Shown piece by piece: positions 1 to 58,638 of a stretch of 58,638 nucleotides of DNA (its first letter is position 1; each line of letters starts with the position of its first letter). The translations under genes and the position numbers were made by a program. The stretch comes from a virus (Duplodnaviria; Caudoviricetes): the IMG/VR virus record IMGVR_UViG_3300042868_006575, positions 1 to 58,638 of that record. One strand, written 5' to 3'. The notes below the pieces were generated by a model. The model saw only the letters and a list, made by a program, of their open reading frames with translations. It had not been told where the DNA came from and did no database searches.

Positions 1-169
1 CGTTTGCTTTGTTTGATCTAGTGAAGTGGCGCGCCGCGTGTGGTTTTCGGGCATTGGGGCATAGGTTACTGGCTGGCTGGTTGTTGCTGCCGGCTGGCTT
101 GATTGGTTGGTAGTATAGTAGTTATTTAATTGTTTGGGGGGGGATTTGTAGCTACAATTTGGTTATTAT

Positions 170-215
170 CGTAACAAATCGTAACTTAGCGTAACAAAAC
201 GTAACAAATCGTAAC
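170..215 (+). repeat. Five CGTAAC hexamers at exact 10-bp period
   Basis: CGTAAC starts at 170, 180, 190, 200 and 210; array ends 2 nt before ATG 218. Confidence 0.95.
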
Positions 216-217
216 AC

Positions 218-496
218 ATGATAAAGAAAAAAGAAAACTGCGAATATTGCGGTGAAAAAATGGAAAGTATAACTGCTAAAAAAAGGTTTTGCTCTGAAAA
301 ATGTAGAGTATATTCATCTAGGATGAAGAGTGTTTTAAAGAATGAGCCGCAAAAGCAAATAATCGGCTCAAATTTGAAAGATGTACGCAAATTGGTACAA
401 ATACCTGCGCAAAGTGAAAAAAAGCCAATTTTGGAGCCTCCTAGTCACTTAACTGGAATAGATTTAGTGATATGGAAAGCTGAAAATCAAAAATAA
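218..496 (+). CDS. Small zinc-finger protein (CxxC...CSxxCR), putative DNA-binding
   Basis: CEYCG...RFCSEKCR motif in 92-aa ORF. Confidence 0.65.
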   Translation: MIKKKENCEYCGEKMESITAKKRFCSEKCRVYSSRMKSVLKNEPQKQIIGSNLKDVRKLVQIPAQSEKKPILEPPSHLTGIDLVIWKAENQK

Positions 497-511
497 TTCG
501 TAAATTAGCGT

Positions 512-667
512 ATGAAAAACAAACTACAGATGATGAAACGCGCGGATGGATCATATTCTCGTAGAGGATTATGGGATAATATTCGCGCCAACAAGGGAAG
601 TGGAAAGAAGCCAACTCCGGAAATGTTGAAACAAGAGAAAAAAATTAAAGCAGAAGAAAAAAAATAG
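512..667 (+). CDS. Small basic protein, 51 aa (not in ORF track)
   Basis: Hand translation MKNKLQMMKRADGSYSRRGLWDNIRANKGSGKKPTPEMLKQEKKIKAEEKK; fills gap, stop 2 nt before next ATG. Confidence 0.75.
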   Translation: MKNKLQMMKRADGSYSRRGLWDNIRANKGSGKKPTPEMLKQEKKIKAEEKK

Positions 668-669
668 TT

Positions 670-954
670 ATGTCAGGAGCTTGGCAAAGAAAAGAAGGTA
701 AAAATCCAGAAGGTGGGTTAAACGCAAAAGGTCGTGCATCTTACAATGCTGAAACTGGTGGTAACTTAAAAGCCCCAGTTAAATCTGGCGTAAATCCCAG
801 AAGGGTTTCTTTTGCTGCTAGATTTAGTGGCATGTTAGGTGCTATGAAAAAGCCTAATGGTGAACCTACTCGCAAGGCATTGGCATTAAAAGCTTGGGGA
901 TTTGGTAGCGTTGAAGCTGCTCGTAAATTTGCAAATGCACATAAGAAGTCATAA
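670..954 (+). CDS. Conserved small basic phage protein (DUF6321-like)
   Basis: AWQRKEGKNPEGGLNAKGRASYN...SFAARF...ALKAWG signature recalled from aquatic phages. Confidence 0.75.
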   Translation: MSGAWQRKEGKNPEGGLNAKGRASYNAETGGNLKAPVKSGVNPRRVSFAARFSGMLGAMKKPNGEPTRKALALKAWGFGSVEAARKFANAHKKS

Positions 955-1037
955 TGGATAAAGATATTTGCGTAATTCATGACATTTTACTAGATGATGG
1001 CGCATGCGTAAAATGTCTTTCTGAAGATAATAAATAA
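954..1037 (+). CDS. 27-aa CxxH/CxxC peptide (not in ORF track)
   Basis: MDKDICVIHDILLDDGACVKCLSEDNK; TAATG overlap with upstream gene; followed by hairpin. Confidence 0.5.
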   Translation: MDKDICVIHDILLDDGACVKCLSEDNK

Positions 1038-1062
1038 GGCGGTTTTTAGGCCGCCTTTGTTA
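1036..1062. terminator. Likely bidirectional intrinsic terminator
   Basis: AAGGCGG-tttttagg-CCGCCTT hairpin between convergent genes. Confidence 0.7.
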
Positions 1063-1063
1063 T

Positions 1064-1609
1064 TTATTTTAACTCTATCTTATTTAGCTCAAAATTTTCT
1101 TCATTTCTATAGGTTACAATTATACTATTGTATTTAAAAATTTCTACAGAATAATTTATCCCATCTCTAGTCCATTCTGAAATGTAATTTGATTTATCGT
1201 TTTTAACAGCTTCCATTTCTTTCCCTTTGTGTTTTTTATCATAAGGAGGCTTAAATGATGCATAATAAATATCTGGGTTTCCGTATTTGTCTGAAAATAC
1301 TTTTACATATTTTTTGTATTCATTTAACAATTCTCCCCAAGTTTTAGAATCCCCAATGTAAGCGCTAAGAACAACTGGCTTGTTGGACTTAACTGTATTC
1401 ACTACATAAATTCTGGTTTCCTTACTATCATATTCTCCAGATAATTTTATTGTATTACCCATGCCATAATCAAAATTAAAACCCTTGCTTTCTAGTTTTT
1501 CTATTAAATTTTGGGTATTTTCTTTTAAAGATATGCCATCAAATATCTGTGACATTCCTGTGTTTACTAATAAAATAATGATTAGTGCGGTTGTGATTAG
1601 TTTTTTCAT
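1064..1609 (-). CDS. Secreted/periplasmic protein with signal peptide, Bacteroidota-like
   Basis: MKK + hydrophobic stretch, likely cleavage TGMS|Q; KYGNP motif. Confidence 0.7.
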   Translation of the reverse strand: MKKLITTALIIILLVNTGMSQIFDGISLKENTQNLIEKLESKGFNFDYGMGNTIKLSGEYDSKETRIYVVNTVKSNKPVVLSAYIGDSKTWGELLNEYKKYVKVFSDKYGNPDIYYASFKPPYDKKHKGKEMEAVKNDKSNYISEWTRDGINYSVEIFKYNSIIVTYRNEENFELNKIELK

Positions 1610-1625
1610 TTTTTTTGTTTTTAGG

Positions 1626-1976
1626 TTATTGTTTTGTTTCGTTAATATCTATTATTTTTACTTCTTCTCCATCCAGCATTGCATCTATAGTTGATTCTAT
1701 CATTTCTCTTTGCTCTGGCATTAGTAGTGAAATTTTCTCTGTTATTGCCGGTATAGCAAATACATCACTTTCTAACTCTTTTTTTAAACCGGATCTAATA
1801 TCATCATCTACGTTTGGATTGGTTAAAAAATCTCTATAAATCCATTTTATTTTATCAATGTAAGTTTTGAATAATGCAGATCCTTTTGATCCGGGATATT
1901 GCCTTCTAAAATCTTCATAATACTCTTCAGCCATCCTCAAGTGCTGAATAGCGCTTATGATATTTGCTCCTTTCAT
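1626..1976 (-). CDS. Hypothetical protein
   Basis: 116-aa ORF, 4-nt overlap with exonuclease gene. Confidence 0.75.
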   Translation of the reverse strand: MKGANIISAIQHLRMAEEYYEDFRRQYPGSKGSALFKTYIDKIKWIYRDFLTNPNVDDDIRSGLKKELESDVFAIPAITEKISLLMPEQREMIESTIDAMLDGEEVKIIDINETKQ

Positions 1977-2731
1977 TTATTAAAGTTTATATGAGTCTTT
2001 TCTAGTTCTGATAAAAATTCCCTTGCTTTTTCTACCTTGTGCTGAATTCTTAATATATCATCTTCGTTTCTATCAACATTAAATATTAATATTCTTTCTG
2101 AAATATCAATATCATCAAATGTCATATTAAATTCAAGCTTCATTGACTCTTTTACATATTCTGGGCTTTCTTCTGAAACAACATTCATCTTATTAAGTAG
2201 GTATCTTTTTTCTTGTTCAATTATACCAAATGGTGTATTTACAAGACAATATGCAATATGTCCACTAGTAGCACCCGTAAGCCACATGTAAGATTGGAGC
2301 TGCCAGTAATATAAGCTATCAAGCTTATCTGGTATATTCCCTAAGAATGTCCATAGATCATAGCTTGATTTAATATCAATAACCTTATTTGGATTGACAG
2401 TAATTATATCCGGATGCCCCGATATGTAATCATTAGTAAATCTATGTTCATTTTTACCATAACCCACAAACCAATAACGATTTAAAAGATCAATTGAATC
2501 ATCTTCCGCTTCAACACCTTTTTTCATTTGTTTCGTTTGTATGTCTTTTACTCTACCATATTTCTCGGCAATATAGACTTCAATCAAATGTTTTTGAGCT
2601 GTTTTAGAAAGCAACCCAGCTTCTTTGTCTGCTTTAGATTGTGGTTCTGTCATCAAATATCCAACTGAGCTGGACCTGATTAGTGTGCTGTTAAAGTTTA
2701 TCATGTTAGAATAGTTTACCTTGTTGTTCAA
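1973..2731 (-). CDS. YqaJ/lambda-type exonuclease (PD-(D/E)xK)
   Basis: MKKGVEAE, SGHPD, DIKSS, YYWQLQSYMWLTG motifs. Confidence 0.85.
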   Translation of the reverse strand: MNNKVNYSNMINFNSTLIRSSSVGYLMTEPQSKADKEAGLLSKTAQKHLIEVYIAEKYGRVKDIQTKQMKKGVEAEDDSIDLLNRYWFVGYGKNEHRFTNDYISGHPDIITVNPNKVIDIKSSYDLWTFLGNIPDKLDSLYYWQLQSYMWLTGATSGHIAYCLVNTPFGIIEQEKRYLLNKMNVVSEESPEYVKESMKLEFNMTFDDIDISERILIFNVDRNEDDILRIQHKVEKAREFLSELEKTHINFNK

Positions 2732-3083
2732 AATATTGTGAATTTAATCCGAAGTTTTTTCTCATTGCATTATATGTTTCAAACCATGCTTTTGCTTGAG
2801 ATTTTGCAACCCTTTCAATTCTTTCACAATATTCAATTGCTTCTTTTCGGTCTTTCATTAACCAATATCCTTTGGCATCAGAAAGAATCATGTACCCTTT
2901 CTTTATTCTTAAATCTCTTATTACCTGTCTAATTTTTCTTAGGCTAGATTCTCTTTTTTCTACTTCATATTCAGGATGGCTTCCAAGCCATTTTTCTGAT
3001 TTTGCAATTTCTTCTTGTGTAATTCTGTAATTAGCACTTGAAATTAAATTTAATATAGCTTTTTCATCATTTGTTAGTTGCAT
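2706..3083 (-). CDS. Putative winged-helix DNA-binding protein
   Basis: ITQEEIA...RKIRQVIRDLR...ILSDAKGYW pattern. Confidence 0.55.
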   Translation of the reverse strand: MQLTNDEKAILNLISSANYRITQEEIAKSEKWLGSHPEYEVEKRESSLRKIRQVIRDLRIKKGYMILSDAKGYWLMKDRKEAIEYCERIERVAKSQAKAWFETYNAMRKNFGLNSQYFEQQGKLF

Positions 3084-3444
3084 TGTTAAAACTTTTTAAT
3101 TTATTATTATAACATTCTAGTAATTCTGTATTATTTTTACTCATTAACTCCCAAGCCTTTAATTCTTCTTTTGTTTTACACATCTCAATAAACTCTTTCG
3201 TTCTTTCTGTTAAAGATTTTGGATTTTGTCTTGGTTCTATAAGTATTGGCTCAATTTCTGCATCAATAACAATAGAGTGCCTATCTAAATTCTTTTTATG
3301 ATACTCTTCAACAAGACCTTTTGCAATATCAAGCGCTTTATCGGCAGACTCTCCATTATGCAAACAAACCTCTACTCCAATTTTTTCAGACGTGTAATTA
3401 CCTAAATTAAATGTTTTTTGATAGTTAACTTTTTCTATGTGCAT
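3067..3444 (-). CDS. Conserved phage protein (NLGNY-S motif), possibly recombination-associated
   Basis: TFNLGNYTSEKIGVE motif; same operon as exonuclease. Confidence 0.6.
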   Translation of the reverse strand: MHIEKVNYQKTFNLGNYTSEKIGVEVCLHNGESADKALDIAKGLVEEYHKKNLDRHSIVIDAEIEPILIEPRQNPKSLTERTKEFIEMCKTKEELKAWELMSKNNTELLECYNNKLKSFNNATNK

Positions 3445-3451
3445 ATAGTTA

Positions 3452-3649
3452 TTATTTAATTCTAGTTACAGTAGTAATATTATTAGCGTATTTAATTTTG
3501 AAAAGCTTTTGTTTATGCTCTTCCTTTTTCTTTAATTGTGAAACCATAACCATTACAGAAGTGTAAGGGTTTTCTAATAGTAAACTTTCTTCTAGTTTTA
3601 AGTCACCCACCTTGCTTGCTACAGATGTTGGACTAATGCTTCTTGCCAT
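3452..3649 (-). CDS. Small hypothetical protein
   Basis: 65-aa ORF downstream of TAATTTTG promoter candidate (3676-3683, minus). Confidence 0.65.
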   Translation of the reverse strand: MARSISPTSVASKVGDLKLEESLLLENPYTSVMVMVSQLKKKEEHKQKLFKIKYANNITTVTRIK

Positions 3650-3725
3650 ATTTTTATGTTTTATTGATTATATGGCAAAATTATATTAATTAATTTAATT
3701 AAAAAAATAAATTTAATTAAATTTT

Positions 3726-3759
3726 AAAAAAAAATACCCCCTATGGAAATAGGAGGTAT
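3726..3759 (-). terminator. Intrinsic terminator downstream of ninG
   Basis: Stem 3734-3744/3749-3759; the one mismatch is a G-U pair only on the minus strand; followed by U run. Confidence 0.75.
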
Positions 3760-3816
3760 CTACTAAACTAAAATTAACCTAAAAAAACACACAGAACATT
3801 GTAAAAATACAAATTT

Positions 3817-4362
3817 CTACTGGTTTTTAAATTTTTTCTTTACCAATTCTAGTTTATATCTATATTCAACAACTAAACATTTTAACTCATCTCTTGTTGG
3901 TTTTGAAACCTGCCTAGCTTGATCTTGTAAAAACTCAACTATACCGGGCTTTTCTGTTTCTAAGTTTTTAGAAAATACTTCTAAATTTCCAGATAAAAAA
4001 CAATTATCATGTTCGCTTTGTGGACGACAATTATCTTCTAGCCATCTTGTTCCAAAATTTTTTCTACTGATAAAATGTCCGCACTGAGCTTCTTGCCATT
4101 TCATCTTTTTACCAGAAGTATAACATGAAACATATCCACTTACATCAGCGTGCTTACATCTTATATATTGGCTAAATACAGCATCTAAGTCATCTGTCAA
4201 ATACTTAATACTTTCTAACTCTTCTTCATCTTCATATTTATCAATTCTTCTTTGCGTAGATTCAATAGTAGCACATTGTTTACACATTTTTTTTGAAAAA
4301 TGGTAATCCAGCCTACCACATGAAACACATACTTTTTTCTTTGTTATAATTGTACTTCTCAT
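3817..4362 (-). CDS. ninG: NinG/Rap-family endonuclease with N-terminal zinc finger
   Basis: LDAVFSQYIR, QCGHFISR, TRWLEDNCRPQ motifs; CxxC pairs. Confidence 0.85.
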   Translation of the reverse strand: MRSTIITKKKVCVSCGRLDYHFSKKMCKQCATIESTQRRIDKYEDEEELESIKYLTDDLDAVFSQYIRCKHADVSGYVSCYTSGKKMKWQEAQCGHFISRKNFGTRWLEDNCRPQSEHDNCFLSGNLEVFSKNLETEKPGIVEFLQDQARQVSKPTRDELKCLVVEYRYKLELVKKKFKNQ

Positions 4363-4364
4363 AA

Positions 4365-4622
4365 TTATGACAGGGCATCTATAATATCAAATTGCTGATC
4401 TAAACTTAATCTTCTTGTAATATCAATACCTTCGCTACCAATAACAAGTTCAACACTGTCTATGTGTATACTAGTTTCATCCTCAGAAAAAGTATGTGTG
4501 CCATGAAACTCTTCTTCTCTTTCTGGATAAAATATTGTCGTTTCAGTATAAGTTACTAATAACTCTCCTTTTAAATCCTCAATCTCGAACATCTTTGTTT
4601 TCGTTTCTTGCTTCTTTTTCAT
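4365..4622 (-). CDS. Hypothetical acidic protein
   Basis: 85-aa ORF, 2 nt from ninG start. Confidence 0.65.
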   Translation of the reverse strand: MKKKQETKTKMFEIEDLKGELLVTYTETTIFYPEREEEFHGTHTFSEDETSIHIDSVELVIGSEGIDITRRLSLDQQFDIIDALS

Positions 4623-4748
4623 TTTCTTTTAATTTATGTAGTTTATTGTTGAAATACCTATATTTTACTGGATCAGAATCACCTCTTTTTACCTCAATAA
4701 TTAAATCCAATCTTTTTGCTAATTCATATATTAGTTCTCTATTTTCCA

Positions 4749-5528
4749 TTATCTATGACAGAAAGCACCGCAGCTAGTTTCTTTTTTTAAAGATTTATAT
4801 AATTTTTCAATATCCGGGAACATTAATTTTTCACTTTCACAATCTACCATTAAATCTCTAAGCCTTTTACCATTACCCATAATTGAATAAAATTTTTTCC
4901 TTTTATCTTGAATCTTTTCTTCAAATTCCAATACCTCCATAAATTCTTTGTTATTCAAATGGTACATAGCTTTGTATTCTTTTTCGCTTTTGAAAAAACA
5001 CATCCTACATCCACCTCTCATCATATATACGGGGAAATTAGGGTGCATACCATGTTTTTTTAATATCTCTTCGCAATCATTTCTATCATACCCATCTATA
5101 ATCAACGGGTAAGTATATTTTACATTTGGCATAGCTTCTAAACTTCCAGTTCTACCTTGTTCATCGTAATTAAATCCAATCATTAATTCACATTCTCCTT
5201 GTTCTTTTAAATATTTATCAATTGGAGCGGCTTTAAAATAATTTGTACAAAATCTCATTTGTTGGCTAGGCATAACCTTACAAGCAACTATCAAATCCTC
5301 TAAACTAGAGTATAATTGACCTTTATACAATTTCCCCCCCCCTATTTTAATTAAATTAAATTCTCCATTATGAAAATATTTTAAATAATCTTCAACTTTA
5401 TTAATCCTTTCATACATTTCACCATGCTCTGCGCCAGTATCACACCAAATAGCAGTAGCGCCTTTACCATAAAGTAAACACATTGTAGTTGATTCAACAC
5501 CACCACTAAAACTTATAAATCTTTTCAT
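4749..5528 (-). CDS. PAPS-reductase (CysH/DndC)-family PP-loop protein
   Basis: SFSGG PP-loop, DTGAEH, RFCT, GCRMCFF motifs. Confidence 0.8.
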   Translation of the reverse strand: MKRFISFSGGVESTTMCLLYGKGATAIWCDTGAEHGEMYERINKVEDYLKYFHNGEFNLIKIGGGKLYKGQLYSSLEDLIVACKVMPSQQMRFCTNYFKAAPIDKYLKEQGECELMIGFNYDEQGRTGSLEAMPNVKYTYPLIIDGYDRNDCEEILKKHGMHPNFPVYMMRGGCRMCFFKSEKEYKAMYHLNNKEFMEVLEFEEKIQDKRKKFYSIMGNGKRLRDLMVDCESEKLMFPDIEKLYKSLKKETSCGAFCHR

Positions 5529-5532
5529 AATG

Positions 5533-5619
5533 CAAATATAATTAAATTAAATAATTCACAAAAATAATTTAAAAAATAATTAAAAATATTTGGGAATTTA
5601 AAAATTAACACTATTTTTG
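5533..5619. promoter_or_regulatory. Divergent Bacteroidota sigma-A type promoters
   Basis: Plus strand TTTG(5589-5592)-N19-TATTTTTG(5612-5619); minus strand TATATTTG at 5533-5540. Confidence 0.7.
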
Positions 5620-5638
5620 CTACTTAACAATAAATTTT

Positions 5639-5836
5639 ATGGAAGAAATAAAAACAATGAAGCTTCATGAGAGAATCAAAGAAGCTATGGATGGTCGTAC
5701 TCAGCGTTGGCTTTCATTAAATGCCAAGATACCAGAATCGGAATTATCGCGAAAAATGCAGGGTAAATTACTGTTTACAGATAGTGAGATTACACGCATA
5801 AATGAAGCTTTGAAAACCGATTTAATAAACGATTAA
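5639..5836 (+). CDS. XRE/Cro-like HTH transcriptional regulator
   Basis: TQRWLSLNAKIPESELSRKMQG HTH pattern; heads divergent operon. Confidence 0.75.
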   Translation: MEEIKTMKLHERIKEAMDGRTQRWLSLNAKIPESELSRKMQGKLLFTDSEITRINEALKTDLIND

Positions 5837-5845
5837 GATTAAGAA

Positions 5846-6547
5846 ATGCCAAAAGACACATTCTACTTCTCACACGACTATAATGCTCGTAATGATGAGA
5901 AGATAAAAAGACTGATTAGAAAACATGGCATGCAAGGGTATGGTGTTTTTTGGTCAATAGTAGAAGATTTATACAATAATGCGAACGCATTGCGAATGGA
6001 TTACGAAGGCATTGCGTACGACTTAAGAACGGATAGCGATTTAGTAGCGAGCGTAGTAAATGATTACGATTTATTTGTTTTTGATGGTGAATATTTTGGA
6101 AGTAATTCTGTTCAAGAAAGATTAGATCAAAGAAATGATAAAAGCGAAAAAGCAAGAAAATCAGCTAGTTACAGATGGGAAAATGCGAACGCATTGCAAC
6201 CGCTATCCGACCGCAATGCTATAAAGGAAAGGAAAGGAAAGGAAATAAAAGGAAAGGAAACTAATATACCACCGATAGAAGAGTTTTTAAGTTTTTGCAA
6301 ACAGGATATGCAAGACAATGGTTTGAGTTATTCCGATTATGAATATTCTTTGAAATCTAAGTATGACTCTTGGGTTCAAAATAAATGGAAAGATGGTCAT
6401 AATAAACAAATAAAGAACTGGAAGAGTAAAATTCGCAATACAATACCGTTTTTAAGCGCAATTAAGCCAAGTTCTAAGCAAAGTAGTAATAATTATCAAA
6501 GCCAAGTTGAAGCGGCTAGAAAAGCCTTTAAACCACTAATAAATTAA
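5846..6547 (+). CDS. Replication initiator (DUF4373/Lin1244-like N-terminus)
   Basis: YFSHDYNARNDEKI...GYGVFWSIVE motif; precedes primase-helicase. Confidence 0.75.
   Translation: MPKDTFYFSHDYNARNDEKIKRLIRKHGMQGYGVFWSIVEDLYNNANALRMDYEGIAYDLRTDSDLVASVVNDYDLFVFDGEYFGSNSVQERLDQRNDKSEKARKSASYRWENANALQPLSDRNAIKERKGKEIKGKETNIPPIEEFLSFCKQDMQDNGLSYSDYEYSLKSKYDSWVQNKWKDGHNKQIKNWKSKIRNTIPFLSAIKPSSKQSSNNYQSQVEAARKAFKPLIN
5978..6260 (+). repeat. Putative origin iterons inside initiator gene
   Basis: AATGCGAACGCATTGC at 5978-5993 and 6182-6197 (contains AATGCG/CGCATT dyad); GGAAA repeats 6223-6260. Confidence 0.5.
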
Positions 6548-6549
6548 TA

Positions 6550-8412
6550 ATGATAACAGCTTTTAAAAACATTTGGGCAAAAGAGCCTAATTATATTTCA
6601 ATTGAATACGCTTTAAAAAGGATTAAAGAGGGTAAATCTAAGGCCCTTGTTGATGAAATTAGAAACACATTAGATAAAGAAAAAGCAGGGGAACTAAAAA
6701 AGAACCTTCCTTGTATTTGTTTTAGTGGAAAGTTTGGTGCAGATAGAAAAGACGATCAAATCATTGAGCATAGCGGTTTTATTGTGCTTGATTTTGATAA
6801 TGTTTACGAGTTAAGGGATAAGCAAACTGAGATTATTTCAAATAAATACGTTTTTGCATGTTGGGTGAGTCCTTCGGGTAATGGGTTAAAAGCCTTAGTA
6901 AAGGTTGCTGATGGATCAAAGCATAGGGAGCATTTTCAAGCTTTGCAGGATGTTTTTCCTGAAATCGACAAAAGTGGTATAAACCCCAGTCGCGTTTGTT
7001 ATGAAAGTTACGATCCTGAAATTTACATAAACGAGGAAGCTGAGGTTTTTAATAAAACAAAAAAGACCGAAAAGATAATAACCTACGAAAGAACGGATGA
7101 TGATCAAAAGATATTTAAGAACATTCTTACATGGTTGTCTAATAAAAATGAAGCTTTTGTAACCGGGGAGAGAAATAATTTTATATTTAAGCTTGCGTCT
7201 GCTTGTTGTCGTTTTGGTATACATGAAATGACCGCAAATGCTATGATAAATAATGAATTTGTATCAAATTCTGAGTTTACAAAAAGTGAAGCAGATAGGG
7301 CTATTAGGTCAGCATATAAAGCAAATGCTTCAAGATTCAGTACAGCATCATTTGATAAAGAGATGTTGGTTGATAAAATTACTAGAAATGAAATTGAAGT
7401 AGAGAAAGCAGTGTTTGACGATGGATTGAAATTGAAGGATGTAATTTATGGTATTGATGTAAAGGAGCAGGCTTTGAGTATTTATGATCAAGGTTATGCA
7501 AAAGTAGATGGTATTGGTGTTCCAGAATTAGACGATAAATTTAAGCCAAAAAGAGGTGAAATTACAGTATTGACAGGTATTGGTAACTATGGTAAGTCGT
7601 CTTTTAAAAAATGGTATCAAGCAATGAGGATAATTTTGTACGGCGAGAAGTTTGCTTCATTTGCTCCAGAGGATAATCCACCAGAAGAATATTATCATGA
7701 TTTTGTTGAAATAATTTTAGGTTGCGATTGTAGTCCTAATAATCCTAATAGGCCCTCAAGACAAACTTATGAATATGTTTATGATTTAGTTTGTAAGCAC
7801 ATGTTTTATGTTTATCCAAAAGACGTTTCTCCTACTCCACAATATGTTATGGAGGTTTTTTTAGAGCTAATAGTTAAGGAGAATGTTGACGGGGTAGATA
7901 TTGATCCGTTTAACCAAATGGCTAACGAGTATAATAAGTTTCAGAGAAGTGATAAGTATTTGGAGTGGGTTTTATCTGTTTTTGCTAGATTTGCACAAAT
8001 CAATAATATTTATTTTTGGATTGTAGCTCATCCGGTTAAGATGCAAAAAGGAGGGGATGGTAATTATCCTTGCCCAGATGTGTTTGACTTAACAGACGGG
8101 GCTATGTGGAACAATAAAATGGATAATATTCTTGTGTATCATAGGCCTTATGCTCAAACAGATCCGCAGAACCCAACATGCGAATTTTACAGTAAAAAGA
8201 TAAGGAGGCAAAAAGTTGTTGGTAAAAAGGGGTTTATTGTATTTGAAATGTTTTTCAAGACTAGAAGATTTTTATTTGAAGGTTCAGACGTATTACAAAG
8301 GGTTTTGAATGAAAATAACATTAACTTTAATGCCGGTAATAAACCCACTCAGCAAGTAATAAGCAATGAATGGATTCCTTATGATAGCGAAAATGATGAA
8401 AATATTTTTTAA
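6550..8412 (+). CDS. Primase-helicase (BT4734/VirE-N primase + PriCT + SF4 helicase)
   Basis: LPCICFSGKF, VLDFD, SPSGNGLK, GERNN, Walker A GIGNYGKS, IDPFN, VAHP. Confidence 0.85.
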   Translation: MITAFKNIWAKEPNYISIEYALKRIKEGKSKALVDEIRNTLDKEKAGELKKNLPCICFSGKFGADRKDDQIIEHSGFIVLDFDNVYELRDKQTEIISNKYVFACWVSPSGNGLKALVKVADGSKHREHFQALQDVFPEIDKSGINPSRVCYESYDPEIYINEEAEVFNKTKKTEKIITYERTDDDQKIFKNILTWLSNKNEAFVTGERNNFIFKLASACCRFGIHEMTANAMINNEFVSNSEFTKSEADRAIRSAYKANASRFSTASFDKEMLVDKITRNEIEVEKAVFDDGLKLKDVIYGIDVKEQALSIYDQGYAKVDGIGVPELDDKFKPKRGEITVLTGIGNYGKSSFKKWYQAMRIILYGEKFASFAPEDNPPEEYYHDFVEIILGCDCSPNNPNRPSRQTYEYVYDLVCKHMFYVYPKDVSPTPQYVMEVFLELIVKENVDGVDIDPFNQMANEYNKFQRSDKYLEWVLSVFARFAQINNIYFWIVAHPVKMQKGGDGNYPCPDVFDLTDGAMWNNKMDNILVYHRPYAQTDPQNPTCEFYSKKIRRQKVVGKKGFIVFEMFFKTRRFLFEGSDVLQRVLNENNINFNAGNKPTQQVISNEWIPYDSENDENIF

Positions 8413-8429
8413 TTATAAAACAAAAACAA

Positions 8430-8816
8430 ATGTTAAAGATTCAGTTAATTGGTAGATTAGGGCAAGACTCTATTGTAAATGATGTTAATGGTAAAAAGGT
8501 TGTGAATTTTTCTGTTGCTCATACAGAGAAGTATAAAAACAATCAAGGTGGAGAAGTAAATAAAACAATATGGGTATCATGTGCATATTGGACAGATAAA
8601 TTAAATATTGCTAACTATTTAAAAAAAGGAACATCAGTTTATGTAGAAGGTAAGCCAGAAGTAAAAACATATACTGATAAAAATACTGGTAATATTTTAC
8701 CTCAATTAAGTATGAGAGTATCAAGTATTCAATTGTTATCAAGTCAAAATTCTAACAATGAAGAAAAGCAAAACAATGTTGATTTGATTGAGCAAACAGA
8801 CGATATGCCATTTTAA
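8430..8816 (+). CDS. ssb: Single-stranded DNA-binding protein
   Basis: LIGRLGQD, YLKKGTSVYVEG, acidic DDMPF tail. Confidence 0.95.
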   Translation: MLKIQLIGRLGQDSIVNDVNGKKVVNFSVAHTEKYKNNQGGEVNKTIWVSCAYWTDKLNIANYLKKGTSVYVEGKPEVKTYTDKNTGNILPQLSMRVSSIQLLSSQNSNNEEKQNNVDLIEQTDDMPF

Positions 8817-8818
8817 TT

Positions 8819-9043
8819 ATGTATATTCATGAACTTAAAAATATAATAGATGTCGAAACCCCACTTGGAAAAGGAAAGGCAATCGCATGGATTGACTACG
8901 GAAGCGAACTCAACACTGTTTGGAAAGTTGTATTATACCACAATGGTATGGTCAGGAACTTTTACGACAATGACATTCTCGTCCACCCAAATCTTATGGG
9001 AGGAGGATATATTGATTTAGATTATTTCAAAAACAAAAAATAA
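8819..9043 (+). CDS. Conserved hypothetical phage protein
   Basis: TPLGKGKAIAWIDYG motif; 2 nt after ssb. Confidence 0.7.
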   Translation: MYIHELKNIIDVETPLGKGKAIAWIDYGSELNTVWKVVLYHNGMVRNFYDNDILVHPNLMGGGYIDLDYFKNKK

Positions 9044-9047
9044 AAAG

Positions 9048-9170
9048 ATGGCAAAAGCAACAGCTAGTTCTGCAAAACTAACTTTTGGTAAAAGAAAAAC
9101 CGGAAGTGCTAAAAAATCTTATAATAAACACTCTCCAAGACCAAAAAAATACAGAGGCCAAGGTAGATAA
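9048..9170 (+). CDS. 40-aa basic peptide ending KKYRGQGR (not in ORF track)
   Basis: MAKATASSAKLTFGKRKTGSAKKSYNKHSPRPKKYRGQGR; YRGQG C-terminus recalled from small aquatic-phage proteins. Confidence 0.7.
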   Translation: MAKATASSAKLTFGKRKTGSAKKSYNKHSPRPKKYRGQGR

Positions 9171-9180
9171 AACTATAATT

Positions 9181-9324
9181 ATGAATAATAAAGCCGCAAA
9201 AAAATTAAGAAGATTATCTGTAGCTCTTGCTGTTGGATCTGGTAAAACATTGGAAGATGCTGAAAGAATTTATAAAAATTTGAAATCAGTACATAAAGCA
9301 AATAAAAAAGCCCCTAAAAAATAG
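9181..9324 (+). CDS. Small basic hypothetical protein
   Basis: ATG 9181 within track ORF 9085..9324; avoids overlap with 9048..9170. Confidence 0.55.
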   Translation: MNNKAAKKLRRLSVALAVGSGKTLEDAERIYKNLKSVHKANKKAPKK

Positions 9325-9335
9325 GGGCCAATTTA
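9310..9335. terminator. Hairpin between convergent genes
   Basis: GCCCCT-aaaaaat-AGGGGC. Confidence 0.55.
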
Positions 9336-9350
9336 TTTACTTTTTACAGA

Positions 9351-9614
9351 TTAAGCATTTGCAGCTGCATTAAGTTGAGCTACTGTAGCAGTAGTATAAT
9401 ACAAAACTGATCTTTGGTTTAATCCTGTAGGAAGAACTTCAACAATTGAGTTCATTGATACGCCATTAGCAGTTGTTGCTACTGGTACTGGGTAAGCTAA
9501 AAAGCTTTGAGCAGGGAATCCGTAAACGATACCAGAAGTTGCTGGAGTTCCGTTAGGGTTTACTAGATCATATTGATTTCTGCGATATGCGGTTACTGAT
9601 ACTATTTGTGCCAT
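9351..9614 (-). CDS. Putative virion decoration protein (paralog of 9649..9975)
   Basis: Shares NGTPAT-G, ANGV-MNS, GLNQ with neighbour; low-charge composition. Confidence 0.65.
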   Translation of the reverse strand: MAQIVSVTAYRRNQYDLVNPNGTPATSGIVYGFPAQSFLAYPVPVATTANGVSMNSIVEVLPTGLNQRSVLYYTTATVAQLNAAANA

Positions 9615-9648
9615 TTTATAATGTTTTTATTTGTTTTAAAATTTTTGA

Positions 9649-9975
9649 TTAAGCTGCTGTTGTAGTTGTGGTTGTTGGAGCTGCTGTAGTAGTAGTGGTA
9701 GTAGTAGTTTGAATACCACTTCCGTTAATTGCAGCAACTAATCCAGCTACTGTAGCATTTGAATAAAACTTTGTAGATGGTTGATTTAATCCATTAGGAT
9801 AGAAATCAATTACAGAGTTCATTTGAACGCCATTTGCTACAACAGCGCTTGCTGTAACTTGAATAGCGTTTGTTGGGAAAGAGAATAACACACCAGCTGT
9901 TGCCGGGGTACCATTTTGATTGAATAAATCATTTTGGTTTTGACGATAAACATAAACGGATACTTGATTTGCCAT
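9649..9975 (-). CDS. Putative virion decoration protein with C-terminal poly-Thr tail
   Basis: Ends TTTTTTTTAAPTTTTTTAA; paralog of 9351..9614. Confidence 0.7.
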   Translation of the reverse strand: MANQVSVYVYRQNQNDLFNQNGTPATAGVLFSFPTNAIQVTASAVVANGVQMNSVIDFYPNGLNQPSTKFYSNATVAGLVAAINGSGIQTTTTTTTTAAPTTTTTTAA

Positions 9976-10018
9976 TTTTTTTAATTTTTTTTTGTTAAAT
10001 ATTTTTATTTGGGCAATA

Positions 10019-10062
10019 CAAATATAATAAATTTTGTTAAATATATGAAATGATTAACTTTG
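10019..10062. promoter_or_regulatory. Divergent promoters (decoration genes / packaging operon)
   Basis: TATATTTG minus 10019-10026; TAACTTTG plus 10055-10062 with TTTG at 10033-10036. Confidence 0.65.
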
Positions 10063-10081
10063 AATTAAATTAATTAAACTA

Positions 10082-10750
10082 ATGAAATTAAAAGCACCTA
10101 AAAACAGGGTAATTGTTCAGATAGATTTAGAGAGCAAAAATACCCATACCTTCTCTGATGGTACTAAAATAAGACTTGAAAGACAGTATGACAACTTTAA
10201 TATGAGATATGTCAAACCTGTTAATGCCACTGTAATAGACGGAGCTGGTATACCGGAAGGTTCGGATATTTTAATACACCATAATGCTACGCATGACACA
10301 TACCGTATATTTAATTATAGGCCCCCCACCCTTGAAGCTTCCTCTGAGGTTAGGATATTTTCAATACCTCAAGAGGAATGTTTCTTGTGGAAGGAATGTG
10401 GAACTAATGAGTGGAAAACATTAAACAATTTTATTACTGGATTAAGAGTATTTCAACCGTATAAGGGGTTAATTCAGGGTATTGAGCATAGTGTAATAAA
10501 GAATAAGATATATGTTACAAGCGGTCATTTGGCCGGAAAAGTTTGTGATACTGTGAAATCTGCGGATTATCAAATTATTTTTCAAGGTGCTGATGGTCAA
10601 GAGGAAAGTATAATAAGATTAAGGCATTGGGAAAAAGAAGAAAATAGTAGAGAAGAAATAATAGCTATAGATCATATTTCTACTGATTTAGTAAAAAAGG
10701 GTGATTTATATGTTGGTATTGCAGTATCTGATGCTAGAAAATTAAATTAA
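10082..10750 (+). CDS. Conserved phage protein, possible divergent GroES-like fold
   Basis: MKLKAPKNRVIV start and GSDILIHHN resemble Cpn10 strands; upstream of terminase. Confidence 0.5.
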   Translation: MKLKAPKNRVIVQIDLESKNTHTFSDGTKIRLERQYDNFNMRYVKPVNATVIDGAGIPEGSDILIHHNATHDTYRIFNYRPPTLEASSEVRIFSIPQEECFLWKECGTNEWKTLNNFITGLRVFQPYKGLIQGIEHSVIKNKIYVTSGHLAGKVCDTVKSADYQIIFQGADGQEESIIRLRHWEKEENSREEIIAIDHISTDLVKKGDLYVGIAVSDARKLN

Positions 10751-10752
10751 TT

Positions 10753-11142
10753 ATGTCAGCAGAATTAGAACAAAAAATAAAGGAACTGGAAAAATCAAAT
10801 GCTTATTTAAGTGGAAAACTGGCTTATTATGAGCAGGATGGTGCAATTAAATTGTATTATAGTTTGCAAAGAAAGGCTAATGAAATGGCTGAATTGCTTA
10901 ATAGGATTAACCTATTAGATATTGAACTAATTGATCCGAAAGACAAATCGTTTGAAAGGCTGCAAAAACTTTGGTCCGAAGCTGGTACCATTACAGAGTC
11001 TATCAGGGCATTAGAAATATCTGCCGGCATAAATCAAGAGGGAAAAGAAGCTAAAAAAGATGCAATCGTAATAAATAAAAGACCTTTTTCACCAGAAAGT
11101 GTTGCTGATGAAATTGGTGAATTAGCAGGCAAACGCTCATAA
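10753..11142 (+). CDS. Probable terminase small subunit
   Basis: Helical 129-aa ORF 1 nt upstream of terL; assignment by position. Confidence 0.55.
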   Translation: MSAELEQKIKELEKSNAYLSGKLAYYEQDGAIKLYYSLQRKANEMAELLNRINLLDIELIDPKDKSFERLQKLWSEAGTITESIRALEISAGINQEGKEAKKDAIVINKRPFSPESVADEIGELAGKRS

Positions 11143-11143
11143 T

Positions 11144-13192
11144 ATGTACGAAAAAATAGAAAATGGTTCCACGATTCACATTCAGGGGTTAGACTGTAAT
11201 CTTCCGCCTGAAGGATATGTATTCAATATATTGACTAAACAGGTTGAGTTTAGAGGTGTTTATAAAAGGTCGGATGTTCAATCAGAGCAATATTGGAAAA
11301 GAATACCTCTACCCTCTTGGTATGCAGATACTATGAAAGAGTGGGATGAGTATGATAAAAAGAAAAAAGATGATGCTCCAGAGTTTTATAATGAAAAACT
11401 AGAGGAGTTTAAGAAGCAAGAATGGGATAGGAGATTGAATGGTTTTTGGTATATGAATAATGGGAAGCCGACCTATTTGACTGGCATGCACTATTTGTAT
11501 TTACAATGGTGGAGTATAGATATTGGTTATCCTAAATTCAGGATGCCAGACCTAGAGAAGTTCTATTTTATGGACTATTGCATACAGGATCCGCTTTGCA
11601 TGGGTATGCTTGAGGTTACGAAAAGACGTTTTGGTAAATCTTTTGTTGCTGGTTTATTTGTTACAGAATATACTACTAGAACCAAAATGACAAATGGTGG
11701 TATTCAATCTAAAACCGGTTCGGATGCTAAGAAGTTCTTTGCTAAGACGGTTGTGAATCCATTTAGGAGGCTTCCTAAGTTTTTTAGACCTGAATATGAT
11801 ATGTCTTTGGGGGTTAATCCAAAATCTGAAATGAGGTTCCAGAAAACTAACGTGAGGGGCAAGAAGGCGGAAGAAAACGTAGATAAAGACGAGCTTGGTT
11901 CTGTTATTGACCACCAGTCTGCTGATACGGTAGCTTATGATGGACAAAAATTACATAGGTATGTGGCGGATGAGTGCGGTAAAACAACTGAGGTAAACGT
12001 ATATGATAGACACGAGGTTGTGCGTTATTGCTTATTAGATGATGAAGGTAAAATAATTGGTAAAGCACTTTACACTACAACCGTAGAGAAACTTACATCT
12101 GAAAAGGATGGTGTTCAAGAAGCTTTTAAACTTCTTTGGGAAGAAAGCAATCAAGAGAAAAGACAGGAAAATGGGGCTACATCAAGCGGTTTGTATAGAT
12201 TTTTCATGTCTGCCAAAAGAACAAGAAACTTTGATGATTTTGGTTATCCGGACGAAGAAAAAACTTTATTACAGATTGAGGCTGACCGAGAAACAGTTAA
12301 AAACAACCCTAGAGCATTATCAGCCCGTATTAGAAAGGAGCCATTAACTATTGATGAAGCTTTTAGTACAGATGCGGATGGTTGCATATTTAACGTAATG
12401 AATATAGGCGCAAGAGAGGCCTATTTAAAAGAAAACCCGGTATTGAAAAGAAAGGTTGTTTTCTATAGAGATATTGATCAAAGTGTTAGATGGAGAGATG
12501 CAACCGACAGAGAGGAGGATTTTCACTGGAAAATAACCCAATTTCCACCAAAAGGAGAAGAAAATAAATATCAATATGATTTAAAGCTAAAAAAGCCGGG
12601 TAGGCATCATGACGGGGCTATAGCAATTGATGGATATAGTAATAGTCAGGGCGGTAAATTTGGTTCAAAAGCATCTGCTTGGATTGGCAGAAGGTATGAT
12701 ATGATGGATCCAAAAAACACGGGAAAGGCTATTGGGCACTTATATGGACGTCCGCAAATAAAAGAAATGCTACATGAGCAGGTTATGTTGGCTGCTGAGT
12801 ATTATGGCTATAAGGCTTGGTACGAGCATAACAGTGATGATTATTTATCTTATTTTAGAGAACGAGGTCGTGTTGGGTATCTTGGCTCCTATCCTATGAT
12901 TTCAATTGATCCATCTAAAAGGGAAAACGCTGAAAGGTACAAGGGGTTCCCTACAACTCCTTTTAGCCTTACAAAACAGGCTGATACGGGTATTATGTAT
13001 TTTGAGCATCATATTGATTCTATAGATTTTGAAAATTTATTAGAAGATGCAAAAAAGTTTGATCCAAATAACAGAACTGATTTTGACCAAACTGTATCAT
13101 TTTTAATGTTATTGGTTTGTTTAATGGAGCCAGTACAAAAGCAAGAAAAAAGAGAACCTTTGGTAAAAACTTATGTTCCTTCATTAAGTTAA
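11144..13192 (+). CDS. terL: Terminase large subunit
   Basis: KRRFGKS Walker A, YVADECGK Walker B, IAIDGY nuclease Asp, YLTGMHYLYLQW. Confidence 0.92.
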   Translation: MYEKIENGSTIHIQGLDCNLPPEGYVFNILTKQVEFRGVYKRSDVQSEQYWKRIPLPSWYADTMKEWDEYDKKKKDDAPEFYNEKLEEFKKQEWDRRLNGFWYMNNGKPTYLTGMHYLYLQWWSIDIGYPKFRMPDLEKFYFMDYCIQDPLCMGMLEVTKRRFGKSFVAGLFVTEYTTRTKMTNGGIQSKTGSDAKKFFAKTVVNPFRRLPKFFRPEYDMSLGVNPKSEMRFQKTNVRGKKAEENVDKDELGSVIDHQSADTVAYDGQKLHRYVADECGKTTEVNVYDRHEVVRYCLLDDEGKIIGKALYTTTVEKLTSEKDGVQEAFKLLWEESNQEKRQENGATSSGLYRFFMSAKRTRNFDDFGYPDEEKTLLQIEADRETVKNNPRALSARIRKEPLTIDEAFSTDADGCIFNVMNIGAREAYLKENPVLKRKVVFYRDIDQSVRWRDATDREEDFHWKITQFPPKGEENKYQYDLKLKKPGRHHDGAIAIDGYSNSQGGKFGSKASAWIGRRYDMMDPKNTGKAIGHLYGRPQIKEMLHEQVMLAAEYYGYKAWYEHNSDDYLSYFRERGRVGYLGSYPMISIDPSKRENAERYKGFPTTPFSLTKQADTGIMYFEHHIDSIDFENLLEDAKKFDPNNRTDFDQTVSFLMLLVCLMEPVQKQEKREPLVKTYVPSLS

Positions 13193-13226
13193 TTTTTTTT
13201 TTTACTTTTGTTTGTAGGATATTTAT

Positions 13227-13234
13227 TATATTTG
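13227..13234 (+). promoter_or_regulatory. Bacteroidota -7 promoter box
   Basis: TATATTTG upstream of portal gene. Confidence 0.55.
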
Positions 13235-13253
13235 ACAATAAAATAGGTTAAAA

Positions 13254-15650
13254 TTGGCCTCAAATCCATTAGACATAAATCCTTATAACGGCAGCGGACA
13301 GTCTTTGAAAGACTTTCAGTTGACTACAAACGTGCCTTCTAAATTAGATTTAGATTACGGTAGAAAAGTTGCCCAAAATATCTATGGTACTATTTATGGT
13401 AACCAGTCTTATTTTTGGATTAGAAATAATCGTTTTAGAAAAAATAGACAAATTGCAAACGGCAAGATAGATATGAGCGTATTTCTTGATCGTTTAGAAA
13501 TGAACGGTAAGAATAACTATGTAAATATTAACTGGAAATCTATTGTTATTGGCAATACAATTGTTTCAAGATTAGTTGGTTCTTGGATGAATCGCAGAGA
13601 AAAAATAAATGTAACTGCTGTAGATCCAACATCTGCTAATATTAAAAAAGAAATTGCTGATGAAGCTGAATTTGTTTATCAAAACAAAGAGATTTTATCT
13701 CAATTGCAACAAGAGTCTGGTATACCTGTAATTCCTCAAGATCAATTTATAGCAGAAGATAAAGAGGATTTAGATCTTTGGGTTTCTGAATTCAATCGTT
13801 TGCCTGAAGAAATTAAGTATAGCCTAGGTATTAATAATATATTTGACGCTAATGGATGGAACGCTGTTTTAAAGCACAGAATTCTTCATGATAGCGCAGA
13901 AGTTGGTTTAGTGTGTACATATACTTGGATGGATGATGAAGGTCAGATTCATGTAGATTGGATTAGACCAGAAAACGCAATTTATTCATATTCTGATTTT
14001 GCTGATTTTAGAGATACTACCTATAGAGGTCATATTTCATCAATGAAGATTAGCGAAGTAAGAGCCAGATATGGAAAAGCAGGCAACGGAAATTTATCAG
14101 AAGAAGAAATATTCAAGATAGCTCAGTTTTCAAAAGAGTATCAATTAACCGATAAGATTAAGTGGATGCAGGATTGGAACGTAGCTTATTTACGTCCTTA
14201 TGATGAGTGGAATATTGATTTGATGAATTTTGAAATTAGAACTTTAGATTCTGATGGTTATACTGTAACCAAAACAAAAAAGAATGGCAGCACTATTATA
14301 AGAAAAGGAAAGCCAGAAAAACTTGATGATAATCAAGAATATGTAGAAGAGAAGAAGTGGAATATATATAAAGGAGTTTATTGCCCTAACACAAAGACAA
14401 TGCTTGAGTGGGGTATTAAGAAAAACATGATTCGTCCGCAAGATCCAAAAGAAATGGGTGATGCGGAATTTTCTTATAGTTTCTACATGTATGATTTATA
14501 TGACATGAGAAACGTGGCTGTTCCAGAAAAAATTGAAGAGCCTATTGAACAAATGATTTTAGCTAGGTTGAAGATTCAGCAAATGGTATCAAAGATGGTG
14601 CCGGCAGGAGCTTCAATTGATGTTGATGCTTTGCAAGAATTAGATTTAGGTTTAGGTGATTCTGTAAAACCTTTAGATGTTCAAAAAATTTGGGAACAAA
14701 CTGGTAAATTATATTATCGTGGTAGAGATGCCGAAGGTAATCGTATCCCGGTTCCTATTAATGAATTGGCTAATACAGGGTTCGCGCCTCAGCTACAAGC
14801 TTTAATTCAATTATATCAATTCCATTATCAAGTTCTGAAAGATGAATTAGGTGAAGATCCTAATTTAATGAATCAGGCTGCACAACCAAGAGTCGCTGCT
14901 TCTAATATTGAAGCATCAAGACAATTGGCAAATAATGCAACAGACTACATGTATGATGCATATTTGTATGTAATGGAAGAAACTGGTAAAAAAGTAGCAT
15001 GTTTATTAAATAAAAGTGTTACTCATGGATCTAAAAAATATAGAGATATATTAAGACAAGAGGAAGTTAAGGATAGAAATTTCTTAGCTAAAGTTCAAAT
15101 GTTGCCAACTGATTTAGAAATAGTTAAATTAGAGGCAATGATGAATAATTCTATTACAGCAAATCCTCAATTAGTTTTATATCTTGATCCGTTTAAAATA
15201 ATGAGAGTTGCTAAGGAAAATGTAGAATTAGCTGAACTTTATTTTAGACAAGCTCAAAAGAAATATATAAAAACAGAGCAAGAAAAAGCTCAAACAAATA
15301 GTGAGCAAAATGCTCAAATACAGCAAGCTAGTATGCAGGCAAAAGCTCAGGGTGATGCCGCATTGCAGTCAGCTCAAACTCAATCAAGACAAAAAGAAAT
15401 TGTTTTACAGGGTTTATTTGATTTAGCAAAAGCTGGAATACCTGTTCCATCAGAATTACAGCAAGTTGTAAGCGGCGTTATTCAAAATTTTGATGTACCA
15501 TTAGAAATGGAAAATCAACAAATGATGCAAAGCATACAGCAGCAACAAATGGAACAAGAGCAACAAATGCAGCAAGAAGGACAAGCTCAACAACAAGAGC
15601 AGCCGCAGGAAGAAATGATTGAAGAACAAGAACAATTACAAACAGTATAA
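13254..15650 (+). CDS. Portal protein
   Basis: 798 aa after terL; long Q-rich C-terminal coil typical of P22/crAss-type portals. Confidence 0.85.
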   Translation: MASNPLDINPYNGSGQSLKDFQLTTNVPSKLDLDYGRKVAQNIYGTIYGNQSYFWIRNNRFRKNRQIANGKIDMSVFLDRLEMNGKNNYVNINWKSIVIGNTIVSRLVGSWMNRREKINVTAVDPTSANIKKEIADEAEFVYQNKEILSQLQQESGIPVIPQDQFIAEDKEDLDLWVSEFNRLPEEIKYSLGINNIFDANGWNAVLKHRILHDSAEVGLVCTYTWMDDEGQIHVDWIRPENAIYSYSDFADFRDTTYRGHISSMKISEVRARYGKAGNGNLSEEEIFKIAQFSKEYQLTDKIKWMQDWNVAYLRPYDEWNIDLMNFEIRTLDSDGYTVTKTKKNGSTIIRKGKPEKLDDNQEYVEEKKWNIYKGVYCPNTKTMLEWGIKKNMIRPQDPKEMGDAEFSYSFYMYDLYDMRNVAVPEKIEEPIEQMILARLKIQQMVSKMVPAGASIDVDALQELDLGLGDSVKPLDVQKIWEQTGKLYYRGRDAEGNRIPVPINELANTGFAPQLQALIQLYQFHYQVLKDELGEDPNLMNQAAQPRVAASNIEASRQLANNATDYMYDAYLYVMEETGKKVACLLNKSVTHGSKKYRDILRQEEVKDRNFLAKVQMLPTDLEIVKLEAMMNNSITANPQLVLYLDPFKIMRVAKENVELAELYFRQAQKKYIKTEQEKAQTNSEQNAQIQQASMQAKAQGDAALQSAQTQSRQKEIVLQGLFDLAKAGIPVPSELQQVVSGVIQNFDVPLEMENQQMMQSIQQQQMEQEQQMQQEGQAQQQEQPQEEMIEEQEQLQTV

Positions 15651-15660
15651 AATATAAAAA

Positions 15661-16047
15661 ATGGCAAATGCAACTAAAATATTAATTAGGCTTACTAAAT
15701 TTAGTTCAAAAATTAGTACAGTAGTAGATTGTACACAGGACTTTAATGCAAATAATAGTTATTATCAAGACATTTCTGGCTGGGATGTTGCGGTAGTTCA
15801 GTTGGTAAATCCGGGAACTACAGTACTGTTTAATACAACAAATGATGATGGTGCTATTACAGGTCAATTATTGCCTGCGCCTCAAGTTCCATTGTATTGG
15901 ACTCCGGTTTTAGGTGTTAATTTATCTACAAAAACCGATGTATCTTCATTGGCTGTAAGTGGTCTAGTTAGTTTTGGTATTGTTGGGAAGTATTTACAAT
16001 TAATTGCTTCTGGTTCAACTACCACAACAACAACTGCTGCACCATAA
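15661..16047 (+). CDS. Putative head decoration protein with C-terminal STTTTTTAAP
   Basis: Between portal and scaffold; beta-rich composition. Confidence 0.65.
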   Translation: MANATKILIRLTKFSSKISTVVDCTQDFNANNSYYQDISGWDVAVVQLVNPGTTVLFNTTNDDGAITGQLLPAPQVPLYWTPVLGVNLSTKTDVSSLAVSGLVSFGIVGKYLQLIASGSTTTTTTAAP

Positions 16048-16071
16048 TATAAATCAAAATAATTAAATAAA

Positions 16072-16338
16072 ATGGCAAATTCAGTAGCATACGTTTTATC
16101 GAAAAATACATATTCATCAGCAACAGAGGCTTATAACGTAGGTGTTGCTCAGGGTACACAAATAGTTTACACAACTACATATACCTTATCAAATTCTAAC
16201 ATCCTTTATGCTGATAGCAAATTAACGCTTCCAGTTTATGGAGATGGTTCTAGTTGGTATGGTATTCAACTTTTAACGAACGAAAGCGTTAAATATGCAA
16301 TAACAATTGATGCTGATAGCACAATAGTTATAGACTAA
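16072..16338 (+). CDS. Putative small virion protein
   Basis: 88-aa S/T/Y-rich ORF in head module. Confidence 0.65.
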   Translation: MANSVAYVLSKNTYSSATEAYNVGVAQGTQIVYTTTYTLSNSNILYADSKLTLPVYGDGSSWYGIQLLTNESVKYAITIDADSTIVID

Positions 16339-16360
16339 AATAGAAACCAAATAAGCATTT

Positions 16361-17527
16361 ATGCAAGAAACAAATAACATGCAAGCGCCAGTAGAACTTG
16401 CAGAAGGCTTCAATCCGTTTTCGGATGAACAACAAATCAAAAAGACAGAAGAAGCCCCTGTCAGCAATACAGCTGTTGAAAGTCCAGCAGCAAATGAATT
16501 TATTTCTACTGTAGATTTGACGGAAACAAGCACTCAAGCGGAAACGCAGTCATTTGATCCAGATTCTTTTATTAAAGAAAGATTTGGATTTGATACGGTT
16601 GATGAAGCAGAGCAAGAATTCATGAGATTAATTGAAGAAAGAGAGCAAAAGCCTCAATTTGATTTTTCTAATGATATTAGTAGAACTTTATTTGATGCAA
16701 TTAGAGAAGGAAAAACTGATGATGTTTATAATATTTTAAGTGAACAGAAAAGACTTGAAAAGTTAACTACTGCTGAAGTTACTCCTGATTTAGCTTATGA
16801 CATTATTAAAACTAATATTCAAAACAAATATCAAGATTTAACTCCAGAAGAAGTAGATCTTTTATTTTATGAATCTTATAGTTTTCCTCCTAGGCCTGAA
16901 CAAGGTTATGAAGAAACGGATGAAGATTATAAAGAAAAAGTTCAAAACTGGCAATCTCAAGTTGATTTCATCGAAAAAAGGATGATTATTGACGCTAAGG
17001 TAATTAGGCCGGAATTGAACAAATTAAAAAGTGATTTAGAATTACCTGATATCTATGGTTTGAAAGAGTATGAATCTGAGCTTCAATTTGAAAACGAAGT
17101 TTTGGAATATGCTAGATCAAACTATGAAACGGCTTTAGATTCTCAGTTTAATTCATTTGGAGGTTTTAATGTATCGGTAAAAGACGAGGAAGTCGAAATA
17201 CCAATATCATTTAACGTATCTGATGAAGAAAGATTGGTATTAAAACAAGAGTTATCAGATTTTGATGGCGAAGCTTATTTAGAAAACAGATGGTTTAACG
17301 AGGAAGGAAAGCCAAATGTAAAACAAATAATGGCCGACAAATATGTTCTTGAGAATTTACCTAGAATCTTACAAAAGGTAGCGAATGAAGCAGCATCTCA
17401 AAGATTGTTAGCTCATTTGAAAAAAACGGGTAATATTACCCTAAATCAACAAACGCCTCAAGGTGCGGTACAACAGAGTCCTAATGCAGACATGGATAGA
17501 CTTGCTGCATGGGCCTTTAGTTCGTAA
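16361..17527 (+). CDS. Probable capsid scaffolding protein
   Basis: Very acidic, helical, directly upstream of the capsid gene. Confidence 0.7.
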   Translation: MQETNNMQAPVELAEGFNPFSDEQQIKKTEEAPVSNTAVESPAANEFISTVDLTETSTQAETQSFDPDSFIKERFGFDTVDEAEQEFMRLIEEREQKPQFDFSNDISRTLFDAIREGKTDDVYNILSEQKRLEKLTTAEVTPDLAYDIIKTNIQNKYQDLTPEEVDLLFYESYSFPPRPEQGYEETDEDYKEKVQNWQSQVDFIEKRMIIDAKVIRPELNKLKSDLELPDIYGLKEYESELQFENEVLEYARSNYETALDSQFNSFGGFNVSVKDEEVEIPISFNVSDEERLVLKQELSDFDGEAYLENRWFNEEGKPNVKQIMADKYVLENLPRILQKVANEAASQRLLAHLKKTGNITLNQQTPQGAVQQSPNADMDRLAAWAFSS

Positions 17528-17573
17528 ATTGATTATTGCTTTGGCAAAGCATTAAAAACAAAATTTTAACAAA

Positions 17574-18983
17574 ATGGCTGGAATACCAACCTCAAACATT
17601 TTGCAACCGGGTGCAATCTCGTTGCAAACCCAAAATAGGCAACTTATGGTTGACCTACAATTATTAACTCCTCAGTACTACAAGCAATATACTGAGAAGT
17701 ATGGTAACGAAGATTTCACATGGTGGTTAGCTGCTCATGCTGGTATGGAAGAAGTAAAAAACCAAAACTTTTTCTGGTTTGAAAACAGAGGTAAATTAAT
17801 GCCTGCTGTAACAAACAACGGTACTGTAGCTGCATCTGTTGGTGCAACTGTTACCCTTACATTAGGTTCAGAAGCTTACTACAACAACGGTACTGAAACT
17901 CCTTTAAGAGTTAATGAAACTTTGCGTGTAGCTTCTTCTAACGTAGAAGGTGTTATCTTATCAATTGATAGCACAACTCCATACGCATGGACTTTCACTG
18001 TTCGTCCAAAAATTTCAACTCAGCGTTTTGCTTCTGCTGGTTCTACTAGCTTATTAGCAGGTGAGGTGTTATTATTTGGTGGTGATGTAGATGCTGGTGA
18101 AGCTTCTCAAGCAATCAATCCACTTATCCATTTGGACCAAAAGTATAACAACAATATCACAGAAATTCGTGATGGTTGGAGCAATACTGACTTAGCTCAA
18201 ATGGCTGAAACATACTATGAGTATCCAGTATCTGCTGATATGGCTGCTAATGGTGTGACTGCATTTACCTACAAAGGTATGTACAAAACACTTGTACGTT
18301 TCAAGAACAACGTAGAAGCAAAACTTATGCGTGGTAACATCCAAAACAACACAGGTTTATCTAACTCTGTTGGTGCTCAAGGTATTATCCCTAAAGTTGT
18401 TGCTGATGGTGAAACTGTAGGATACACTGCTGGTTCTTTAGACATCGCTAAACTTCATGAAATCACTCGTATCATGGATGTTAACGGTTGTGCTAAGCAA
18501 TCTGCATGGTTATCAGATATCTTCCAAAGACAAGACTTCTCTGATGGTATCTTCGCAGCTTACCCTGCTGGTGCTTTCGTTTACGGTCAAGGTGAAAAAT
18601 CAAAAGAGGCTTCTGTATCTTATGGATTCCAAGAAATCTTCATTGATGGTTATTTACTTTCTGTTAAGAAGTACTCTCAATTCAATACTGAAGTAACCAC
18701 TGGTTTAACTCCACAGGATGATTACTTCCGTAATTTTGGTTTAATCTATCCAATGGGTGAAACTAAGGATAGCCGTACTGCTCAAGCTTACAAGAATATC
18801 ACTATCATGTATCAAGAGCCGCCTAAAGGTGGAACTGTTGGTAATGGTATCCGCGTATGGCAATATGGTGGTGGTTCTCCAAACCCAACTGATGGAACAA
18901 TGACTAATCAAATCGCTATGTTGACTTACCGTTCAACTCGCGTTTGTGCAGCAAACCAATTCATCATTGTACAAGCTAACTAA
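17574..18983 (+). CDS. Major capsid protein
   Basis: 469 aa, strongly biased codons, position after scaffold, strong terminator after. Confidence 0.85.
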   Translation: MAGIPTSNILQPGAISLQTQNRQLMVDLQLLTPQYYKQYTEKYGNEDFTWWLAAHAGMEEVKNQNFFWFENRGKLMPAVTNNGTVAASVGATVTLTLGSEAYYNNGTETPLRVNETLRVASSNVEGVILSIDSTTPYAWTFTVRPKISTQRFASAGSTSLLAGEVLLFGGDVDAGEASQAINPLIHLDQKYNNNITEIRDGWSNTDLAQMAETYYEYPVSADMAANGVTAFTYKGMYKTLVRFKNNVEAKLMRGNIQNNTGLSNSVGAQGIIPKVVADGETVGYTAGSLDIAKLHEITRIMDVNGCAKQSAWLSDIFQRQDFSDGIFAAYPAGAFVYGQGEKSKEASVSYGFQEIFIDGYLLSVKKYSQFNTEVTTGLTPQDDYFRNFGLIYPMGETKDSRTAQAYKNITIMYQEPPKGGTVGNGIRVWQYGGGSPNPTDGTMTNQIAMLTYRSTRVCAANQFIIVQAN

Positions 18984-19004
18984 TTAGTTTATACTTAAAA
19001 TTCA

Positions 19005-19042
19005 GGGTAGCGGCAACTTTATTGATTGTCGCTACCTATTTT
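19005..19042 (+). terminator. Intrinsic terminator after capsid gene
   Basis: GGGTAGCGGCAA / TTGTCGCTACCT stem then ATTTT. Confidence 0.75.
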
Positions 19043-19062
19043 AAACATTTTAAAACCATTTT

Positions 19063-19947
19063 ATGGCACGTTTAAAGGATGTGAACTATTCGCAATCAGG
19101 CGGAGAAGATTCAATACAACAGGTTAGGAATATAGAAGAAGCTCAAATAGCAATGCATGAAGCTCCTAGTGATACTGGACTTTCATACAAGGTTTTTAAG
19201 CTTACTGATACAGGTAAAAAAGGTAAATACCACATGGAGGGTATTGATGATGTTTGGGATCCAGACAAGAAAAAGATGGTTAGAATCCGTCTTTTGAGAG
19301 GTTTCCCTAGCATTTACATGGAAGATCAAAAAAATCTTGAACCACAATTCATTAGTTCTAATAGAAGAAGCTTAGTATTTGACGCTAGAATCTTAAGGGT
19401 TCCAGATTATGACACTTCGGCTATTGAATTTTTGCAAAAGTGTAATTCAAATGTAGACAATCCAAACAAGAAGGGTACAAGAAAATTGACATTTTTTGAA
19501 TGGAATCCACAAAGACAGGCAGAAGTTGAACGCAAAAAGCGTCTTGACAGGATTGAGGCTATTAAATTTGCAACCATGGCTACAGTGGAAGATATGCGAA
19601 AGCATGCTAACTACTTGGGCATCAATGCTACAGATGACTTAGGTTTCCCTAAATCTGATGATGCAATGAGAAATGATTATGAGTTATATGCCGAATCTCA
19701 GCCTACTAAATTTATGCAAAGTGCAGGAAGTAGAGAAGTAGAAGTAGCGTTTGTTGTTAAGAAAGCTATTTTAGATTCAAAAATAGATCTTACAGCTAAA
19801 GCAGGTTCTGCATATTGGGCTAATGATGGAGGTTTTATCTGTAGGATACCTTCAGGAGTTAAGCCACAGGATTATTTAGTAGAATACGCTATGCTTCCTC
19901 AAGAAGAAAGTAAGCAGTTCTTAAATCAGCTTAAAAAGCTTAAATAG
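19063..19947 (+). CDS. Conserved structural-module protein downstream of capsid gene
   Basis: 294-aa ORF; position. Confidence 0.75.
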   Translation: MARLKDVNYSQSGGEDSIQQVRNIEEAQIAMHEAPSDTGLSYKVFKLTDTGKKGKYHMEGIDDVWDPDKKKMVRIRLLRGFPSIYMEDQKNLEPQFISSNRRSLVFDARILRVPDYDTSAIEFLQKCNSNVDNPNKKGTRKLTFFEWNPQRQAEVERKKRLDRIEAIKFATMATVEDMRKHANYLGINATDDLGFPKSDDAMRNDYELYAESQPTKFMQSAGSREVEVAFVVKKAILDSKIDLTAKAGSAYWANDGGFICRIPSGVKPQDYLVEYAMLPQEESKQFLNQLKKLK

Positions 19948-19973
19948 CCCTCATACCGCTCATATATAATAAA

Positions 19974-20010
19974 AAGTCCGTAGCCTAAAAATTACGGGCT
20001 TTTTTATTTT
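19974..20010 (+). terminator. Intrinsic terminator
   Basis: AAGTCCGTAG-cctaaaaa-TTACGGGCTT then T run. Confidence 0.8.
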
Positions 20011-20014
20011 TGTT

Positions 20015-20027
20015 TTTCGTATATTTG
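20015..20027 (+). promoter_or_regulatory. Promoter TTTCGTATATTTG (identical copy at 28328-28340)
   Basis: 13-bp match containing TAnnTTTG; precedes ring genes here and ejection genes at the second site. Confidence 0.6.
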
Positions 20028-20051
20028 TTATCATATATAACGCCCGAATAC

Positions 20052-20720
20052 ATGAATGTTAATGATATGTACCGTATTTGCCAATATGCCATTAACAAGG
20101 CGCAAAACGGTTATTTAACGAGTTCTGAGTTTAATCTCTTAGCAGATCAAGCTCAAGTTTCCTACACTGACTTTTTGGTCGGTGAGTTTCAGCAATATCA
20201 ATATGGTAGACCTCAAGCAAGAATATCTTATAGTGAGAATAGTAGTATTAGACAGCGTGTTACGCCTTTATTAAATACAGCGACATTGACAATAAATGGA
20301 TCCGGATTTGCTCCTTATCCTACAGGATATTTGCAAACAGATTCTATGATTAAGATAGCAAATTTTTCAAGAGTTAGATTTGTGGATCAAGATAGGCTTT
20401 ATTCTTACATGAATAGTACAATTGATCCAATTGCTAGTAACCCGATTTACATGTTAGTAAAAGATGGTTTTCAGTTTTATCCTATTAATTCATCTACTGC
20501 AACGCTTAGTTACTTAAAGACTCCTACTCCGATAGTTTGGGGTTACACTTTAGATGGTAATGGGCGTCAGGTTTATAACGCTGGTTTAAGTACGCAACCT
20601 GTGTGGTCAGATTTGGATTTATTAGATATTATTAGTAGAATACTGAAACTTGTTGGCGTTAACTTGCAGAATGGTCAAATTGAACAATACGCAAATCAAG
20701 TAACACAAATAGGACAATAA
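20052..20720 (+). CDS. Tail ring/tubular (head-tail adaptor) protein
   Basis: INKAQNGYLTSSEFNLLA motif; start moved to ATG 20052 because the TTG start lies upstream of the promoter box. Confidence 0.7.
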   Translation: MNVNDMYRICQYAINKAQNGYLTSSEFNLLADQAQVSYTDFLVGEFQQYQYGRPQARISYSENSSIRQRVTPLLNTATLTINGSGFAPYPTGYLQTDSMIKIANFSRVRFVDQDRLYSYMNSTIDPIASNPIYMLVKDGFQFYPINSSTATLSYLKTPTPIVWGYTLDGNGRQVYNAGLSTQPVWSDLDLLDIISRILKLVGVNLQNGQIEQYANQVTQIGQ

Positions 20721-21349
20721 TGACTAGGAATCAAATAATAGAAAGAGTATTAAGGCAGATATACAACGGGCAGCCGTCTGATGATTCTAATATCACATAC
20801 GGATTAGTTAACCAGTGGCTTAATGATGCTATTGGGGTAGCTGCTAAAAAGAATTATACAGACAATATTCAATTAGATGGAGTGGCTTATGTAAATAACT
20901 CATTCTATACTACTTTTAAAGATATTGCCGTAACAGACGAAAATAATTTTACATATAAGATTGCTTTACCTCAATTGCCGGTAGCACTTGGAAGGAATGA
21001 AGGGGTTGCTAGTTTACAATTTAAAGGTTCAAAAGCAACGGATCCTATTTCTCATTCAGCAATACCATTAAGCGTAAGTCAATTGGGTTATCTTGAAAAT
21101 ATAAGACCTATTCAAAATAAGATTGTATTCTGGCATGAAGGCGATGCATTGTATGCAAGAAGTACAGTAAATTTAACTAAATATAAAGGTATTGTAAGAA
21201 TGGTGAGTGGAGGAGATAGTACAAATCTAAATTCTACATTATTAATACCAGATGATTACATGCCTGTAATTATAGAATACATTAAAGGTCAATTGGCATT
21301 TGAGAAATCAAGGCCTATAGATCAAAGTAATGATGGCGTAGATAACTAA
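20720..21349 (+). CDS. Putative tail ring protein
   Basis: TAATG-coupled; adaptor-like organisation. Confidence 0.65.
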   Translation: MTRNQIIERVLRQIYNGQPSDDSNITYGLVNQWLNDAIGVAAKKNYTDNIQLDGVAYVNNSFYTTFKDIAVTDENNFTYKIALPQLPVALGRNEGVASLQFKGSKATDPISHSAIPLSVSQLGYLENIRPIQNKIVFWHEGDALYARSTVNLTKYKGIVRMVSGGDSTNLNSTLLIPDDYMPVIIEYIKGQLAFEKSRPIDQSNDGVDN

Positions 21350-21359
21350 ACTAAAATAT

Positions 21360-21632
21360 ATGAAACCACTTAGAGATTTTGTTTTAATTAAACCTTGTGC
21401 TCCAGATGAGATTACAGAAGGGGGATTGTTTATTCCAGAAAGCGCAAGAGAAAGAAGTAGTAAAGCTGAAGTTGTAGAAGTTGGCAATGGAACACGCCAT
21501 ATCGAAATGGAAGCAAAGAAGGGTGATAAAATATTTCATATTAAAGGCGCTGGAGATGAGTTTATCATAAACGGAGAGCCTCATTATCTTATACGTCAGG
21601 TAGATATTCTATCTTATGTTTTAAATAATTAA
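21360..21632 (+). CDS. groES: Co-chaperonin GroES (Cpn10)
   Basis: MKPLRDFVLIK...TEGGLFIPESARE...VVEVGNG...KGD...DIL. Confidence 0.9.
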   Translation: MKPLRDFVLIKPCAPDEITEGGLFIPESARERSSKAEVVEVGNGTRHIEMEAKKGDKIFHIKGAGDEFIINGEPHYLIRQVDILSYVLNN

Positions 21633-21634
21633 AA

Positions 21635-22408
21635 ATGGCATCACAAATAAGAAATTATATAACATTGGATTCGGTAATCAATGAGTATATTGATGAAAGT
21701 GAGCAAAGTATACACAAGTATGCAAAGCTTTATAATATAGCATATAGAGGTATGGAAAGGCTTGGCTTAGATTTTTTTTATAAAATTAAGTCTGTAAAAA
21801 TAGCCGTTGATACAACCAACTATACCGTTAAGCTACCGAATGATTATGTTAGCTATACTAAAATTGGTGTGCTTAATGCAAAAGGCGAAATCATACCATT
21901 GAAGTTTAATAGTAAAATGACTTTCTTTGGGGATATGATGGCCGATAGACAAGCATTGACAGATGACAATACTCTTGTTGATTGGTATCAGCAGGATATT
22001 CCTATTTTTTATAATTACTGGGACGGATATGGATTTACTAATATTTATGGTATTCCAAGTGGTTCGCCAAATGTTGGTTCCTTTAATATAGATGATGCTA
22101 ATGGTGTAGTTCTTTTAAATCAGAACTTCTATTACGATTATCTTATGATTGAATACTTATCTAGTCCAGATCCTCAGCAGCAGTTCATGATACCTCTTCA
22201 TTTTAGAGAAGCTATGATTGCTTGGTTGGCTTGGAGAGATATAGCTAGTATGCCAAATACGAGAAAAGGCGCTTTGGGTGACAAGAGAGAAAGAGAAAGA
22301 AACTTTTACAATCAAAGAAGATTGGCAAATGCTCAATTTAAGCCTCTATACTTAATGCAGACTTACGAGTGGAATTTAGAAAATCAAAGAATGACAGTTA
22401 AGGGATAA
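21635..22408 (+). CDS. Putative tail ring/tubular protein
   Basis: LPNDYVSYTKIG motif; directly before muzzle gene. Confidence 0.7.
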   Translation: MASQIRNYITLDSVINEYIDESEQSIHKYAKLYNIAYRGMERLGLDFFYKIKSVKIAVDTTNYTVKLPNDYVSYTKIGVLNAKGEIIPLKFNSKMTFFGDMMADRQALTDDNTLVDWYQQDIPIFYNYWDGYGFTNIYGIPSGSPNVGSFNIDDANGVVLLNQNFYYDYLMIEYLSSPDPQQQFMIPLHFREAMIAWLAWRDIASMPNTRKGALGDKRERERNFYNQRRLANAQFKPLYLMQTYEWNLENQRMTVKG

Positions 22409-22411
22409 GAT

Positions 22412-25400
22412 ATGATAATAAATAACCCGTTTAATGGAAAGCTGAATTTAGATGATGCAGAATATAGAATCAGCAATGGTGACTATTTAGATGCCCTGAA
22501 TATTACTAAAGATGCTCAAGGCAGAGGTCAAGACGAAGTTATTTCTAACATTGTTGGGAATAGCTTGGTTCAATATACATTACCATCGGGTACTAATAAA
22601 GTAATTGGTTTTTATCCAGATAGAATTAGAAACAGAGCGTACTATTTTGTTTGGAATAGCAATAATTATCATAGCATATTGTATTATGATGTTGACAATG
22701 ATATTGTTGTAAAAGTTCTACAAAGCAGAACGGATAGTGACAATATTGATATTTTAAAGTTTAATCCTTCTTATAAGGTTCTTTCAGTAAATATTTTTTA
22801 TAGAGATGATGAGGGTGATATTTTATACTTTAACGATGGATTAAATCCTCCGAAAAGCATAAACGTAACAACCAGTTATGGTACTTCATGGAAAGAGGAG
22901 TATTTGCTTATTGCAAAAGCGCCTCCTATCATGCCTCCAAAAGTTGTTTACGAAAATGATACAAATGTTACTGTAAACAATTTGAGAAATGCATTATTTC
23001 AGTTTTCTTATAGATTTGTTTATGAGAATAATGAAAAATCTGTATGGAGTTCAAAAAGTATTGTTCCATTGCCTCAGCAACCAACTTTACAATTAACTGA
23101 AAGTAATTATTTTAATAATTCAAGAATATCTGTATCCGTTTCAACGGGTGATGCAAATGTTTCAGCTATTGAGATAGCATTTAGAGAAACAAAAAATCAA
23201 ACTACAAGTGATTGGTTTTTAATTAAATCATTTGATAAAACAGAGCTTTCTATTGGCAACAATCAGATTTATACTTATAAGTTTTATAATGACAGTATTT
23301 ATAATGCTATTGATGTATTAGAAACAACACAGCTTCAGGATTATGTTCCTCAAAAGGCTAATGCAGCGGAGTTGGCAAATGGTAATGTTCTTTTGTATGC
23401 AGGTATTACAGAAGGGTATGATAAGACTGATATGAATTTATTGTCTTATTCCGCAAATCCTGTCTTATCCTCTTATTATTATGACCAACCGGGTTTGTTG
23501 TTTTTTGCATCATGCAACGGGAAAGATAGTGGTTCTATTGGAACCCAAATGAAAATATATGTCTTTGGTACCGGAACTAATTCTAGTAATGGAACTATTT
23601 CTGTATTAAATAATCCATCAGGTCAGTATATTATCAATGCTGTAAATGATGCAGGTTCTTATATCGGATCTTCTTATGAGTATAGCTCGTCTACTCCTTT
23701 ATCGGTTTCTGCTTTTTTAGGAAACATATCTACCGCTTTGAGTATTAATGGTTGGTCGCAGGTTTCTTTAGTGGATAATGTACTTACTATGTCTTATCCT
23801 ACTTCTTTCACGTTATACTCAAGTGGTGTAAAATATAAGAGCGCAACAGGAAATCCAGATACCACAGTGTTTGCAAATGCATGGAATTCTGGATATCAAT
23901 ATGCTGTTCAGTATTTTGATGAGGAAGGTAGAACGATTGGTGCGCAAACTAAAATAGATGCTGCATTTAATACTCCAGACAATCCGGGTATTAAATATCC
24001 TCAAACATTTTTACAAATAAAAAACAGGCCCCCATTAGAGGCTGTTTATTATCAAGTTCTTAGATCTAACACGACAACTTACAATAAGAGATTATTCTGG
24101 ATTTGCGAATCGGCTTACAGAAGTCCATTATCTGGTGTAAATGTTGGCGTTTTTAATACTCAAGAATTTGCTTACATAGGAATTGGAAATATAGCTGATT
24201 ATAATAAAGAAATAAGTTCAACAGAAAATGTTGTATCTTATTCTTTTACTCCCGGAGATAGAATTACCTTTTTAAGAAGATATGACGCATCTGGTAATGA
24301 AAAAGGTATTAAAGTTGTTGATTATGAAATATTAGGTGTTGAGAATTCTATTTTAACCACAGCAGGAGATATAGTAGGAACTTTTATTAAGATAAAATAT
24401 CCAAAAGATGATATAAATGCTGATTTTAATTTTAATGGATATTTGGATTTAAACTTTATGCATTATGAAATATTTTTGTATAATTTAACAAGCGCAGCAG
24501 ATGTTAGTCAAAGATTTTTCTATGAATTTGGAAAATGTTTTGGTATAGGAAATGCCGGAACTGCTAACGCATATCATATAGGTCTTGAACAGACTCAATC
24601 TGCTACAAACCCAACAGGTGTACCTGCTATAGTTTCAGCTACTACGGGTGACTTTTTTTACAGAAAAAGACAAGTTCCATTTAGTGACGCAAATATATTT
24701 GATGCAGGTGATCAAGATGTAAATATACCTGCTACAAGTCCGGGGTTTTATAGAACAATAAATATAAAACCTAAATTCCCTATTGATACTCCGGATTATA
24801 GTATTCAAGCGGAAATTGAAAGTAACGCTTCTTATATATATGGATCTTATCCTACTTTTGCTGATCAAGCGTTTTTCTATAACAAGAGTGCAGGCGATAT
24901 TATGATTAAGGTAGCTTTTCAAATAAAAGTTACATCTACAATTGCTTTACAAGATATACCTAATGTGGTAATACTTCAGGTAGACTCTACTACCAAGACT
25001 TATGGCAATATGTTTTTTACCAAAACAGGTGATTTAACTAGTGGAGCTTTTTTGACTTGCGATACTATTATTAAGGTACCTGCTAATACTAAAATTTGGT
25101 TTGCTATTGATGGTGAAGATTGTTATGTAAGTAACTTTAAGCTTACTTTCAATGTATTAAAAAGCAAGGTGATTGACATTATTGAAAGCAGTTTTAGTGA
25201 TAACTATAATCTTGTTACAAATAGCAATGGCAGACCATCAGTGGTAGATGAAAACGCAAAAAGAACATACTTCCCTACATTAATTAGATTTAGTGGAGCT
25301 TATCAAGTTAATACTAATATAAATGCTACCAATAATTTTCAATATGAGAATTTTGACGAATACGATAGAAGTTTTGGTGATGTTATAAGGCTTCATGTTA

Positions 25401-26923
25401 GAGATAGGTATTTAAAAGTTTATCAGAAGTTTAAAGTAGGTAATGTTCCTATTTTAACACAAATAGTAAAAGATAGCGTTAATAACCCATTGCAAGCAAA
25501 TACAGATCAATTAATTAATAAGATTCAGTATTATGCTGGCGATTATGGAATTGGTGATGCCGCTACAAGTCTTGCATGGAATAACTTTGCAGACTACTTT
25601 GTAGACAACTATAGAGGCGTAGTGTGTAGATTGAGTCAAGATGGAATAACTCCTCTTAGTATTATCTATAACATGAACTCATTCTTTGTTTCTACCTTAA
25701 AAAATTATGATCAATCATTAAATAATGGTGTTACTGCGAACGGTGGTATATATACAGGTAACCCTTGTATATATGGCGTTTTTGATGCATACACTAATAG
25801 GTACATTATTACAATGGAGGAAATTAATAGGTACTCTGATTGTAATTTTAATGGAGGTACCGCTGTTGTAATTGGATCTGGGACTACAACTACTACAACA
25901 ACTACAACAACGATAGCTCCAGCTCCTTCTTACACTAAATCATCAGGCGTAACACTTAATGTAACACAATCGGGTTCTGTTACTTATAACGATGAAACTG
26001 GTAGTAAATTTGTAAACGCTTCTGTTGGGTTACTTCAGCTAACAGGATGTATTACATTATCATCTTTTGGTGGTACCGCTGTTTATGGTTTTGATGATTA
26101 TGGGCCTGATTGTTCCGCTGCAACAACTACATCTACAACAACAATACCTCCGGTGTATTATTATTACGCTGTTGATAAGTTCGATTGTGCAAGTGCTTGC
26201 GCTCCATTAGATACTGATTTAATAGCTAGATCACCAATTATTTTATCTGTTACAAATGGGTACTACTATAAGGTTGGTGGATATACTTACCAAATTCAAA
26301 ATCAAATTTTACCACCTCCGGGATTCTATTCTGTAGATTTAACAGGTGCTCCTTCTAATGCTAGTTGTGCAACAGCTTGCGGCTTAACAACTACAACGAC
26401 CACAACTACAACTGCGGCACCTACAACTACAACGACTTCGACTACAAGTACTACTACAACAACTACAGCTGCGCCTACGACTACAACTACTTCAACAACA
26501 AGTACAACAACTACGACTACGGCTGCACCAACTACTACAACAACAAGTACTACAACAAGTACCACAACTACTACGACTAGTACAAGTACTACTACCACTA
26601 CAACGGTAGCGCCTACAACTACTACGACTACAGCTGCGTTACCGACATTGTATGATATTACATCTAATTGTAGAGTTGCAATAGTTGGTGAGAATATTTG
26701 TAATGATGTAACTTGCGGAGAAAGAACGGTTTGGTCAGATTCGCCTGTTGTTGCATTTGGAGCTAAATTATATTCTAATAGTGGTGGAACTCCGTTATCT
26801 GGATATGGTTTTATAGTTAGATGTTCTGGTGGCTCTGCTTCAGGATATACTATTTATGAATTAATTGAAGGCGGTTCTGGAGGAAATACATTTGTAGGAA
26901 ATTCAATAGGATCTTCTTGTTAA
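22412..26923 (+). CDS. Tail stabilization/muzzle protein (P22 gp10-like), N-terminal part, with mucin-like Thr-rich C-terminal extension
   Basis: GKLNLDD...GDYLDALNI start, YFNDGLNPPKSIN, FSYRFVY, NGNVLLY, YFVDNYRGVVCRLSQDGITPLS; poly-Thr after ~25880. Confidence 0.8.
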   Translation: MIINNPFNGKLNLDDAEYRISNGDYLDALNITKDAQGRGQDEVISNIVGNSLVQYTLPSGTNKVIGFYPDRIRNRAYYFVWNSNNYHSILYYDVDNDIVVKVLQSRTDSDNIDILKFNPSYKVLSVNIFYRDDEGDILYFNDGLNPPKSINVTTSYGTSWKEEYLLIAKAPPIMPPKVVYENDTNVTVNNLRNALFQFSYRFVYENNEKSVWSSKSIVPLPQQPTLQLTESNYFNNSRISVSVSTGDANVSAIEIAFRETKNQTTSDWFLIKSFDKTELSIGNNQIYTYKFYNDSIYNAIDVLETTQLQDYVPQKANAAELANGNVLLYAGITEGYDKTDMNLLSYSANPVLSSYYYDQPGLLFFASCNGKDSGSIGTQMKIYVFGTGTNSSNGTISVLNNPSGQYIINAVNDAGSYIGSSYEYSSSTPLSVSAFLGNISTALSINGWSQVSLVDNVLTMSYPTSFTLYSSGVKYKSATGNPDTTVFANAWNSGYQYAVQYFDEEGRTIGAQTKIDAAFNTPDNPGIKYPQTFLQIKNRPPLEAVYYQVLRSNTTTYNKRLFWICESAYRSPLSGVNVGVFNTQEFAYIGIGNIADYNKEISSTENVVSYSFTPGDRITFLRRYDASGNEKGIKVVDYEILGVENSILTTAGDIVGTFIKIKYPKDDINADFNFNGYLDLNFMHYEIFLYNLTSAADVSQRFFYEFGKCFGIGNAGTANAYHIGLEQTQSATNPTGVPAIVSATTGDFFYRKRQVPFSDANIFDAGDQDVNIPATSPGFYRTINIKPKFPIDTPDYSIQAEIESNASYIYGSYPTFADQAFFYNKSAGDIMIKVAFQIKVTSTIALQDIPNVVILQVDSTTKTYGNMFFTKTGDLTSGAFLTCDTIIKVPANTKIWFAIDGEDCYVSNFKLTFNVLKSKVIDIIESSFSDNYNLVTNSNGRPSVVDENAKRTYFPTLIRFSGAYQVNTNINATNNFQYENFDEYDRSFGDVIRLHVRDRYLKVYQKFKVGNVPILTQIVKDSVNNPLQANTDQLINKIQYYAGDYGIGDAATSLAWNNFADYFVDNYRGVVCRLSQDGITPLSIIYNMNSFFVSTLKNYDQSLNNGVTANGGIYTGNPCIYGVFDAYTNRYIITMEEINRYSDCNFNGGTAVVIGSGTTTTTTTTTTIAPAPSYTKSSGVTLNVTQSGSVTYNDETGSKFVNASVGLLQLTGCITLSSFGGTAVYGFDDYGPDCSAATTTSTTTIPPVYYYYAVDKFDCASACAPLDTDLIARSPIILSVTNGYYYKVGGYTYQIQNQILPPPGFYSVDLTGAPSNASCATACGLTTTTTTTTTAAPTTTTTSTTSTTTTTTAAPTTTTTSTTSTTTTTTAAPTTTTTSTTTSTTTTTTSTSTTTTTTVAPTTTTTTAALPTLYDITSNCRVAIVGENICNDVTCGERTVWSDSPVVAFGAKLYSNSGGTPLSGYGFIVRCSGGSASGYTIYELIEGGSGGNTFVGNSIGSSC
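26387..26640 (+). repeat. Mucin-like (T/S)n-AAP coding repeat
   Basis: TTTTTTAAPTTTTTSTTS units with mixed ACN codons. Confidence 0.9.
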
Positions 26924-26940
26924 AATAAAAAATATACAAA

Positions 26941-27528
26941 GTGAACGTATTAATTAAATTAAATAGCGGACAAGGAGTTAGTTTAGGGCCGATTTTTACA
27001 TTGTCAGCAAATGTAGGATCGGTAGTTCCAAATACGGCTACTTTGGATGAATTGCTTGTTGGAAAGTTAGTTTCAATAGACAATGCAGCAACTCAGGTTA
27101 CTGTATTGTCAAATGGTCTTTGCGAAAACGCATTAGTTATTCCGGTAACTACAACCACAAGCACTACTACAACGACATCAACAAGTACAACTACAACACT
27201 TTCTGTAGATTGTGTGTTAGGTTCTGGAACCGTTCAGGTAAGTCCTTTTTTATATTTTCCCAATAGTTTTGCTTTTGTTCGTACGAATGAAGCAGGTTGG
27301 ACTTGTGAAATAGCAACTATTCCGTGTTATGGACCGCCTAATCCTACGGATCCAGTATTAGGTATTCCATTAAATTTGTATTCTAATATAGATGGGGTTC
27401 CTTTTGCTGATGTTATTCGTGTAGTTGACAGAAGGTTTGGATATGGTACCTTCCCGGCTGCTATATACGCTTATGACGCTTCGACTGGCGCCGTTGGAGC
27501 ATATTTGGGAACTTGTTTAGGTGGATAA
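26941..27528 (+). CDS. Putative virion protein with Thr-rich linker
   Basis: GTG start; two small domains joined by TTTTSTTTTTSTSTTTT. Confidence 0.7.
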   Translation: MNVLIKLNSGQGVSLGPIFTLSANVGSVVPNTATLDELLVGKLVSIDNAATQVTVLSNGLCENALVIPVTTTTSTTTTTSTSTTTTLSVDCVLGSGTVQVSPFLYFPNSFAFVRTNEAGWTCEIATIPCYGPPNPTDPVLGIPLNLYSNIDGVPFADVIRVVDRRFGYGTFPAAIYAYDASTGAVGAYLGTCLGG

Positions 27529-27546
27529 AATTATAAAATTAATAAA

Positions 27547-27825
27547 ATGGGTGTAGCTAAAATAACATTATCATCAGCAGGTCCGGAAACTGGGCCGTTT
27601 GACTTGTATACAAATTTGGATGGATTTACAACTCCGTTTGAGGTTGGTGTTTCTAAGGCAGCTTTATTGGCTGGTTTTGTAAGTAATAATTTTCCTTACT
27701 CTCCCGTATATCCGGGACTTGGACAACCTGTGACGGTTAGGATTCAGTCAACTCTATTTTGTATAAATTATAGGGACGTTTCAGTTACATATCCTACAAC
27801 TACGACAACAACGGCTGCACCTTAA
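27547..27825 (+). CDS. Small putative virion protein ending TTTTTTAAP
   Basis: GPFDLY...LLAG...C pattern resembles N-domain of 26941..27528. Confidence 0.7.
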   Translation: MGVAKITLSSAGPETGPFDLYTNLDGFTTPFEVGVSKAALLAGFVSNNFPYSPVYPGLGQPVTVRIQSTLFCINYRDVSVTYPTTTTTTAAP

Positions 27826-27836
27826 AATTAAATTAT

Positions 27837-28388
27837 ATGCCAAATTCATTATATTTTCATCAAGATCCATTTACAATTTCTTTTTCAGAGCCTGATAATG
27901 CTTTTGAGTCTTTTTATTCTTATCATCCTGAGTTTATGGGTTGCTTGAATACAGACTTTTTTACCTTTAAATTAGGTCAATTATGGGAGCACAACATGGA
28001 TAGCACATATTGTAATTTTTATGGAGTTCAGTATAATGCATCTATTAAAACCGTATTTAACTTAGGTTCTTTAGATAAAAAGACTTGGATTTCCCTTATG
28101 GAAACTGGGAATACAGTATGGTCTTGCCCTGAAATATATACCCAAATGGATAGTTATGGCACCACAAAGCAGGTTAGCCAGCTTATTGAGTCCGATTTTA
28201 CCGAGCTAGAATCAGAGTTTCATGCTTCATTTTTAAGAGCTAGTAATAGTATCGGAGGCCTTTTAGAAGGCGATAATTTAAAGGGAGGTTACATTGTTAT
28301 AAAATTTGAGAAATCAAGTGCAAATACTTTCGTATATTTGAACAGCGCAACAACCAAATTCATTAATTCACCATTGAATAATAGATAA
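27837..28388 (+). CDS. C-terminal portion of muzzle/stabilization protein encoded as a separate gene
   Basis: TISFSE...FESFYSYHPE...FFTFKLGQLWEHN...NFYGVQY recalled as the C-terminal region of this family. Confidence 0.65.
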   Translation: MPNSLYFHQDPFTISFSEPDNAFESFYSYHPEFMGCLNTDFFTFKLGQLWEHNMDSTYCNFYGVQYNASIKTVFNLGSLDKKTWISLMETGNTVWSCPEIYTQMDSYGTTKQVSQLIESDFTELESEFHASFLRASNSIGGLLEGDNLKGGYIVIKFEKSSANTFVYLNSATTKFINSPLNNR

Positions 28389-28390
28389 AT

Positions 28391-29128
28391 ATGGGACCAT
28401 TATTATTAGCTGGAATAGCTTCTGGTGCACAGGCTTTACTTGGAGGTGCTCAGGCTTTAAGTAGCGGAGCAAAACAACGTGAAAAAGAACTAGATCAATA
28501 TGCAAAAAAGAGTCCTTTGTATCAAGGAAGCAAAGGTATTGAGTCCTATTACAAAGAGGCTTTAAATAGATACCAAGAAAGTCCGTATCAATCAGCTGCT
28601 TTCCAGCAAGCTACTAAAGCTGCGCAAAGAGCAAGTGCTGGTGGATTAAGATCACTTCAAGATAGAAGAGGTGCTATTGGTGGTGTCGGCAGGCTTGCAG
28701 GTATTGAGGGTGATACAATGGGTAGGGCTATTGGTGCGGCTGAAGCAAATAGAAATCAAAGATTTGGTCAATTAGGTCAGGCAGCACAAATGCAACAAGG
28801 TGAAGAAAGATTTAAGTTTGATGTAAATCAAATGACTCCTTATAATAGAAATTTACAATTAAGACAATTTAAAGCGCAAGCGGCAAATGATAGAAGGGCA
28901 GCCGGGTTGCAAATGGTTGGCGGTGCATTAAGTAACTTTGCTACAAATGCTATGTATTCTGATGGTATTGGTAACAATGGTTTGCCTAAGATTTCTAATA
29001 CCGCAAATCCGGTAACAGTTAATCCTTCTGGAACTTCAAATTTGTTAGGCATGCCGGGGTATAAAGCACAGCTTCCGAGTTCTTTTAATAAATTTTTTCA
29101 AACGAGTACCCCTAAAAAGATTTTTTAA
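28391..29128 (+). CDS. Putative ejection/pilot protein
   Basis: G/A/Q-rich, hydrophobic N-terminus, after tail genes. Confidence 0.65.
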   Translation: MGPLLLAGIASGAQALLGGAQALSSGAKQREKELDQYAKKSPLYQGSKGIESYYKEALNRYQESPYQSAAFQQATKAAQRASAGGLRSLQDRRGAIGGVGRLAGIEGDTMGRAIGAAEANRNQRFGQLGQAAQMQQGEERFKFDVNQMTPYNRNLQLRQFKAQAANDRRAAGLQMVGGALSNFATNAMYSDGIGNNGLPKISNTANPVTVNPSGTSNLLGMPGYKAQLPSSFNKFFQTSTPKKIF

Positions 29129-30510
29129 TGGCAAGTACAGGATTATTAGGATTTAACCCATACGGAAAAGGATTATCAATAGATATTTCATCTAAACCAA
29201 CAAATTTAGCACTTCAATTGAAGCAAAGAGATATTGCTAAGATTGATGCATTAGATAAGTATTTCATGGATTATGAAAGAAGTATAAATCCTGCTGGGGT
29301 TCGTAATGTAGATGCTGATGTTTTTGTAAAAAAACTAAATGATAATAAAGCATTTTATTTACAGAATAGAGATAAGATACTAAATCCAACAAAGTATGGA
29401 TATGATGCGCAGAGCCAGTATATGGCTAATTTTAAAGATATGGTTAATTTAATTGATCAATCTAAGCAAGCTGCTGCAAATGAAAAGGTAGTTAATGAAA
29501 GAATATTTAATGCTGTTCAGCAAGGGAAATCTTTGCATGATGGTATTTTACCATTGTTAGATAAACAAAGGCTTTCTGTCGTAGATCCTAATTATTCTGT
29601 TTTTGATGCTAATCAATTACAATTTGACAAGCCTTATGATGAAAAGCAGTTTAATACAAATGTTTTAGGAGGTTTAAAATTTCCTGAAAAACAATATTAT
29701 ATTGACGAGGAGGTTGATAAAAAGAAAACAGGATTAAAGATACCGGTAACGGAATCTTATTTAGATGATAGTAATAAAAAAGCAATTCAATCCGCTGCGT
29801 TAAACGAGTATGCTAGTAACCCAAATACAAAAAGACATTTTGATGATTTAATGAAAAGACCTGATATGGTCAAAATGGTTAATGATAAATTTAAAGATGT
29901 ATATAAGCAGGATATAAAAAACCCTGAAGATTTTGTTGTCGGATACGCTTTACTTCAAGCGCCAGTTGGTATAACAAAAACTGAAAAGGCAGGTGAATAT
30001 TTAACATGGAGTGAAAAAAATGCAATTACTAATGCTCAACAAAACGCTAGGTCAAATGCCTTATTATCGGGTATGCAAGGATTTGGATCTGTACAGGCAG
30101 TAATTGAAAATGCTACTGGTAAGCCTTTTGTTGATAATGATGTAATTACTAAATTGAATTTTAGTCCTTCTGTAGCAGATGAATTTGTTGAAGAAAAAGT
30201 TGTTCCAGCAAATACTGTGGAGTATGAAAAGTTTAAGGCTGGGGCTCCTTACAAAACAAAAACAGTAAAAGTGCCTTATGGTATAGGCTTAGATAAAAGT
30301 ACTGGCAATATATTTATAGCTCCTCAGAAATTAAATAAAAATGGAGATCCAATAGATAGGTACGATTGGAGCAAAGCAACATCAGCTACGGAAGATGTTA
30401 CATCAGTTATTATTAGCAAGTTTCAAGGAAGCAAGTATAAGGCAAGTATTTTAGGTAAAAATAAGCCAAAGGGTAGTAAATTTGTAAATGTTCCTTCTGG
30501 AGGGTTTTAA
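29128..30510 (+). CDS. Putative internal virion/ejection protein
   Basis: 460 aa, TAATG-coupled. Confidence 0.65.
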   Translation: MASTGLLGFNPYGKGLSIDISSKPTNLALQLKQRDIAKIDALDKYFMDYERSINPAGVRNVDADVFVKKLNDNKAFYLQNRDKILNPTKYGYDAQSQYMANFKDMVNLIDQSKQAAANEKVVNERIFNAVQQGKSLHDGILPLLDKQRLSVVDPNYSVFDANQLQFDKPYDEKQFNTNVLGGLKFPEKQYYIDEEVDKKKTGLKIPVTESYLDDSNKKAIQSAALNEYASNPNTKRHFDDLMKRPDMVKMVNDKFKDVYKQDIKNPEDFVVGYALLQAPVGITKTEKAGEYLTWSEKNAITNAQQNARSNALLSGMQGFGSVQAVIENATGKPFVDNDVITKLNFSPSVADEFVEEKVVPANTVEYEKFKAGAPYKTKTVKVPYGIGLDKSTGNIFIAPQKLNKNGDPIDRYDWSKATSATEDVTSVIISKFQGSKYKASILGKNKPKGSKFVNVPSGGF

Positions 30511-30521
30511 TATATTAAGAT

Positions 30522-33500
30522 ATGCAAGAGAATCCAATATATAAGTTTTTAAAGGAAAATAATCTTACAACAAAGGACGAAGGTTCTTTTTTGAAAGAAT
30601 ATTCAGATCCTAATAAAGCTAAAGAGCTTCATGGTTTTTTGGTAAACAATAATCTTACTACAAAAGATGAGGCATCATTTTATGATACCTATTTTAAAAA
30701 AAAAAATCTTGGTGGAATCGCATCTTCCCCTACAGAATCTCAGTCAGTATCAAAAAGCTTTATTAGTTCTTTACCTGAGCAAAAGTCTATTTATGCACCC
30801 ACTCAAAAGCTTGCTTCAGAAAGTACAACAGTTGTTGCGCCTAAAGAAGCTAAGTTAATTTCAGAAGCTAATAAAAGAGGTGAACAAATAACAAAAGAGG
30901 CTATATCTAACTCTAATGATTTGTATTTAAAATCACAAAACAAGGGTGGCTATAAGTTTACTAAAGAAGATCCATCTATACTTAATAATAAAAAAGAGCT
31001 AGAGCAGGATTTAAAAGACGGTACATTACAAGTAGTTAAGAGTCCAAAAACTGGTAAATATGTATTAGCATATAAGGCTGATATGTTAAAAAGCTTTTCT
31101 CAAGCATGGGACGGTGTATTAGAAAAACAAGCAAACGATAAGTATGTTGCAGGATTAAGTACCGAAGATAAGATAAAGCATTACGAGGCTCAGGATATAT
31201 TAAATCAAGATAAGTATTTAGAAGCAGCTCCGTCTGGTTTTTCGGGAAGTGTTGGTAGATTGCTAGGAGAAAACGCTGAGCCATTAATAAAATTAGCTGC
31301 AATGGCTAATATTGGTGGTAAGGCCGCTCAAGCCGCAGGGGCTACCGCGCAGACTGTTGCTAATGCGCAAAAGTTTGGTTCTTTTTTAGCTTTTGCAACG
31401 GATGCAGGTTATTCTGGATACGCAAATAATACAGAAAGAGTTTACAAGTCATTAAGAAAGCAAGATCCAAATGGAGATCCAGTTGAGCAAATGAGAAAGG
31501 CTGAAAATGCTGGTCTTATTGGCGAGGCTTCTGGCATTGGTATGGCTGCTGGTATGACCGGTATATTTAAGAATTTAAAAGGCGCAGCTGAAACCATTAA
31601 CACAAAACCATTTGTTAGTGCACTGGAAACGATGGCTAAGCATACTTCTAAAGAAGCCGCAGTTCAAGGTAGTATATCTGCTTTGAATTCTATAGTTTCT
31701 GATTTAGGTGCTAAGAGTCAAGGGTTGGATATAGGTGTTGGGAATATTGTTGAAAATGCGCTTGAGTCTGGTAAGCAAATGGCTCAGTTTGTTGGTGTTA
31801 CAGGTTTAGCAATGGGAACTCTAACAGGTTTGATGAAAGTTCCGGGATATGTTAAGGCTCAAGCAAAAGGATTAGTTTCTGAATTACCAAGAGAAGAAGT
31901 AAAGGCTGTTTATGAAGGCGCAGAAGCTAATGGAATTATACCAGAAGGTACAACTGATAAAGTTATAAATTCACTGAATCAATACGATAAAGCAAAAGAA
32001 AAATTACCAGAAGGTCTTACGGAAGATAAAAAAGCATCATTAACTGGTATCCAAGAGAAGATAGATAAATTAGAAGAATCAAAGAAAAAATTAGCTCCTC
32101 AATATCATGATAGAGTAGACAATACAATAAAATCATTAAAAGATAGAGCAATAAAAATATTAGAATCTAAGGATCCTTTAGGCGAAGAAGTTGATAATAT
32201 ATTAAATACAAAAGGATCCGAAGAAATAGCAGGGCCTCCTGTTACTGAAGCTGATTTAATTGAAGAGGTTTCTCCTACAGAAATTAAAATAACAGAAAAA
32301 GTTAAACCAATTGAAGTAGATTTGACATCTCCTGAAAAGATGAACGCTTCTCAAAATAGATATGGAATTGTAAAAGATGGAAAAGAGGCTGGTTTTATAG
32401 TAACTACAAATCCAGAAAACAATGTTGTTAAAATTAAAGGAGTTACAGTTAATGAAGGATTAAGAGGTAAAGGCTTAGCCGGCGATGCTTACGTTAAGTT
32501 AGGCGAATCTTTATCTAAAGAAGGTATTTCACTAGAGAGTGATAGTTTTGATAAGATGGAGCCATCTGCTACTAGAGTTTGGGAAAAATTATCTGATAAA
32601 GGATTGGCTATAAAAGGTGAAAATAGTTATCGGTTTAACCCACTTGAAGTAAAGCCTATAGAGCAAAAAGTAACAATCGAATTACTATCATCTGAAGAAC
32701 CTCCTCAAAAACAAGGAGAAACTATTGTTACTTTAAGTGGCAAAACTGAAACAGAAAGATTAGAGTCTATAGATAGAAGAAAAAGAGAAACAAAAGTTTC
32801 TGATAAGGTTGTTGCCGAAAATGATTTAATTCAAGATGCAGAATCTTACTTCAAGAAAGATGGTAGATATAAGAATAGCTCTGAGGGTAGAAATGAATTA
32901 AATAATTTAAGAATTAAAGCCAGAGAGTTAGGTTTAGAAATAGATACAGACAGAGATGCTGTAACAAGAAGAAATAAAGCAGGTAGGCCTACGAAGGTTA
33001 GTTATAACAATAAAGCTGATGGTGAAGCTGTGGTTGATCCAAATGGTAGAACAATTACTGAAAGAAGTAGAGAAGTGCAGGATGCCTTTGAAGAGCTTAC
33101 AGACGCTGGTGTGTTTTTAGATGTTGAAACGGAGCTTGGTAAAAGAATGAGCGCATCTCAAATTGATGCTGCCGTAAAAGATATATTAGATGGTATACCT
33201 AGTAAAAGGGCTGAAAAATATTTAAACGCATTAGAAAAAGCTATTGCAGAAGATGCTTTCCCATTATACGATAAGACATTTGGAGATATTGCTCCAAGGC
33301 TAAGTGAGATTAGAGATCAACTAGGTATTGAAAGAGAGGTTATTGGAGAGCCAATGGATGAGGTTGCGTTGAATAAGTTCTTAGATGAAGAATCAAGACT
33401 TACCCCAGAAGAAGAACAAACATTATTAGATAACGTAGAAAATTTACTTAATGAATACGAAACAACTCAAGAAGGACCTCAAGGAGAGGTTCAGCCTATT

Positions 33501-33710
33501 GAAGCCAGAGCAGAAGAAGGAATTCCTGCAAAGACTGAACCGGTTGCAGAGGCTAAAGCAGCAGGAGAAGCCCCAAAACCAGTAAAAGAAGTTTATGATG
33601 AATTTTCTTCAAAAAAGTCCGAATTGGCTAAAAAGAAAATAATAAATGATAACTTTGATACTATAGTTGAAGATTTAATTAAAAATAAAAAAATAGAAAG
33701 AATATGTTAG
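30522..33710 (+). CDS. Large internal virion/ejection protein with GNAT-like domain
   Basis: 1062 aa; duplicated FLxxNNLTTKDE; VNEGLRGKGLA...SATRVWEKL. Confidence 0.65.
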   Translation: MQENPIYKFLKENNLTTKDEGSFLKEYSDPNKAKELHGFLVNNNLTTKDEASFYDTYFKKKNLGGIASSPTESQSVSKSFISSLPEQKSIYAPTQKLASESTTVVAPKEAKLISEANKRGEQITKEAISNSNDLYLKSQNKGGYKFTKEDPSILNNKKELEQDLKDGTLQVVKSPKTGKYVLAYKADMLKSFSQAWDGVLEKQANDKYVAGLSTEDKIKHYEAQDILNQDKYLEAAPSGFSGSVGRLLGENAEPLIKLAAMANIGGKAAQAAGATAQTVANAQKFGSFLAFATDAGYSGYANNTERVYKSLRKQDPNGDPVEQMRKAENAGLIGEASGIGMAAGMTGIFKNLKGAAETINTKPFVSALETMAKHTSKEAAVQGSISALNSIVSDLGAKSQGLDIGVGNIVENALESGKQMAQFVGVTGLAMGTLTGLMKVPGYVKAQAKGLVSELPREEVKAVYEGAEANGIIPEGTTDKVINSLNQYDKAKEKLPEGLTEDKKASLTGIQEKIDKLEESKKKLAPQYHDRVDNTIKSLKDRAIKILESKDPLGEEVDNILNTKGSEEIAGPPVTEADLIEEVSPTEIKITEKVKPIEVDLTSPEKMNASQNRYGIVKDGKEAGFIVTTNPENNVVKIKGVTVNEGLRGKGLAGDAYVKLGESLSKEGISLESDSFDKMEPSATRVWEKLSDKGLAIKGENSYRFNPLEVKPIEQKVTIELLSSEEPPQKQGETIVTLSGKTETERLESIDRRKRETKVSDKVVAENDLIQDAESYFKKDGRYKNSSEGRNELNNLRIKARELGLEIDTDRDAVTRRNKAGRPTKVSYNNKADGEAVVDPNGRTITERSREVQDAFEELTDAGVFLDVETELGKRMSASQIDAAVKDILDGIPSKRAEKYLNALEKAIAEDAFPLYDKTFGDIAPRLSEIRDQLGIEREVIGEPMDEVALNKFLDEESRLTPEEEQTLLDNVENLLNEYETTQEGPQGEVQPIEARAEEGIPAKTEPVAEAKAAGEAPKPVKEVYDEFSSKKSELAKKKIINDNFDTIVEDLIKNKKIERIC

Positions 33711-34198
33711 TCAAATCATTACTTGATTCGGACATGAAGAAAGGCCTTCAGGAATCAATTTATTTGGAACTGTATCAATCAAACTTATGGAAAAGCTTAG
33801 CAAATCAATTGCAAAAAGCTGGTTTGTTTGGTAGTCAAAAGTATTTTTTAGCGGAAAGCGCTGAAGAACTTACTCACTATCAGATGATTGTAGAGTTCAT
33901 GAATGATATGGGTGATTGTGCATCATTGCCAAAAATTGATGCAATTACTGATAAGGCCTCTACGATAGGTGATGCTTTGCAGATTGGCTATGAAACAGAA
34001 TTAAATGTATATAATCATTATAAAGACTTTGCTAAAGAATGTCTAAAATCAGATTTAGCAGTTTATGCTTTCATAGAGCAGTTTGTAAATATACAAAGAG
34101 AAGCAGTAGGTCATTATGGTGATTTATTGGCTAAGTATAAGATAGCAGAAGAAACTAAAGAGATTCTTGAATTTGATGAACATATAAGCGATTTATAA
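33704..34198 (+). CDS. Ferritin-like protein
   Basis: E-L...YF...EELTH, YETE, QREA ferroxidase-type ligands; 164 aa. Confidence 0.8.
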   Translation: MLVKSLLDSDMKKGLQESIYLELYQSNLWKSLANQLQKAGLFGSQKYFLAESAEELTHYQMIVEFMNDMGDCASLPKIDAITDKASTIGDALQIGYETELNVYNHYKDFAKECLKSDLAVYAFIEQFVNIQREAVGHYGDLLAKYKIAEETKEILEFDEHISDL

Positions 34199-37020
34199 TG
34201 GCAAGTCCTTGCGAATATATTGTAGGTGATAAAAGGTATACTGAAGCTGAATTTAAAGACTTCTTATTAAATGGAGGATTAGATTCTTTGGTAAAACCAA
34301 AAGGTGCTAAAGTGGTTTCTATGGAACCGCCAACAAAGCCACCATCAGAAGTTACATTACCAGAAGGTGCAGATCCAGATTTAATAAAGATGGCAAATGA
34401 GGTTAATGACGCATTTGTTGAAGGTAAATTTGGATTAGATGCATTAGATCAAATAGTAGGTAAACTTCAGGATACTAATTTAGAAAATATAATAGCGCAG
34501 GTAAAGGCTAAGTTAAAAATAAATCCAGATTTAGCTAAGCAGACAAGAGATAGACTTCTTACTACAAAAGAAGGCAATGAATTTGATCAGGCTGTATTGA
34601 TGTATGATTTGGCTGATTTAAAAGGAAGAGAAGCTTTATTGCAAAAAGAAATATTATCATCAAAAGATCCAGATCAGATTCAACAGTATCAGGATCAGAT
34701 TCTTAAGATACAGAATGATATGATGGATAATGCGCTTGCTAATAAAACTATTGGGCGAACTGCAAGTACAATATTTAGATTAAGACAGCTTTGGGTTAAT
34801 AAAGATTTGACTATTGTTGATATGAAGCAGCAGTACATGGCTTCTAAAGGTCTTAAAGAACTAACAAAAGAGCAAGAGGCTGAAATAAATGAGGTGTATA
34901 ATGATATTAAGAAAGCAAAAGATGAATTAGAAAAAGCTAGGGTAGAATTAGAAAAAGCTAGAGAAGAAGCAGCAAAGCTTAGGATAGAAACAGAAAAATT
35001 AGAGGACCTTAAAAATAAATCTAATGAGCAGGCTAAAAAAGATAGGGCTAAAACTGCTAATGAAAAAGTTCAAAAATCTAATGAGAGAATACAAAAATCA
35101 AAAGATAATTTAAAGAACTTAGGCGGTCAATTAAGCGCTGGTTTCAATCCTTTGATTGCAGTTGAGATTGGAAAGATAGCTGCTGAAAAGGTATATCAAG
35201 GTGTTGTTAAGTTTGATGAATTAGTTCAAAATGTATATGATGATGTAAAAGGTTTACTGCCGGGATTCACTAAAGAAGATGTAGCAAATCACCTTTTGAC
35301 AAAAATGAATAAGGACGGTAATTTAGAGCCAACTTTATTATCAGCAGATTATAATAATCTTAAAAAATCATTAGACAAGTCTGAGGCGACTATTAGAAAA
35401 AAGGTAGACGCATACAATGCTGCTCAAAAAGAAGTAGCTAAAAAATACTTTGAATGGCAAAAGGGTAGACGTCAAGATATGATGGCTAATAAGCCTGTTA
35501 AAGAAAGAGTTGTAGATACTATACTTAGGTTCCAAAGATTTGCCGTATTATCATATCCTTCAACTTTTGTAAAGTTATTTGGTGCTGTTGCTAATGGTCT
35601 TTTATTAAAGCCATTGAGATTTGCCACAGGTAAATTAATTAAACTTGTTGCTCCTAAAGTTGCTGAAAAAGCTCCAATATGGGGAGATCCACAATGGAGC
35701 AGTGTATCTAAATATTATTCTGAATTCTTGAAAAGCTTTTCTTTGTCAAATCTTAAAGAAAACTTTTCTGGATTAGATAGCAAAGAGCTTCTTTATGGAA
35801 GGCCAATGATGTATGATGAGTTTGCTTCAGCAAGTGGTTGGATGGAGATGCCGGGCCGTTCGCATGGTTATGTTAAATCTTTTATTAAGAATCCTGAATT
35901 TGCTTATGCTAATCAGCAGCAAATCAATTTTAACATAACCAAGATGGCTGAAATTACAGAGAAGTTAAAAGACAAAGATTTAACTCCTGAAGAAAGGTTA
36001 TCATTGGAAGAGTTGTATAATAACTATGATGTGACAAATGAGAATGTGATAGAGAGAATGAATAAATTATCTTTAGATCATGCCAAGTGGTCAATCTTAA
36101 TGAATGAAAATAAATTTACAGATAAGTTTGCGTCTTTTGTTAGAGATAATGGTGCCGTAGGTGCTGTTCTTAGATCTGAACTACCTATTGTTAGAATTCC
36201 ATTGAACTTCTTAGGTAGATCATTTGCCGTTAAGTACGGATTAATCAGAGCAATTATTGGTAAATCTGGAAAAGAAACTGGTAAATTGGGTGGAACTGAT
36301 TTTCCGGGTATTGCTGAATTGGCTTATAAGGGTACAAAAGATTTAACAGAAAAGCAAGCTGATTTGCTTAGTAAAACAATTCAGTTGGGAACCATAGGTG
36401 CAAGCTTCTTTGCTTTAGGTTATTTGAATAGTAAAAATGTAGAGAAAAACGAAGATGGTTCTTATGAGGTTATGGGTAAGCATGTTCCTAAAAATTTAAT
36501 ACACATACCAGAATACGAAAGTATTATCAGCGGAGCGGAAACGGCTCATAAATTTAAGGAAAGTGGTGAGTTTCTTAAATCTTATTTAGAATCGGACATG
36601 GAGATTGTTAAAAATAATCCATTCATTTCATTCTTGCAGTATGGGGCTATTCCAAGATTAGCTGGTATAGTAGTTAATAAAAAAGAAGATGATAAGGTTG
36701 GTAAATCTTCTGATGTTGTTGCTAAGAAAATTGCAGACATGGTGGTTCCGGGTTTCTCAAAGCAAATAGCCGAATCTTTTGATAAAAAAGAAGGCGAAGG
36801 TTTTCGCCCAATGGGAGAAACCATTAAAAGATACCCTGCTGGCGAATGGTCTGATAGATTTTGGCAACAATTTGAATTGGGCTTACCGGGCTTAAGAAAG
36901 AATGTTCCTACTGAAGCTCAAGGTGCTGACATTAAAGATATAATGAAAGATATGCCGGGCAAGAAGTATGAGAAGCAGAGGGGTGAAATCATAGAAAAAC
37001 TTAAGAAGATAAACTATTAA
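34198..37020 (+). CDS. Large helical internal virion/ejection protein
   Basis: 940 aa, coiled coils, TAATG-coupled to ferritin gene. Confidence 0.65.
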   Translation: MASPCEYIVGDKRYTEAEFKDFLLNGGLDSLVKPKGAKVVSMEPPTKPPSEVTLPEGADPDLIKMANEVNDAFVEGKFGLDALDQIVGKLQDTNLENIIAQVKAKLKINPDLAKQTRDRLLTTKEGNEFDQAVLMYDLADLKGREALLQKEILSSKDPDQIQQYQDQILKIQNDMMDNALANKTIGRTASTIFRLRQLWVNKDLTIVDMKQQYMASKGLKELTKEQEAEINEVYNDIKKAKDELEKARVELEKAREEAAKLRIETEKLEDLKNKSNEQAKKDRAKTANEKVQKSNERIQKSKDNLKNLGGQLSAGFNPLIAVEIGKIAAEKVYQGVVKFDELVQNVYDDVKGLLPGFTKEDVANHLLTKMNKDGNLEPTLLSADYNNLKKSLDKSEATIRKKVDAYNAAQKEVAKKYFEWQKGRRQDMMANKPVKERVVDTILRFQRFAVLSYPSTFVKLFGAVANGLLLKPLRFATGKLIKLVAPKVAEKAPIWGDPQWSSVSKYYSEFLKSFSLSNLKENFSGLDSKELLYGRPMMYDEFASASGWMEMPGRSHGYVKSFIKNPEFAYANQQQINFNITKMAEITEKLKDKDLTPEERLSLEELYNNYDVTNENVIERMNKLSLDHAKWSILMNENKFTDKFASFVRDNGAVGAVLRSELPIVRIPLNFLGRSFAVKYGLIRAIIGKSGKETGKLGGTDFPGIAELAYKGTKDLTEKQADLLSKTIQLGTIGASFFALGYLNSKNVEKNEDGSYEVMGKHVPKNLIHIPEYESIISGAETAHKFKESGEFLKSYLESDMEIVKNNPFISFLQYGAIPRLAGIVVNKKEDDKVGKSSDVVAKKIADMVVPGFSKQIAESFDKKEGEGFRPMGETIKRYPAGEWSDRFWQQFELGLPGLRKNVPTEAQGADIKDIMKDMPGKKYEKQRGEIIEKLKKINY

Positions 37021-37030
37021 ATTTAATACT

Positions 37031-37195
37031 ATGCCATTTAAGTCAAAGGCTCAAGCGGCTTACTTTAATATTCATAAGAAAGAGCTTGAAAAACAAGGGG
37101 TAGATGTCAATGAATGGAACAAAGAGAGCAAAGGTTTGAAGCTCCCAAAAAAAGTAAGCAAACTGGAGGCTATGAAGAAAAGAAAAAAGGGGTAA
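37031..37195 (+). CDS. 54-aa basic protein of MPFKSxAQ type (not in ORF track)
   Basis: MPFKSKAQAAYFNIHKKELEKQGVDVNEWNKESKGLKLPKKVSKLEAMKKRKKG. Confidence 0.75.
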   Translation: MPFKSKAQAAYFNIHKKELEKQGVDVNEWNKESKGLKLPKKVSKLEAMKKRKKG

Positions 37196-37212
37196 TATAG
37201 CCATATTTTTCT

Positions 37213-37220
37213 TATATTTG
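37213..37220 (+). promoter_or_regulatory. Bacteroidota -7 promoter box
   Basis: TATATTTG upstream of tail-fibre operon. Confidence 0.55.
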
Positions 37221-37238
37221 ATGTAAAATTTATACAAA

Positions 37239-37757
37239 ATGCCGTTAGTACCTAATTTTACAGCGAGCCAATTTAGCGGAACTCCATCAATTATAACTTT
37301 AACAGATACATCAACTGGTTCTGATGTAACTATAGCAAAAAGAAGAGTATATCTTCTTCAATCAAATGGTACTTTTTTGGTGCCAACTGGAACTACTACA
37401 ACCTATATTGAGTGGGATTTGGTAGATACAAGTATTGATTTGAATGTGTTATCACAAGATACTGCACTTAGTATTACTGTACAATGGTTGACATCAGGGA
37501 ATGTGGTGGTAACCTCAAAGACAATTTCATTCGCGTTTACAGCATATAACGAAACATTTTATTACGGATTGACAGAGCAGCAAGTAGCTAGTCCTGCAAT
37601 CGTAAATAGTACGTTTTGGTATCAAAATAAAATGATATTGCGCGTTGAATTGGATTCAGCGGTACAGGCAATTACATTTGCATCTGATATATTTAGTTCT
37701 CAACAAGCACTAAATAGAGCAACTTATCTTGTTACAAATTCAAATTATTACTTCTAA
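37239..37757 (+). CDS. Putative tail hub/fibre-attachment protein (Ig/PKD-like start)
   Basis: PNFTAS...ITLTDTSTG. Confidence 0.6.
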   Translation: MPLVPNFTASQFSGTPSIITLTDTSTGSDVTIAKRRVYLLQSNGTFLVPTGTTTTYIEWDLVDTSIDLNVLSQDTALSITVQWLTSGNVVVTSKTISFAFTAYNETFYYGLTEQQVASPAIVNSTFWYQNKMILRVELDSAVQAITFASDIFSSQQALNRATYLVTNSNYYF

Positions 37758-38290
37758 TGTTAGTTACAGAAGATGTTATATCAATAGCGGAAATTTCGCA
37801 ATATTTATGGGCTGATACAATCAGTTCAAATAATCAATTAATGGGCGGAACCATTGATCCATTTAGAGCACAGCAACTTTATATGGAAAGAAAAGCGCTA
37901 CAATATGGTAATGCTCAAAATCTTTCTGGTCTTGCAGGAGCAACTTCCTATGTGTATGCTTTGTGTGGAGCTCAATTGCAGTTAGCAATACAAATTTATG
38001 GTACAGGTCAATCTGGTGGAGGTGTAATTCCGGGCGGCGGCGGAAATTTCAGCGTATACGAATATTCAACTAATGCAGTTGCTGGTTCGTTTACAGTTTA
38101 TTTCCCAGAAGCGATTGGCAAAAGATGTATCAATGCATTTAGACAAGGTAACAATATAGGTACTATATTAACATCAGGAACTCCAACGGGGAATCAAGTG
38201 GTATGGGATAAAACAACTGGCGCACTTACAGTGGCATCAGATGTTCCTTTTTACAGCAATGAATTTGTTCGTGTGATAGTTCAACAATAA
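37757..38290 (+). CDS. Putative tail structural protein
   Basis: Coupled ORF with Gly-rich linker before tail fibre. Confidence 0.65.
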   Translation: MLVTEDVISIAEISQYLWADTISSNNQLMGGTIDPFRAQQLYMERKALQYGNAQNLSGLAGATSYVYALCGAQLQLAIQIYGTGQSGGGVIPGGGGNFSVYEYSTNAVAGSFTVYFPEAIGKRCINAFRQGNNIGTILTSGTPTGNQVVWDKTTGALTVASDVPFYSNEFVRVIVQQ

Positions 38291-38301
38291 AAATATTCAA
38301 G

Positions 38302-41300
38302 GTGGCAATACAGAATTTAATCAGCGGTGACTTAAAGCTTAGGGATGAAAATGGTATATTAGTTGCAGTAGATGGTATTGTATTTGCCGATACTTCTGGT
38401 ACTATAGGTACATCTGGAAGCAGTGGAACTAGTGGTAGCAGTGGTAGTTCATCTACTTCTGGTACTAGTGGTACTTCTGCGATAGGTTCTTCTGGTTCTA
38501 GTGGAACTTCTGGTTCTTCTGGTATTAATGGGACTTCAGGCACGAGTGGATCTTCTGGTAGTTCGTCTACCTCTGGCACTTCAGGTAGCTCAGGAACAGC
38601 TGGAACTTCAGGTACGACAGGTACTTCTGGAAGCTCTGGTACTTCGGCTACTTCAGGGACTTCTGGTACATCAGCTACTTCTGGTACTGATGGTACAGGT
38701 GGAACTTCAGGTACAAGTGGTACGTCTGCAACAAGCGGTACTTCTGGTACGACAGGAACTAGTGGCAGCTCTGGAACAAGCGGAAGCAGTGGCACTTCGG
38801 GTACAACAGGTACTTCGGGTACTTCTGCTACTTCAGGTTCTAGTGGCACCTCTGGAACTGATGGTACAGGTGGAACAAGCGGTACTTCAGGTACTGATGG
38901 AACTTCTGGAAGCAGTGGCACAAGTGGTACAACTGGAACTTCTGGAACTTCTGGCACAAGTGGATCTTCGGGATTATCTGGAACGAATGGAACTTCTGGC
39001 ACAAGCGGAACAGCAGGTACTTCAGGTATAAACGGTATGAATGGTGTTGCAGGTGGTCTTGTGTACTATCTGAATCAATCTTTAAATACCAGTTCTGCTT
39101 TTGGTACTCCAACATATAAGCAATGGTCACCTACAGCAGTAGTAGGAGCAGAGCAAACTGTAGTTACAAATGTAGCGCCAAATACAAGAACATTAATTGC
39201 AACTTTTGCAACTGATTCAGGTGTGCCTAATCTAACAAGCATACCTGCTGGTAACTGGGCTTGGGTAACGCACTTTTCTATTGATACAAATAGAAGTGTA
39301 GCAGTAGACATAGAACTTTATAAATACACAACGGGTGGTGTTTCAACACTTCTAGGTACTACAAACCTAGATACAGAGTCTATGTCAACAAATGTTATCA
39401 GAGAGTTTTTTACAGATTTGTTTTTAGGTCAAACCGCATTAAACGAAACAGATAGACTTTATTGTCAAATATATGCTGAATTTACTGGCGGTGGTAGTAA
39501 TCATAATATAACTTTTTATACAGAAGGTACGAGTAACTACTCATACGCTCAAACAACATTCAATCCACCAAGTGGTACTTCTGGAACAAGCGGTAGTTCA
39601 GGCGTAAATGGTAGTTCGGGTAGTTCAGGATATTCTGGCACAAGCGGATCTTCTGGTTCAAGTGGCGTAAGTGGAAGTAGTGGTACAAGTGGTTCTTCTG
39701 GAACAAGCGGTACTTCTGCGACTAGTGGAACTTCTGGCACAAGCGGTGTTGACGGAAGCGCAGGAACAAGTGGCACTAGCGGTACATCTGCTACTAGTGG
39801 ATCTTCAGGAACTACCGGTACTTCAGGTTCAAGTGGTACGAGTGGTTCAAGTGCAACGAGTGGAACTACCGGTACGTCTGGTACTTCTGCAACATCTGGA
39901 ACAAGTGGTACAACAGGAACCTCTGGTACTAGTGGCAGCTCAGGTGTAAATGGTACGTCCGGAACCTCTGCTACAGCTGGTACATCTGGAACTAGTGGAT
40001 TTACGCCTACCAATCAAGTAACGGGTACAGGTACTACTAACTACCTACCTAAGTTTACAGGTACAAGTACAATAGGGAATAGTCAAATATTTGATAATGG
40101 TACAGTTATAGGTATTGCAACAACGTCTTTAGTAGCAGATGCTTTATTACCAATTCAAATTAATGCAGGTGCTTCAGGACAGGCTTATTTTGCTTCTAAC
40201 AACAATGGTGGTTATGGCTTATTAATGGGTTATGACAATGCCAATGGATATGCAAGAATAAGAAACGTATCTAATACTGCTTTAACATTTGAAACAAACA
40301 ATACCGAAAGATTAAGGCTAACCGCTTCAGGCAATTTAGGATTAGGAGTTACACCGAGTGCGTGGAGAACAACCGAAAGGGCTTTACAAATTGGTGCTAC
40401 AACTTCGGTTACGGACATATCAAATTTTGCAGTATTTAGAAATAATAACTTTGTCAATACAAGCGGACAAGAAATTTATTTAACTACCAATGGGGCAAGT
40501 GCTTTAGTATTAGCACCAAATTCCGAATATAGATTTTTACAAGCAGCAGCAGGAACGGCAGGTAACGCTATATCCTTTACCCAAGCAATGACGTTAGATG
40601 CGAATGGTAGATTGGGAATAGGAGCAACTTCAATGACTTATGCTTTACAAGTCAATGATACGGCAGGTGGCAATATGTTTAGGTTTGCATCTGGTTCAAC
40701 TGTATTAGATTATTATGTTAGCGGTGGCAACCCTTCTTTTGGTACTGCATCAAATAACGATTTAAGATTTAGAACAAATGACACTACCCGTCTTACAATA
40801 GCCTCTACAGGAGCAGCTACTTTTTTTGGAAAAACAAATATATCAAAAGCTATTTCTGATTATGCTTTCACAATTACAAATACCGACTCCGATGGTTATG
40901 GAATGTATATACAAGCAGGTAGCACTAACAATGCTATTGATGTATATAATGCAGCAGGTACTACTCAATTATTTAAACTAACAGGAGCAGGAGCAGCTAC
41001 ATTCTCAAGTAGTGTAACGGCAACAGAGTTATATTTATCTACTTCAAATGGTTTAGTTGGGAATATTAATTCAAGCAATGCAAATGGTGGATATTTAACT
41101 TGGCAAACAAGTGGAACTACTATTGCGGATATTGGTACTGCACAACAAATATTTGGTAGTGGCGGAAATGCTACTTTCGGTATTAATGGTAGAGGCACAA
41201 GAGCAATAGCTTTCGGTACGAACAATACCGAGAGAATGAGAATAACCTCAGCAGGTAACATAGGGATTGGTACAACAAGTCCACAAGCTGACTTACATAT

Positions 41301-42105
41301 ATATAGAACAGGTTCAACTGGAACTATTACAACAGGCTTAAAAGTCAATCACGAGTGTAATGCTGATGATTTTGTAGTTTTTTTTACAGGCAATGAGTCA
41401 GTAGCAACAAATAGATTTGTAATGCTACAAGGCGGTAATATAGGTATAGGTACAAGTTCGCCAAGTCAGTTGTTACATTTAAAAACTGAGTTAGCAACAA
41501 GTAGCGGTGTAGGTACTGCAATACAAATAGAAAGTAGCGGTGCGGGTGGCGACCAAGCGTGGATTGGGGTTAATAAAGGTACAGGTAATGGATTAGAGAT
41601 TTCAGTTGAAAATAGAGATATAATATTTAACACAGGTGCAACAAGTCCGTTTGGTGGAAGCGAACGTATGCGCATAACAAGTGGGGGTGATGTATTAGTA
41701 AACGCAACATCAACAACTCAAGGAGCTAAGTTCTATGTAAATGGAATAGGTGCTTTTGGAAGTGTATATGTTGGAGCATTAGGCACAGGAACCGTTTACT
41801 CAAATGCAGGTTTCCTAACCAATACCAACCCTTCAGACAGAAGATTAAAAACCAATGTCATACCACTTACCTATGGTTTAGCTGACATATTAAAACTAAA
41901 TCCAGTTTCATATAATTGGAAAGACGGAACCAATGGTAAACAATTTGGATTCATAGCACAAGAAGTACAAGAAGTAATGCCTGATGCAGTAAAGCAAGGA
42001 GAGTACCTTGGGCTTGAAAAAGACGCTATCTATTCAGCTTTGGTAAACTCTGTAAAGGAACTTAATAAAGAAATAGAAATATTAAAATCACAATTAAATA
42101 AATAA
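38302..42105 (+). CDS. Tail fibre with Gly-Thr/Ser-Ser triplet tracts and C-terminal S74 intramolecular chaperone
   Basis: (GTS/GSS)n; repeated ERMRIT-GNIGIGT units; SDRRLK...GFIAQEV. Confidence 0.9.
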   Translation: MAIQNLISGDLKLRDENGILVAVDGIVFADTSGTIGTSGSSGTSGSSGSSSTSGTSGTSAIGSSGSSGTSGSSGINGTSGTSGSSGSSSTSGTSGSSGTAGTSGTTGTSGSSGTSATSGTSGTSATSGTDGTGGTSGTSGTSATSGTSGTTGTSGSSGTSGSSGTSGTTGTSGTSATSGSSGTSGTDGTGGTSGTSGTDGTSGSSGTSGTTGTSGTSGTSGSSGLSGTNGTSGTSGTAGTSGINGMNGVAGGLVYYLNQSLNTSSAFGTPTYKQWSPTAVVGAEQTVVTNVAPNTRTLIATFATDSGVPNLTSIPAGNWAWVTHFSIDTNRSVAVDIELYKYTTGGVSTLLGTTNLDTESMSTNVIREFFTDLFLGQTALNETDRLYCQIYAEFTGGGSNHNITFYTEGTSNYSYAQTTFNPPSGTSGTSGSSGVNGSSGSSGYSGTSGSSGSSGVSGSSGTSGSSGTSGTSATSGTSGTSGVDGSAGTSGTSGTSATSGSSGTTGTSGSSGTSGSSATSGTTGTSGTSATSGTSGTTGTSGTSGSSGVNGTSGTSATAGTSGTSGFTPTNQVTGTGTTNYLPKFTGTSTIGNSQIFDNGTVIGIATTSLVADALLPIQINAGASGQAYFASNNNGGYGLLMGYDNANGYARIRNVSNTALTFETNNTERLRLTASGNLGLGVTPSAWRTTERALQIGATTSVTDISNFAVFRNNNFVNTSGQEIYLTTNGASALVLAPNSEYRFLQAAAGTAGNAISFTQAMTLDANGRLGIGATSMTYALQVNDTAGGNMFRFASGSTVLDYYVSGGNPSFGTASNNDLRFRTNDTTRLTIASTGAATFFGKTNISKAISDYAFTITNTDSDGYGMYIQAGSTNNAIDVYNAAGTTQLFKLTGAGAATFSSSVTATELYLSTSNGLVGNINSSNANGGYLTWQTSGTTIADIGTAQQIFGSGGNATFGINGRGTRAIAFGTNNTERMRITSAGNIGIGTTSPQADLHIYRTGSTGTITTGLKVNHECNADDFVVFFTGNESVATNRFVMLQGGNIGIGTSSPSQLLHLKTELATSSGVGTAIQIESSGAGGDQAWIGVNKGTGNGLEISVENRDIIFNTGATSPFGGSERMRITSGGDVLVNATSTTQGAKFYVNGIGAFGSVYVGALGTGTVYSNAGFLTNTNPSDRRLKTNVIPLTYGLADILKLNPVSYNWKDGTNGKQFGFIAQEVQEVMPDAVKQGEYLGLEKDAIYSALVNSVKELNKEIEILKSQLNK
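38391..39999 (+). repeat. Two Gly-X-Ser triplet coding repeat tracts (~38391-39045, ~39571-39999)
   Basis: 9-bp period with diversified synonymous codons. Confidence 0.9.
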
Positions 42106-42108
42106 AAA

Positions 42109-42474
42109 ATGGCAACAACAGTATTTTCATGGACCATCAGCCAGCTCAATTGCGCTGTAGAATCTGAGGGCTTACCTGATGTGATCAATATGATACATTG
42201 GAGATATAACGCAACACAAGAGCATGATGGTAAGATCTATTTCGCTGATACCTATGGTTCATCAAGTGTAGCACAACCAAATCCACAAAACTTCATTCCT
42301 TACGCAGACGTAACAGAAGCCGAAGTTATCGGTTGGTTAGAAGAAATATTGCCTGTTGATGCTATGCAATTAGCTTTAGAGAACAATATTGCTTTACAGA
42401 TTAACCCTGTTGAAGTGACACTTCCATTACCTTGGCTTGCAACTACTACAACTACAACAACTTTAGCTCCATAA
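42109..42474 (+). CDS. Tail-fibre-associated protein with appended TTTTTTTLAP tail
   Basis: WTISQL...IHWRY...FIPYADVTEAEVIGW...LPW family pattern plus Thr tail. Confidence 0.75.
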   Translation: MATTVFSWTISQLNCAVESEGLPDVINMIHWRYNATQEHDGKIYFADTYGSSSVAQPNPQNFIPYADVTEAEVIGWLEEILPVDAMQLALENNIALQINPVEVTLPLPWLATTTTTTTLAP

Positions 42475-42523
42475 ATATTTTTTTTAATTAAATTAATTTA
42501 TTAGTTTTGTTAAAAATATATAT

Positions 42524-42865
42524 ATGAAATCAATTGAACTAGTAGTAGCTAAAGAAAACATTGGTGGTAGAGATACCTTTTTAACCACTTATGATTTATT
42601 AAAATCAGCCATTAATAATCCAACACAAGGAGGATTTAATGTTGATGAAATGATCAAAAGACTTCGTTTATTAGGTGAAGTTGAAAAGCACAAAGACTTA
42701 TTTGAAATTAATCCAGAAAATTTTAAGGATGAGTTTCTTGAAAGAAAAGCCACGCTAGAATTAGAAGATGCTGATTTTACCAAGTTAAAAGAGCTCTTCA
42801 AAGAAATGAAGTGGGGAGTGGTATCAAAGACAATTGTTGATTTAAGCAATCAATTAGACAAATAG
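42524..42865 (+). CDS. Hypothetical protein, possibly fibre assembly
   Basis: 113 aa; TAGTTTTG promoter candidate at 42502-42509. Confidence 0.7.
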   Translation: MKSIELVVAKENIGGRDTFLTTYDLLKSAINNPTQGGFNVDEMIKRLRLLGEVEKHKDLFEINPENFKDEFLERKATLELEDADFTKLKELFKEMKWGVVSKTIVDLSNQLDK

Positions 42866-42893
42866 TTTTTTGGTTTAGTGGTTTAATAATAAA

Positions 42894-44960
42894 TTAAGCA
42901 GGCTGCGAACCTGCTTTTTTTATTTCATCTATTACCATATCAGGAGTAATACTATTCTGACATTCAAATTGTCTATCTGTTCCCTTATGTTTAGGGCAAA
43001 ATGCCCAATCTCCAGCATCAAATCTTATATCTGGCTTATTCCAACAACCATGACAGACATTTGTATTGTAAGGTCTTATACATTCAAATTCATGGTTAAT
43101 ATCAGTAAATCCTGCAATCATGATAACTTTCTTGCCTAATCCAAAAGCAAGCCATGAAATTCCTGATGATAATCCTATGAAAATTTCAGAATAATGTATA
43201 ACAGACATTGTATTTTCTATGCTAGTATCTTCCAATTGGTAGCAGTTGTTAAATGGATTGCGTTCTTTTGATGTATTTATGACATTGTAGCCACTTTCCA
43301 CCAAAAAGTCTATAACCTCCTGCCAATGACTTCTGAGCCAAAATTTAAGCCCTGAAGTGCTATTTGTAGCTATTGTAACATATTTGCCGTATTTATTGTT
43401 ACCTATGTCATATTTTAATCTTGGTCTAACTTCCTCAAAATCCAGTCCCAATATATTACTAGCTGCCTTTTGTAGCGGAATAGTATTGCATAATACAGGC
43501 TCTCTGTTTGAATCATAAAACCATCCAATCTTGTACATAGCATAACAACTTATAGAGCTGCCCGGCTCTACTAATTCTAATTCCGGATAGTCCAGTATTT
43601 TATTCCAAAAAGTAGATACAATGACTTTGCACTGATGCTTTTTTCTAAATTCTTCACAATATCCAATCCAAGCCAATGTGTCCCCTAAACTCTTGCTTTC
43701 AAAAGATATAAAGACTCTTTTGCCATGCAAATCCAATACGTTTTCATAGATTAAATCTCTGTCCTGATATACATACGTTTTCCATTTGGTATAGTATTGT
43801 CTATTAAGTCTTACCCAGCTATTGCTTTTGATTACACTTTGGTATTGGCATACATCATTTTCATCATAAAATCTAACATCAAAGTCACTATCGCTTTCTC
43901 CTTTTATTTCAAGGAAAGGGTGGTTGATGAAGTTTTGTAAGATGCGGACGGATTGTTTTTTAATAGGAAACTTTACGATTTCTTCGTACATCTTAACATG
44001 ATCTAATGCAAAATTTATTGAATTATTGTTATTTGGTATATTGTAATCTCTTGTAATAGTATATAAATCGCTATCTAATGGCTTTATGTATTTGTCTAAG
44101 GTGTCTTTGTAAGCTGGTAGGTTATTGGCTATAATCGGTAATCCAACCTCAATAGCATGTCGTATAGACAATGGGGAACATTCATTAGTAGAAGGGAATA
44201 TGAATATGTCAGCTGCCTGCAAAAGAATATCAATATCGCTTCGCTCTCCAAGTGCCTTAAAATTTGTTGGCAAATCTTTAATCAAATCCTCCCAATAAAA
44301 CTGAAAATTTCCGGCCATGTTACCAGCTACTACAAAATCAATATCCGGAAAATTCCGCGCAATAGCAATTGTTTCTTTTTGATTCTTTTGTGGTGTCCAA
44401 AGTCCAATATGTAATGCAGTTTTTCTATCTAAGGAAAATCCAACTTTCTTCTTTGCTTCCAACTTCATGTCAGAAGTTACCTCTTTTTCTTCTATTGGGT
44501 ACTGAATTGTGAAATATTTAGAGTCCATGTTTGCGTACACATCTTCATGAAAAGGAGTACAAAAAGCGTACAAATCTGGGTGGAATACCTTATCTGCATC
44601 AGGATTGAAAATGTTATCATGTGGGGTTTCTACAATTCTGTAAGTCCTATTATTTGAATATAAAGCTTTCGCAAGCTCTCTTGGTAACCTTTCAGCCACA
44701 TCTTCAATATGGACTATATCTGGATTTATCTGGTTAATAATATCCATTACGCGCATCTTATTCTCACCAGCTTCATAAAACCTATCACCAAGCAAATCTA
44801 CTATCTGATTCCTTTGAACCACATAAGCAGATCCATGAAAATTAAGCTCAATGCAATAAACTTCTATTCCCGAATATGCAAGTAAGCTTTGTATTCTTTT
44901 AAGCGCAAACATAGGTGCGCCACCCGTACTCAAATGGTACTCAATTAGTAATACTTTCAT
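42894..44960 (-). CDS. Two-domain glycosyltransferase: GT4-like + AAH/TibC-type protein O-heptosyltransferase
   Basis: GGA, QKNQ, DIFIFPSTNECSPLS (GT4); SLGDTLAW, FIGLSSGISWLA, CHGCW...CPKHKGTDRQFEC (TibC iron finger). Confidence 0.85.
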   Translation of the reverse strand: MKVLLIEYHLSTGGAPMFALKRIQSLLAYSGIEVYCIELNFHGSAYVVQRNQIVDLLGDRFYEAGENKMRVMDIINQINPDIVHIEDVAERLPRELAKALYSNNRTYRIVETPHDNIFNPDADKVFHPDLYAFCTPFHEDVYANMDSKYFTIQYPIEEKEVTSDMKLEAKKKVGFSLDRKTALHIGLWTPQKNQKETIAIARNFPDIDFVVAGNMAGNFQFYWEDLIKDLPTNFKALGERSDIDILLQAADIFIFPSTNECSPLSIRHAIEVGLPIIANNLPAYKDTLDKYIKPLDSDLYTITRDYNIPNNNNSINFALDHVKMYEEIVKFPIKKQSVRILQNFINHPFLEIKGESDSDFDVRFYDENDVCQYQSVIKSNSWVRLNRQYYTKWKTYVYQDRDLIYENVLDLHGKRVFISFESKSLGDTLAWIGYCEEFRKKHQCKVIVSTFWNKILDYPELELVEPGSSISCYAMYKIGWFYDSNREPVLCNTIPLQKAASNILGLDFEEVRPRLKYDIGNNKYGKYVTIATNSTSGLKFWLRSHWQEVIDFLVESGYNVINTSKERNPFNNCYQLEDTSIENTMSVIHYSEIFIGLSSGISWLAFGLGKKVIMIAGFTDINHEFECIRPYNTNVCHGCWNKPDIRFDAGDWAFCPKHKGTDRQFECQNSITPDMVIDEIKKAGSQPA
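42896..42921 (+). terminator. Intrinsic terminator
   Basis: AAGCAGG-ctgcgaa-CCTGCTT then T run, at convergence with GT gene. Confidence 0.7.
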
Positions 44961-45765
44961 GTTTTTTTGAATTCAAGTTTTTAATTAATTGTTCTCTCAT
45001 TCTCTCTATAAATTCAGGGCTTCTTTTTTTGCCTTTATTTGCTAAAGAAATTTTATTTTTTGCTTCTTGACTAAGATTTTTCCCAAGCATTGGTGGATTT
45101 ATTTTAACTCTTTCTCTTTGTTTTTCATTCATTTCCTCAGTTCTCTTTTTGCCTTTATTCCCTAATGATATTTTTTTCTTTGTTTCTTCTGAATGGTTTT
45201 TCCCCCAATTTGGACTTAACTCTTTCTTTTTTCCCCACATTGCATTTTTTTCTTTTTCAAATAATCCAGTTACTCCTTTGTTCCAAGATGGTTTACCAAA
45301 ACAAGGATGATTTTCTCCTTTTTTTGCAGATATTTTCATTTTTTGTTTAGTTTCTTCTGAATGTTTTTTGCCCCAATTTGGACTTAATTCTTTGGATTTA
45401 CCAAACATAGCATTTTTAACACCCTTGCTTCTTTCGGAAAACTTCTTTTTTGTTTCTTCAGTATGTATAACTCCAAATGCTCCATCGCCACCATCTGTTA
45501 AATTGCATAAATTACCCAAGTTATTATTTCTTCTTCCGTAAAAAGAAATTAAATATTTTTCAATAGAACATGCCTCTTCCCATAATATATCCCTATGTGT
45601 TATTTCAACTATTATGCCGTATTTATCTTTTATTTTGTTCCAGAATTGGTTTCTTCTACTATTTATTTGGTATGCTCTTTTGTCAGATTTACCAATTCCA
45701 ACATAAAATACGTTTAAAAATGGATCTTCAATATCCTTCCTTCTGTGTATATAAACTATTGCCAT
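44941..45765 (-). mobile_element. Free-standing GIY-YIG-like homing endonuclease with NUMOD3 repeats
   Basis: VYIHRR...FYVGIG, NLTDGGDG, repeated GKKHSEETKxK; start taken at ATG 45765. Confidence 0.85.
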
Positions 45766-45902
45766 AAAACAAAAAATGCCCAAAATAGAAGGCTTATTCC
45801 CTTTATAAGATAATGTATAGGGACATCTAAATTGGGCAAAAAGTTTGTAATATTTTTAATCATATATAAGGGAATAAGCACTATAAAGATAGTAAATTAT
45901 TC

Positions 45903-46112
45903 TCATAATAGTTCTATTTCTTTTTTAACTTCTTGCCAATATGATATTTCATTATGCAATCCACTCCATTGTGATGACCATTCAATTATTTCGTCTACTG
46001 CTATTAAGGCACATTCTTTAGCAATAGTTTTATTTATTCCGTATGGTATGTCAGTAGTTGTTTGTATCAAAAACCTCATACACAAGTTATTAGCTTTTTC
46101 TTTTGGTGTCAT
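45903..46112 (-). CDS. Small hypothetical protein (MTPKEKA family)
   Basis: AKECALIAVDEII...YWQEVKKEI. Confidence 0.75.
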   Translation of the reverse strand: MTPKEKANNLCMRFLIQTTTDIPYGINKTIAKECALIAVDEIIEWSSQWSGLHNEISYWQEVKKEIELL

Positions 46113-46115
46113 AGG

Positions 46116-46391
46116 TTATTCGCTTTGGTCATAGGTTATTTTGTAATATTCTTCATTATTTATTTTTAAAGATATTTCTTCATAAGTTTTACCTTCAAAA
46201 GGATATTCGCCATTCCAACCTTCGCCACTAATTACGAATCCATCAAGTCTTGCATCTAATATCTGGTCTTTTTCAATTTTTTTAGCTTGTTCCCATATAC
46301 TTGACTCTTTATTAATTTTTTCTATTGCTGAATCTGTTGATGTATTATTTTTTGATAATTCGTTATATAGCCATTCTATTGCGGTTTTCAT
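46116..46391 (-). CDS. Small hypothetical protein (MKTA family)
   Basis: MKTAIEWL...EKDQI...EEYYKITY. Confidence 0.75.
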   Translation of the reverse strand: MKTAIEWLYNELSKNNTSTDSAIEKINKESSIWEQAKKIEKDQILDARLDGFVISGEGWNGEYPFEGKTYEEISLKINNEEYYKITYDQSE

Positions 46392-46423
46392 AGGTTATTT
46401 GTTTTAAACTGTCGACAAAGTGT

Positions 46424-46732
46424 CTACGGTTGGTTATAGGTTTGGTTGTAATACCTTTCTCCGCTAAACATTGTTTTGTTTATTTCCAATGCCTCATCTA
46501 AATCGCAGGCCTTGTAACCATTTTCAAAATCATTTACTATCTGCTCCTTTTCTTTTTCAAGATATTCAGAATACTCTTTAGTTAATTCTTCAATGATTCT
46601 ATTTTGAATAACGATGGCATCATACATAATACAATCATTCATACCTCCAAGTATCTGTGTTTGCTCATCTTGATACTTTCTTCTTTCCATATATGCTATG
46701 TGAAAGATTAATTCTTGCATTGCTGTTTTCAT
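46424..46732 (-). CDS. Small hypothetical protein (MKTA family paralog)
   Basis: MKTAMQEL...EKEQI...RYYNQTY. Confidence 0.75.
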   Translation of the reverse strand: MKTAMQELIFHIAYMERRKYQDEQTQILGGMNDCIMYDAIVIQNRIIEELTKEYSEYLEKEKEQIVNDFENGYKACDLDEALEINKTMFSGERYYNQTYNQP

Positions 46733-46735
46733 AGG

Positions 46736-48082
46736 TTATTTGTTTAGTTGGTTTATAAATTCCTTAATCTTTTCAATGTTTTTTTCTCCATGATAGAAAA
46801 GGAGGTGTTCTTTATGTGAAGGTACTTTAATCCATGGCCCTATTAAATTATCATGACCAGTAAATTCTAGGTCTTTGTGTAGTCCATTGATGTAGCAGTA
46901 TGGTAATCCTGAAAACGTCATACGCTTATACAGAAGGGCTTGAAGTATTGTTTCTTCATGGAAGGGTGCGTAATAGTTGTGGTTCTTTAATACTTTAGGG
47001 TGGTTGCACATCCAGTACCACTCATCTAAAAACTCAATGGTATTTTGCCCAGCAACATAATATCCTGTTTGCCTGTATCTGTTACGGACATACTGGTTTA
47101 TGTTAAATAGTTCACAGGCTGGTGCTTCTAATGTAGTGCTTAAATCCGCCCTACTTTCAGCGCCACCTCTACCATTGACCATAAGATATTCATAGATACC
47201 TTCTGTAAAATAGGGGTGACTAGATTCTTCATTATAGAAAGTAAAGATGTTGTCAACAAATGGACTAGCCACAGAGTCAGAATCCACATACGCAATCGTT
47301 TCAGCATAGTTTTCCAGTGCATGTTTGGTTATTAAAGGTCTTTGTATAAGTAATTTGTAGATGCTTTTATTGGATCTATCAATGTAGTCGGCCCTTTGTT
47401 TCAGATGCTTTACATCACAATCCCATCTTATTGTTTCAGTATTTTCAATCTTTTTATCAGAGTTAAGCATGTAAACTAGGATTGGTATCTCGCTGAACTT
47501 ACGGATTGATTCAACGCACAATTGAACCAAATCGGCATACGACTCATCTGCATATAGCAAATAAGCTTTCTTATGCTTGTAAGTTCTGTTTACATAGTAA
47601 CCATAGTACTGGTTGGCATATAGTAGTTGTAATTCTGGGTATCTGGTTTCCATAACCTCCGGAGTTAAATCAGGCTGCAAATGAGTTTCATGGGCATTGC
47701 CTTCATGCTCTCCCTGTTCCATAAGATATGGCACTGCCACCAAGCACTGCTTACCACTGGTTACTATCTTTCTGATTATACTTTGTGCATCTTCCACGGA
47801 CAAATGCTCCAGCACATCACCCATGATGATAAACTCGTAATAATCAAAGTGAAAGCCAACTACGCTCTGTATAAATACGTTGTTGTATTTCTTATCTAAT
47901 TGGTAATTAACTACATAGGGTTCGTATATCTCTACGCAATCCATGTAGTAGCCATAGTTTTTTAGCATATCAGAATAGGTGCCAATACCAGCGCCTACAT
48001 CTAATATCTTTTTGTTTACGGCTACGTTATCTACAATGTAATCCCTGACTTCTTGTTTGAAAAATTGAAAGCTAGTTGGCAT
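46736..48082 (-). CDS. SAM methyltransferase + GT-A glycosyltransferase fusion
   Basis: ILDVGAGIG, GDVLEH in N-half; AYVDSDS DxD, QTG, HEET, FYHG in C-half. Confidence 0.8.
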   Translation of the reverse strand: MPTSFQFFKQEVRDYIVDNVAVNKKILDVGAGIGTYSDMLKNYGYYMDCVEIYEPYVVNYQLDKKYNNVFIQSVVGFHFDYYEFIIMGDVLEHLSVEDAQSIIRKIVTSGKQCLVAVPYLMEQGEHEGNAHETHLQPDLTPEVMETRYPELQLLYANQYYGYYVNRTYKHKKAYLLYADESYADLVQLCVESIRKFSEIPILVYMLNSDKKIENTETIRWDCDVKHLKQRADYIDRSNKSIYKLLIQRPLITKHALENYAETIAYVDSDSVASPFVDNIFTFYNEESSHPYFTEGIYEYLMVNGRGGAESRADLSTTLEAPACELFNINQYVRNRYRQTGYYVAGQNTIEFLDEWYWMCNHPKVLKNHNYYAPFHEETILQALLYKRMTFSGLPYCYINGLHKDLEFTGHDNLIGPWIKVPSHKEHLLFYHGEKNIEKIKEFINQLNK

Positions 48083-48086
48083 AAAA

Positions 48087-48137
48087 TTAATTTAATTAAG
48101 CAAAAGTAATTAATTTAATTAAATAAATATATCTTTG
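48087..48137. promoter_or_regulatory. Divergent promoters with two TTAATTTAATTAA dyads
   Basis: TACTTTTG minus 48101-48108; TATCTTTG plus 48130-48137; dyads 48087-48099 and 48110-48122. Confidence 0.65.
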
Positions 48138-48152
48138 CCTAAAATAATTATT

Positions 48153-48530
48153 ATGAAAATAGAAGTAAGCATTGGCGAAATAGCCGATAAGTACACCATC
48201 TTAACCATCAAATCATTTGAAATTTTAGACGAGCAAAAGCAAATTAACATTAAAAAAGAATGGAAGTACATCAATAGTGTAATAAAAGAAAGCTTTCCTG
48301 AATTAGCCGCAGATCCATTGACACATAGGCTTTTGGATATAAACAGGCAGTTGTGGGTGGTAGAAGATTCCCTCCGAGATTGCGAAAACGACAGGGAGTT
48401 TGATAAGTTGTTTGTCTTTTTGGCAAGGCAGGTTTACAGGCTAAATGACCAAAGAGCAGACATCAAGAAGCAAATCAACATAAAGTATAAGTCCGACATT
48501 GTGGAGGAGAAGTCGTATAACGCTTATTAA
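48153..48530 (+). CDS. DUF6165-like protein
   Basis: IEVSIGEIADKYTILTIK...LWVVED...ARQVYRLNDQRA...EEKSY; ATG 48153 preferred over TTG inside promoter box. Confidence 0.75.
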   Translation: MKIEVSIGEIADKYTILTIKSFEILDEQKQINIKKEWKYINSVIKESFPELAADPLTHRLLDINRQLWVVEDSLRDCENDREFDKLFVFLARQVYRLNDQRADIKKQINIKYKSDIVEEKSYNAY

Positions 48531-48578
48531 TTTATATTTTTTGCGCACAATTTGACAGAAAAAAGTTATTTTTGATAG

Positions 48579-49016
48579 ATGAATAGACTCGCTATCATAA
48601 TGATTTTTTTCTGCTCCTGTGCTTCGGTTAAAAAAACCGAGAGGAGAATGGATAGTACAGTTGTAAGATCCATTGATAGTGTGAGAGTTACGTTCTATGA
48701 TAGCGTTACAAAAGTAATAGAAAAAGAACAATATTTTACCAAAACCATTACATACTACGATACCTTATGGGTAACCAAAGATAGTATGATAACCATACCA
48801 AAGTACACAGAAGTATGGACAACTGGTACACGCGAAAGGCAATCTGAAGCCAAGCTAACCAAAACCGACTCTGCCAATATTTCAAAAGCAGAAGAAATCA
48901 CGAAAACATTAGTAGAAAAAGATAAGAAGAAAATGGCCAATAACTTTTACAAGTTCTTGTTCTTTGTTCTTATTGCCCTTGTCGTTATTTACATTTATAC
49001 CAAGCTCAAAAAATGA
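48579..49016 (+). CDS. Lipoprotein with C-terminal TM helix (spanin-like)
   Basis: Lipobox-like FFCSC plus hydrophobic C-terminus. Confidence 0.6.
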   Translation: MNRLAIIMIFFCSCASVKKTERRMDSTVVRSIDSVRVTFYDSVTKVIEKEQYFTKTITYYDTLWVTKDSMITIPKYTEVWTTGTRERQSEAKLTKTDSANISKAEEITKTLVEKDKKKMANNFYKFLFFVLIALVVIYIYTKLKK

Positions 49017-49099
49017 AACGTATAAATCATAATATCAAAGGGTATGTATTCGCTTTAGTTTACGTTATTATTGTACTCTTAATATTATTATTTATATGA
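49013..49099 (+). CDS. 28-aa membrane peptide (not in ORF track)
   Basis: MKRINHNIKGYVFALVYVIIVLLILLFI; ATGA overlaps at both ends. Confidence 0.55.
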   Translation: MKRINHNIKGYVFALVYVIIVLLILLFI

Positions 49100-49356
49100 A
49101 AAAATTATTCAACTGGGTGGCTGGATTTTTCTCAGCAGATAGCCCAAATTCAAGCAAAAGACTTGTAGGTATTGTAGGTGCTGGTTTCTTATACTGGACA
49201 CTTTATTCAAATTCACATAGCGAAAACCATATAGCTCCAGCCGAATCATTGGTATGGGGTACTGTAACTTTGGTATGCACTTCTTTAGGATTAGCTTCTG
49301 TAAAGGAGATAGGAGATTTAATTGGTAACTTTAAAGGCAATAAAACATCTGAATAG
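49096..49356 (+). CDS. Holin-like two-TM protein
   Basis: SSKRLVG then two hydrophobic helices. Confidence 0.6.
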   Translation: MKKLFNWVAGFFSADSPNSSKRLVGIVGAGFLYWTLYSNSHSENHIAPAESLVWGTVTLVCTSLGLASVKEIGDLIGNFKGNKTSE

Positions 49357-49358
49357 AA

Positions 49359-49619
49359 ATGGAAGCAGCAATCCAAAAACAAGTTGAACAAACTTGGCAC
49401 TCAAAGGCGTCATTAGTTATTTTACTTCTAACTATATTAGGTGGATATTATGGGCTTACTGGTAAGTTTGAAGAAGATGGTAAAAAGTATGAAAACCATG
49501 AGGTTCGTATCGGTCAGTTAGAGGCGGATAAAAAAGAGATGAGAGATGATATTAAAGACATCAAAAAAACTAACGAGCAGATATTGATTTTATTACAAAA
49601 TAAAGAAGATCGTAAATAA
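49359..49619 (+). CDS. TM + coiled-coil protein (lysis cassette)
   Basis: N-terminal TM, heptad C-terminus. Confidence 0.65.
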   Translation: MEAAIQKQVEQTWHSKASLVILLLTILGGYYGLTGKFEEDGKKYENHEVRIGQLEADKKEMRDDIKDIKKTNEQILILLQNKEDRK

Positions 49620-49945
49620 TGGCAAAGGCAGTAAGAAAAAAAGCAGAAGAATCAGAAGGTTTAAAGATAGGGGCTAACCCTCTACCTATAAGCTTTGCTC
49701 AATTCTCAAAGAATCCAGTCGTTGGTACTATGTTCTTGGTTATCATAGGTATTTCAGCTTTGTATGTAGACATTAGAAGCACTTTTAACAAGCAGATTGA
49801 TGGTCAAGGTAGCAAGATTGAGAAGCTAGAAGTAAAGGTTGATGTGTTGCAAGATGCGGTTCGTAGATGTGATAGTTCTTTATCATCAGCAACAACCAAG
49901 TTAAGTACTTTAAATCAATTAGGTAAGATACAAAATATCAAGTAA
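49619..49945 (+). CDS. TM + coiled-coil protein (lysis cassette)
   Basis: FSKNPVVGTMFLVIIGISALY then coil. Confidence 0.65.
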   Translation: MAKAVRKKAEESEGLKIGANPLPISFAQFSKNPVVGTMFLVIIGISALYVDIRSTFNKQIDGQGSKIEKLEVKVDVLQDAVRRCDSSLSSATTKLSTLNQLGKIQNIK

Positions 49946-50268
49946 TGAAATATTTATTCATTTTATTCGTTCTGTATGGGTGTCAATCTGCAAGCACGCA
50001 AGCGGTAAGTGATGAAAATATGAAGGAGCTAGAGTTCCAGAAGCTTATGCAGGGGGTTCAAAAAACCAACGAGTTAAGCGCAATAACACAACAAAAGGCA
50101 GCAGAAAAAGAGGTTCAGATAGTAGGAAAGGCTGTATCAACTATAGTAAGTTTAAAATCAGAAGTTAACCAATTAAAATCTGAACTAAATGAAATTAAAA
50201 GCAAGCTTGACTCTGCTAATACTGTTGACACTAGCAGCGAGAAATTCCAGCTTCGCCCAATACGTTAA
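49945..50268 (+). CDS. Coiled-coil lipoprotein (spanin-like)
   Basis: Lipobox LYGC. Confidence 0.6.
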   Translation: MKYLFILFVLYGCQSASTQAVSDENMKELEFQKLMQGVQKTNELSAITQQKAAEKEVQIVGKAVSTIVSLKSEVNQLKSELNEIKSKLDSANTVDTSSEKFQLRPIR

Positions 50269-50638
50269 GAAGATAGGCGGAGAGGAAAAGATAATCATAA
50301 GTAGAGCAGAAGGGCAAAAGATTAATGCTGCCTTTGATAGCCTTAACAATGTGGTTAGCTATCAAAATAATAAGATAGATAGTTTATTGAAGCGACACGA
50401 GTCTGTAAAAGATAGTTTGAAGTTAGAGATTTATAGTTTGTTTAGAATTAAAGATACATTGAACTATCAGAATAAAGTTAGTATAGATACTCTTAATGAT
50501 TACAAATCAAGATACTATAAAAATATAGCTATATACAATCAGTTTGAAAAAGATGTGAAGTTTGAACAAAAGCTACATAAATTCAATAGTGTCTTGTTTA
50601 CATTATTAGTAATATTTCTTTACTCTCAAATAAAATAA
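50189..50638 (+). CDS. Signal peptide + coiled coil + C-terminal TM protein (spanin-like)
   Basis: Overlaps previous gene by 80 nt in Rz/Rz1-like fashion. Confidence 0.55.
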   Translation: MKLKASLTLLILLTLAARNSSFAQYVKKIGGEEKIIISRAEGQKINAAFDSLNNVVSYQNNKIDSLLKRHESVKDSLKLEIYSLFRIKDTLNYQNKVSIDTLNDYKSRYYKNIAIYNQFEKDVKFEQKLHKFNSVLFTLLVIFLYSQIK

Positions 50639-50639
50639 A

Positions 50640-51239
50640 ATGAAATTAGAAGCGTTATCAACAAAAATTCCTGCTAACGTAATGGAGGAAATACCTTTGA
50701 TTATTGAAAAATTTGGTATTGATGGTCCGTTGAGGCTATCTCATTTTTTATCTCAATGCGCCCATGAAAGCGGTAACTTTAAGTTCGTAAAAGAAAACTT
50801 AAACTATTCTGCTGATGGCCTTCGTAAGATATTCCCTAAATATTTTCCAACTATAGAATTAGCAAACAAGTATGCAAGACAACCAGAAAAGATTGCCAAC
50901 AAAGTTTATGGTGGACGCATGGGTAATGGTGATGAAGCTTCAGGAGATGGTTTTAAGTTCAGAGGTCGTGGTTATATTCAGCTTACTGGTAAGGATAATT
51001 ACGCAGCGTTTGATAAGTTTGTAGATGATGATATTATGGCTAATCCGGATTTAGTGGCTACCAAATACCCACTTACTTCTGCTGCCTTCTTCTTCCATAA
51101 GAATAAGTTATGGGACGTATGCGACAAAGGTCATGGCGATGATGTAGTGTTGGCAGTTACAAAGCGTGTGAATGGTGGTACTCATGGCTTGACTGATAGA
51201 CAAGAGAAATTTGATTTATTCCATAGCACACTAGCATAA
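50640..51239 (+). CDS. GH19 (chitinase-class) endolysin
   Basis: HFLSQCAHESG, ENLNYS, FRGRGYIQLTGKDNY, VNGGTHGL. Confidence 0.93.
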   Translation: MKLEALSTKIPANVMEEIPLIIEKFGIDGPLRLSHFLSQCAHESGNFKFVKENLNYSADGLRKIFPKYFPTIELANKYARQPEKIANKVYGGRMGNGDEASGDGFKFRGRGYIQLTGKDNYAAFDKFVDDDIMANPDLVATKYPLTSAAFFFHKNKLWDVCDKGHGDDVVLAVTKRVNGGTHGLTDRQEKFDLFHSTLA

Positions 51240-52237
51240 TGGCAAATCAGCATACAGGTCCAACACAGAAAAATAGATTATTAAGAGAGCTCTTATTGGA
51301 GTTCCCTAATAGTTCTAAATCTAATTTAGGGAAAATAGCATTTGAAAGGTATCCTCATTTGTTTGATAATCCTGAAGCGGCTAGAATGATGATTAGGCAG
51401 ATAACTGGAGCTAATGGCGAAATACATAGAAAACATACAAAAAACATAATGGAACACAAACCACAATTACCTCCTTCAAATTGCAAGGAAAGAGAATTTC
51501 AAATTCTACCAAAAGAGTGTAGTAATATACTTTGGTTATCTGATGTACATATCCCTAACCAAGACAATGAAGCCATTGAATTAGCCGTTAAATATGGCAA
51601 AGAGCATAATATAAACTGCATTGTATTAGGAGGTGACATATTGGATAACACTCCGTTTACAAGCCATGATGCGCCACCGCCGGGCCTAGATGATGTTAGA
51701 ACATGGTTTCAATATGCCAAACAATTTATAGAATATCTAAAATATCAATTCCCTAAAGCCAAGTTCTATTGGATTGAAGGTAATCATGACGCGTGGATTA
51801 AGCGCTATCTAATGAAGAAGGCTCCAATATTATTCAGTGATGAGTATTACCACCTTCCACAAAGAATGAAGCTTGATGAGTTGGGTGTAAAGTTCTTTGC
51901 GGAGCATGTAGTTTTAATGGCTGGTAAGTTGCAGATGCATCATGGTCACACAATGATTCGTGGAGTATTTGCTCCCGTAAATGCAGCCAGAGGATTATTC
52001 CTTCGTGTTAAATCAAATGCTATCATTGGTCATGTGCATACCACTAGCCATCACGTTGAGAAAACATTGAAAGGAGAAACCATTGGTACATGGTCGGTTG
52101 GTTGTCTTTGTACGCTGGCTCCGGATTATGATCCACATGGAACAAAACACAATTTAGGATTTGCTCATATTTTAGTAGAAAAGAACGGAGATTTTAAGGT
52201 AAATAATATAGCTATTCATGAAGGACGTATCATCTAA
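51239..52237 (+). CDS. Calcineurin-like metallophosphoesterase
   Basis: SDVH, GGDILD, GNHD, HGH, GHVH motifs. Confidence 0.88.
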   Translation: MANQHTGPTQKNRLLRELLLEFPNSSKSNLGKIAFERYPHLFDNPEAARMMIRQITGANGEIHRKHTKNIMEHKPQLPPSNCKEREFQILPKECSNILWLSDVHIPNQDNEAIELAVKYGKEHNINCIVLGGDILDNTPFTSHDAPPPGLDDVRTWFQYAKQFIEYLKYQFPKAKFYWIEGNHDAWIKRYLMKKAPILFSDEYYHLPQRMKLDELGVKFFAEHVVLMAGKLQMHHGHTMIRGVFAPVNAARGLFLRVKSNAIIGHVHTTSHHVEKTLKGETIGTWSVGCLCTLAPDYDPHGTKHNLGFAHILVEKNGDFKVNNIAIHEGRII

Positions 52238-52445
52238 AGTAGATCACCCAGCGCACTATAACGCTGGAAAAATAGAATGTATAGATGCCGTTGAGGAGGC
52301 AATAAAAGGATTAGACGGAGATGAAGCATTTGCCATTGGTAATGCCATCAAGTATTTGTGGAGGTGGAAGCGCAAAGGCGGTAAAGAAGATTTAAAAAAA
52401 GCAGTTTGGTATATTGAAAGATTAATCAACAATCCAAATAAATGA
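52218..52445 (+). CDS. DUF3310 family protein
   Basis: VDHPAHY...IECID...GNAIKYLWR...EDLKKAVWY. Confidence 0.88.
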   Translation: MKDVSSKVDHPAHYNAGKIECIDAVEEAIKGLDGDEAFAIGNAIKYLWRWKRKGGKEDLKKAVWYIERLINNPNK

Positions 52446-53062
52446 AATTCCCTATAGATAATAAGTTCAAGCCCTTTGTAAACTCTCTCAAAAGGCAATG
52501 CAGAGAGTATAAGATAGAGCTGGTCTTATCGCCTAGCAAAAAGGTTGTTGTTACCGGTGATTTTGAAACTGAATGTGGGGGTTACTTTGACGGAGATGAT
52601 AAACTTCTAGTGGTTGCGTGTGGTAAGCCATTTGCCATGTGGTCCGAAATATTAGTACACGAATCCTCTCACATGGATCAATGGAAATCAGATGAAAGAT
52701 GGGATAAATGGGGTATATCATGCAGCAATATGTGGGCATGGCTATCGGGAGATAAGATAATGAACAAGAGCCAAGTGTCAAAAATGCTTGATGATATGAT
52801 AGAGCTGGAGAAGGATTGTGAGATGAGAGCGGTGGAAAAAATAAAGAAGTGGGGGCTACCAATAAATATTCCATTGTATACCCAGAAAGCCAACATCTAC
52901 CTTTATAGCTATGGCTTAATGGATAAGCTAAAAAAGTTCCCTACCGATATTTACAGAGATACAAAGCTGATAGAAATGGCTCCAACTACCTTTCAAAAGA
53001 ACTACAAAAGAGTGCCAGAAAAGATAGCCAAGCACATGATTGAATTTTATTCCAAAAAATAA
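52442..53062 (+). CDS. Zincin-like HExxH metalloprotein
   Basis: LVHESSHMDQW and downstream ELEKDCE. Confidence 0.6.
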   Translation: MKFPIDNKFKPFVNSLKRQCREYKIELVLSPSKKVVVTGDFETECGGYFDGDDKLLVVACGKPFAMWSEILVHESSHMDQWKSDERWDKWGISCSNMWAWLSGDKIMNKSQVSKMLDDMIELEKDCEMRAVEKIKKWGLPINIPLYTQKANIYLYSYGLMDKLKKFPTDIYRDTKLIEMAPTTFQKNYKRVPEKIAKHMIEFYSKK

Positions 53063-53066
53063 TTTT

Positions 53067-53093
53067 TTAATTTAATTAACTCGGTTAACTTTG
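53067..53093 (+). promoter_or_regulatory. Dyad plus promoter of second glycosylation operon
   Basis: TTAATTTAATTAA 53067-53079; TAACTTTG 53086-53093. Confidence 0.6.
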
Positions 53094-53105
53094 GAAAAAA
53101 AACAC

Positions 53106-54035
53106 ATGAAACTAAGATTTATTTGCGCTCAACCAACTTCCCTTTATTATGCATGGCAAGTAGAAGTTATGATAAATAACTTTATTGAAATGGGTATAAA
53201 TCCTAATATGATAGACATTGTTTGTTGGAAAATAAATGATGTTATTCCGGAGGAGTGGACTAAGCTGGCTGCCAATTATCCTGCAAGGTTCTTTTTTTAT
53301 TCTGATACCAGAGAAACCTCGCATTACATATCTTCAATACGTCCTAATATCTTAAAGCAGCACTTTGCAGCGCATCAATACATAGAGCAAGAGGCAGTCC
53401 TTTATCATGATTGCGATATAGCTTTTACCAAAAAGATAAACTGGGAGCAGTTTCTTGAAGATGACAAGTGGTATGGATCTGATTGTCGCTGGTACATAGC
53501 CCATAGCTACATATTAGGCAAAGGCCAAGACGTAATGGATAAGATGTGTGAAATAGTAGATATACCAGAAACATTGGTAAAAGACAATGAACTTAACTCA
53601 ATCGGAGCGCAATATTTAATGAAAGGCGTCAATGCGCGGTTTTGGGCGGACGTTGAAAAAGACTGCGAAAGACTATTCCATGAGGTAACGCAACTTAATA
53701 ATGAAAAGAAGCAAGCGGATCCAAGTCATCATGAATTACAGATATGGTGTGCAGATATGTGGGCGGTGCTATGGAACGGCTGGAAGCGTGGAGCGGAAAC
53801 AGTTTGCCATCCAGAATTAGAGTTTTCATGGGGTACAAGTACAGAAGCAGATTGGGATAGGTTAAATATATTCCACAATGCCGGTGTTACTACATCTGCC
53901 GGTGGGTTGTTTTACAAAGCAGAATACATGAATCAGTTGCCTTATGGTGCAACATTGAATATAAACGAGGGAACGGCCAGCAAGAAATACTGGGATATTA
54001 TACAAGAAACCGCTAAAAAATCAGTTTTATTATGA
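53106..54035 (+). CDS. GT-A glycosyltransferase resembling peptidyl-serine galactosyltransferase / Hyp-arabinosyltransferase (GT96/GT95)
   Basis: YYAWQ, YISSIRP, YHDCD (DxD), WCADMW in the same order as recalled SERGT1/HPAT motifs YFDWQ, YxxxNKP, LDAD, WISEMY. Confidence 0.65.
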   Translation: MKLRFICAQPTSLYYAWQVEVMINNFIEMGINPNMIDIVCWKINDVIPEEWTKLAANYPARFFFYSDTRETSHYISSIRPNILKQHFAAHQYIEQEAVLYHDCDIAFTKKINWEQFLEDDKWYGSDCRWYIAHSYILGKGQDVMDKMCEIVDIPETLVKDNELNSIGAQYLMKGVNARFWADVEKDCERLFHEVTQLNNEKKQADPSHHELQIWCADMWAVLWNGWKRGAETVCHPELEFSWGTSTEADWDRLNIFHNAGVTTSAGGLFYKAEYMNQLPYGATLNINEGTASKKYWDIIQETAKKSVLL

Positions 54036-54544
54036 CAACAAAAGTAGTAGAGTCGGAGAATCCACTTGAACATTGGAACGACATCCAGAATGTAGAAGGC
54101 AAAGTGGTGTTGGATTTAGGGTGCGGTTGGTTGTTCCAGCCATTTGAATCAACTCCGCAATATTTCATAAATAGAGGGGCTAAAAAAATAATTGGTGTAG
54201 ACGCATCATGCGGAGAGATTGAGAAACTAAATTCAACCTTCCCTGAACATACTTTTATTTGTAAAACCATTTCTAATTTTGATGATTTGCTTGGCTTGAT
54301 TACGGATCATAAGCCACAATTAATTAAAATGGATATAGAAGGCCATGAGCAACACATGAAGCATATTACTGCTGAACAATTTGAATCAGTGGAGGAGATA
54401 GCGGTTGAATACCACAATCCTACATGCAAAGAAATACTAGAAAAAAAATTAACTGAATTAGGTTTTGAGATATTTGCAACTAATCAATTTGGTTGGTTCT
54501 GCACAGATATTGAGCAAATGGGCATAATGCACGCAAAAAGATAA
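54032..54544 (+). CDS. Class I SAM methyltransferase (FkbM-like)
   Basis: VLDLGCG, IKMDIEGHE, VEYH. Confidence 0.75.
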   Translation: MTTKVVESENPLEHWNDIQNVEGKVVLDLGCGWLFQPFESTPQYFINRGAKKIIGVDASCGEIEKLNSTFPEHTFICKTISNFDDLLGLITDHKPQLIKMDIEGHEQHMKHITAEQFESVEEIAVEYHNPTCKEILEKKLTELGFEIFATNQFGWFCTDIEQMGIMHAKR

Positions 54545-54545
54545 T

Positions 54546-55406
54546 ATGATCATAAATAAAGCAACATACGGAGGTCAAGATTGTACTCAATTAATTAAGG
54601 ATAAAGTAGTATCAGATAAGCTTGTAGTAAGAGCTAATAATGATATTATAGGCGATCCGGCCGTTGGGGAGGTAAAGTATTTAGAGCTGGATATAGACGG
54701 CAATTTATTTAGTGTAAGGGAAGGTGGGGTATTTGTATATCCCAAGTCTAAAAGTAAAAAATTAGGCATATTCTATTCCAATAACAACAATAAAAAGATA
54801 TGGCCTTCAATATACAAGTCATTAAATACAATTAAGCAAGCCAGTAATGGAGTTGCGGACATTGTTACTTGTATGTGGGAGCCTATGCCGGAAAACCCTT
54901 TCTATCAAGTTAGAAGCTGGTACCAATCCCAATCTCATCTTAATCAGTTGCTCCAAATTATGCAGTGCCTTTACGCTGCACAAGAAACCGGTGAATATGA
55001 TTACGTTTCTTTTTTAGAGCATGACGTAATGTATCCAGAAGGATACTTTGATTTCCCTGAATTTGAGAGGGGCAGCGTTCTTACCAATATGAACTATGGC
55101 GGTCTTTGTATTAATGGTTGGCAAGAAAGAGGCCAAGATGATGAGCCATTTCACCAAATGACTATGAGATTTGAAGATGCCATTGAGCATTGCTTGTCAA
55201 TTTTGCCTAATGCCCTAAAAACGAACAGCGGTATGATTGAAAATCAAACAATAAGGCGGATCCAATGGAACTGCCAAAATCAAGCTATTCATATCAATCA
55301 TGGCGTACATTTTACCAGCCATAACTCAATATATCGCAAAGATAATTTATCTTTAACTCATAATTACTGGGGCGAATTGTCTAGTTATACCAATTTATTT
55401 GTATGA
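54546..55406 (+). CDS. Lectin-like N-domain + GT-A glycosyltransferase
   Basis: KATYG...GDPAVGEVKYL (SUEL/DUF3395-like); SFLEHDVMY. Confidence 0.6.
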   Translation: MIINKATYGGQDCTQLIKDKVVSDKLVVRANNDIIGDPAVGEVKYLELDIDGNLFSVREGGVFVYPKSKSKKLGIFYSNNNNKKIWPSIYKSLNTIKQASNGVADIVTCMWEPMPENPFYQVRSWYQSQSHLNQLLQIMQCLYAAQETGEYDYVSFLEHDVMYPEGYFDFPEFERGSVLTNMNYGGLCINGWQERGQDDEPFHQMTMRFEDAIEHCLSILPNALKTNSGMIENQTIRRIQWNCQNQAIHINHGVHFTSHNSIYRKDNLSLTHNYWGELSSYTNLFV

Positions 55407-55627
55407 ACAAGTTAAAAGAAATATTCCTATCGTACGCAGCTTCTATGAATCCAACAGAAGAACAAAGCCAGCTTGCGCAAGAAAGACTCTTAACTTGTTT
55501 TGATTGTGAGCATTGGGTTCAGGGTGCAGTACGGGACTATTGTGAAGTATGTGGCTGCACAACAAGTAAAAAAGTTTTCTCACCAAAAGGGGCAGACGCT
55601 TGTCCAAAAGGCAAATGGCAAAACTGA
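55403..55627 (+). CDS. Cys-rich DUF6171-like protein
   Basis: ERLLTCFDC...CEVCGC...CPKGKW. Confidence 0.75.
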   Translation: MNKLKEIFLSYAASMNPTEEQSQLAQERLLTCFDCEHWVQGAVRDYCEVCGCTTSKKVFSPKGADACPKGKWQN

Positions 55628-55785
55628 TGAAAACGTACCGCATATTCTTCGACAAGGACGGCACTAAAATGACTAAGTTAGTTTATGCCGTTTCAATGTC
55701 TGATGTGCTACAAAAATACAAAGACTTAAAGATACTATCTGTTGTCCAAATAGATCTTCCTCCTCCCGAAGATGAAGAGGATTAA
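55627..55785 (+). CDS. Small hypothetical protein
   Basis: TGATG-coupled start MKTYRIFF. Confidence 0.55.
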   Translation: MKTYRIFFDKDGTKMTKLVYAVSMSDVLQKYKDLKILSVVQIDLPPPEDEED

Positions 55786-55893
55786 TTCCTTTATTGCAAA
55801 TGTTATTATGATTGTGCCATAAAGTAGCAGAAATACTGGTACTCCAATCAAAAAGAAAAATAATACTTTGAAAATCATGATAAGGTGGTTCAT
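55735..55893 (-). CDS. 52-aa membrane protein (not in ORF track)
   Basis: MNHLIMIFKVLFFFLIGVPVFLLLYG...; AAAAACCATG context. Confidence 0.45.
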   Translation of the reverse strand: MNHLIMIFKVLFFFLIGVPVFLLLYGTIIITFAIKELILFIFGRRKIYLDNR

Positions 55894-55908
55894 GGTTTTT
55901 GTTTTAGG

Positions 55909-56052
55909 TTATTTGGTTTGTATTGAATTTATTTTAGACTGCATTTCAGCCATTTTAATTTCCATGTTATTCTTTTGCTCTATCATGGCAGCTATAACCA
56001 CTACTAATGCGCCTATAATCCATAACAAGACAATAATAATTAGTGTTCTCAT
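55909..56052 (-). CDS. 47-aa TM + coil protein (not in ORF track)
   Basis: MRTLIIIVLLWIIGALVVVIAAMIEQKNNME... Confidence 0.55.
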   Translation of the reverse strand: MRTLIIIVLLWIIGALVVVIAAMIEQKNNMEIKMAEMQSKINSIQTK

Positions 56053-56112
56053 ATAATAAATTTGTTATATCGTAAAGCTATTACTTTACTAAAAGTAGTA
56101 GTATTACTACCT

Positions 56113-56736
56113 TTATTTGTTTGTTTCTATTATATCGTAATAAAATGAATTGGTATCTTCTGCAACCCATCTATCCGATTGGTTCTCTACGGAAGGAAGT
56201 TCAGTATCTACCTTATACTGCTTCAAATCATCTGGGAGTGGCTTGGTTACAAAGTTGGAGTCTTTCCAGAATATCCTATTGTTTGGCATACATAACAAAT
56301 ATCCATCATCAGACTCTAATACATGACCGCATTTATAGTCGGAAGGTTCATCACTATACGGGTTATTATACCAGTCAATAGTAAATATATATGTAGCCCA
56401 TACCTTAGTACTATCTCTTAATACTACCTGAGCCCTATGAAATGCTAGGAAATCATATTCAACTACCGATACATTCTCACTAAAACAATCCCATAGCTGC
56501 TTGTAGTTAAATGGTATATCGTTGGTTGGTATCTTAGCATATATCTCTGACAATGGCACTCTGCTCCTTAACATACCGGAATCGGTTAAGACATGGAACG
56601 TAAGTATCTTACCAGATACCGATTGTATACCGAATACATAGACATTGTAATATTCATTAGTATCGTTTTGATCCTTTGTGAAATAGGACTTCTTTACTAA
56701 TGCTTTGAAGCTGGGTATGTTTGAGTTCAATTTCAT
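56113..56736 (-). CDS. Conserved aquatic-phage hypothetical protein
   Basis: LNSNIP, QLWDCFS, YIFTIDW, KCGH, PNNRI motifs. Confidence 0.75.
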   Translation of the reverse strand: MKLNSNIPSFKALVKKSYFTKDQNDTNEYYNVYVFGIQSVSGKILTFHVLTDSGMLRSRVPLSEIYAKIPTNDIPFNYKQLWDCFSENVSVVEYDFLAFHRAQVVLRDSTKVWATYIFTIDWYNNPYSDEPSDYKCGHVLESDDGYLLCMPNNRIFWKDSNFVTKPLPDDLKQYKVDTELPSVENQSDRWVAEDTNSFYYDIIETNK

Positions 56737-56945
56737 ATTGTTTCTGGTTTGTAGTTATCAATATCAAAGTAGCCGGAAGGGGTTTTATACTCATGCCTTC
56801 TACCTCTTTTCTTTAATGGCTCATATCCCATTGATTTGTAATATGTCAATATCTGCAAATAAGTTAGGTTGATATTGGGTATCATCATGGATATTGGCTC
56901 ATGCTGGTAGTTTTCATCTATGTATTGTTTTTGTAAATCGGTCAT
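56733..56945 (-). CDS. Hypothetical protein
   Basis: 70-aa coupled ORF. Confidence 0.65.
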   Translation of the reverse strand: MTDLQKQYIDENYQHEPISMMIPNINLTYLQILTYYKSMGYEPLKKRGRRHEYKTPSGYFDIDNYKPETI

Positions 56946-56950
56946 GGTTT

Positions 56951-57178
56951 TTAGTTTATATCCGTTAATGACATTGGCTTGATTACCACTTCTACCTTAC
57001 GAGGCTCAGATGGTTTGCCTAACATTCGGATCCAGTTATTAATAATTTCAGTTCTTTGAGCTTTGCTTTTAAATTGAGAGCTTTTATGAAAAACATCATT
57101 TACCCATAATTCAATAATTCCGCTAAATTTTAGTTCCTGTTTTTTGTTTTCCAAAATGTCCTTTTTCTTTTTCATCAA
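56951..57178 (-). CDS. Hypothetical protein
   Basis: 75-aa ORF in minus-strand run. Confidence 0.55.
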   Translation of the reverse strand: MMKKKKDILENKKQELKFSGIIELWVNDVFHKSSQFKSKAQRTEIINNWIRMLGKPSEPRKVEVVIKPMSLTDIN

Positions 57179-57314
57179 AATCGCCCCCCGTATAAGCTAA
57201 TAGCTTTTCTTTTAAGTAATTTACTTCATTTTTTAATAATTCAATTCTTTCTTTCAAATAATCGTTTTCCATTTCTGTTATGGCAGATTTTGAAATTTGG
57301 TATTTGTTTTTCAT
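57123..57314 (-). CDS. Small coiled-coil protein
   Basis: ENDYLKERIELLKNEVNYLKEKL. Confidence 0.6.
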   Translation of the reverse strand: MKNKYQISKSAITEMENDYLKERIELLKNEVNYLKEKLLAYTGGDFDEKEKGHFGKQKTGTKI

Positions 57315-57511
57315 TAGATCAGTAGCATGGCCTCCTTATCCAGATAAGCAGTTAGTAACTGGCTTTCTTCGGCGTATATGTCTGCTTCTGTCATGCCGTC
57401 TTTGGCTAATCTAAATTTGTAAAGGCCAATGATTACTTCACATGTTTTTAATTGTTCTAGGTTGGTGCATGAGTTAATGCAGTTAATTACCCATTCTAAA
57501 TTTGTTTTCAT
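57314..57511 (-). CDS. Hypothetical protein
   Basis: WVINCINSCTNLEQL; coupled to next gene. Confidence 0.7.
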   Translation of the reverse strand: MKTNLEWVINCINSCTNLEQLKTCEVIIGLYKFRLAKDGMTEADIYAEESQLLTAYLDKEAMLLI

Positions 57512-57530
57512 TATTAATTGTTTTTATTGG

Positions 57531-58163
57531 TTAAAAATTTAATCTTTCATTAATTATATTAAAATATTTTTCATCTATTTCGTATCCAATATAATTATAT
57601 CCTAATTCTTTTGCAACTTTTAATGTAGTTCCGCTTCCGGCAAAGGGATCTATTATTACATCTTCTTTTTTTGCAGTGGTTAATATAATTCTTTTCATTA
57701 CTTCTTCAGGTATTTGGCACGGATGTTCTGTTTTTTCTTTGGATACGTTTTTAACTTGTTGTATTTCCCACCAGTCATAAAGTTTTGCTCCCGTTTTACC
57801 TTTGGCTATTAATGATTTAACCCTTTTGTCATTTGGGTTTTTATAGGGTTGAGTAACTTTAGAAAAATCTGGTTTGCAACCCCACCAGCTTATTAATCTG
57901 CTTTGTTTTCCGGTGTTAGAATTATATACCCATGTAACCACTTGCTCGCATTTACCAAAAATAAGCGGCAATATATTAATAGTTTCTTCCGGATAGTGTA
58001 TAATAACGCATGGCTTTTTTATGTGGCCTAATAGCTTAATATAGTTATCCAATGATATCCTATCATTATATTCATTGTAATGATAATTTTGATTATATGG
58101 TGGATCTGTAATTGTAATACCTTTAGGGTATTCTTCATTTGTAAAATCTTTATTAAAAATCAT
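57531..58163 (-). CDS. N6-adenine/N4-cytosine DNA methyltransferase (beta class), solitary
   Basis: TDPPY, HPCQIP, DPFAGSGTT, GYEID. Confidence 0.92.
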   Translation of the reverse strand: MIFNKDFTNEEYPKGITITDPPYNQNYHYNEYNDRISLDNYIKLLGHIKKPCVIIHYPEETINILPLIFGKCEQVVTWVYNSNTGKQSRLISWWGCKPDFSKVTQPYKNPNDKRVKSLIAKGKTGAKLYDWWEIQQVKNVSKEKTEHPCQIPEEVMKRIILTTAKKEDVIIDPFAGSGTTLKVAKELGYNYIGYEIDEKYFNIINERLNF

Positions 58164-58164
58164 A

Positions 58165-58365
58165 TTAAAATTTAATGTCTACACTTAAAATATGTATTCT
58201 TCCTACCTTCTTATATTTTATTACTTCTGGTAAAGGTAAGCCATTATTTATTCGGTATTTAACGGCCGAGTGTGTTATTGGGCGGTCTGGATACTTCCTA
58301 TTGGCTCTAAATAATTGAGGGTTAATCTTTTCGGTGTACTCTTGTATGCTTATTTGCTTAATCAT
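58165..58365 (-). CDS. Small putative DNA-binding protein
   Basis: ITHSAVKYRINNG HTH-like. Confidence 0.55.
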   Translation of the reverse strand: MIKQISIQEYTEKINPQLFRANRKYPDRPITHSAVKYRINNGLPLPEVIKYKKVGRIHILSVDIKF

Positions 58366-58567
58366 TGTCTTGATCCTCCTTTTTTTCAGTAGTTTGTAGC
58401 ACTTCTATCTTCTTTAATTCGCCTTTGTTTACAATATGGTTATACTTATCCAGCGCTCTTTGGTGGTCGCTATGTCCACTATCGGCTACATATTCCCCGT
58501 CTTTTCGGGTATAATACCAGTCGAGAGATCCAAAATGTTCTTCTTTAATAAATTCGTACTTTGTCAT
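58358..58567 (-). CDS. Hypothetical protein
   Basis: 69-aa ORF overlapping next gene. Confidence 0.65.
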   Translation of the reverse strand: MTKYEFIKEEHFGSLDWYYTRKDGEYVADSGHSDHQRALDKYNHIVNKGELKKIEVLQTTEKKEDQDND

Positions 58568-58638
58568 GTTGTTAGGGGTTAAATTTTAGTTAATTCATAA
58601 GGTATTGCGTCTAATCCATAACCGCAAGTATATCCATG

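Follow-up and report, generated by a model that had tools for sequence, protein, structure and literature searches.

Two predicted enzyme sets for virion O-glycosylation, each with its own repeat type, in a phage genome

Glycosyltransferases (GTs) are encoded in the analyzed phage genome together with proteins carrying long runs of Thr or Gly-Ser/Thr-Ser/Thr repeats, which raises the question of whether these enzymes act on the phage's own particle. The window, that is, the whole stretch of DNA analyzed, is an entire IMG/VR record (IMGVR_UViG_3300042868_006575; 58,638 nucleotides); CheckV estimates the completeness of this single contig at 94%. The phage is small and uncultured. The window was compared with about 200 IMG/VR phage records (labels G). 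Judging from sequence, two separate enzyme sets, each with its own repeat type and herein referred to as systems A and B, probably coat the phage's own particle with sugars.

In total, 16 runs of at least five Thr residues were found in 6 of the 63 ORF products in the window; 1000 within-protein shuffles gave a mean of 0.23 and a maximum of 3 such runs. All six poly-Thr genes listed in the preliminary description were confirmed. The Thr codons are mixed (ACT, ACA, ACC, and ACG) and the stop codon is TAA in 6/6 genes; thus, the tracts do not represent a DNA microsatellite but are maintained as protein sequence.

Four of the products are small proteins with C-terminal tails. The protein encoded at 9649-9975 (minus strand) ends in T8-AAP-T6-AA. 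Its paralog at 9351-9614 has no Thr tail, its orthologs in relatives carry from one to at least four T5-8-AAP units, and no tailed copy was found in G035, a close relative of the window. The protein encoded directly after the portal gene (15661-16047, plus strand) ends in S-T6-AAP; in relatives, this tail is present in some cases and missing in others, or a short linker without poly-Thr joins the protein to the 16072-16338 domain. The product of 27547-27825 (plus strand) ends in T6-AAP, and its ortholog in G035 has 139 residues and no poly-Thr. The DUF7936 protein (42109-42474, plus strand; Pfam E 1.5e-25), encoded directly after the tail fiber gene, ends in T7-LAP. The DUF7936 match covers residues 5-109, so this tail lies outside the domain; tails of this type are present in 16 of 38 homologous loci.

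The other two products are larger. A 1503-residue muzzle-like virion protein (22412-26923, plus strand; phrog_14478 virion structural protein, E 2e-60) contains a T10-IAP linker (residues 1158-1167, nt 25883-25912) and a T/S-rich block with AAP/VAP spacers (residues 1326-1410, nt 26387-26641). In the protein encoded at 26941-27528 (plus strand), two domains are joined by T4-S-T5-STS-T4 (residues 70-86). The orthologs of tagged proteins in G035 stop where the window tracts start: the muzzle-like ortholog has 1195 residues, with homology reaching window residue 1154, immediately ahead of the first tract, and the two-domain protein is represented by 71 residues, stopping where the tract begins. 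The AAP or LAP cap described earlier was seen in several window tracts but is not general, since KP or QASSK follows the runs in Firmicutes phages.

The candidate enzymes of system A are encoded by a cassette at 53091-55406. The priming candidate is a soluble GT-A glycosyltransferase (53091-54035, plus strand; ATG at 53106) of the unnamed family phrog_4417 (PHROG E 1e-63). This family includes 858 representative clusters, and both D107xD109 (the DxD motif) and H262 are invariant. No Pfam match at E<=10, no NCBIfam model match, and no sequence match to PDB chains at E<=0.01, even with the family profile, were found for this protein. Its AF2 model (pLDDT 97) matched WbbM, UGGT, glycogenin, GT6, and LgtC in Foldseek (E 1e-7 to 1e-6). 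The protein resembles retaining GT-A enzymes (GT8/GT24/GT6: glycogenin, LgtC, UGGT catalytic domain, alpha-1,3-galactosyltransferase, and WbbM) in fold (TM 0.40-0.51), DxD motif, and conserved C-terminal His, whereas sequence identity is 6-14%. At least 22 of 144 representatives carry the 53091 domain as a fusion with GT2, GT6, GT7C, GT29, or DXD-sugar-binding domains, and two (P0122 and P0168) carry it as a fusion with the 54546 domain.

In the second GT of system A (54546-55406, plus strand), the GT-A domain is preceded at the N-terminus by a small beta domain, which shows a rhamnose-lectin-like motif and a short match to lectin 5h4s. Its AF2 model (pLDDT 89.7) matched BoGT6a and SpsA in Foldseek (E 1e-6), and the fold comparison proposed in the preliminary description thus assigned both proteins to GT-A folds. 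A 54546 homolog comes after the 53091 homolog in L308, L309, L310, L321, and L322. A possible SAM methyltransferase inside the cassette (54032-54544, plus strand) has only sub-threshold matches (E 0.03-0.07; NCBIfam 0.004); in L308, its homolog sits between the homologs of the two GT genes.

The distribution of the 53091 family follows that of the poly-Thr tracts. Among records at least 90% complete, 6 of the 27 records with a 53091 homolog had been ascertained through the poly-Thr pattern itself; 12-93 Thr6-coding matches were found in 27/27 records with this homolog (G000, G012, G017, G018, G021, G026, G027, G030, G031, G037, G039, G051, G056, G118, G121-G124, G127, G132, G133, G072, G083, G089, G099, G101, and G103), and 0-2 matches in 14/14 records without it (G035, G042, G009, G015, G135, G151, G095, G161, G164, G174, G176, G182, G187, and G190); these counts are of records sharing history, with independent gains and losses far fewer than records, and the statistics include no tree correction. 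The reversed-pattern control gave 0-8 matches. The close relatives G035 and G042 have no homologs of 53091, 54032, or 54546 and zero Thr6 matches. The suggested comparison of tags with GT genes was therefore clearly positive: the two come and go together, both among relatives and across unrelated phages.

A poly-Thr ORF abuts the 53091 homolog in 16 of 18 fetched regions, which were chosen from the hit list and not at random. In Enterococcus phage phiFL1A, the homolog gp51 comes directly after the major tail protein gp50, whose C-terminus is GT5ST6SST7QASSK, and the capsid-like gp45 ends in T5KPT5KPT7QG. Chryseobacterium phage MA9V-3 has the same arrangement of a 53091 homolog and a poly-Thr protein gene. 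In the window, the 53091 gene is located ~10.6 kb from the nearest tagged gene. The association is one-sided: the enzyme predicts the tract, and the reverse direction is weaker. The T7-AAP DNA pattern retrieved 49 records, with a 53091 homolog in 25 of them; of the 7 retrieved records with a completeness of at least 90%, 6 have the homolog. Poly-Thr without a detected homolog was found in G141 (64% complete, 33 matches, no profile match even at E<=10), G029 (contig cut beside the cassette), G155/G156, G157, G168, and G170, all of which are incomplete records.

The candidate acceptor of system B is the tail fiber (38302-42105, plus strand), for which long Gly-Thr/Ser-Ser (GTS/GSS) tracts had been reported. 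These tracts are present and are collagen-type repeats (Pfam Collagen E 4e-37, 8 stretches), proline-free Gly-Ser/Thr-Ser/Thr in sequence, at about residues 30-255 and 423-575. The fiber also has a repeat-rich shaft and ends in a C-terminal self-cleaving chaperone domain (Peptidase_S74, E 6e-19). The DNA pattern (GGN WSN WSN)x4 has 25 matches in the window.

The system B enzyme (42894-44960, minus strand) combines a GT4 domain at about residues 120-300 (Glycos_transf_1, E 2e-14) with a TibC/Aah-type protein O-glycosyltransferase domain at about residues 358-682 (TIGR04414, 245.2 bits against a cut-off of 200). Alignment with TibC (PDB 4rap, E 4e-47) includes the LGD aspartate and four Cys residues. 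Homologs were found at 67 IMG/VR loci, and the gene is kept in 13/13 near-complete terminase relatives examined (82-100% identity). A further gene (46736-48082, minus strand) encodes a probable methyltransferase with a GT8-like domain. Its Methyltransf_23 match is sub-threshold (E 4e-5, 23.8 bits against a cut-off of 27), and its C-terminal half has a YVDSD motif and Atlas neighbors of the GT8/Nucleotid_trans type at 0.96-0.97. Homologs adjoin the fusion gene in L069, L078, L086-L089, L097, L312, L324, L325, and G035. Thus, of five GT domains proposed earlier, four were verified and this fifth one is indicated by motif and Atlas neighbors; for the two proposed SAM-methyltransferase domains (46736-48082 and 54032-54544), matches exist, both below threshold. 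A DUF6165 gene (48135-48530, plus strand; Pfam E 1e-10) is a conserved neighbor, found beside the system B cassette also in L324 and G035. No heptose-activating gene was found among scanned window ORFs of at least 80 residues. The ORF between the GT genes (44941-45783) encodes a NUMOD3 homing endonuclease rather than a GT.

Matches to (GGN WSN WSN)x4 were found in 36/36 records with a TibC-like gene (1-182 each) and in 0/14 records without it, with 0 matches throughout in the control. The distance between the TibC-like gene and the repeats is at most about 15 kb in G161, G178, G183-G187, G190, and G192. As in system A, the association is one-sided and weaker from repeat to enzyme: an 8-unit repeat pattern retrieved 42 records, 16 of them with a TibC-like gene, and collagen Ser/Thr repeats without this gene were found in 3 of 7 near-complete records (G164, G174, and G176), as well as in G172 and G175.

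The preferred reading is that two independent cytoplasmic systems O-glycosylate the phage's own particle proteins, with a simple low-complexity acceptor for each. In system A, the 53091-54035 enzyme would add the first sugar to poly-Thr hydroxyl groups in the C-terminal tails of the four small proteins and the inter-domain linkers of the two larger ones. Given the retaining-type fold of this enzyme, an alpha-linked hexose or N-acetylhexosamine is the probable sugar, with a UDP-sugar as donor. The 54546-55406 enzyme and the possible methyltransferase may then extend and trim the glycan, so that the particle, the presumed site of the small tagged proteins, would bear mucin-like brushes. In system B, the TibC/Aah-like domain would glycosylate Ser or Thr in the collagen-like tracts of the fiber, and the fused GT4 domain and the 46736-48082 protein may elaborate this glycan. 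That at least system A modifies the poly-Thr tracts is favored on balance; considered alone, system A is fairly probable, and the chances of system B alone are about even.

The preliminary description had instead assumed that the 53091 enzyme (from 53106) and the TibC-like domain prime the same poly-Thr tags, with the fiber tracts as further sites of one coat. Both enzyme sets and both acceptor types do occur together in the window and in a roughly 110-kb phage group, and in the window the DUF7936 tail gene is 420 bases from the TibC fusion gene. The 53091 enzyme does track poly-Thr, but the TibC domain does not, and the two enzyme-acceptor pairs show a double dissociation. Thus, G035, G042, G135, G009, and G151 have the TibC-like gene and collagen repeats with 0-1 Thr6 matches and without a 53091 homolog, whereas G072, G083, G103, G076, G078, and G090 have the 53091 homolog with 24-93 Thr6 matches and neither a TibC-like gene nor collagen-repeat matches. 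The first four are complete genomes with the GT4-TibC fusion and no poly-Thr; because the fusion tracks collagen repeats instead, two enzyme-acceptor pairs fit better than shared-tag primers, and a single jointly primed coat is very improbable.

Either repeat type might also be unmodified. The poly-Thr runs could be flexible spacers or entropic bristles, with DNA, a small molecule, or surface glycans of the host as possible targets of the 53091 family. The runs in 22412-26923 and 26941-27528 join folded domains, and G035 lacks run and downstream domain together, so these two do behave as linkers. Nevertheless, 4/6 tracts stand at a C-terminus with nothing further to connect, enzyme and tract co-vary without exception in near-complete genomes (27/27 vs. 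0/14), and a shared linker style does not explain why their genes abut in both Bacteroidota and Firmicutes phages; the spacer explanation is thus unlikely. Less easily set aside, although still doubtful, is the explanation that the fiber tracts are ordinary unmodified collagen, that GT4-TibC targets another phage or host protein, and that aquatic-phage ancestry links the two. Such repeats are common in phage fibers (18 PHROG fiber families match), the TibC substrates described in PMC4358343 are beta-helices, and the near-complete collagen-repeat records without a TibC-like gene also agree with it. Conversely, the 36/36 vs. 0/14 split covers records from 36 kb to 476 kb and enzymes 31-97% identical, the enzyme gene is near the repeat genes in many records, and 5 of the 14 records without a TibC-like gene (G006, G007, G011, G015, and G016) have a DUF7936 homolog but no repeat matches.

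Literature searches gave no description of these enzyme-repeat systems. The nearest precedent, which uses other enzyme families, comes from the mycobacteriophages Che8, Corndog, and Myrna, whose virions are glycosylated (Freeman et al., 2023, Cell Host Microbe, as cited in PMC12619734 and PMC12363180). There, according to the same two articles, soluble GTs encoded by the phage act on proteins of its own particle, with capsid and tail-tube subunits modified at their C-termini. In the cassette of Che8, gp108 combines a GT domain with a methyltransferase domain, and 46736-48082 may be alike. In contrast, the Che8 enzymes are GT2 and GT25 by Pfam, profile comparison of Che8 gp110 with the 53091 family gave no similarity (hhalign probability 0.1%), and the Che8 capsid and tail proteins end in NKTGS and YSDGS without a poly-Thr run. 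The mycobacteriophage system has neither a TibC-like enzyme nor a collagen acceptor and, as those articles present it, was shown by experiment, whereas that of the window is predicted from its sequence.

For system B, the relevant enzymes are the bacterial autotransporter heptosyltransferases of E. coli (BAHT, TIGR04414, PDB 4RAP), acting in the pairs TibC-TibA and Aah-AIDA-I (PMC4358343). In the C-terminal half of 42894-44960, the catalytic aspartate and the four iron-finger cysteines, whose roles are described in that article, are conserved, and the known enzymes and proposed system B would share a cytoplasmic location and serine-rich repetitive protein acceptors. However, the window's TibC domain is fused to a GT4 domain, and its alignment begins at TibC residue 60, leaving most of the N-terminal beta-barrel unmatched. 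Additionally, the substrates given in PMC4358343 are beta-helical autotransporter repeats, whereas the window genome has no autotransporter, and the candidate acceptor that co-varies with the enzyme consists of collagen-like triplets.

The kinship of the 53091 family with plant SERGT1/HPAT enzymes, suggested earlier, was not upheld: no Pfam HPAT match at E<=10 was found for the protein and none in the 144 family representatives, and HMM comparison gave no similarity. The sole HPAT trace is an Atlas neighbor cluster (score 0.97) with HPAT on 10% of its members. HPAT (GT95, hydroxyproline O-arabinosyltransferase) and SERGT1 (GT96, peptidyl-serine galactosyltransferase) act on extended repetitive hydroxy-amino-acid tracts, and by analogy the window enzymes may act in the same mode.

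Runs of at least five threonines occur 16 times in the window, in 6 of the 63 ORF products, and these are the same six gene products in which the preliminary description had noticed them. Per-protein shuffles that keep composition (1000) gave a mean of 0.23 such runs and a maximum of 3. Four small proteins carry the run as a bare C-terminal tail: T8-AAP-T6-AA in 9649-9975 (minus strand), S-T6-AAP in 15661-16047, T6-AAP in 27547-27825, and T7-LAP in 42109-42474. In two larger proteins the runs form linkers, at residues 1158-1167 and 1326-1410 of 22412-26923 and at residues 70-86 of 26941-27528. Gene position alone suggests a virion location for the small tagged proteins. Two trivial origins of the runs were considered. 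Stop read-through or recoding was rejected as the source of the poly-Thr ends: all six tagged genes have a TAA stop, the downstream genes have their own starts, and no tRNA genes were found in the window. A microsatellite or assembly artefact was also rejected, since threonine codons are mixed within the runs and the runs are conserved across dozens of independent contigs. The mixed codons and the stops therefore indicate that the runs are selected at the protein level.

The long tracts reported earlier in the tail fibre (38302-42105) are genuine collagen-type repeats. They consist of uninterrupted Gly-X-Y triplets and match the Pfam Collagen model (PF01391, E = 4.1e-37) in 8 stretches. Nearly all X and Y positions are Ser or Thr, and proline is absent. 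The C-terminus of the fibre is a Peptidase_S74 chaperone domain. Both elements of the original observation, the runs and the fibre tracts, were thus confirmed, by run counts and by the Collagen model, respectively.

The enzyme paired with the poly-Thr runs (here, together with the genes at 54032 and 54546, system A) is encoded at 53091-54035, with its ATG at 53106. It belongs to phrog_4417, which is of unknown function (E = 1e-63), and to a family with at least 858 representative clusters. No Pfam or NCBIfam match was found for it, even at E ≤ 10, and a PDB sequence search with the protein and its family profile gave nothing significant. In an alignment of 54 family members, D109 and H262 are invariant, and at least 90% of the sequences share D107. 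Its AlphaFold (AF2) model (pLDDT 97, pTM 0.93) matched 340 PDB structures at E ≤ 0.001, with WbbM, UGGT, glycogenin, and GT6 at the top. The nearest retaining enzymes are WbbM, the UGGT catalytic domain, glycogenin, GT6, and LgtC (E 1e-7 to 1e-6, TM 0.40-0.51). The model predicts a Rossmann-like GT-A fold with a DxD motif. A GT-A fold is also predicted for the product of 54546-55406 (AF2 pLDDT 89.7), which matched BoGT6a and SpsA at E ~1e-6 and has a small N-terminal domain bearing a rhamnose-lectin-like motif. The methyltransferase matches of 54032 and of 46736-48082 are both sub-threshold.

Among the 144 scanned representatives of the 53091 family, at least 22 have the domain fused to GT2, GT6, GT7C, GT29, or DXD-sugar-binding domains, and in two representatives (P0122 and P0168) its partner is the 54546 domain. 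In two others, P0132 and P0146, the fusion partners are a radical-SAM/SPASM and a methyltransferase domain, pointing to possible additional tailoring chemistry in some phages. In the 478-residue family representative P0151, the enzyme domain is preceded by three poly-Thr runs (T9, T6, T8); this protein may join acceptor and enzyme in one chain, or may result from two genes merged during gene calling.

The second enzyme set (system B) comprises the GT4-TibC fusion encoded at 42894-44960 (minus strand) and the product of 46736-48082, and is paired with the fibre tracts. The N-terminal part of the fusion is a GT4 domain (Glycos_transf_1, E = 2e-14). Residues 358-682 matched TIGR04414 with 245.2 bits (E = 1e-72), above the curated equivalog cut-off of 200, and the protein matched the PDB structure of TibC (4rap) at E = 1.5e-46. 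In TibC, D110 is reported as catalytic and C339, C342, C358, and C370 as the iron-finger cysteines (PMC4358343). The alignment keeps the catalytic aspartate (SLGD vs TLGD in TibC) and the four cysteines (CHGCW...FCPKHKGTDRQFEC vs CYGCW...WCPRHKNTDRQFEC). By sequence, this domain is classified as a true member of the BAHT (TIGR04414) family. The match to TibC begins at chain residue 60 and is preceded by the GT4 domain; TibC itself has an N-terminal beta-barrel at residues 1-97 and forms a dodecameric ring. No autotransporter or heptose-activating gene was found among the window ORFs scanned. For the C-terminal half of 46736-48082, a GT8-like character is suggested only by a YVDSD motif and Atlas neighbours.

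Between these two genes lies 44941-45783 (minus strand), whose candidacy as a glycosyltransferase was rejected; it is a NUMOD3 homing endonuclease with five NUMOD3 motifs (E = 1e-22). The endonuclease gene shares 20 bases at its end with the start of the glycosyltransferase gene and resembles a mobile element inserted into the glycosylation cassette. In four relatives (G051, G056, G025, and G101), the tblastn match to the GT4-TibC protein extends to query residue 688 and contains a single in-frame TAG, which may simply reflect an alignment overrunning the natural stop or may be a sign of TAG read-through.

Co-occurrence of the poly-Thr tags with the glycosyltransferase genes among related phages had been proposed as a check. 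Such a link was found for the 53091 family but not for the TibC fusion. When all tested records at least 90% complete were pooled, matches to a six-threonine-coding DNA pattern numbered 12-93 in each of the 27 records with a 53091 homologue and 0-2 in each of the 14 records lacking it; with the pattern reversed as a control, 0-8 matches were obtained. Six of the 27 positive records owe their inclusion to the poly-Thr pattern; the remaining 21 positives, like 13 of the 14 negatives, came in through other genes or the collagen repeat. Seven of these negatives (G161, G164, G174, G176, G182, G187, and G190) were ascertained by collagen repeats only and form a sample blind to both poly-Thr and 53091. 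A set of 49 records was ascertained with a T7-AAP coding pattern and covers 49 of the at least 80 loci matching it. In this set, a 53091 homologue was found in 25 of the 49 records, including 6 of the 7 near-complete ones, and a TibC-like gene in only 9, including 3 of the 7.

Poly-Thr without a 53091 homologue was found in G141, G029, G155/G156, G157, G168, and G170, all of them incomplete records. In G141 (64% complete, 33 six-threonine matches), the family profile found no 53091 homologue in the whole record; because the contig is only partial and its replication module is absent, this record cannot decide the link between enzyme and tract. The G029 contig is cut beside the system A cassette. 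One 59.9-kb relative, G024 (loci L122/L123), was excluded from the counts. It is classed as having inverted terminal repeats and contains the terminase twice in opposite orientations, and it looks like a fold-back assembly artefact.

Homologues of the GT4-TibC fusion were found at 67 IMG/VR loci. The gene is present in 13 of 13 near-complete relatives identified by terminase (82-100% identity) and is therefore a core gene of the clade. Two complete relatives with this gene, G035 and G042, have no six-threonine matches, and the remaining terminase relatives have 12-31.

The contrast with G035 within this clade is the most telling result. The G035 terminase is 89% identical to that of the window phage, and the GT4-TibC gene, 46736, and DUF6165 are kept, but 52442, 53091, 54032, 54546, and DUF7936 are all missing. 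The G035 orthologues of the tagged proteins end, or run on without a tract, exactly at the positions where the tracts start in the window. Thus, the orthologue of 26941 has 71 residues and finishes with ...IPITN, the muzzle-like orthologue has 1195 residues with homology stopping at window residue 1154, the orthologue of 27547 has no Thr run, and 15661 and 16072 correspond to a single fused protein. In relatives with a 53091 homologue, the number of T5-8-AAP units in the 9649 orthologue ranges from one to four or more, so its tail varies in length.

The TibC-like gene follows the collagen repeats instead. At the loci of DUF7936 homologues, long Gly-Ser/Thr-Ser/Thr fibre tracts were found where a TibC-like gene is present and were absent in records without it. 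A whole-record search with the pattern (GGN WSN WSN)x4 gave hits in 36 of 36 records with a TibC-like gene (1-182 each, the single hit being in G122) and in none of 14 records without it; a control pattern gave 0 in every record. Five phage records with a TibC-like gene and no 53091 homologue (G035, G042, G135, G009, and G151) have collagen tracts and no poly-Thr, whereas six records with the opposite enzyme content (G072, G083, G103, G076, G078, and G090) have poly-Thr and no collagen tracts. The two pairs, poly-Thr with 53091 and collagen with TibC, thus show a double dissociation. In the reverse direction, from repeat to enzyme, the system B association is weaker. Among 42 records ascertained with an 8-unit repeat pattern, covering 42 of the at least 49 loci matching it, a TibC-like gene was found in only 16, including 4 of the 7 near-complete ones; collagen-repeat fibres can therefore exist without a TibC-like enzyme.

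The 53091 homologues are also close neighbours of poly-Thr genes. In 16 of 18 regions, chosen non-randomly from the match list, a poly-Thr ORF abuts the homologue. In ~110-kb phages, the homologue lies between two mini-proteins, each consisting of a short domain and a T7-AAP tail; in 30-55-kb phages, it follows a protein of 400-960 residues bearing 5-17 runs. A 54546 homologue comes after the 53091 homologue in five regions. By tblastn, the family was found in 77 records of cultured phages, mostly of Lactobacillus, Enterococcus, Staphylococcus, and Lactococcus. Enterococcus phage phiFL1A encodes its homologue, gp51, directly after the major tail protein gp50, whose C-terminus is a 21-residue Thr/Ser run, and the capsid-like gp45 of the same phage has the C-terminus T5-KP-T5-KP-T7-QG. 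In Chryseobacterium phage MA9V-3, proteins with Thr/Ser runs are encoded directly upstream of the homologue.

Taken as comparative evidence, these data strongly support a reading in terms of phage-encoded virion glycosylation. Two cytoplasmic O-glycosylation systems would act before or during particle assembly. In system A, the 53091 enzyme would prime the threonine runs, a step that we regard as fairly likely. The sugar would probably be an alpha-linked hexose or HexNAc from a UDP-sugar donor, because the 53091 fold is of the retaining type; 54546 would then lengthen the glycan, with methylation possibly by 54032. In system B, the TibC-like domain would prime Ser or Thr in the fibre collagen tracts, which we consider an evenly balanced proposition, and further processing of the fibre glycan would fall to the fused GT4 domain and the 46736 protein. 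Beyond the enzyme folds and the enzyme/tract co-variation, this mechanism is what we infer. Of the interpretation in the preliminary description, the connection between enzymes and tracts is supported, but the assignment of the TibC domain to poly-Thr and the kinship of 53091 with the plant HPAT/SERGT1 enzymes are not. For the latter, HMM tests gave no support: Pfam HPAT (PF23452) had no match at E ≤ 10 in the 53091 protein or in the six-frame genome, where the control was likewise without a match, and was absent from all of the 144 family representatives scanned, out of 150. A DUF7164 family search of the genome also gave no match, as did its control.

In the sources consulted, the nearest documented system is the virion glycosylation of mycobacteriophages. 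Its enzymes differ: by Pfam, those of the Che8 cassette (gp108-110) are of GT2, GT25, and methyltransferase type, gp110 is unrelated to the 53091 family (profile comparison, probability 0.1%), and no Mycobacterium phage was among the 77 records found by tblastn with 53091. The Che8 acceptor tails contain no threonine run. The TibC-like domain differs from autotransporter systems in context and likely acceptor. TibC/Aah enzymes use an ADP-heptose donor and an autotransporter beta-helix acceptor, whereas the co-varying candidate acceptor in the window is a collagen-like repeat. Neither enzyme-tract pairing was found described in the titles and abstract openings searched, which included few subscription journals.

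Glycans on phage particles alter encounters with mucus, antibodies, proteases, and host surfaces. To our knowledge, they have so far been documented only in a few mycobacteriophages. We see roughly even odds that many tailed phages, of Bacteroidota, Firmicutes, and unidentified hosts, build mucin-like O-glycan coats on their particles through two orthogonal, portable acceptor grammars. One would be poly-threonine read by a large unnamed GT-A family, the other proline-free Gly-Ser/Thr-Ser/Thr collagen recognised by phage-encoded relatives of the adhesin heptosyltransferase TibC. Any particle protein could be given such a tag, as a tail or a linker, and the tag would work wherever the matching enzyme is encoded; both tag-enzyme pairs are found within this one 58.6-kb genome. 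If so, phage particle surfaces would be far more glycosylated than assumed, and if the pairings reflect real modification, particle glycosylation would be common among aquatic and gut-related phages as well as those of lactic acid bacteria and enterococci. One could then predict it from sequence, as poly-Thr plus phrog_4417 or Ser/Thr collagen plus a TibC-like enzyme. The unnamed 53091 family would gain a function, and many poly-Thr tails of phage proteins would be accounted for. Additionally, short encoded tags with soluble enzymes would be tools for making glycoproteins in the bacterial cytoplasm and for glyco-engineering. The cultured carriers phiFL1A, the Lactobacillus phages, and MA9V-3 make the idea directly testable.

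The genome carrying both systems is one contig and the entire virus record, 94% complete by CheckV, with a GC content of 29-44%. The large terminase (11144-13192, PHROG 6681, E = 7.5e-73), the portal (13254-15650, PHROG 6547, E = 6.5e-43), and several virion structural proteins were identified with PHROG models. The Pfam crAss models CrAss_Ring_2 (23.9 bits), crAss_MUZ (18.7 bits), and crAss_MUZ_C (18.3 bits) all scored under the cut-off of 27. Because of these PHROG matches and the sub-threshold ring and muzzle matches, the phage is tentatively placed as a probable small crAss-like podophage. The major capsid candidate had zero matches among cultured phages.

Several other genes were noted. 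A GroES/Cpn10-like co-chaperonin gene (21360-21632, Pfam E = 6.5e-18) lies within the structural module, and a second, weaker GroES-like match (10082-10750, phrog_13932) lies just ahead of the terminase region. In the late gene block, a ferritin/rubrerythrin-like gene (33704-34198, Pfam Ferritin E = 1e-14) is flanked by genes for two large unannotated proteins of 1062 and 940 residues. On the minus strand, a weakly matched PAPS-reductase-like protein (4749-5528), a protein of the phrog_3704 'ferredoxin' family (56113-56736, E = 1e-39), and an N6/N4 DNA methylase (57531-58163, E = 5.5e-32) could represent a DNA-modification function separate from glycosylation. Finally, 15661-16047 and 16072-16338 are separate genes in the window, with 24 bases between them. 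In at least 12 relatives (loci L132, L135, L142-L144, L158, L159, L168, L170-L172, and L175) the two are fused through a short linker without poly-Thr, and the split form has acquired a T6-AAP tail at the break point.

Follow-up and report, generated by a model that had tools for sequence, protein, structure and literature searches.

A soluble GT-A fold glycosyltransferase predicted to act on poly-threonine tags in tailed phages

The window, i.e., the whole stretch of 58,638 nucleotides analysed here (tailed phage record IMGVR_UViG_3300042868_006575), harbors a glycosyltransferase (GT) gene followed by a set of small genes, together with several genes whose products carry threonine-rich tags or tracts (Table 1). 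The GT frame runs from an ATG to the stop at 54035, and in the program-made list of open reading frames it is opened at a TTG at 53091, five codons before this ATG. The four motifs reported by a first-pass annotation of the DNA were borne out in the stated order, YYAWQ starting at residue 14, YISSIRP at 74, HDCD at 101 and WCADMW at 214. In an alignment of 53 sequences, with relatives 33-94% identical, these motifs form the most conserved columns of the family and are not chance strings. Residues W17, Q18, D102, Q212, W214, and W219 are conserved in 90% or more of the rows, D104 is found in 53/53, and Y74, Q169, M218, H257, G260, and K271 are invariant. According to the structural model and the alignment, the DxD motif corresponds to H101-D102-C103-D104, on or just after strand 97-101 and past the fourth strand. 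Since no 19-residue stretch has a mean Kyte-Doolittle hydropathy above 0.86 and the model opens with a Rossmann core strand at residue 3, the enzyme has no membrane anchor and is soluble, in agreement with the earlier claim that a signal anchor is missing.

Table 1. Coordinates of the GT gene, its neighbors, and the genes of presumed acceptor proteins in the window.
Feature	Coordinates	Strand	Description
Presumed acceptor, 108 aa	9649..9975	-	C-terminus eight Thr, Ala-Ala-Pro, six Thr, Ala-Ala
Presumed acceptor, 128 aa	15661..16047	+	Just behind portal gene; C-terminus six Thr, Ala-Ala-Pro, stop
Presumed acceptor, 1503-aa virion structural protein	22412..26923	+	phrog_14478, E 2e-60
Presumed acceptor, 195 aa	26941..27528	+	Internal 17-residue T/S run, 27148-27198
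Presumed acceptor, small protein	27547..27825	+	C-terminus six Thr, Ala-Ala-Pro, stop; frame open 27529-27825
Presumed acceptor, 121 aa	42109..42474	+	Directly behind tail fibre gene; C-terminus seven Thr, Leu-Ala-Pro, stop
GT gene	53106..54035	+	phrog_4417 soluble GT-A glycosyltransferase, 309 aa
Methyltransferase-like gene	54032..54544	+	170 aa; start overlaps GT stop
ORF3	54546..55406	+	286 aa; N-terminal ~60 residues like rhamnose-binding (SUEL-type) lectin
Zinc-ribbon gene	55403..55627	+	74 aa, DUF6171-like; invariant C32, C35, C47, C50, C52, C67
Possible fifth cassette gene	55627..55785	+	52 aa from ATG 55627; ATG overlaps zinc-ribbon stop by one base; sequence reading

The genes behind the GT gene abut or overlap one another, and hydropathy detects no membrane segment in the four cassette proteins. 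The first-pass annotation had placed the GT at the head of its own operon, along with a methyltransferase and a second GT. A tight gene cassette led by the GT is indeed found, but operon limits are hinted at only by a gap of 43 nt holding a single TAnnTTTG match, and the window shows no excess of this motif (99 found vs 88.6 expected). Neither sigma-70-type promoter-like sites (35 found vs 27.4 +/- 4.7 in shuffles) nor terminator-like sites (3 found vs 3.4 expected) bear on these limits. The methyltransferase is present as a neighboring gene, homologues of which follow the GT in 17/80 viral loci. Its product is probably an FkbM-like or class I SAM-dependent methyltransferase, a call drawn from sub-threshold matches: Pfam Methyltransf_21, _25, and _31 (E 0.026-0.069), a PHROG methyltransferase family (E 0.001), TIGR01444 FkbM (E 0.02), and PDB methyltransferases over the GxGxG region (E 0.008), the PDB matches becoming no sharper with a 10-row profile. 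As for the supposed second GT, the evidence does not bear it out for ORF3: its profile matches 5h4s at E 5.7e-10 through the N-terminal lectin-like part, the C-terminal ~220 residues, with invariant E158-H159-D160 and H249/H252/H255/H259, match no family, Pfam searches on 21/21 ORF3 homologues gave only noise, and comparison with the GT by hhalign reveals no likeness (probability 0.1). ORF3 and the GT can be found as natural fusions (P0123, with 57% identity, and P0169). The zinc ribbon matches phrog_13558 at E 2.3e-7 and PF19668 at a sub-threshold E of 0.0078, and is fused to the GT domain, N- or C-terminally, in six representatives and three viral loci. Complex prediction for the GT and the zinc ribbon gave a score of 0.19 (mark 0.32).

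At the sequence level, the GT belongs to phrog_4417, a family of unknown function, with a full-length match (E 1.2e-63, 216 bits, GT residues 4-302 on profile positions 2-291 of 293). A word-indexed search gathers 2865 clusters of relatives at E<=1e-3, and 858 representatives remain at 50% identity. No match to Pfam or NCBIfam, the GT8 model included, was obtained at E<=1, no relative was found among PDB sequences with either the single sequence or the 53-row profile, and the GT8 model is absent from the families covering the GT domain in 53 and in 95 relatives. The gene nonetheless encodes a glycosyltransferase of GT-A fold, an identity given by the fold together with the conserved DxD. AlphaFold2 with the alignment yields a confident model (pLDDT 97, pTM 0.93) of a single Rossmann-like alpha/beta/alpha domain; the single sequence yields an unusable one (pLDDT 47.6). 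The closest solved structures are glycogenin (Z 14.6), AgtA (14.3), LgtC (14.0), and UGGT (13.8), and this group together with WbbM and GlyE spans Z 14.6-12.8, with 209-243 aligned residues and rmsd 3.4-4.2. Foldseek returned 276 matches at E<=1e-3, among them matches at E 6e-7 to 3e-5, and TM-scores to the GT8-type enzymes and their structural kin are only 0.45-0.51. In BFVD, the model retrieves one uncharacterised phage protein of the same family (TM 0.96), then Orf49 of Lactobacillus phage LP65 (TM 0.73) and GT8-like giant-virus proteins; none of the matches is named HPAT. Enzymes acting on glycans, not on peptides, are also included among the fold neighbors, a point against a peptide acceptor.

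The retaining GT8-type enzymes (glycogenin, LgtC, AgtA of the Skp1 pathway, the GT24 domain of UGGT, and GlyE) share their fold with nearly the whole GT, as well as a DxD motif, although sequence identity is just 7-14% and the GT has motifs of its own, YYxWQ, YISSIRP, and QxWCADMW. GlyE is an enzyme of the pneumococcal serine-rich-repeat pathway. The invariant C-terminal residues follow the order H..G..K, which may be the counterpart of the GT8 H-x-x-G...K arrangement in which the His is the second metal ligand. By analogy with these structural neighbors, the GT probably uses retaining chemistry. Closest matches among polysaccharide enzymes of GT8 or GT2 type or among DNA-modifying GTs, coupled with a lack of peptide activity, had been named beforehand as an outcome speaking against the first-pass reading, and in this regard the result is mixed: GT8, GT24, and GT77 enzymes provide the nearest solved folds, yet a number of these have proteins, or glycans bound to proteins, as substrates. 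A viral counterpart is the capsid glycosyltransferase domain 2p6w of chlorovirus PBCV-1 (Z 11.2, 189 residues), a GT-A enzyme with which the virus glycosylates its capsid protein, and to which the role proposed for the GT can be likened. It is structurally less similar to the GT than the GT8-type enzymes and comes from a eukaryotic virus, and PBCV-1 capsid glycosylation involves another glycan chemistry than that proposed here.

The initial placing of the GT with the plant-type enzymes of GT95 and GT96 was not upheld. The Pfam HPAT model PF23452 (CAZy GT95; curated cut-off 23.9 bits) gives nothing at E<=1 with the GT, nor in a six-frame search of the record, and a six-frame search of three phage records gave no candidate. 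Among the relatives, it matches 1/53 (E 0.23), 2/95 (best E 0.019), and 0/10, three of these ten repeating rows of the two larger sets; the weak matches amount to 3/148 relatives. HPAT is pointed to only by a language-model search, in which 22/30 named-cluster neighbors belong to the set carrying PF23452, the best HPAT-linked neighbor having a score of 0.97 and a 10% PF23452 share. The four motifs may be common to the plant HPAT and SGT1 enzymes, according to the first-pass annotation. A functional parallel can be drawn, as plant and algal hydroxyproline O-arabinosyltransferases (HPAT, GT95) and peptidyl-serine alpha-galactosyltransferase (SGT1/SERGT1, GT96) act on hydroxyl side chains in low-complexity extended segments, like those presumed for the GT. 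However, the plant enzymes modify Hyp or Ser and not the presumed Thr, and plant HPAT is membrane-anchored, unlike the soluble GT. The anchor of plant HPAT places the enzyme in the secretory pathway.

Turning to the presumed acceptors, the protein encoded at 15661, downstream of the portal gene (13254-15650), has orthologues with a Thr tag in 13/16 loci, whereas orthologues of the protein encoded at 42109, which matches phrog_7802 (E 3.3e-11), carry the tag in 16/38 and other tails in 22/38. In the large structural protein, the Thr runs are encoded at 25883-26632 and include repeated T/S blocks with Ala-Ala-Pro between them. No PHROG family matches the 195-aa protein, and a blastn search of cultured phages with 7.6 kb of sequence from the structural region gave no match. 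The nearest tagged protein in the window is encoded 10.6 kb from the GT gene.

Across phages, the association of the GT with Thr runs (at least six T/S, at least 60% T, same strand, within 3 kb) is marked. Such a run lies upstream of the GT in 56/72 viral loci and downstream in 0/72 (p 1e-25). Related loci share ancestry, so that locus counts overstate independence, which is partly corrected by counting 80%-identity clusters (41/48 upstream vs 0/48 downstream, p 3e-20). Sixteen loci have no upstream run, and 12 of them belong to the clade of this phage; because of this, and of the distance of 10.6 kb, the local case relies on co-occurrence and not on adjacency. Runs of six Thr occur in 66/80 GT loci vs 3/237 control loci. 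In the reverse direction, a GT profile HMM detects the enzyme in 7/117 loci with (ACN)x10 repeats, compared with 0/120 for (GCN)x10 and 0/117 for (CCN)x10 (p 4e-4); most phage Thr runs thus have no GT nearby. In the clade of this phage, the GT is present in 9/27 records with tagged 42109 or 15661 orthologues and in 0/25 with untagged ones (p 0.0013), or in 6/6 vs 0/2 when only records at least 90% complete are considered. The 18 tagged records without a GT are all at most 75% complete, including one 75%-complete record of 86 kb in which the tag is present and the GT absent.

Seven cultured phages with a GT have Thr runs within 7 kb of it, which in five of them belong to head and tail proteins. 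In phiFL1A and phiCTP1, both the major head and the major tail proteins end in Thr runs and the GT gene comes next, as a lone gene with the tail tube gene before it and further tail genes behind it. A similar pattern can be found in Staphylococcus phage vB-SscS-F1, Arcanobacterium phage TPWB06, Lactobacillus phage Iacchus, and Chryseobacterium phage MA9V-3, while it is weak in Enterococcus phage 9183. In Firmicutes prophage-like loci, the run lies just upstream of the GT in 12/14 cases. These arrangements bear on an alternative in which the GT acts on a non-protein acceptor, e.g., a host envelope glycan for superinfection block, and the Thr runs are plain linkers sharing the late-gene region by chance. 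The presence of LgtC and WbbM, which act on lipo-oligosaccharide and O-antigen, among the best fold matches would fit this alternative, as would the position of the GT gene in the window, behind lysis-region genes and away from structural genes. It is nonetheless quite unlikely, given that the cassette proteins are devoid of membrane segments, that the runs lie on one side of the GT only, that the tag and the GT co-vary in one clade, and that tags at the extreme C-terminus of head or tail-tube subunits link nothing; the peptide-maturation clusters in which cellular relatives occur, described below, point the same way.

Glycosylation of modified bases in phage DNA, in the manner of the T4 glucosyltransferases, is a frequent role of phage-encoded soluble glycosyltransferases, and a DUF3310 gene, linked to nucleotide kinases in PHROGs, is located 0.7 kb upstream of the GT. 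Yet a search for a thymidylate-synthase-like hydroxymethylase, positive in 10/14 control genomes, found none in the record, which is 94% complete. Moreover, the Thr-run association has no tie to DNA modification, and small temperate phages also carry the family, its gene lying between those for the tail tube and the tail chaperone. A DNA acceptor is thus highly improbable.

The reading considered likely is that the phage GT glycosylates Thr residues of poly-Thr tags, with the assistance of its cassette partners. As a cytoplasmic, metal-dependent (DxD) GT-A enzyme, it would, late in infection, move a sugar from a nucleotide sugar to the Thr hydroxyls of tags and tracts in no fewer than six of the phage's own proteins, of which one or more is a recognised virion protein and the rest are encoded within the structural module or next to it. 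The methyltransferase-like, ORF3, and zinc-ribbon products would work with the GT, most likely by extending, capping, or targeting the glycan, and the particle is predicted to end up with a mucin-like coat of sugars. The claim of the first-pass annotation that this enzyme is the window's best candidate for acting on poly-Thr is backed by four independent comparative tests, while its priming role, i.e., the addition of the first sugar, is what we infer beyond them. Alternatively, the GT could extend a sugar first put on Thr by ORF3 or by a host enzyme. AgtA, UGGT, XXYLT1, and LARGE1, which act on the Skp1 glycan, on N-glycans, and, for the last two, on O-glycans, are among its closest folds, and ORF3, with its conserved E-H-D and His cluster, accompanies it in 39/80 viral loci. 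But the GT is the sole constant beside the Thr runs, ORF3 being absent from the other 41/80 loci and having no homologue in phiFL1A and phiCTP1, the two cultured-phage loci scanned, and the top fold match, glycogenin, directly glycosylates a protein side chain. A non-priming pathway member is therefore an unlikely identity for the GT.

No paper on this GT family or on phage poly-Thr tags was found in the literature. Virion glycosylation in mycobacteriophages, reportedly described by Freeman et al. in 2023, offers a precedent. According to passages of PMC12363180, capsid and tail-tube proteins of mycobacteriophages Che8, Corndog, and Myrna are glycosylated by transferases that the phages themselves encode. 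In the window and in relatives, a phage-encoded GT is linked with C-terminal tails of head, tail, and other virion proteins, the presumed acceptors, but the hosts differ, being Bacteroidota-like for the phage of the window and Firmicutes and others for the relatives, the presumed acceptor is here a pure poly-Thr tag, and glycosylation is here a prediction from genes. If true, the preferred reading, with a GT glycosylating poly-Thr tags, would make sugar-coated virions common across phages of many hosts and not a mycobacteriophage peculiarity, with cultured Enterococcus, Staphylococcus, and Lactobacillus phages among the coated ones. A glycan coat would affect antibody recognition, sticking to mucus and surfaces, and stability of the phage particles, and a short poly-Thr tag with one soluble enzyme would provide a simple glycoengineering handle.

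The family is also found in Bacteroidota chromosomes, where 41/80 loci, and 38/47 of those with a long GT frame, are lanthipeptide-type peptide clusters with LanC-like, C39-peptidase, LanB, or radical-SAM genes and Gly-Gly-leader peptides, therefore indicating peptide substrates. A run of six Thr is present in just 25/80 bacterial loci, and the acceptors of the family are not always poly-Thr, as most lanthipeptide-type loci have no such run. There is about an even chance that the whole constitutes a widespread peptide and protein Thr O-glycosyltransferase family, a predicted counterpart of HPAT/SGT1, acting on phage poly-Thr tags as well as on Gly-Gly-leader peptides of Bacteroidota. On the phage side, this proposal would cover tailed phages with hosts in Bacteroidota, Firmicutes, and other groups, the enzyme reading a tag portable between head, tail, and fibre proteins and building a mucin-like coat. 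For Bacteroidetes, class I lanthipeptide clusters that combine Gly-Gly leaders with a C39 protease have been described (Walker et al., 2020; PMC7268733), and the available excerpts of that paper match the loci of the bacterial GT relatives (30-42% identical) in their LanC-like, LanB, C39-ABC, and radical-SAM genes. In the same excerpts, glycosyltransferases are mentioned only for class IV clusters. No paper on the GT enzyme in Bacteroidetes lanthipeptide clusters was found in the literature, though Table S11 of PMC7268733, on rare enzymes, may list one. The presence of the family in lanthipeptide-type clusters suggests that Bacteroidota make glycosylated peptides of a class so far never isolated. 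The cluster peptides are Cys-rich and only sometimes have a Thr run, whereas the presumed acceptors of the window are poly-Thr-tagged proteins. The enzymes differ in architecture as well, the bacterial relatives being fusions of 450-600 aa with a GT7C-type second domain and the GT of the window a stand-alone phage form. Among 95 representatives surveyed for fusions, the partners of the GT domain are mostly second GTs, namely GT7C (13), GT2 (11), GT2_2 (5), GT6 (2), and GT29 (1), besides DUF6171 (5) and radical-SAM+SPASM (1).

In the viral branch of the family of the window's glycosyltransferase-like protein (GT), the gene is most often preceded by genes for proteins bearing threonine runs, defined here as stretches of six or more T/S residues with T making up at least 60%, within an open frame no shorter than 80 aa. 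Among 80 contig loci carrying a GT relative (identity 52-100%), 66 have such a run. For counts of position, eight loci whose upstream sequence is shorter than 1.5 kb, and eight likewise downstream, were left out; 56 of 72 loci then have a same-strand Thr run in the 3 kb upstream of GT, and none of 72 has a run in the 3 kb downstream (p 1e-25). Kinship among the loci inflates these association counts; after clustering by GT at 80% identity, the figures are 41/48 upstream and 0/48 downstream (p 3e-20). The last run usually ends 200-450 bases ahead of the GT start, and the genes commonly follow one another as Thr-run protein(s), GT, in some loci the methyltransferase, then ORF3 (the third gene of the GT cassette). 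As a control base rate, a T6 run occurs in 3 of 237 loci retrieved with patterns of ten Ala or ten Pro codons. In the reverse test, the GT HMM matches 7/117 loci fetched by ten Thr codons versus 0/237 controls (p 4e-4), one further Thr-pattern match (L035) being left out of this count because it was already a GT locus. GT is absent from most poly-Thr loci, which counts against the Thr runs being its acceptor, and of the 16 loci without an upstream run, 12 belong to the window's own clade.

The same arrangement can be found in cultured phages and prophages. In phiFL1A and phiCTP1, the major head protein and the tail tube (major tail) protein both terminate in Thr runs, and GT is the next gene. 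Staphylococcus phage vB-SscS-F1 and Arcanobacterium phage TPWB06 have such runs at the ends of the protease and of a major tail protein, and the small ORF before GT is filled with them. Two ORFs upstream of GT carry Thr runs in Lactobacillus phage Iacchus and Chryseobacterium phage MA9V-3, while Enterococcus phage 9183 has a weak six-residue T/S run alone, which terminates its major tail protein. Regarding prophage-like loci in Firmicutes genomes, 12 of 14 have a Thr run just before GT. In TPWB06 (L086 6164-6926), the Thr-run ORF (6720-6926) starts within the last part of the major tail gene (6164-6757), an arrangement suggestive of a frameshift that extends the tail tube protein and would give it more Thr tag; a similar pair is found in vB-SscS-F1 (L085 6203-6925), without overlap. 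In phage 9183, the GT homologue gp095 (L087 7001-7870) comes after the gene of the major head protein, itself without a Thr run. Its depositors cite homology to a Streptococcus 'PqqD family peptide modification chaperone', a further hint of peptide-modifying relatives.

The window encodes six Thr-run proteins, when about 0.1 Thr run would be expected in 58.6 kb at the control rate. Four are small proteins with a terminal tag of 6-8 Thr, after which comes Ala-Ala-Pro, Leu-Ala-Pro or another short Thr run. Five of the six are encoded in or beside the structural module (terminase gene to tail fibre), and the sixth (9649-9975) is found upstream of the terminase gene, about 1.2 kb away. For two of the tagged proteins, orthologues share a common core that continues into a Thr tag in some and into a different tail in others. 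When whole records of these orthologues in the window's clade were searched, GT was found in 9/27 tagged versus 0/25 untagged records (p 0.0013); the counts are 6/6 versus 0/2 for records at least 90% complete and 6/7 versus 0/5 for those at least 75% complete, and every one of the 18 tagged records without GT is at most 75% complete. A GT of this family was not found in G006, the whole viral record of locus L447 (86,241 bases, 75% complete), in which the protein of the 42109 type has an eight-Thr tag; the gene may be in the quarter that the record lacks, or else a different enzyme serves the tag. The tail fibre (38302-42105, +, 1267 aa) has two long collagen-like stretches, nearly all Gly-Thr/Ser-Ser/Thr triplets, and could be an additional glycosylation substrate.

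We consider it probable that GT is a cytoplasmic, metal-dependent transferase which would add a sugar to Thr residues of the window's tags during assembly, partner genes of the cassette being predicted to extend or cap the glycan. Such an action would resemble the virion glycosylation reported for mycobacteriophages (cited in PMC12363180). GT does not adjoin its presumed targets in the window, which counts against this reading. It is unlikely that GT lengthens a glycan whose first sugar comes from another enzyme. DNA modification is highly improbable, a thymidylate-synthase-like gene being absent from the window while the same search is positive in 10 of 14 control genomes. A literature search, supplements outside its reach, returned no paper dealing with the GT family or with phage poly-Thr tags.

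The window, a virus record of 58,638 bases rated 94% complete, has a G+C content of about 34%. Besides the ATG start of GT, the ORF listing gives an alternative TTG at 53091, five codons upstream. No membrane helix is found in the protein, since 19-residue hydropathy windows peak at 0.86, which is too low. The ORF and four motifs noticed in the first-pass annotation are confirmed: the motifs start at residues 14, 74, 101 and 214, and are the most conserved columns in an alignment of 53 relatives (identity 33-94%). In this alignment, at least 90% of rows retain W17, Q18, D102, Q212, W214 and W219, and Y74, D104 and M218 are invariant, as are Q169, H257, G260 and K271. GT has no match at E<=1 in Pfam and NCBIfam and no sequence relative in the PDB, profile query included; it matches phrog_4417, a PHROGs family of unknown function (E 1.2e-63). 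Relatives amount to 2865 clusters in a word-indexed search and to 858 representatives at 50% identity in an exhaustive one (370 with E<=1e-30). Among cultured phages, 77 records match, each below 60% identity; the closest is MA9V-3 (37%), and the others are mostly Lactobacillus, Enterococcus, Staphylococcus and Lactococcus phages.

The AlphaFold2 model (alignment input; pLDDT 97, pTM 0.93) has a GT-A fold. Its Foldseek matches in the PDB (E 6e-7 to 3e-5, TM 0.38-0.51) include the UGGT catalytic domain, WbbM, AgtA, glycogenin, LARGE1, LgtC, XXYLT1 and blood-group transferases. A Foldseek-independent search gives glycogenin (Z 14.6), AgtA (14.3), LgtC (14.0), UGGT (13.8), WbbM (13.7), an unnamed GT8 protein (13.3) and GlyE (12.8), over 209-243 residues, followed by CHSY3, LARGE1, Bogt6a and blood-group B transferase (Z 11.7-12.6); most remaining GT-A families listed have Z at or below 11.3. 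Because the closest solved folds are retaining enzymes, we infer a retaining mechanism. GT shares the fold of GT8-type enzymes yet falls in no named family. It had been proposed as a homologue of plant-type HPAT/SERGT1 (GT95/GT96) protein O-glycosyltransferases and as the best candidate for priming poly-Thr. The Pfam HPAT model PF23452 (307 positions, cut-off 23.9 bits) matches neither the window protein, nor the window record, nor three phage records with GT relatives. Among relatives it matches 1/53, 2/95 and 0/10 (the last set including three proteins repeated from the others), with a best E of 0.019. The sole positive sign is the neighbourhood in a language-model atlas, where 22 of 30 GT neighbours among named clusters are in the PF23452-carrying set (score 0.97), the best such cluster having PF23452 in just 10% of its members. 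GT95/GT96 membership is therefore not established; a remote kinship with plant HPAT enzymes may exist.

The GT family can also be found in Bacteroidota chromosomes (Chitinophaga, Pedobacter, Sphingobacterium, Mucilaginibacter, Elizabethkingia and others; loci L505-L559, GT at about 5001 in each), in frames of 450-600 aa or more with the GT domain first and a GT7C-type domain second. Lanthipeptide-type genes occur at 41/80 bacterial GT loci, and at 38/47 of those with a long frame: LanC-like at 29, C39-peptidase at 30, LanB at 3 and radical-SAM at 5. Examples were checked in Pfam (LANC_like 1.4e-40, Lant_dehydr_N 2.6e-16, Peptidase_C39 4.4e-37, Radical_SAM 4e-18). Small Gly-Gly-leader peptides, two with a Thr run, adjoin the bacterial GT. 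These clusters match what PMC7268733 describes for class I lanthipeptides of Bacteroidetes. This points to peptides as substrates of the GT family and suggests glycosylated lanthipeptide-type products, so far undescribed; the literature search, supplements outside its reach, returned no paper placing the family in such clusters. Long Thr runs are mostly missing from this branch, which counts against the Thr tags as acceptor; a host envelope glycan in that role, set beside the peptide-type clusters, appears quite improbable.

Cassette genes and Thr-run proteins of the window
Feature	Position	Strand	Remark
GT	53106-54035	+	ATG at 53106, stop at 54035, 309 aa
Second cassette gene, methyltransferase-like	54032-54544	+	glycine-rich SAM-binding-type motif, FkbM-type region
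ORF3	54546-55406	+	rhamnose-binding-lectin-like N-terminus
Zinc ribbon	55403-55627	+	six Cys
Possible fifth cassette gene	55627-55785	+	52-aa ORF; ATG overlaps zinc-ribbon stop by one base
C-terminal Thr-tag protein	9649-9975	-	
C-terminal Thr-tag protein	15661-16047	+	
C-terminal Thr-tag protein	27547-27825	+	
C-terminal Thr-tag protein	42109-42474	+	
Virion structural protein	22412-26923	+	1503 aa, internal Thr runs
Protein with internal Thr run	26941-27528	+	

The first four cassette genes abut or overlap, and natural fusions tie GT, ORF3 and the zinc ribbon together. P0123 (687 aa) joins GT to ORF3 (57% identical) and the zinc ribbon (51%), P0169 joins GT to ORF3, and zinc ribbon-GT fusions occur in six representatives and three viral loci; the remaining fusion partners among 95 representatives are for the most part second GT domains. 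All database matches of the methyltransferase-like protein are under cut-off. The N-terminus of ORF3 matches rhamnose-binding lectin (profile E 5.7e-10), and its C-terminal part is well conserved, with an invariant E-H-D and four invariant His. Since this part matches no family and does not resemble GT in profile comparison, its earlier designation as a second glycosyltransferase is unproven. In the metagenomic P0133 (658 aa), the GT domain (residues 3-311) is fused to radical-SAM and SPASM domains, a pairing typical of peptide-maturing enzymes. The 52-aa ORF has an acidic C-terminus; it ends where convergent minus-strand genes begin, adjoined by a terminator-like hairpin (55758-55781). Three genes stand directly upstream of the cassette (51239-53062, +). 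They encode a metallophosphoesterase of the calcineurin-like type (PF00149, E 3.5e-9), a protein with DUF3310 (E 8.5e-18) and a putative metallopeptidase resembling DUF6782, whose match (E 6.9e-6) falls just short of the cut-off; these genes precede GT in the closest viral contigs too.
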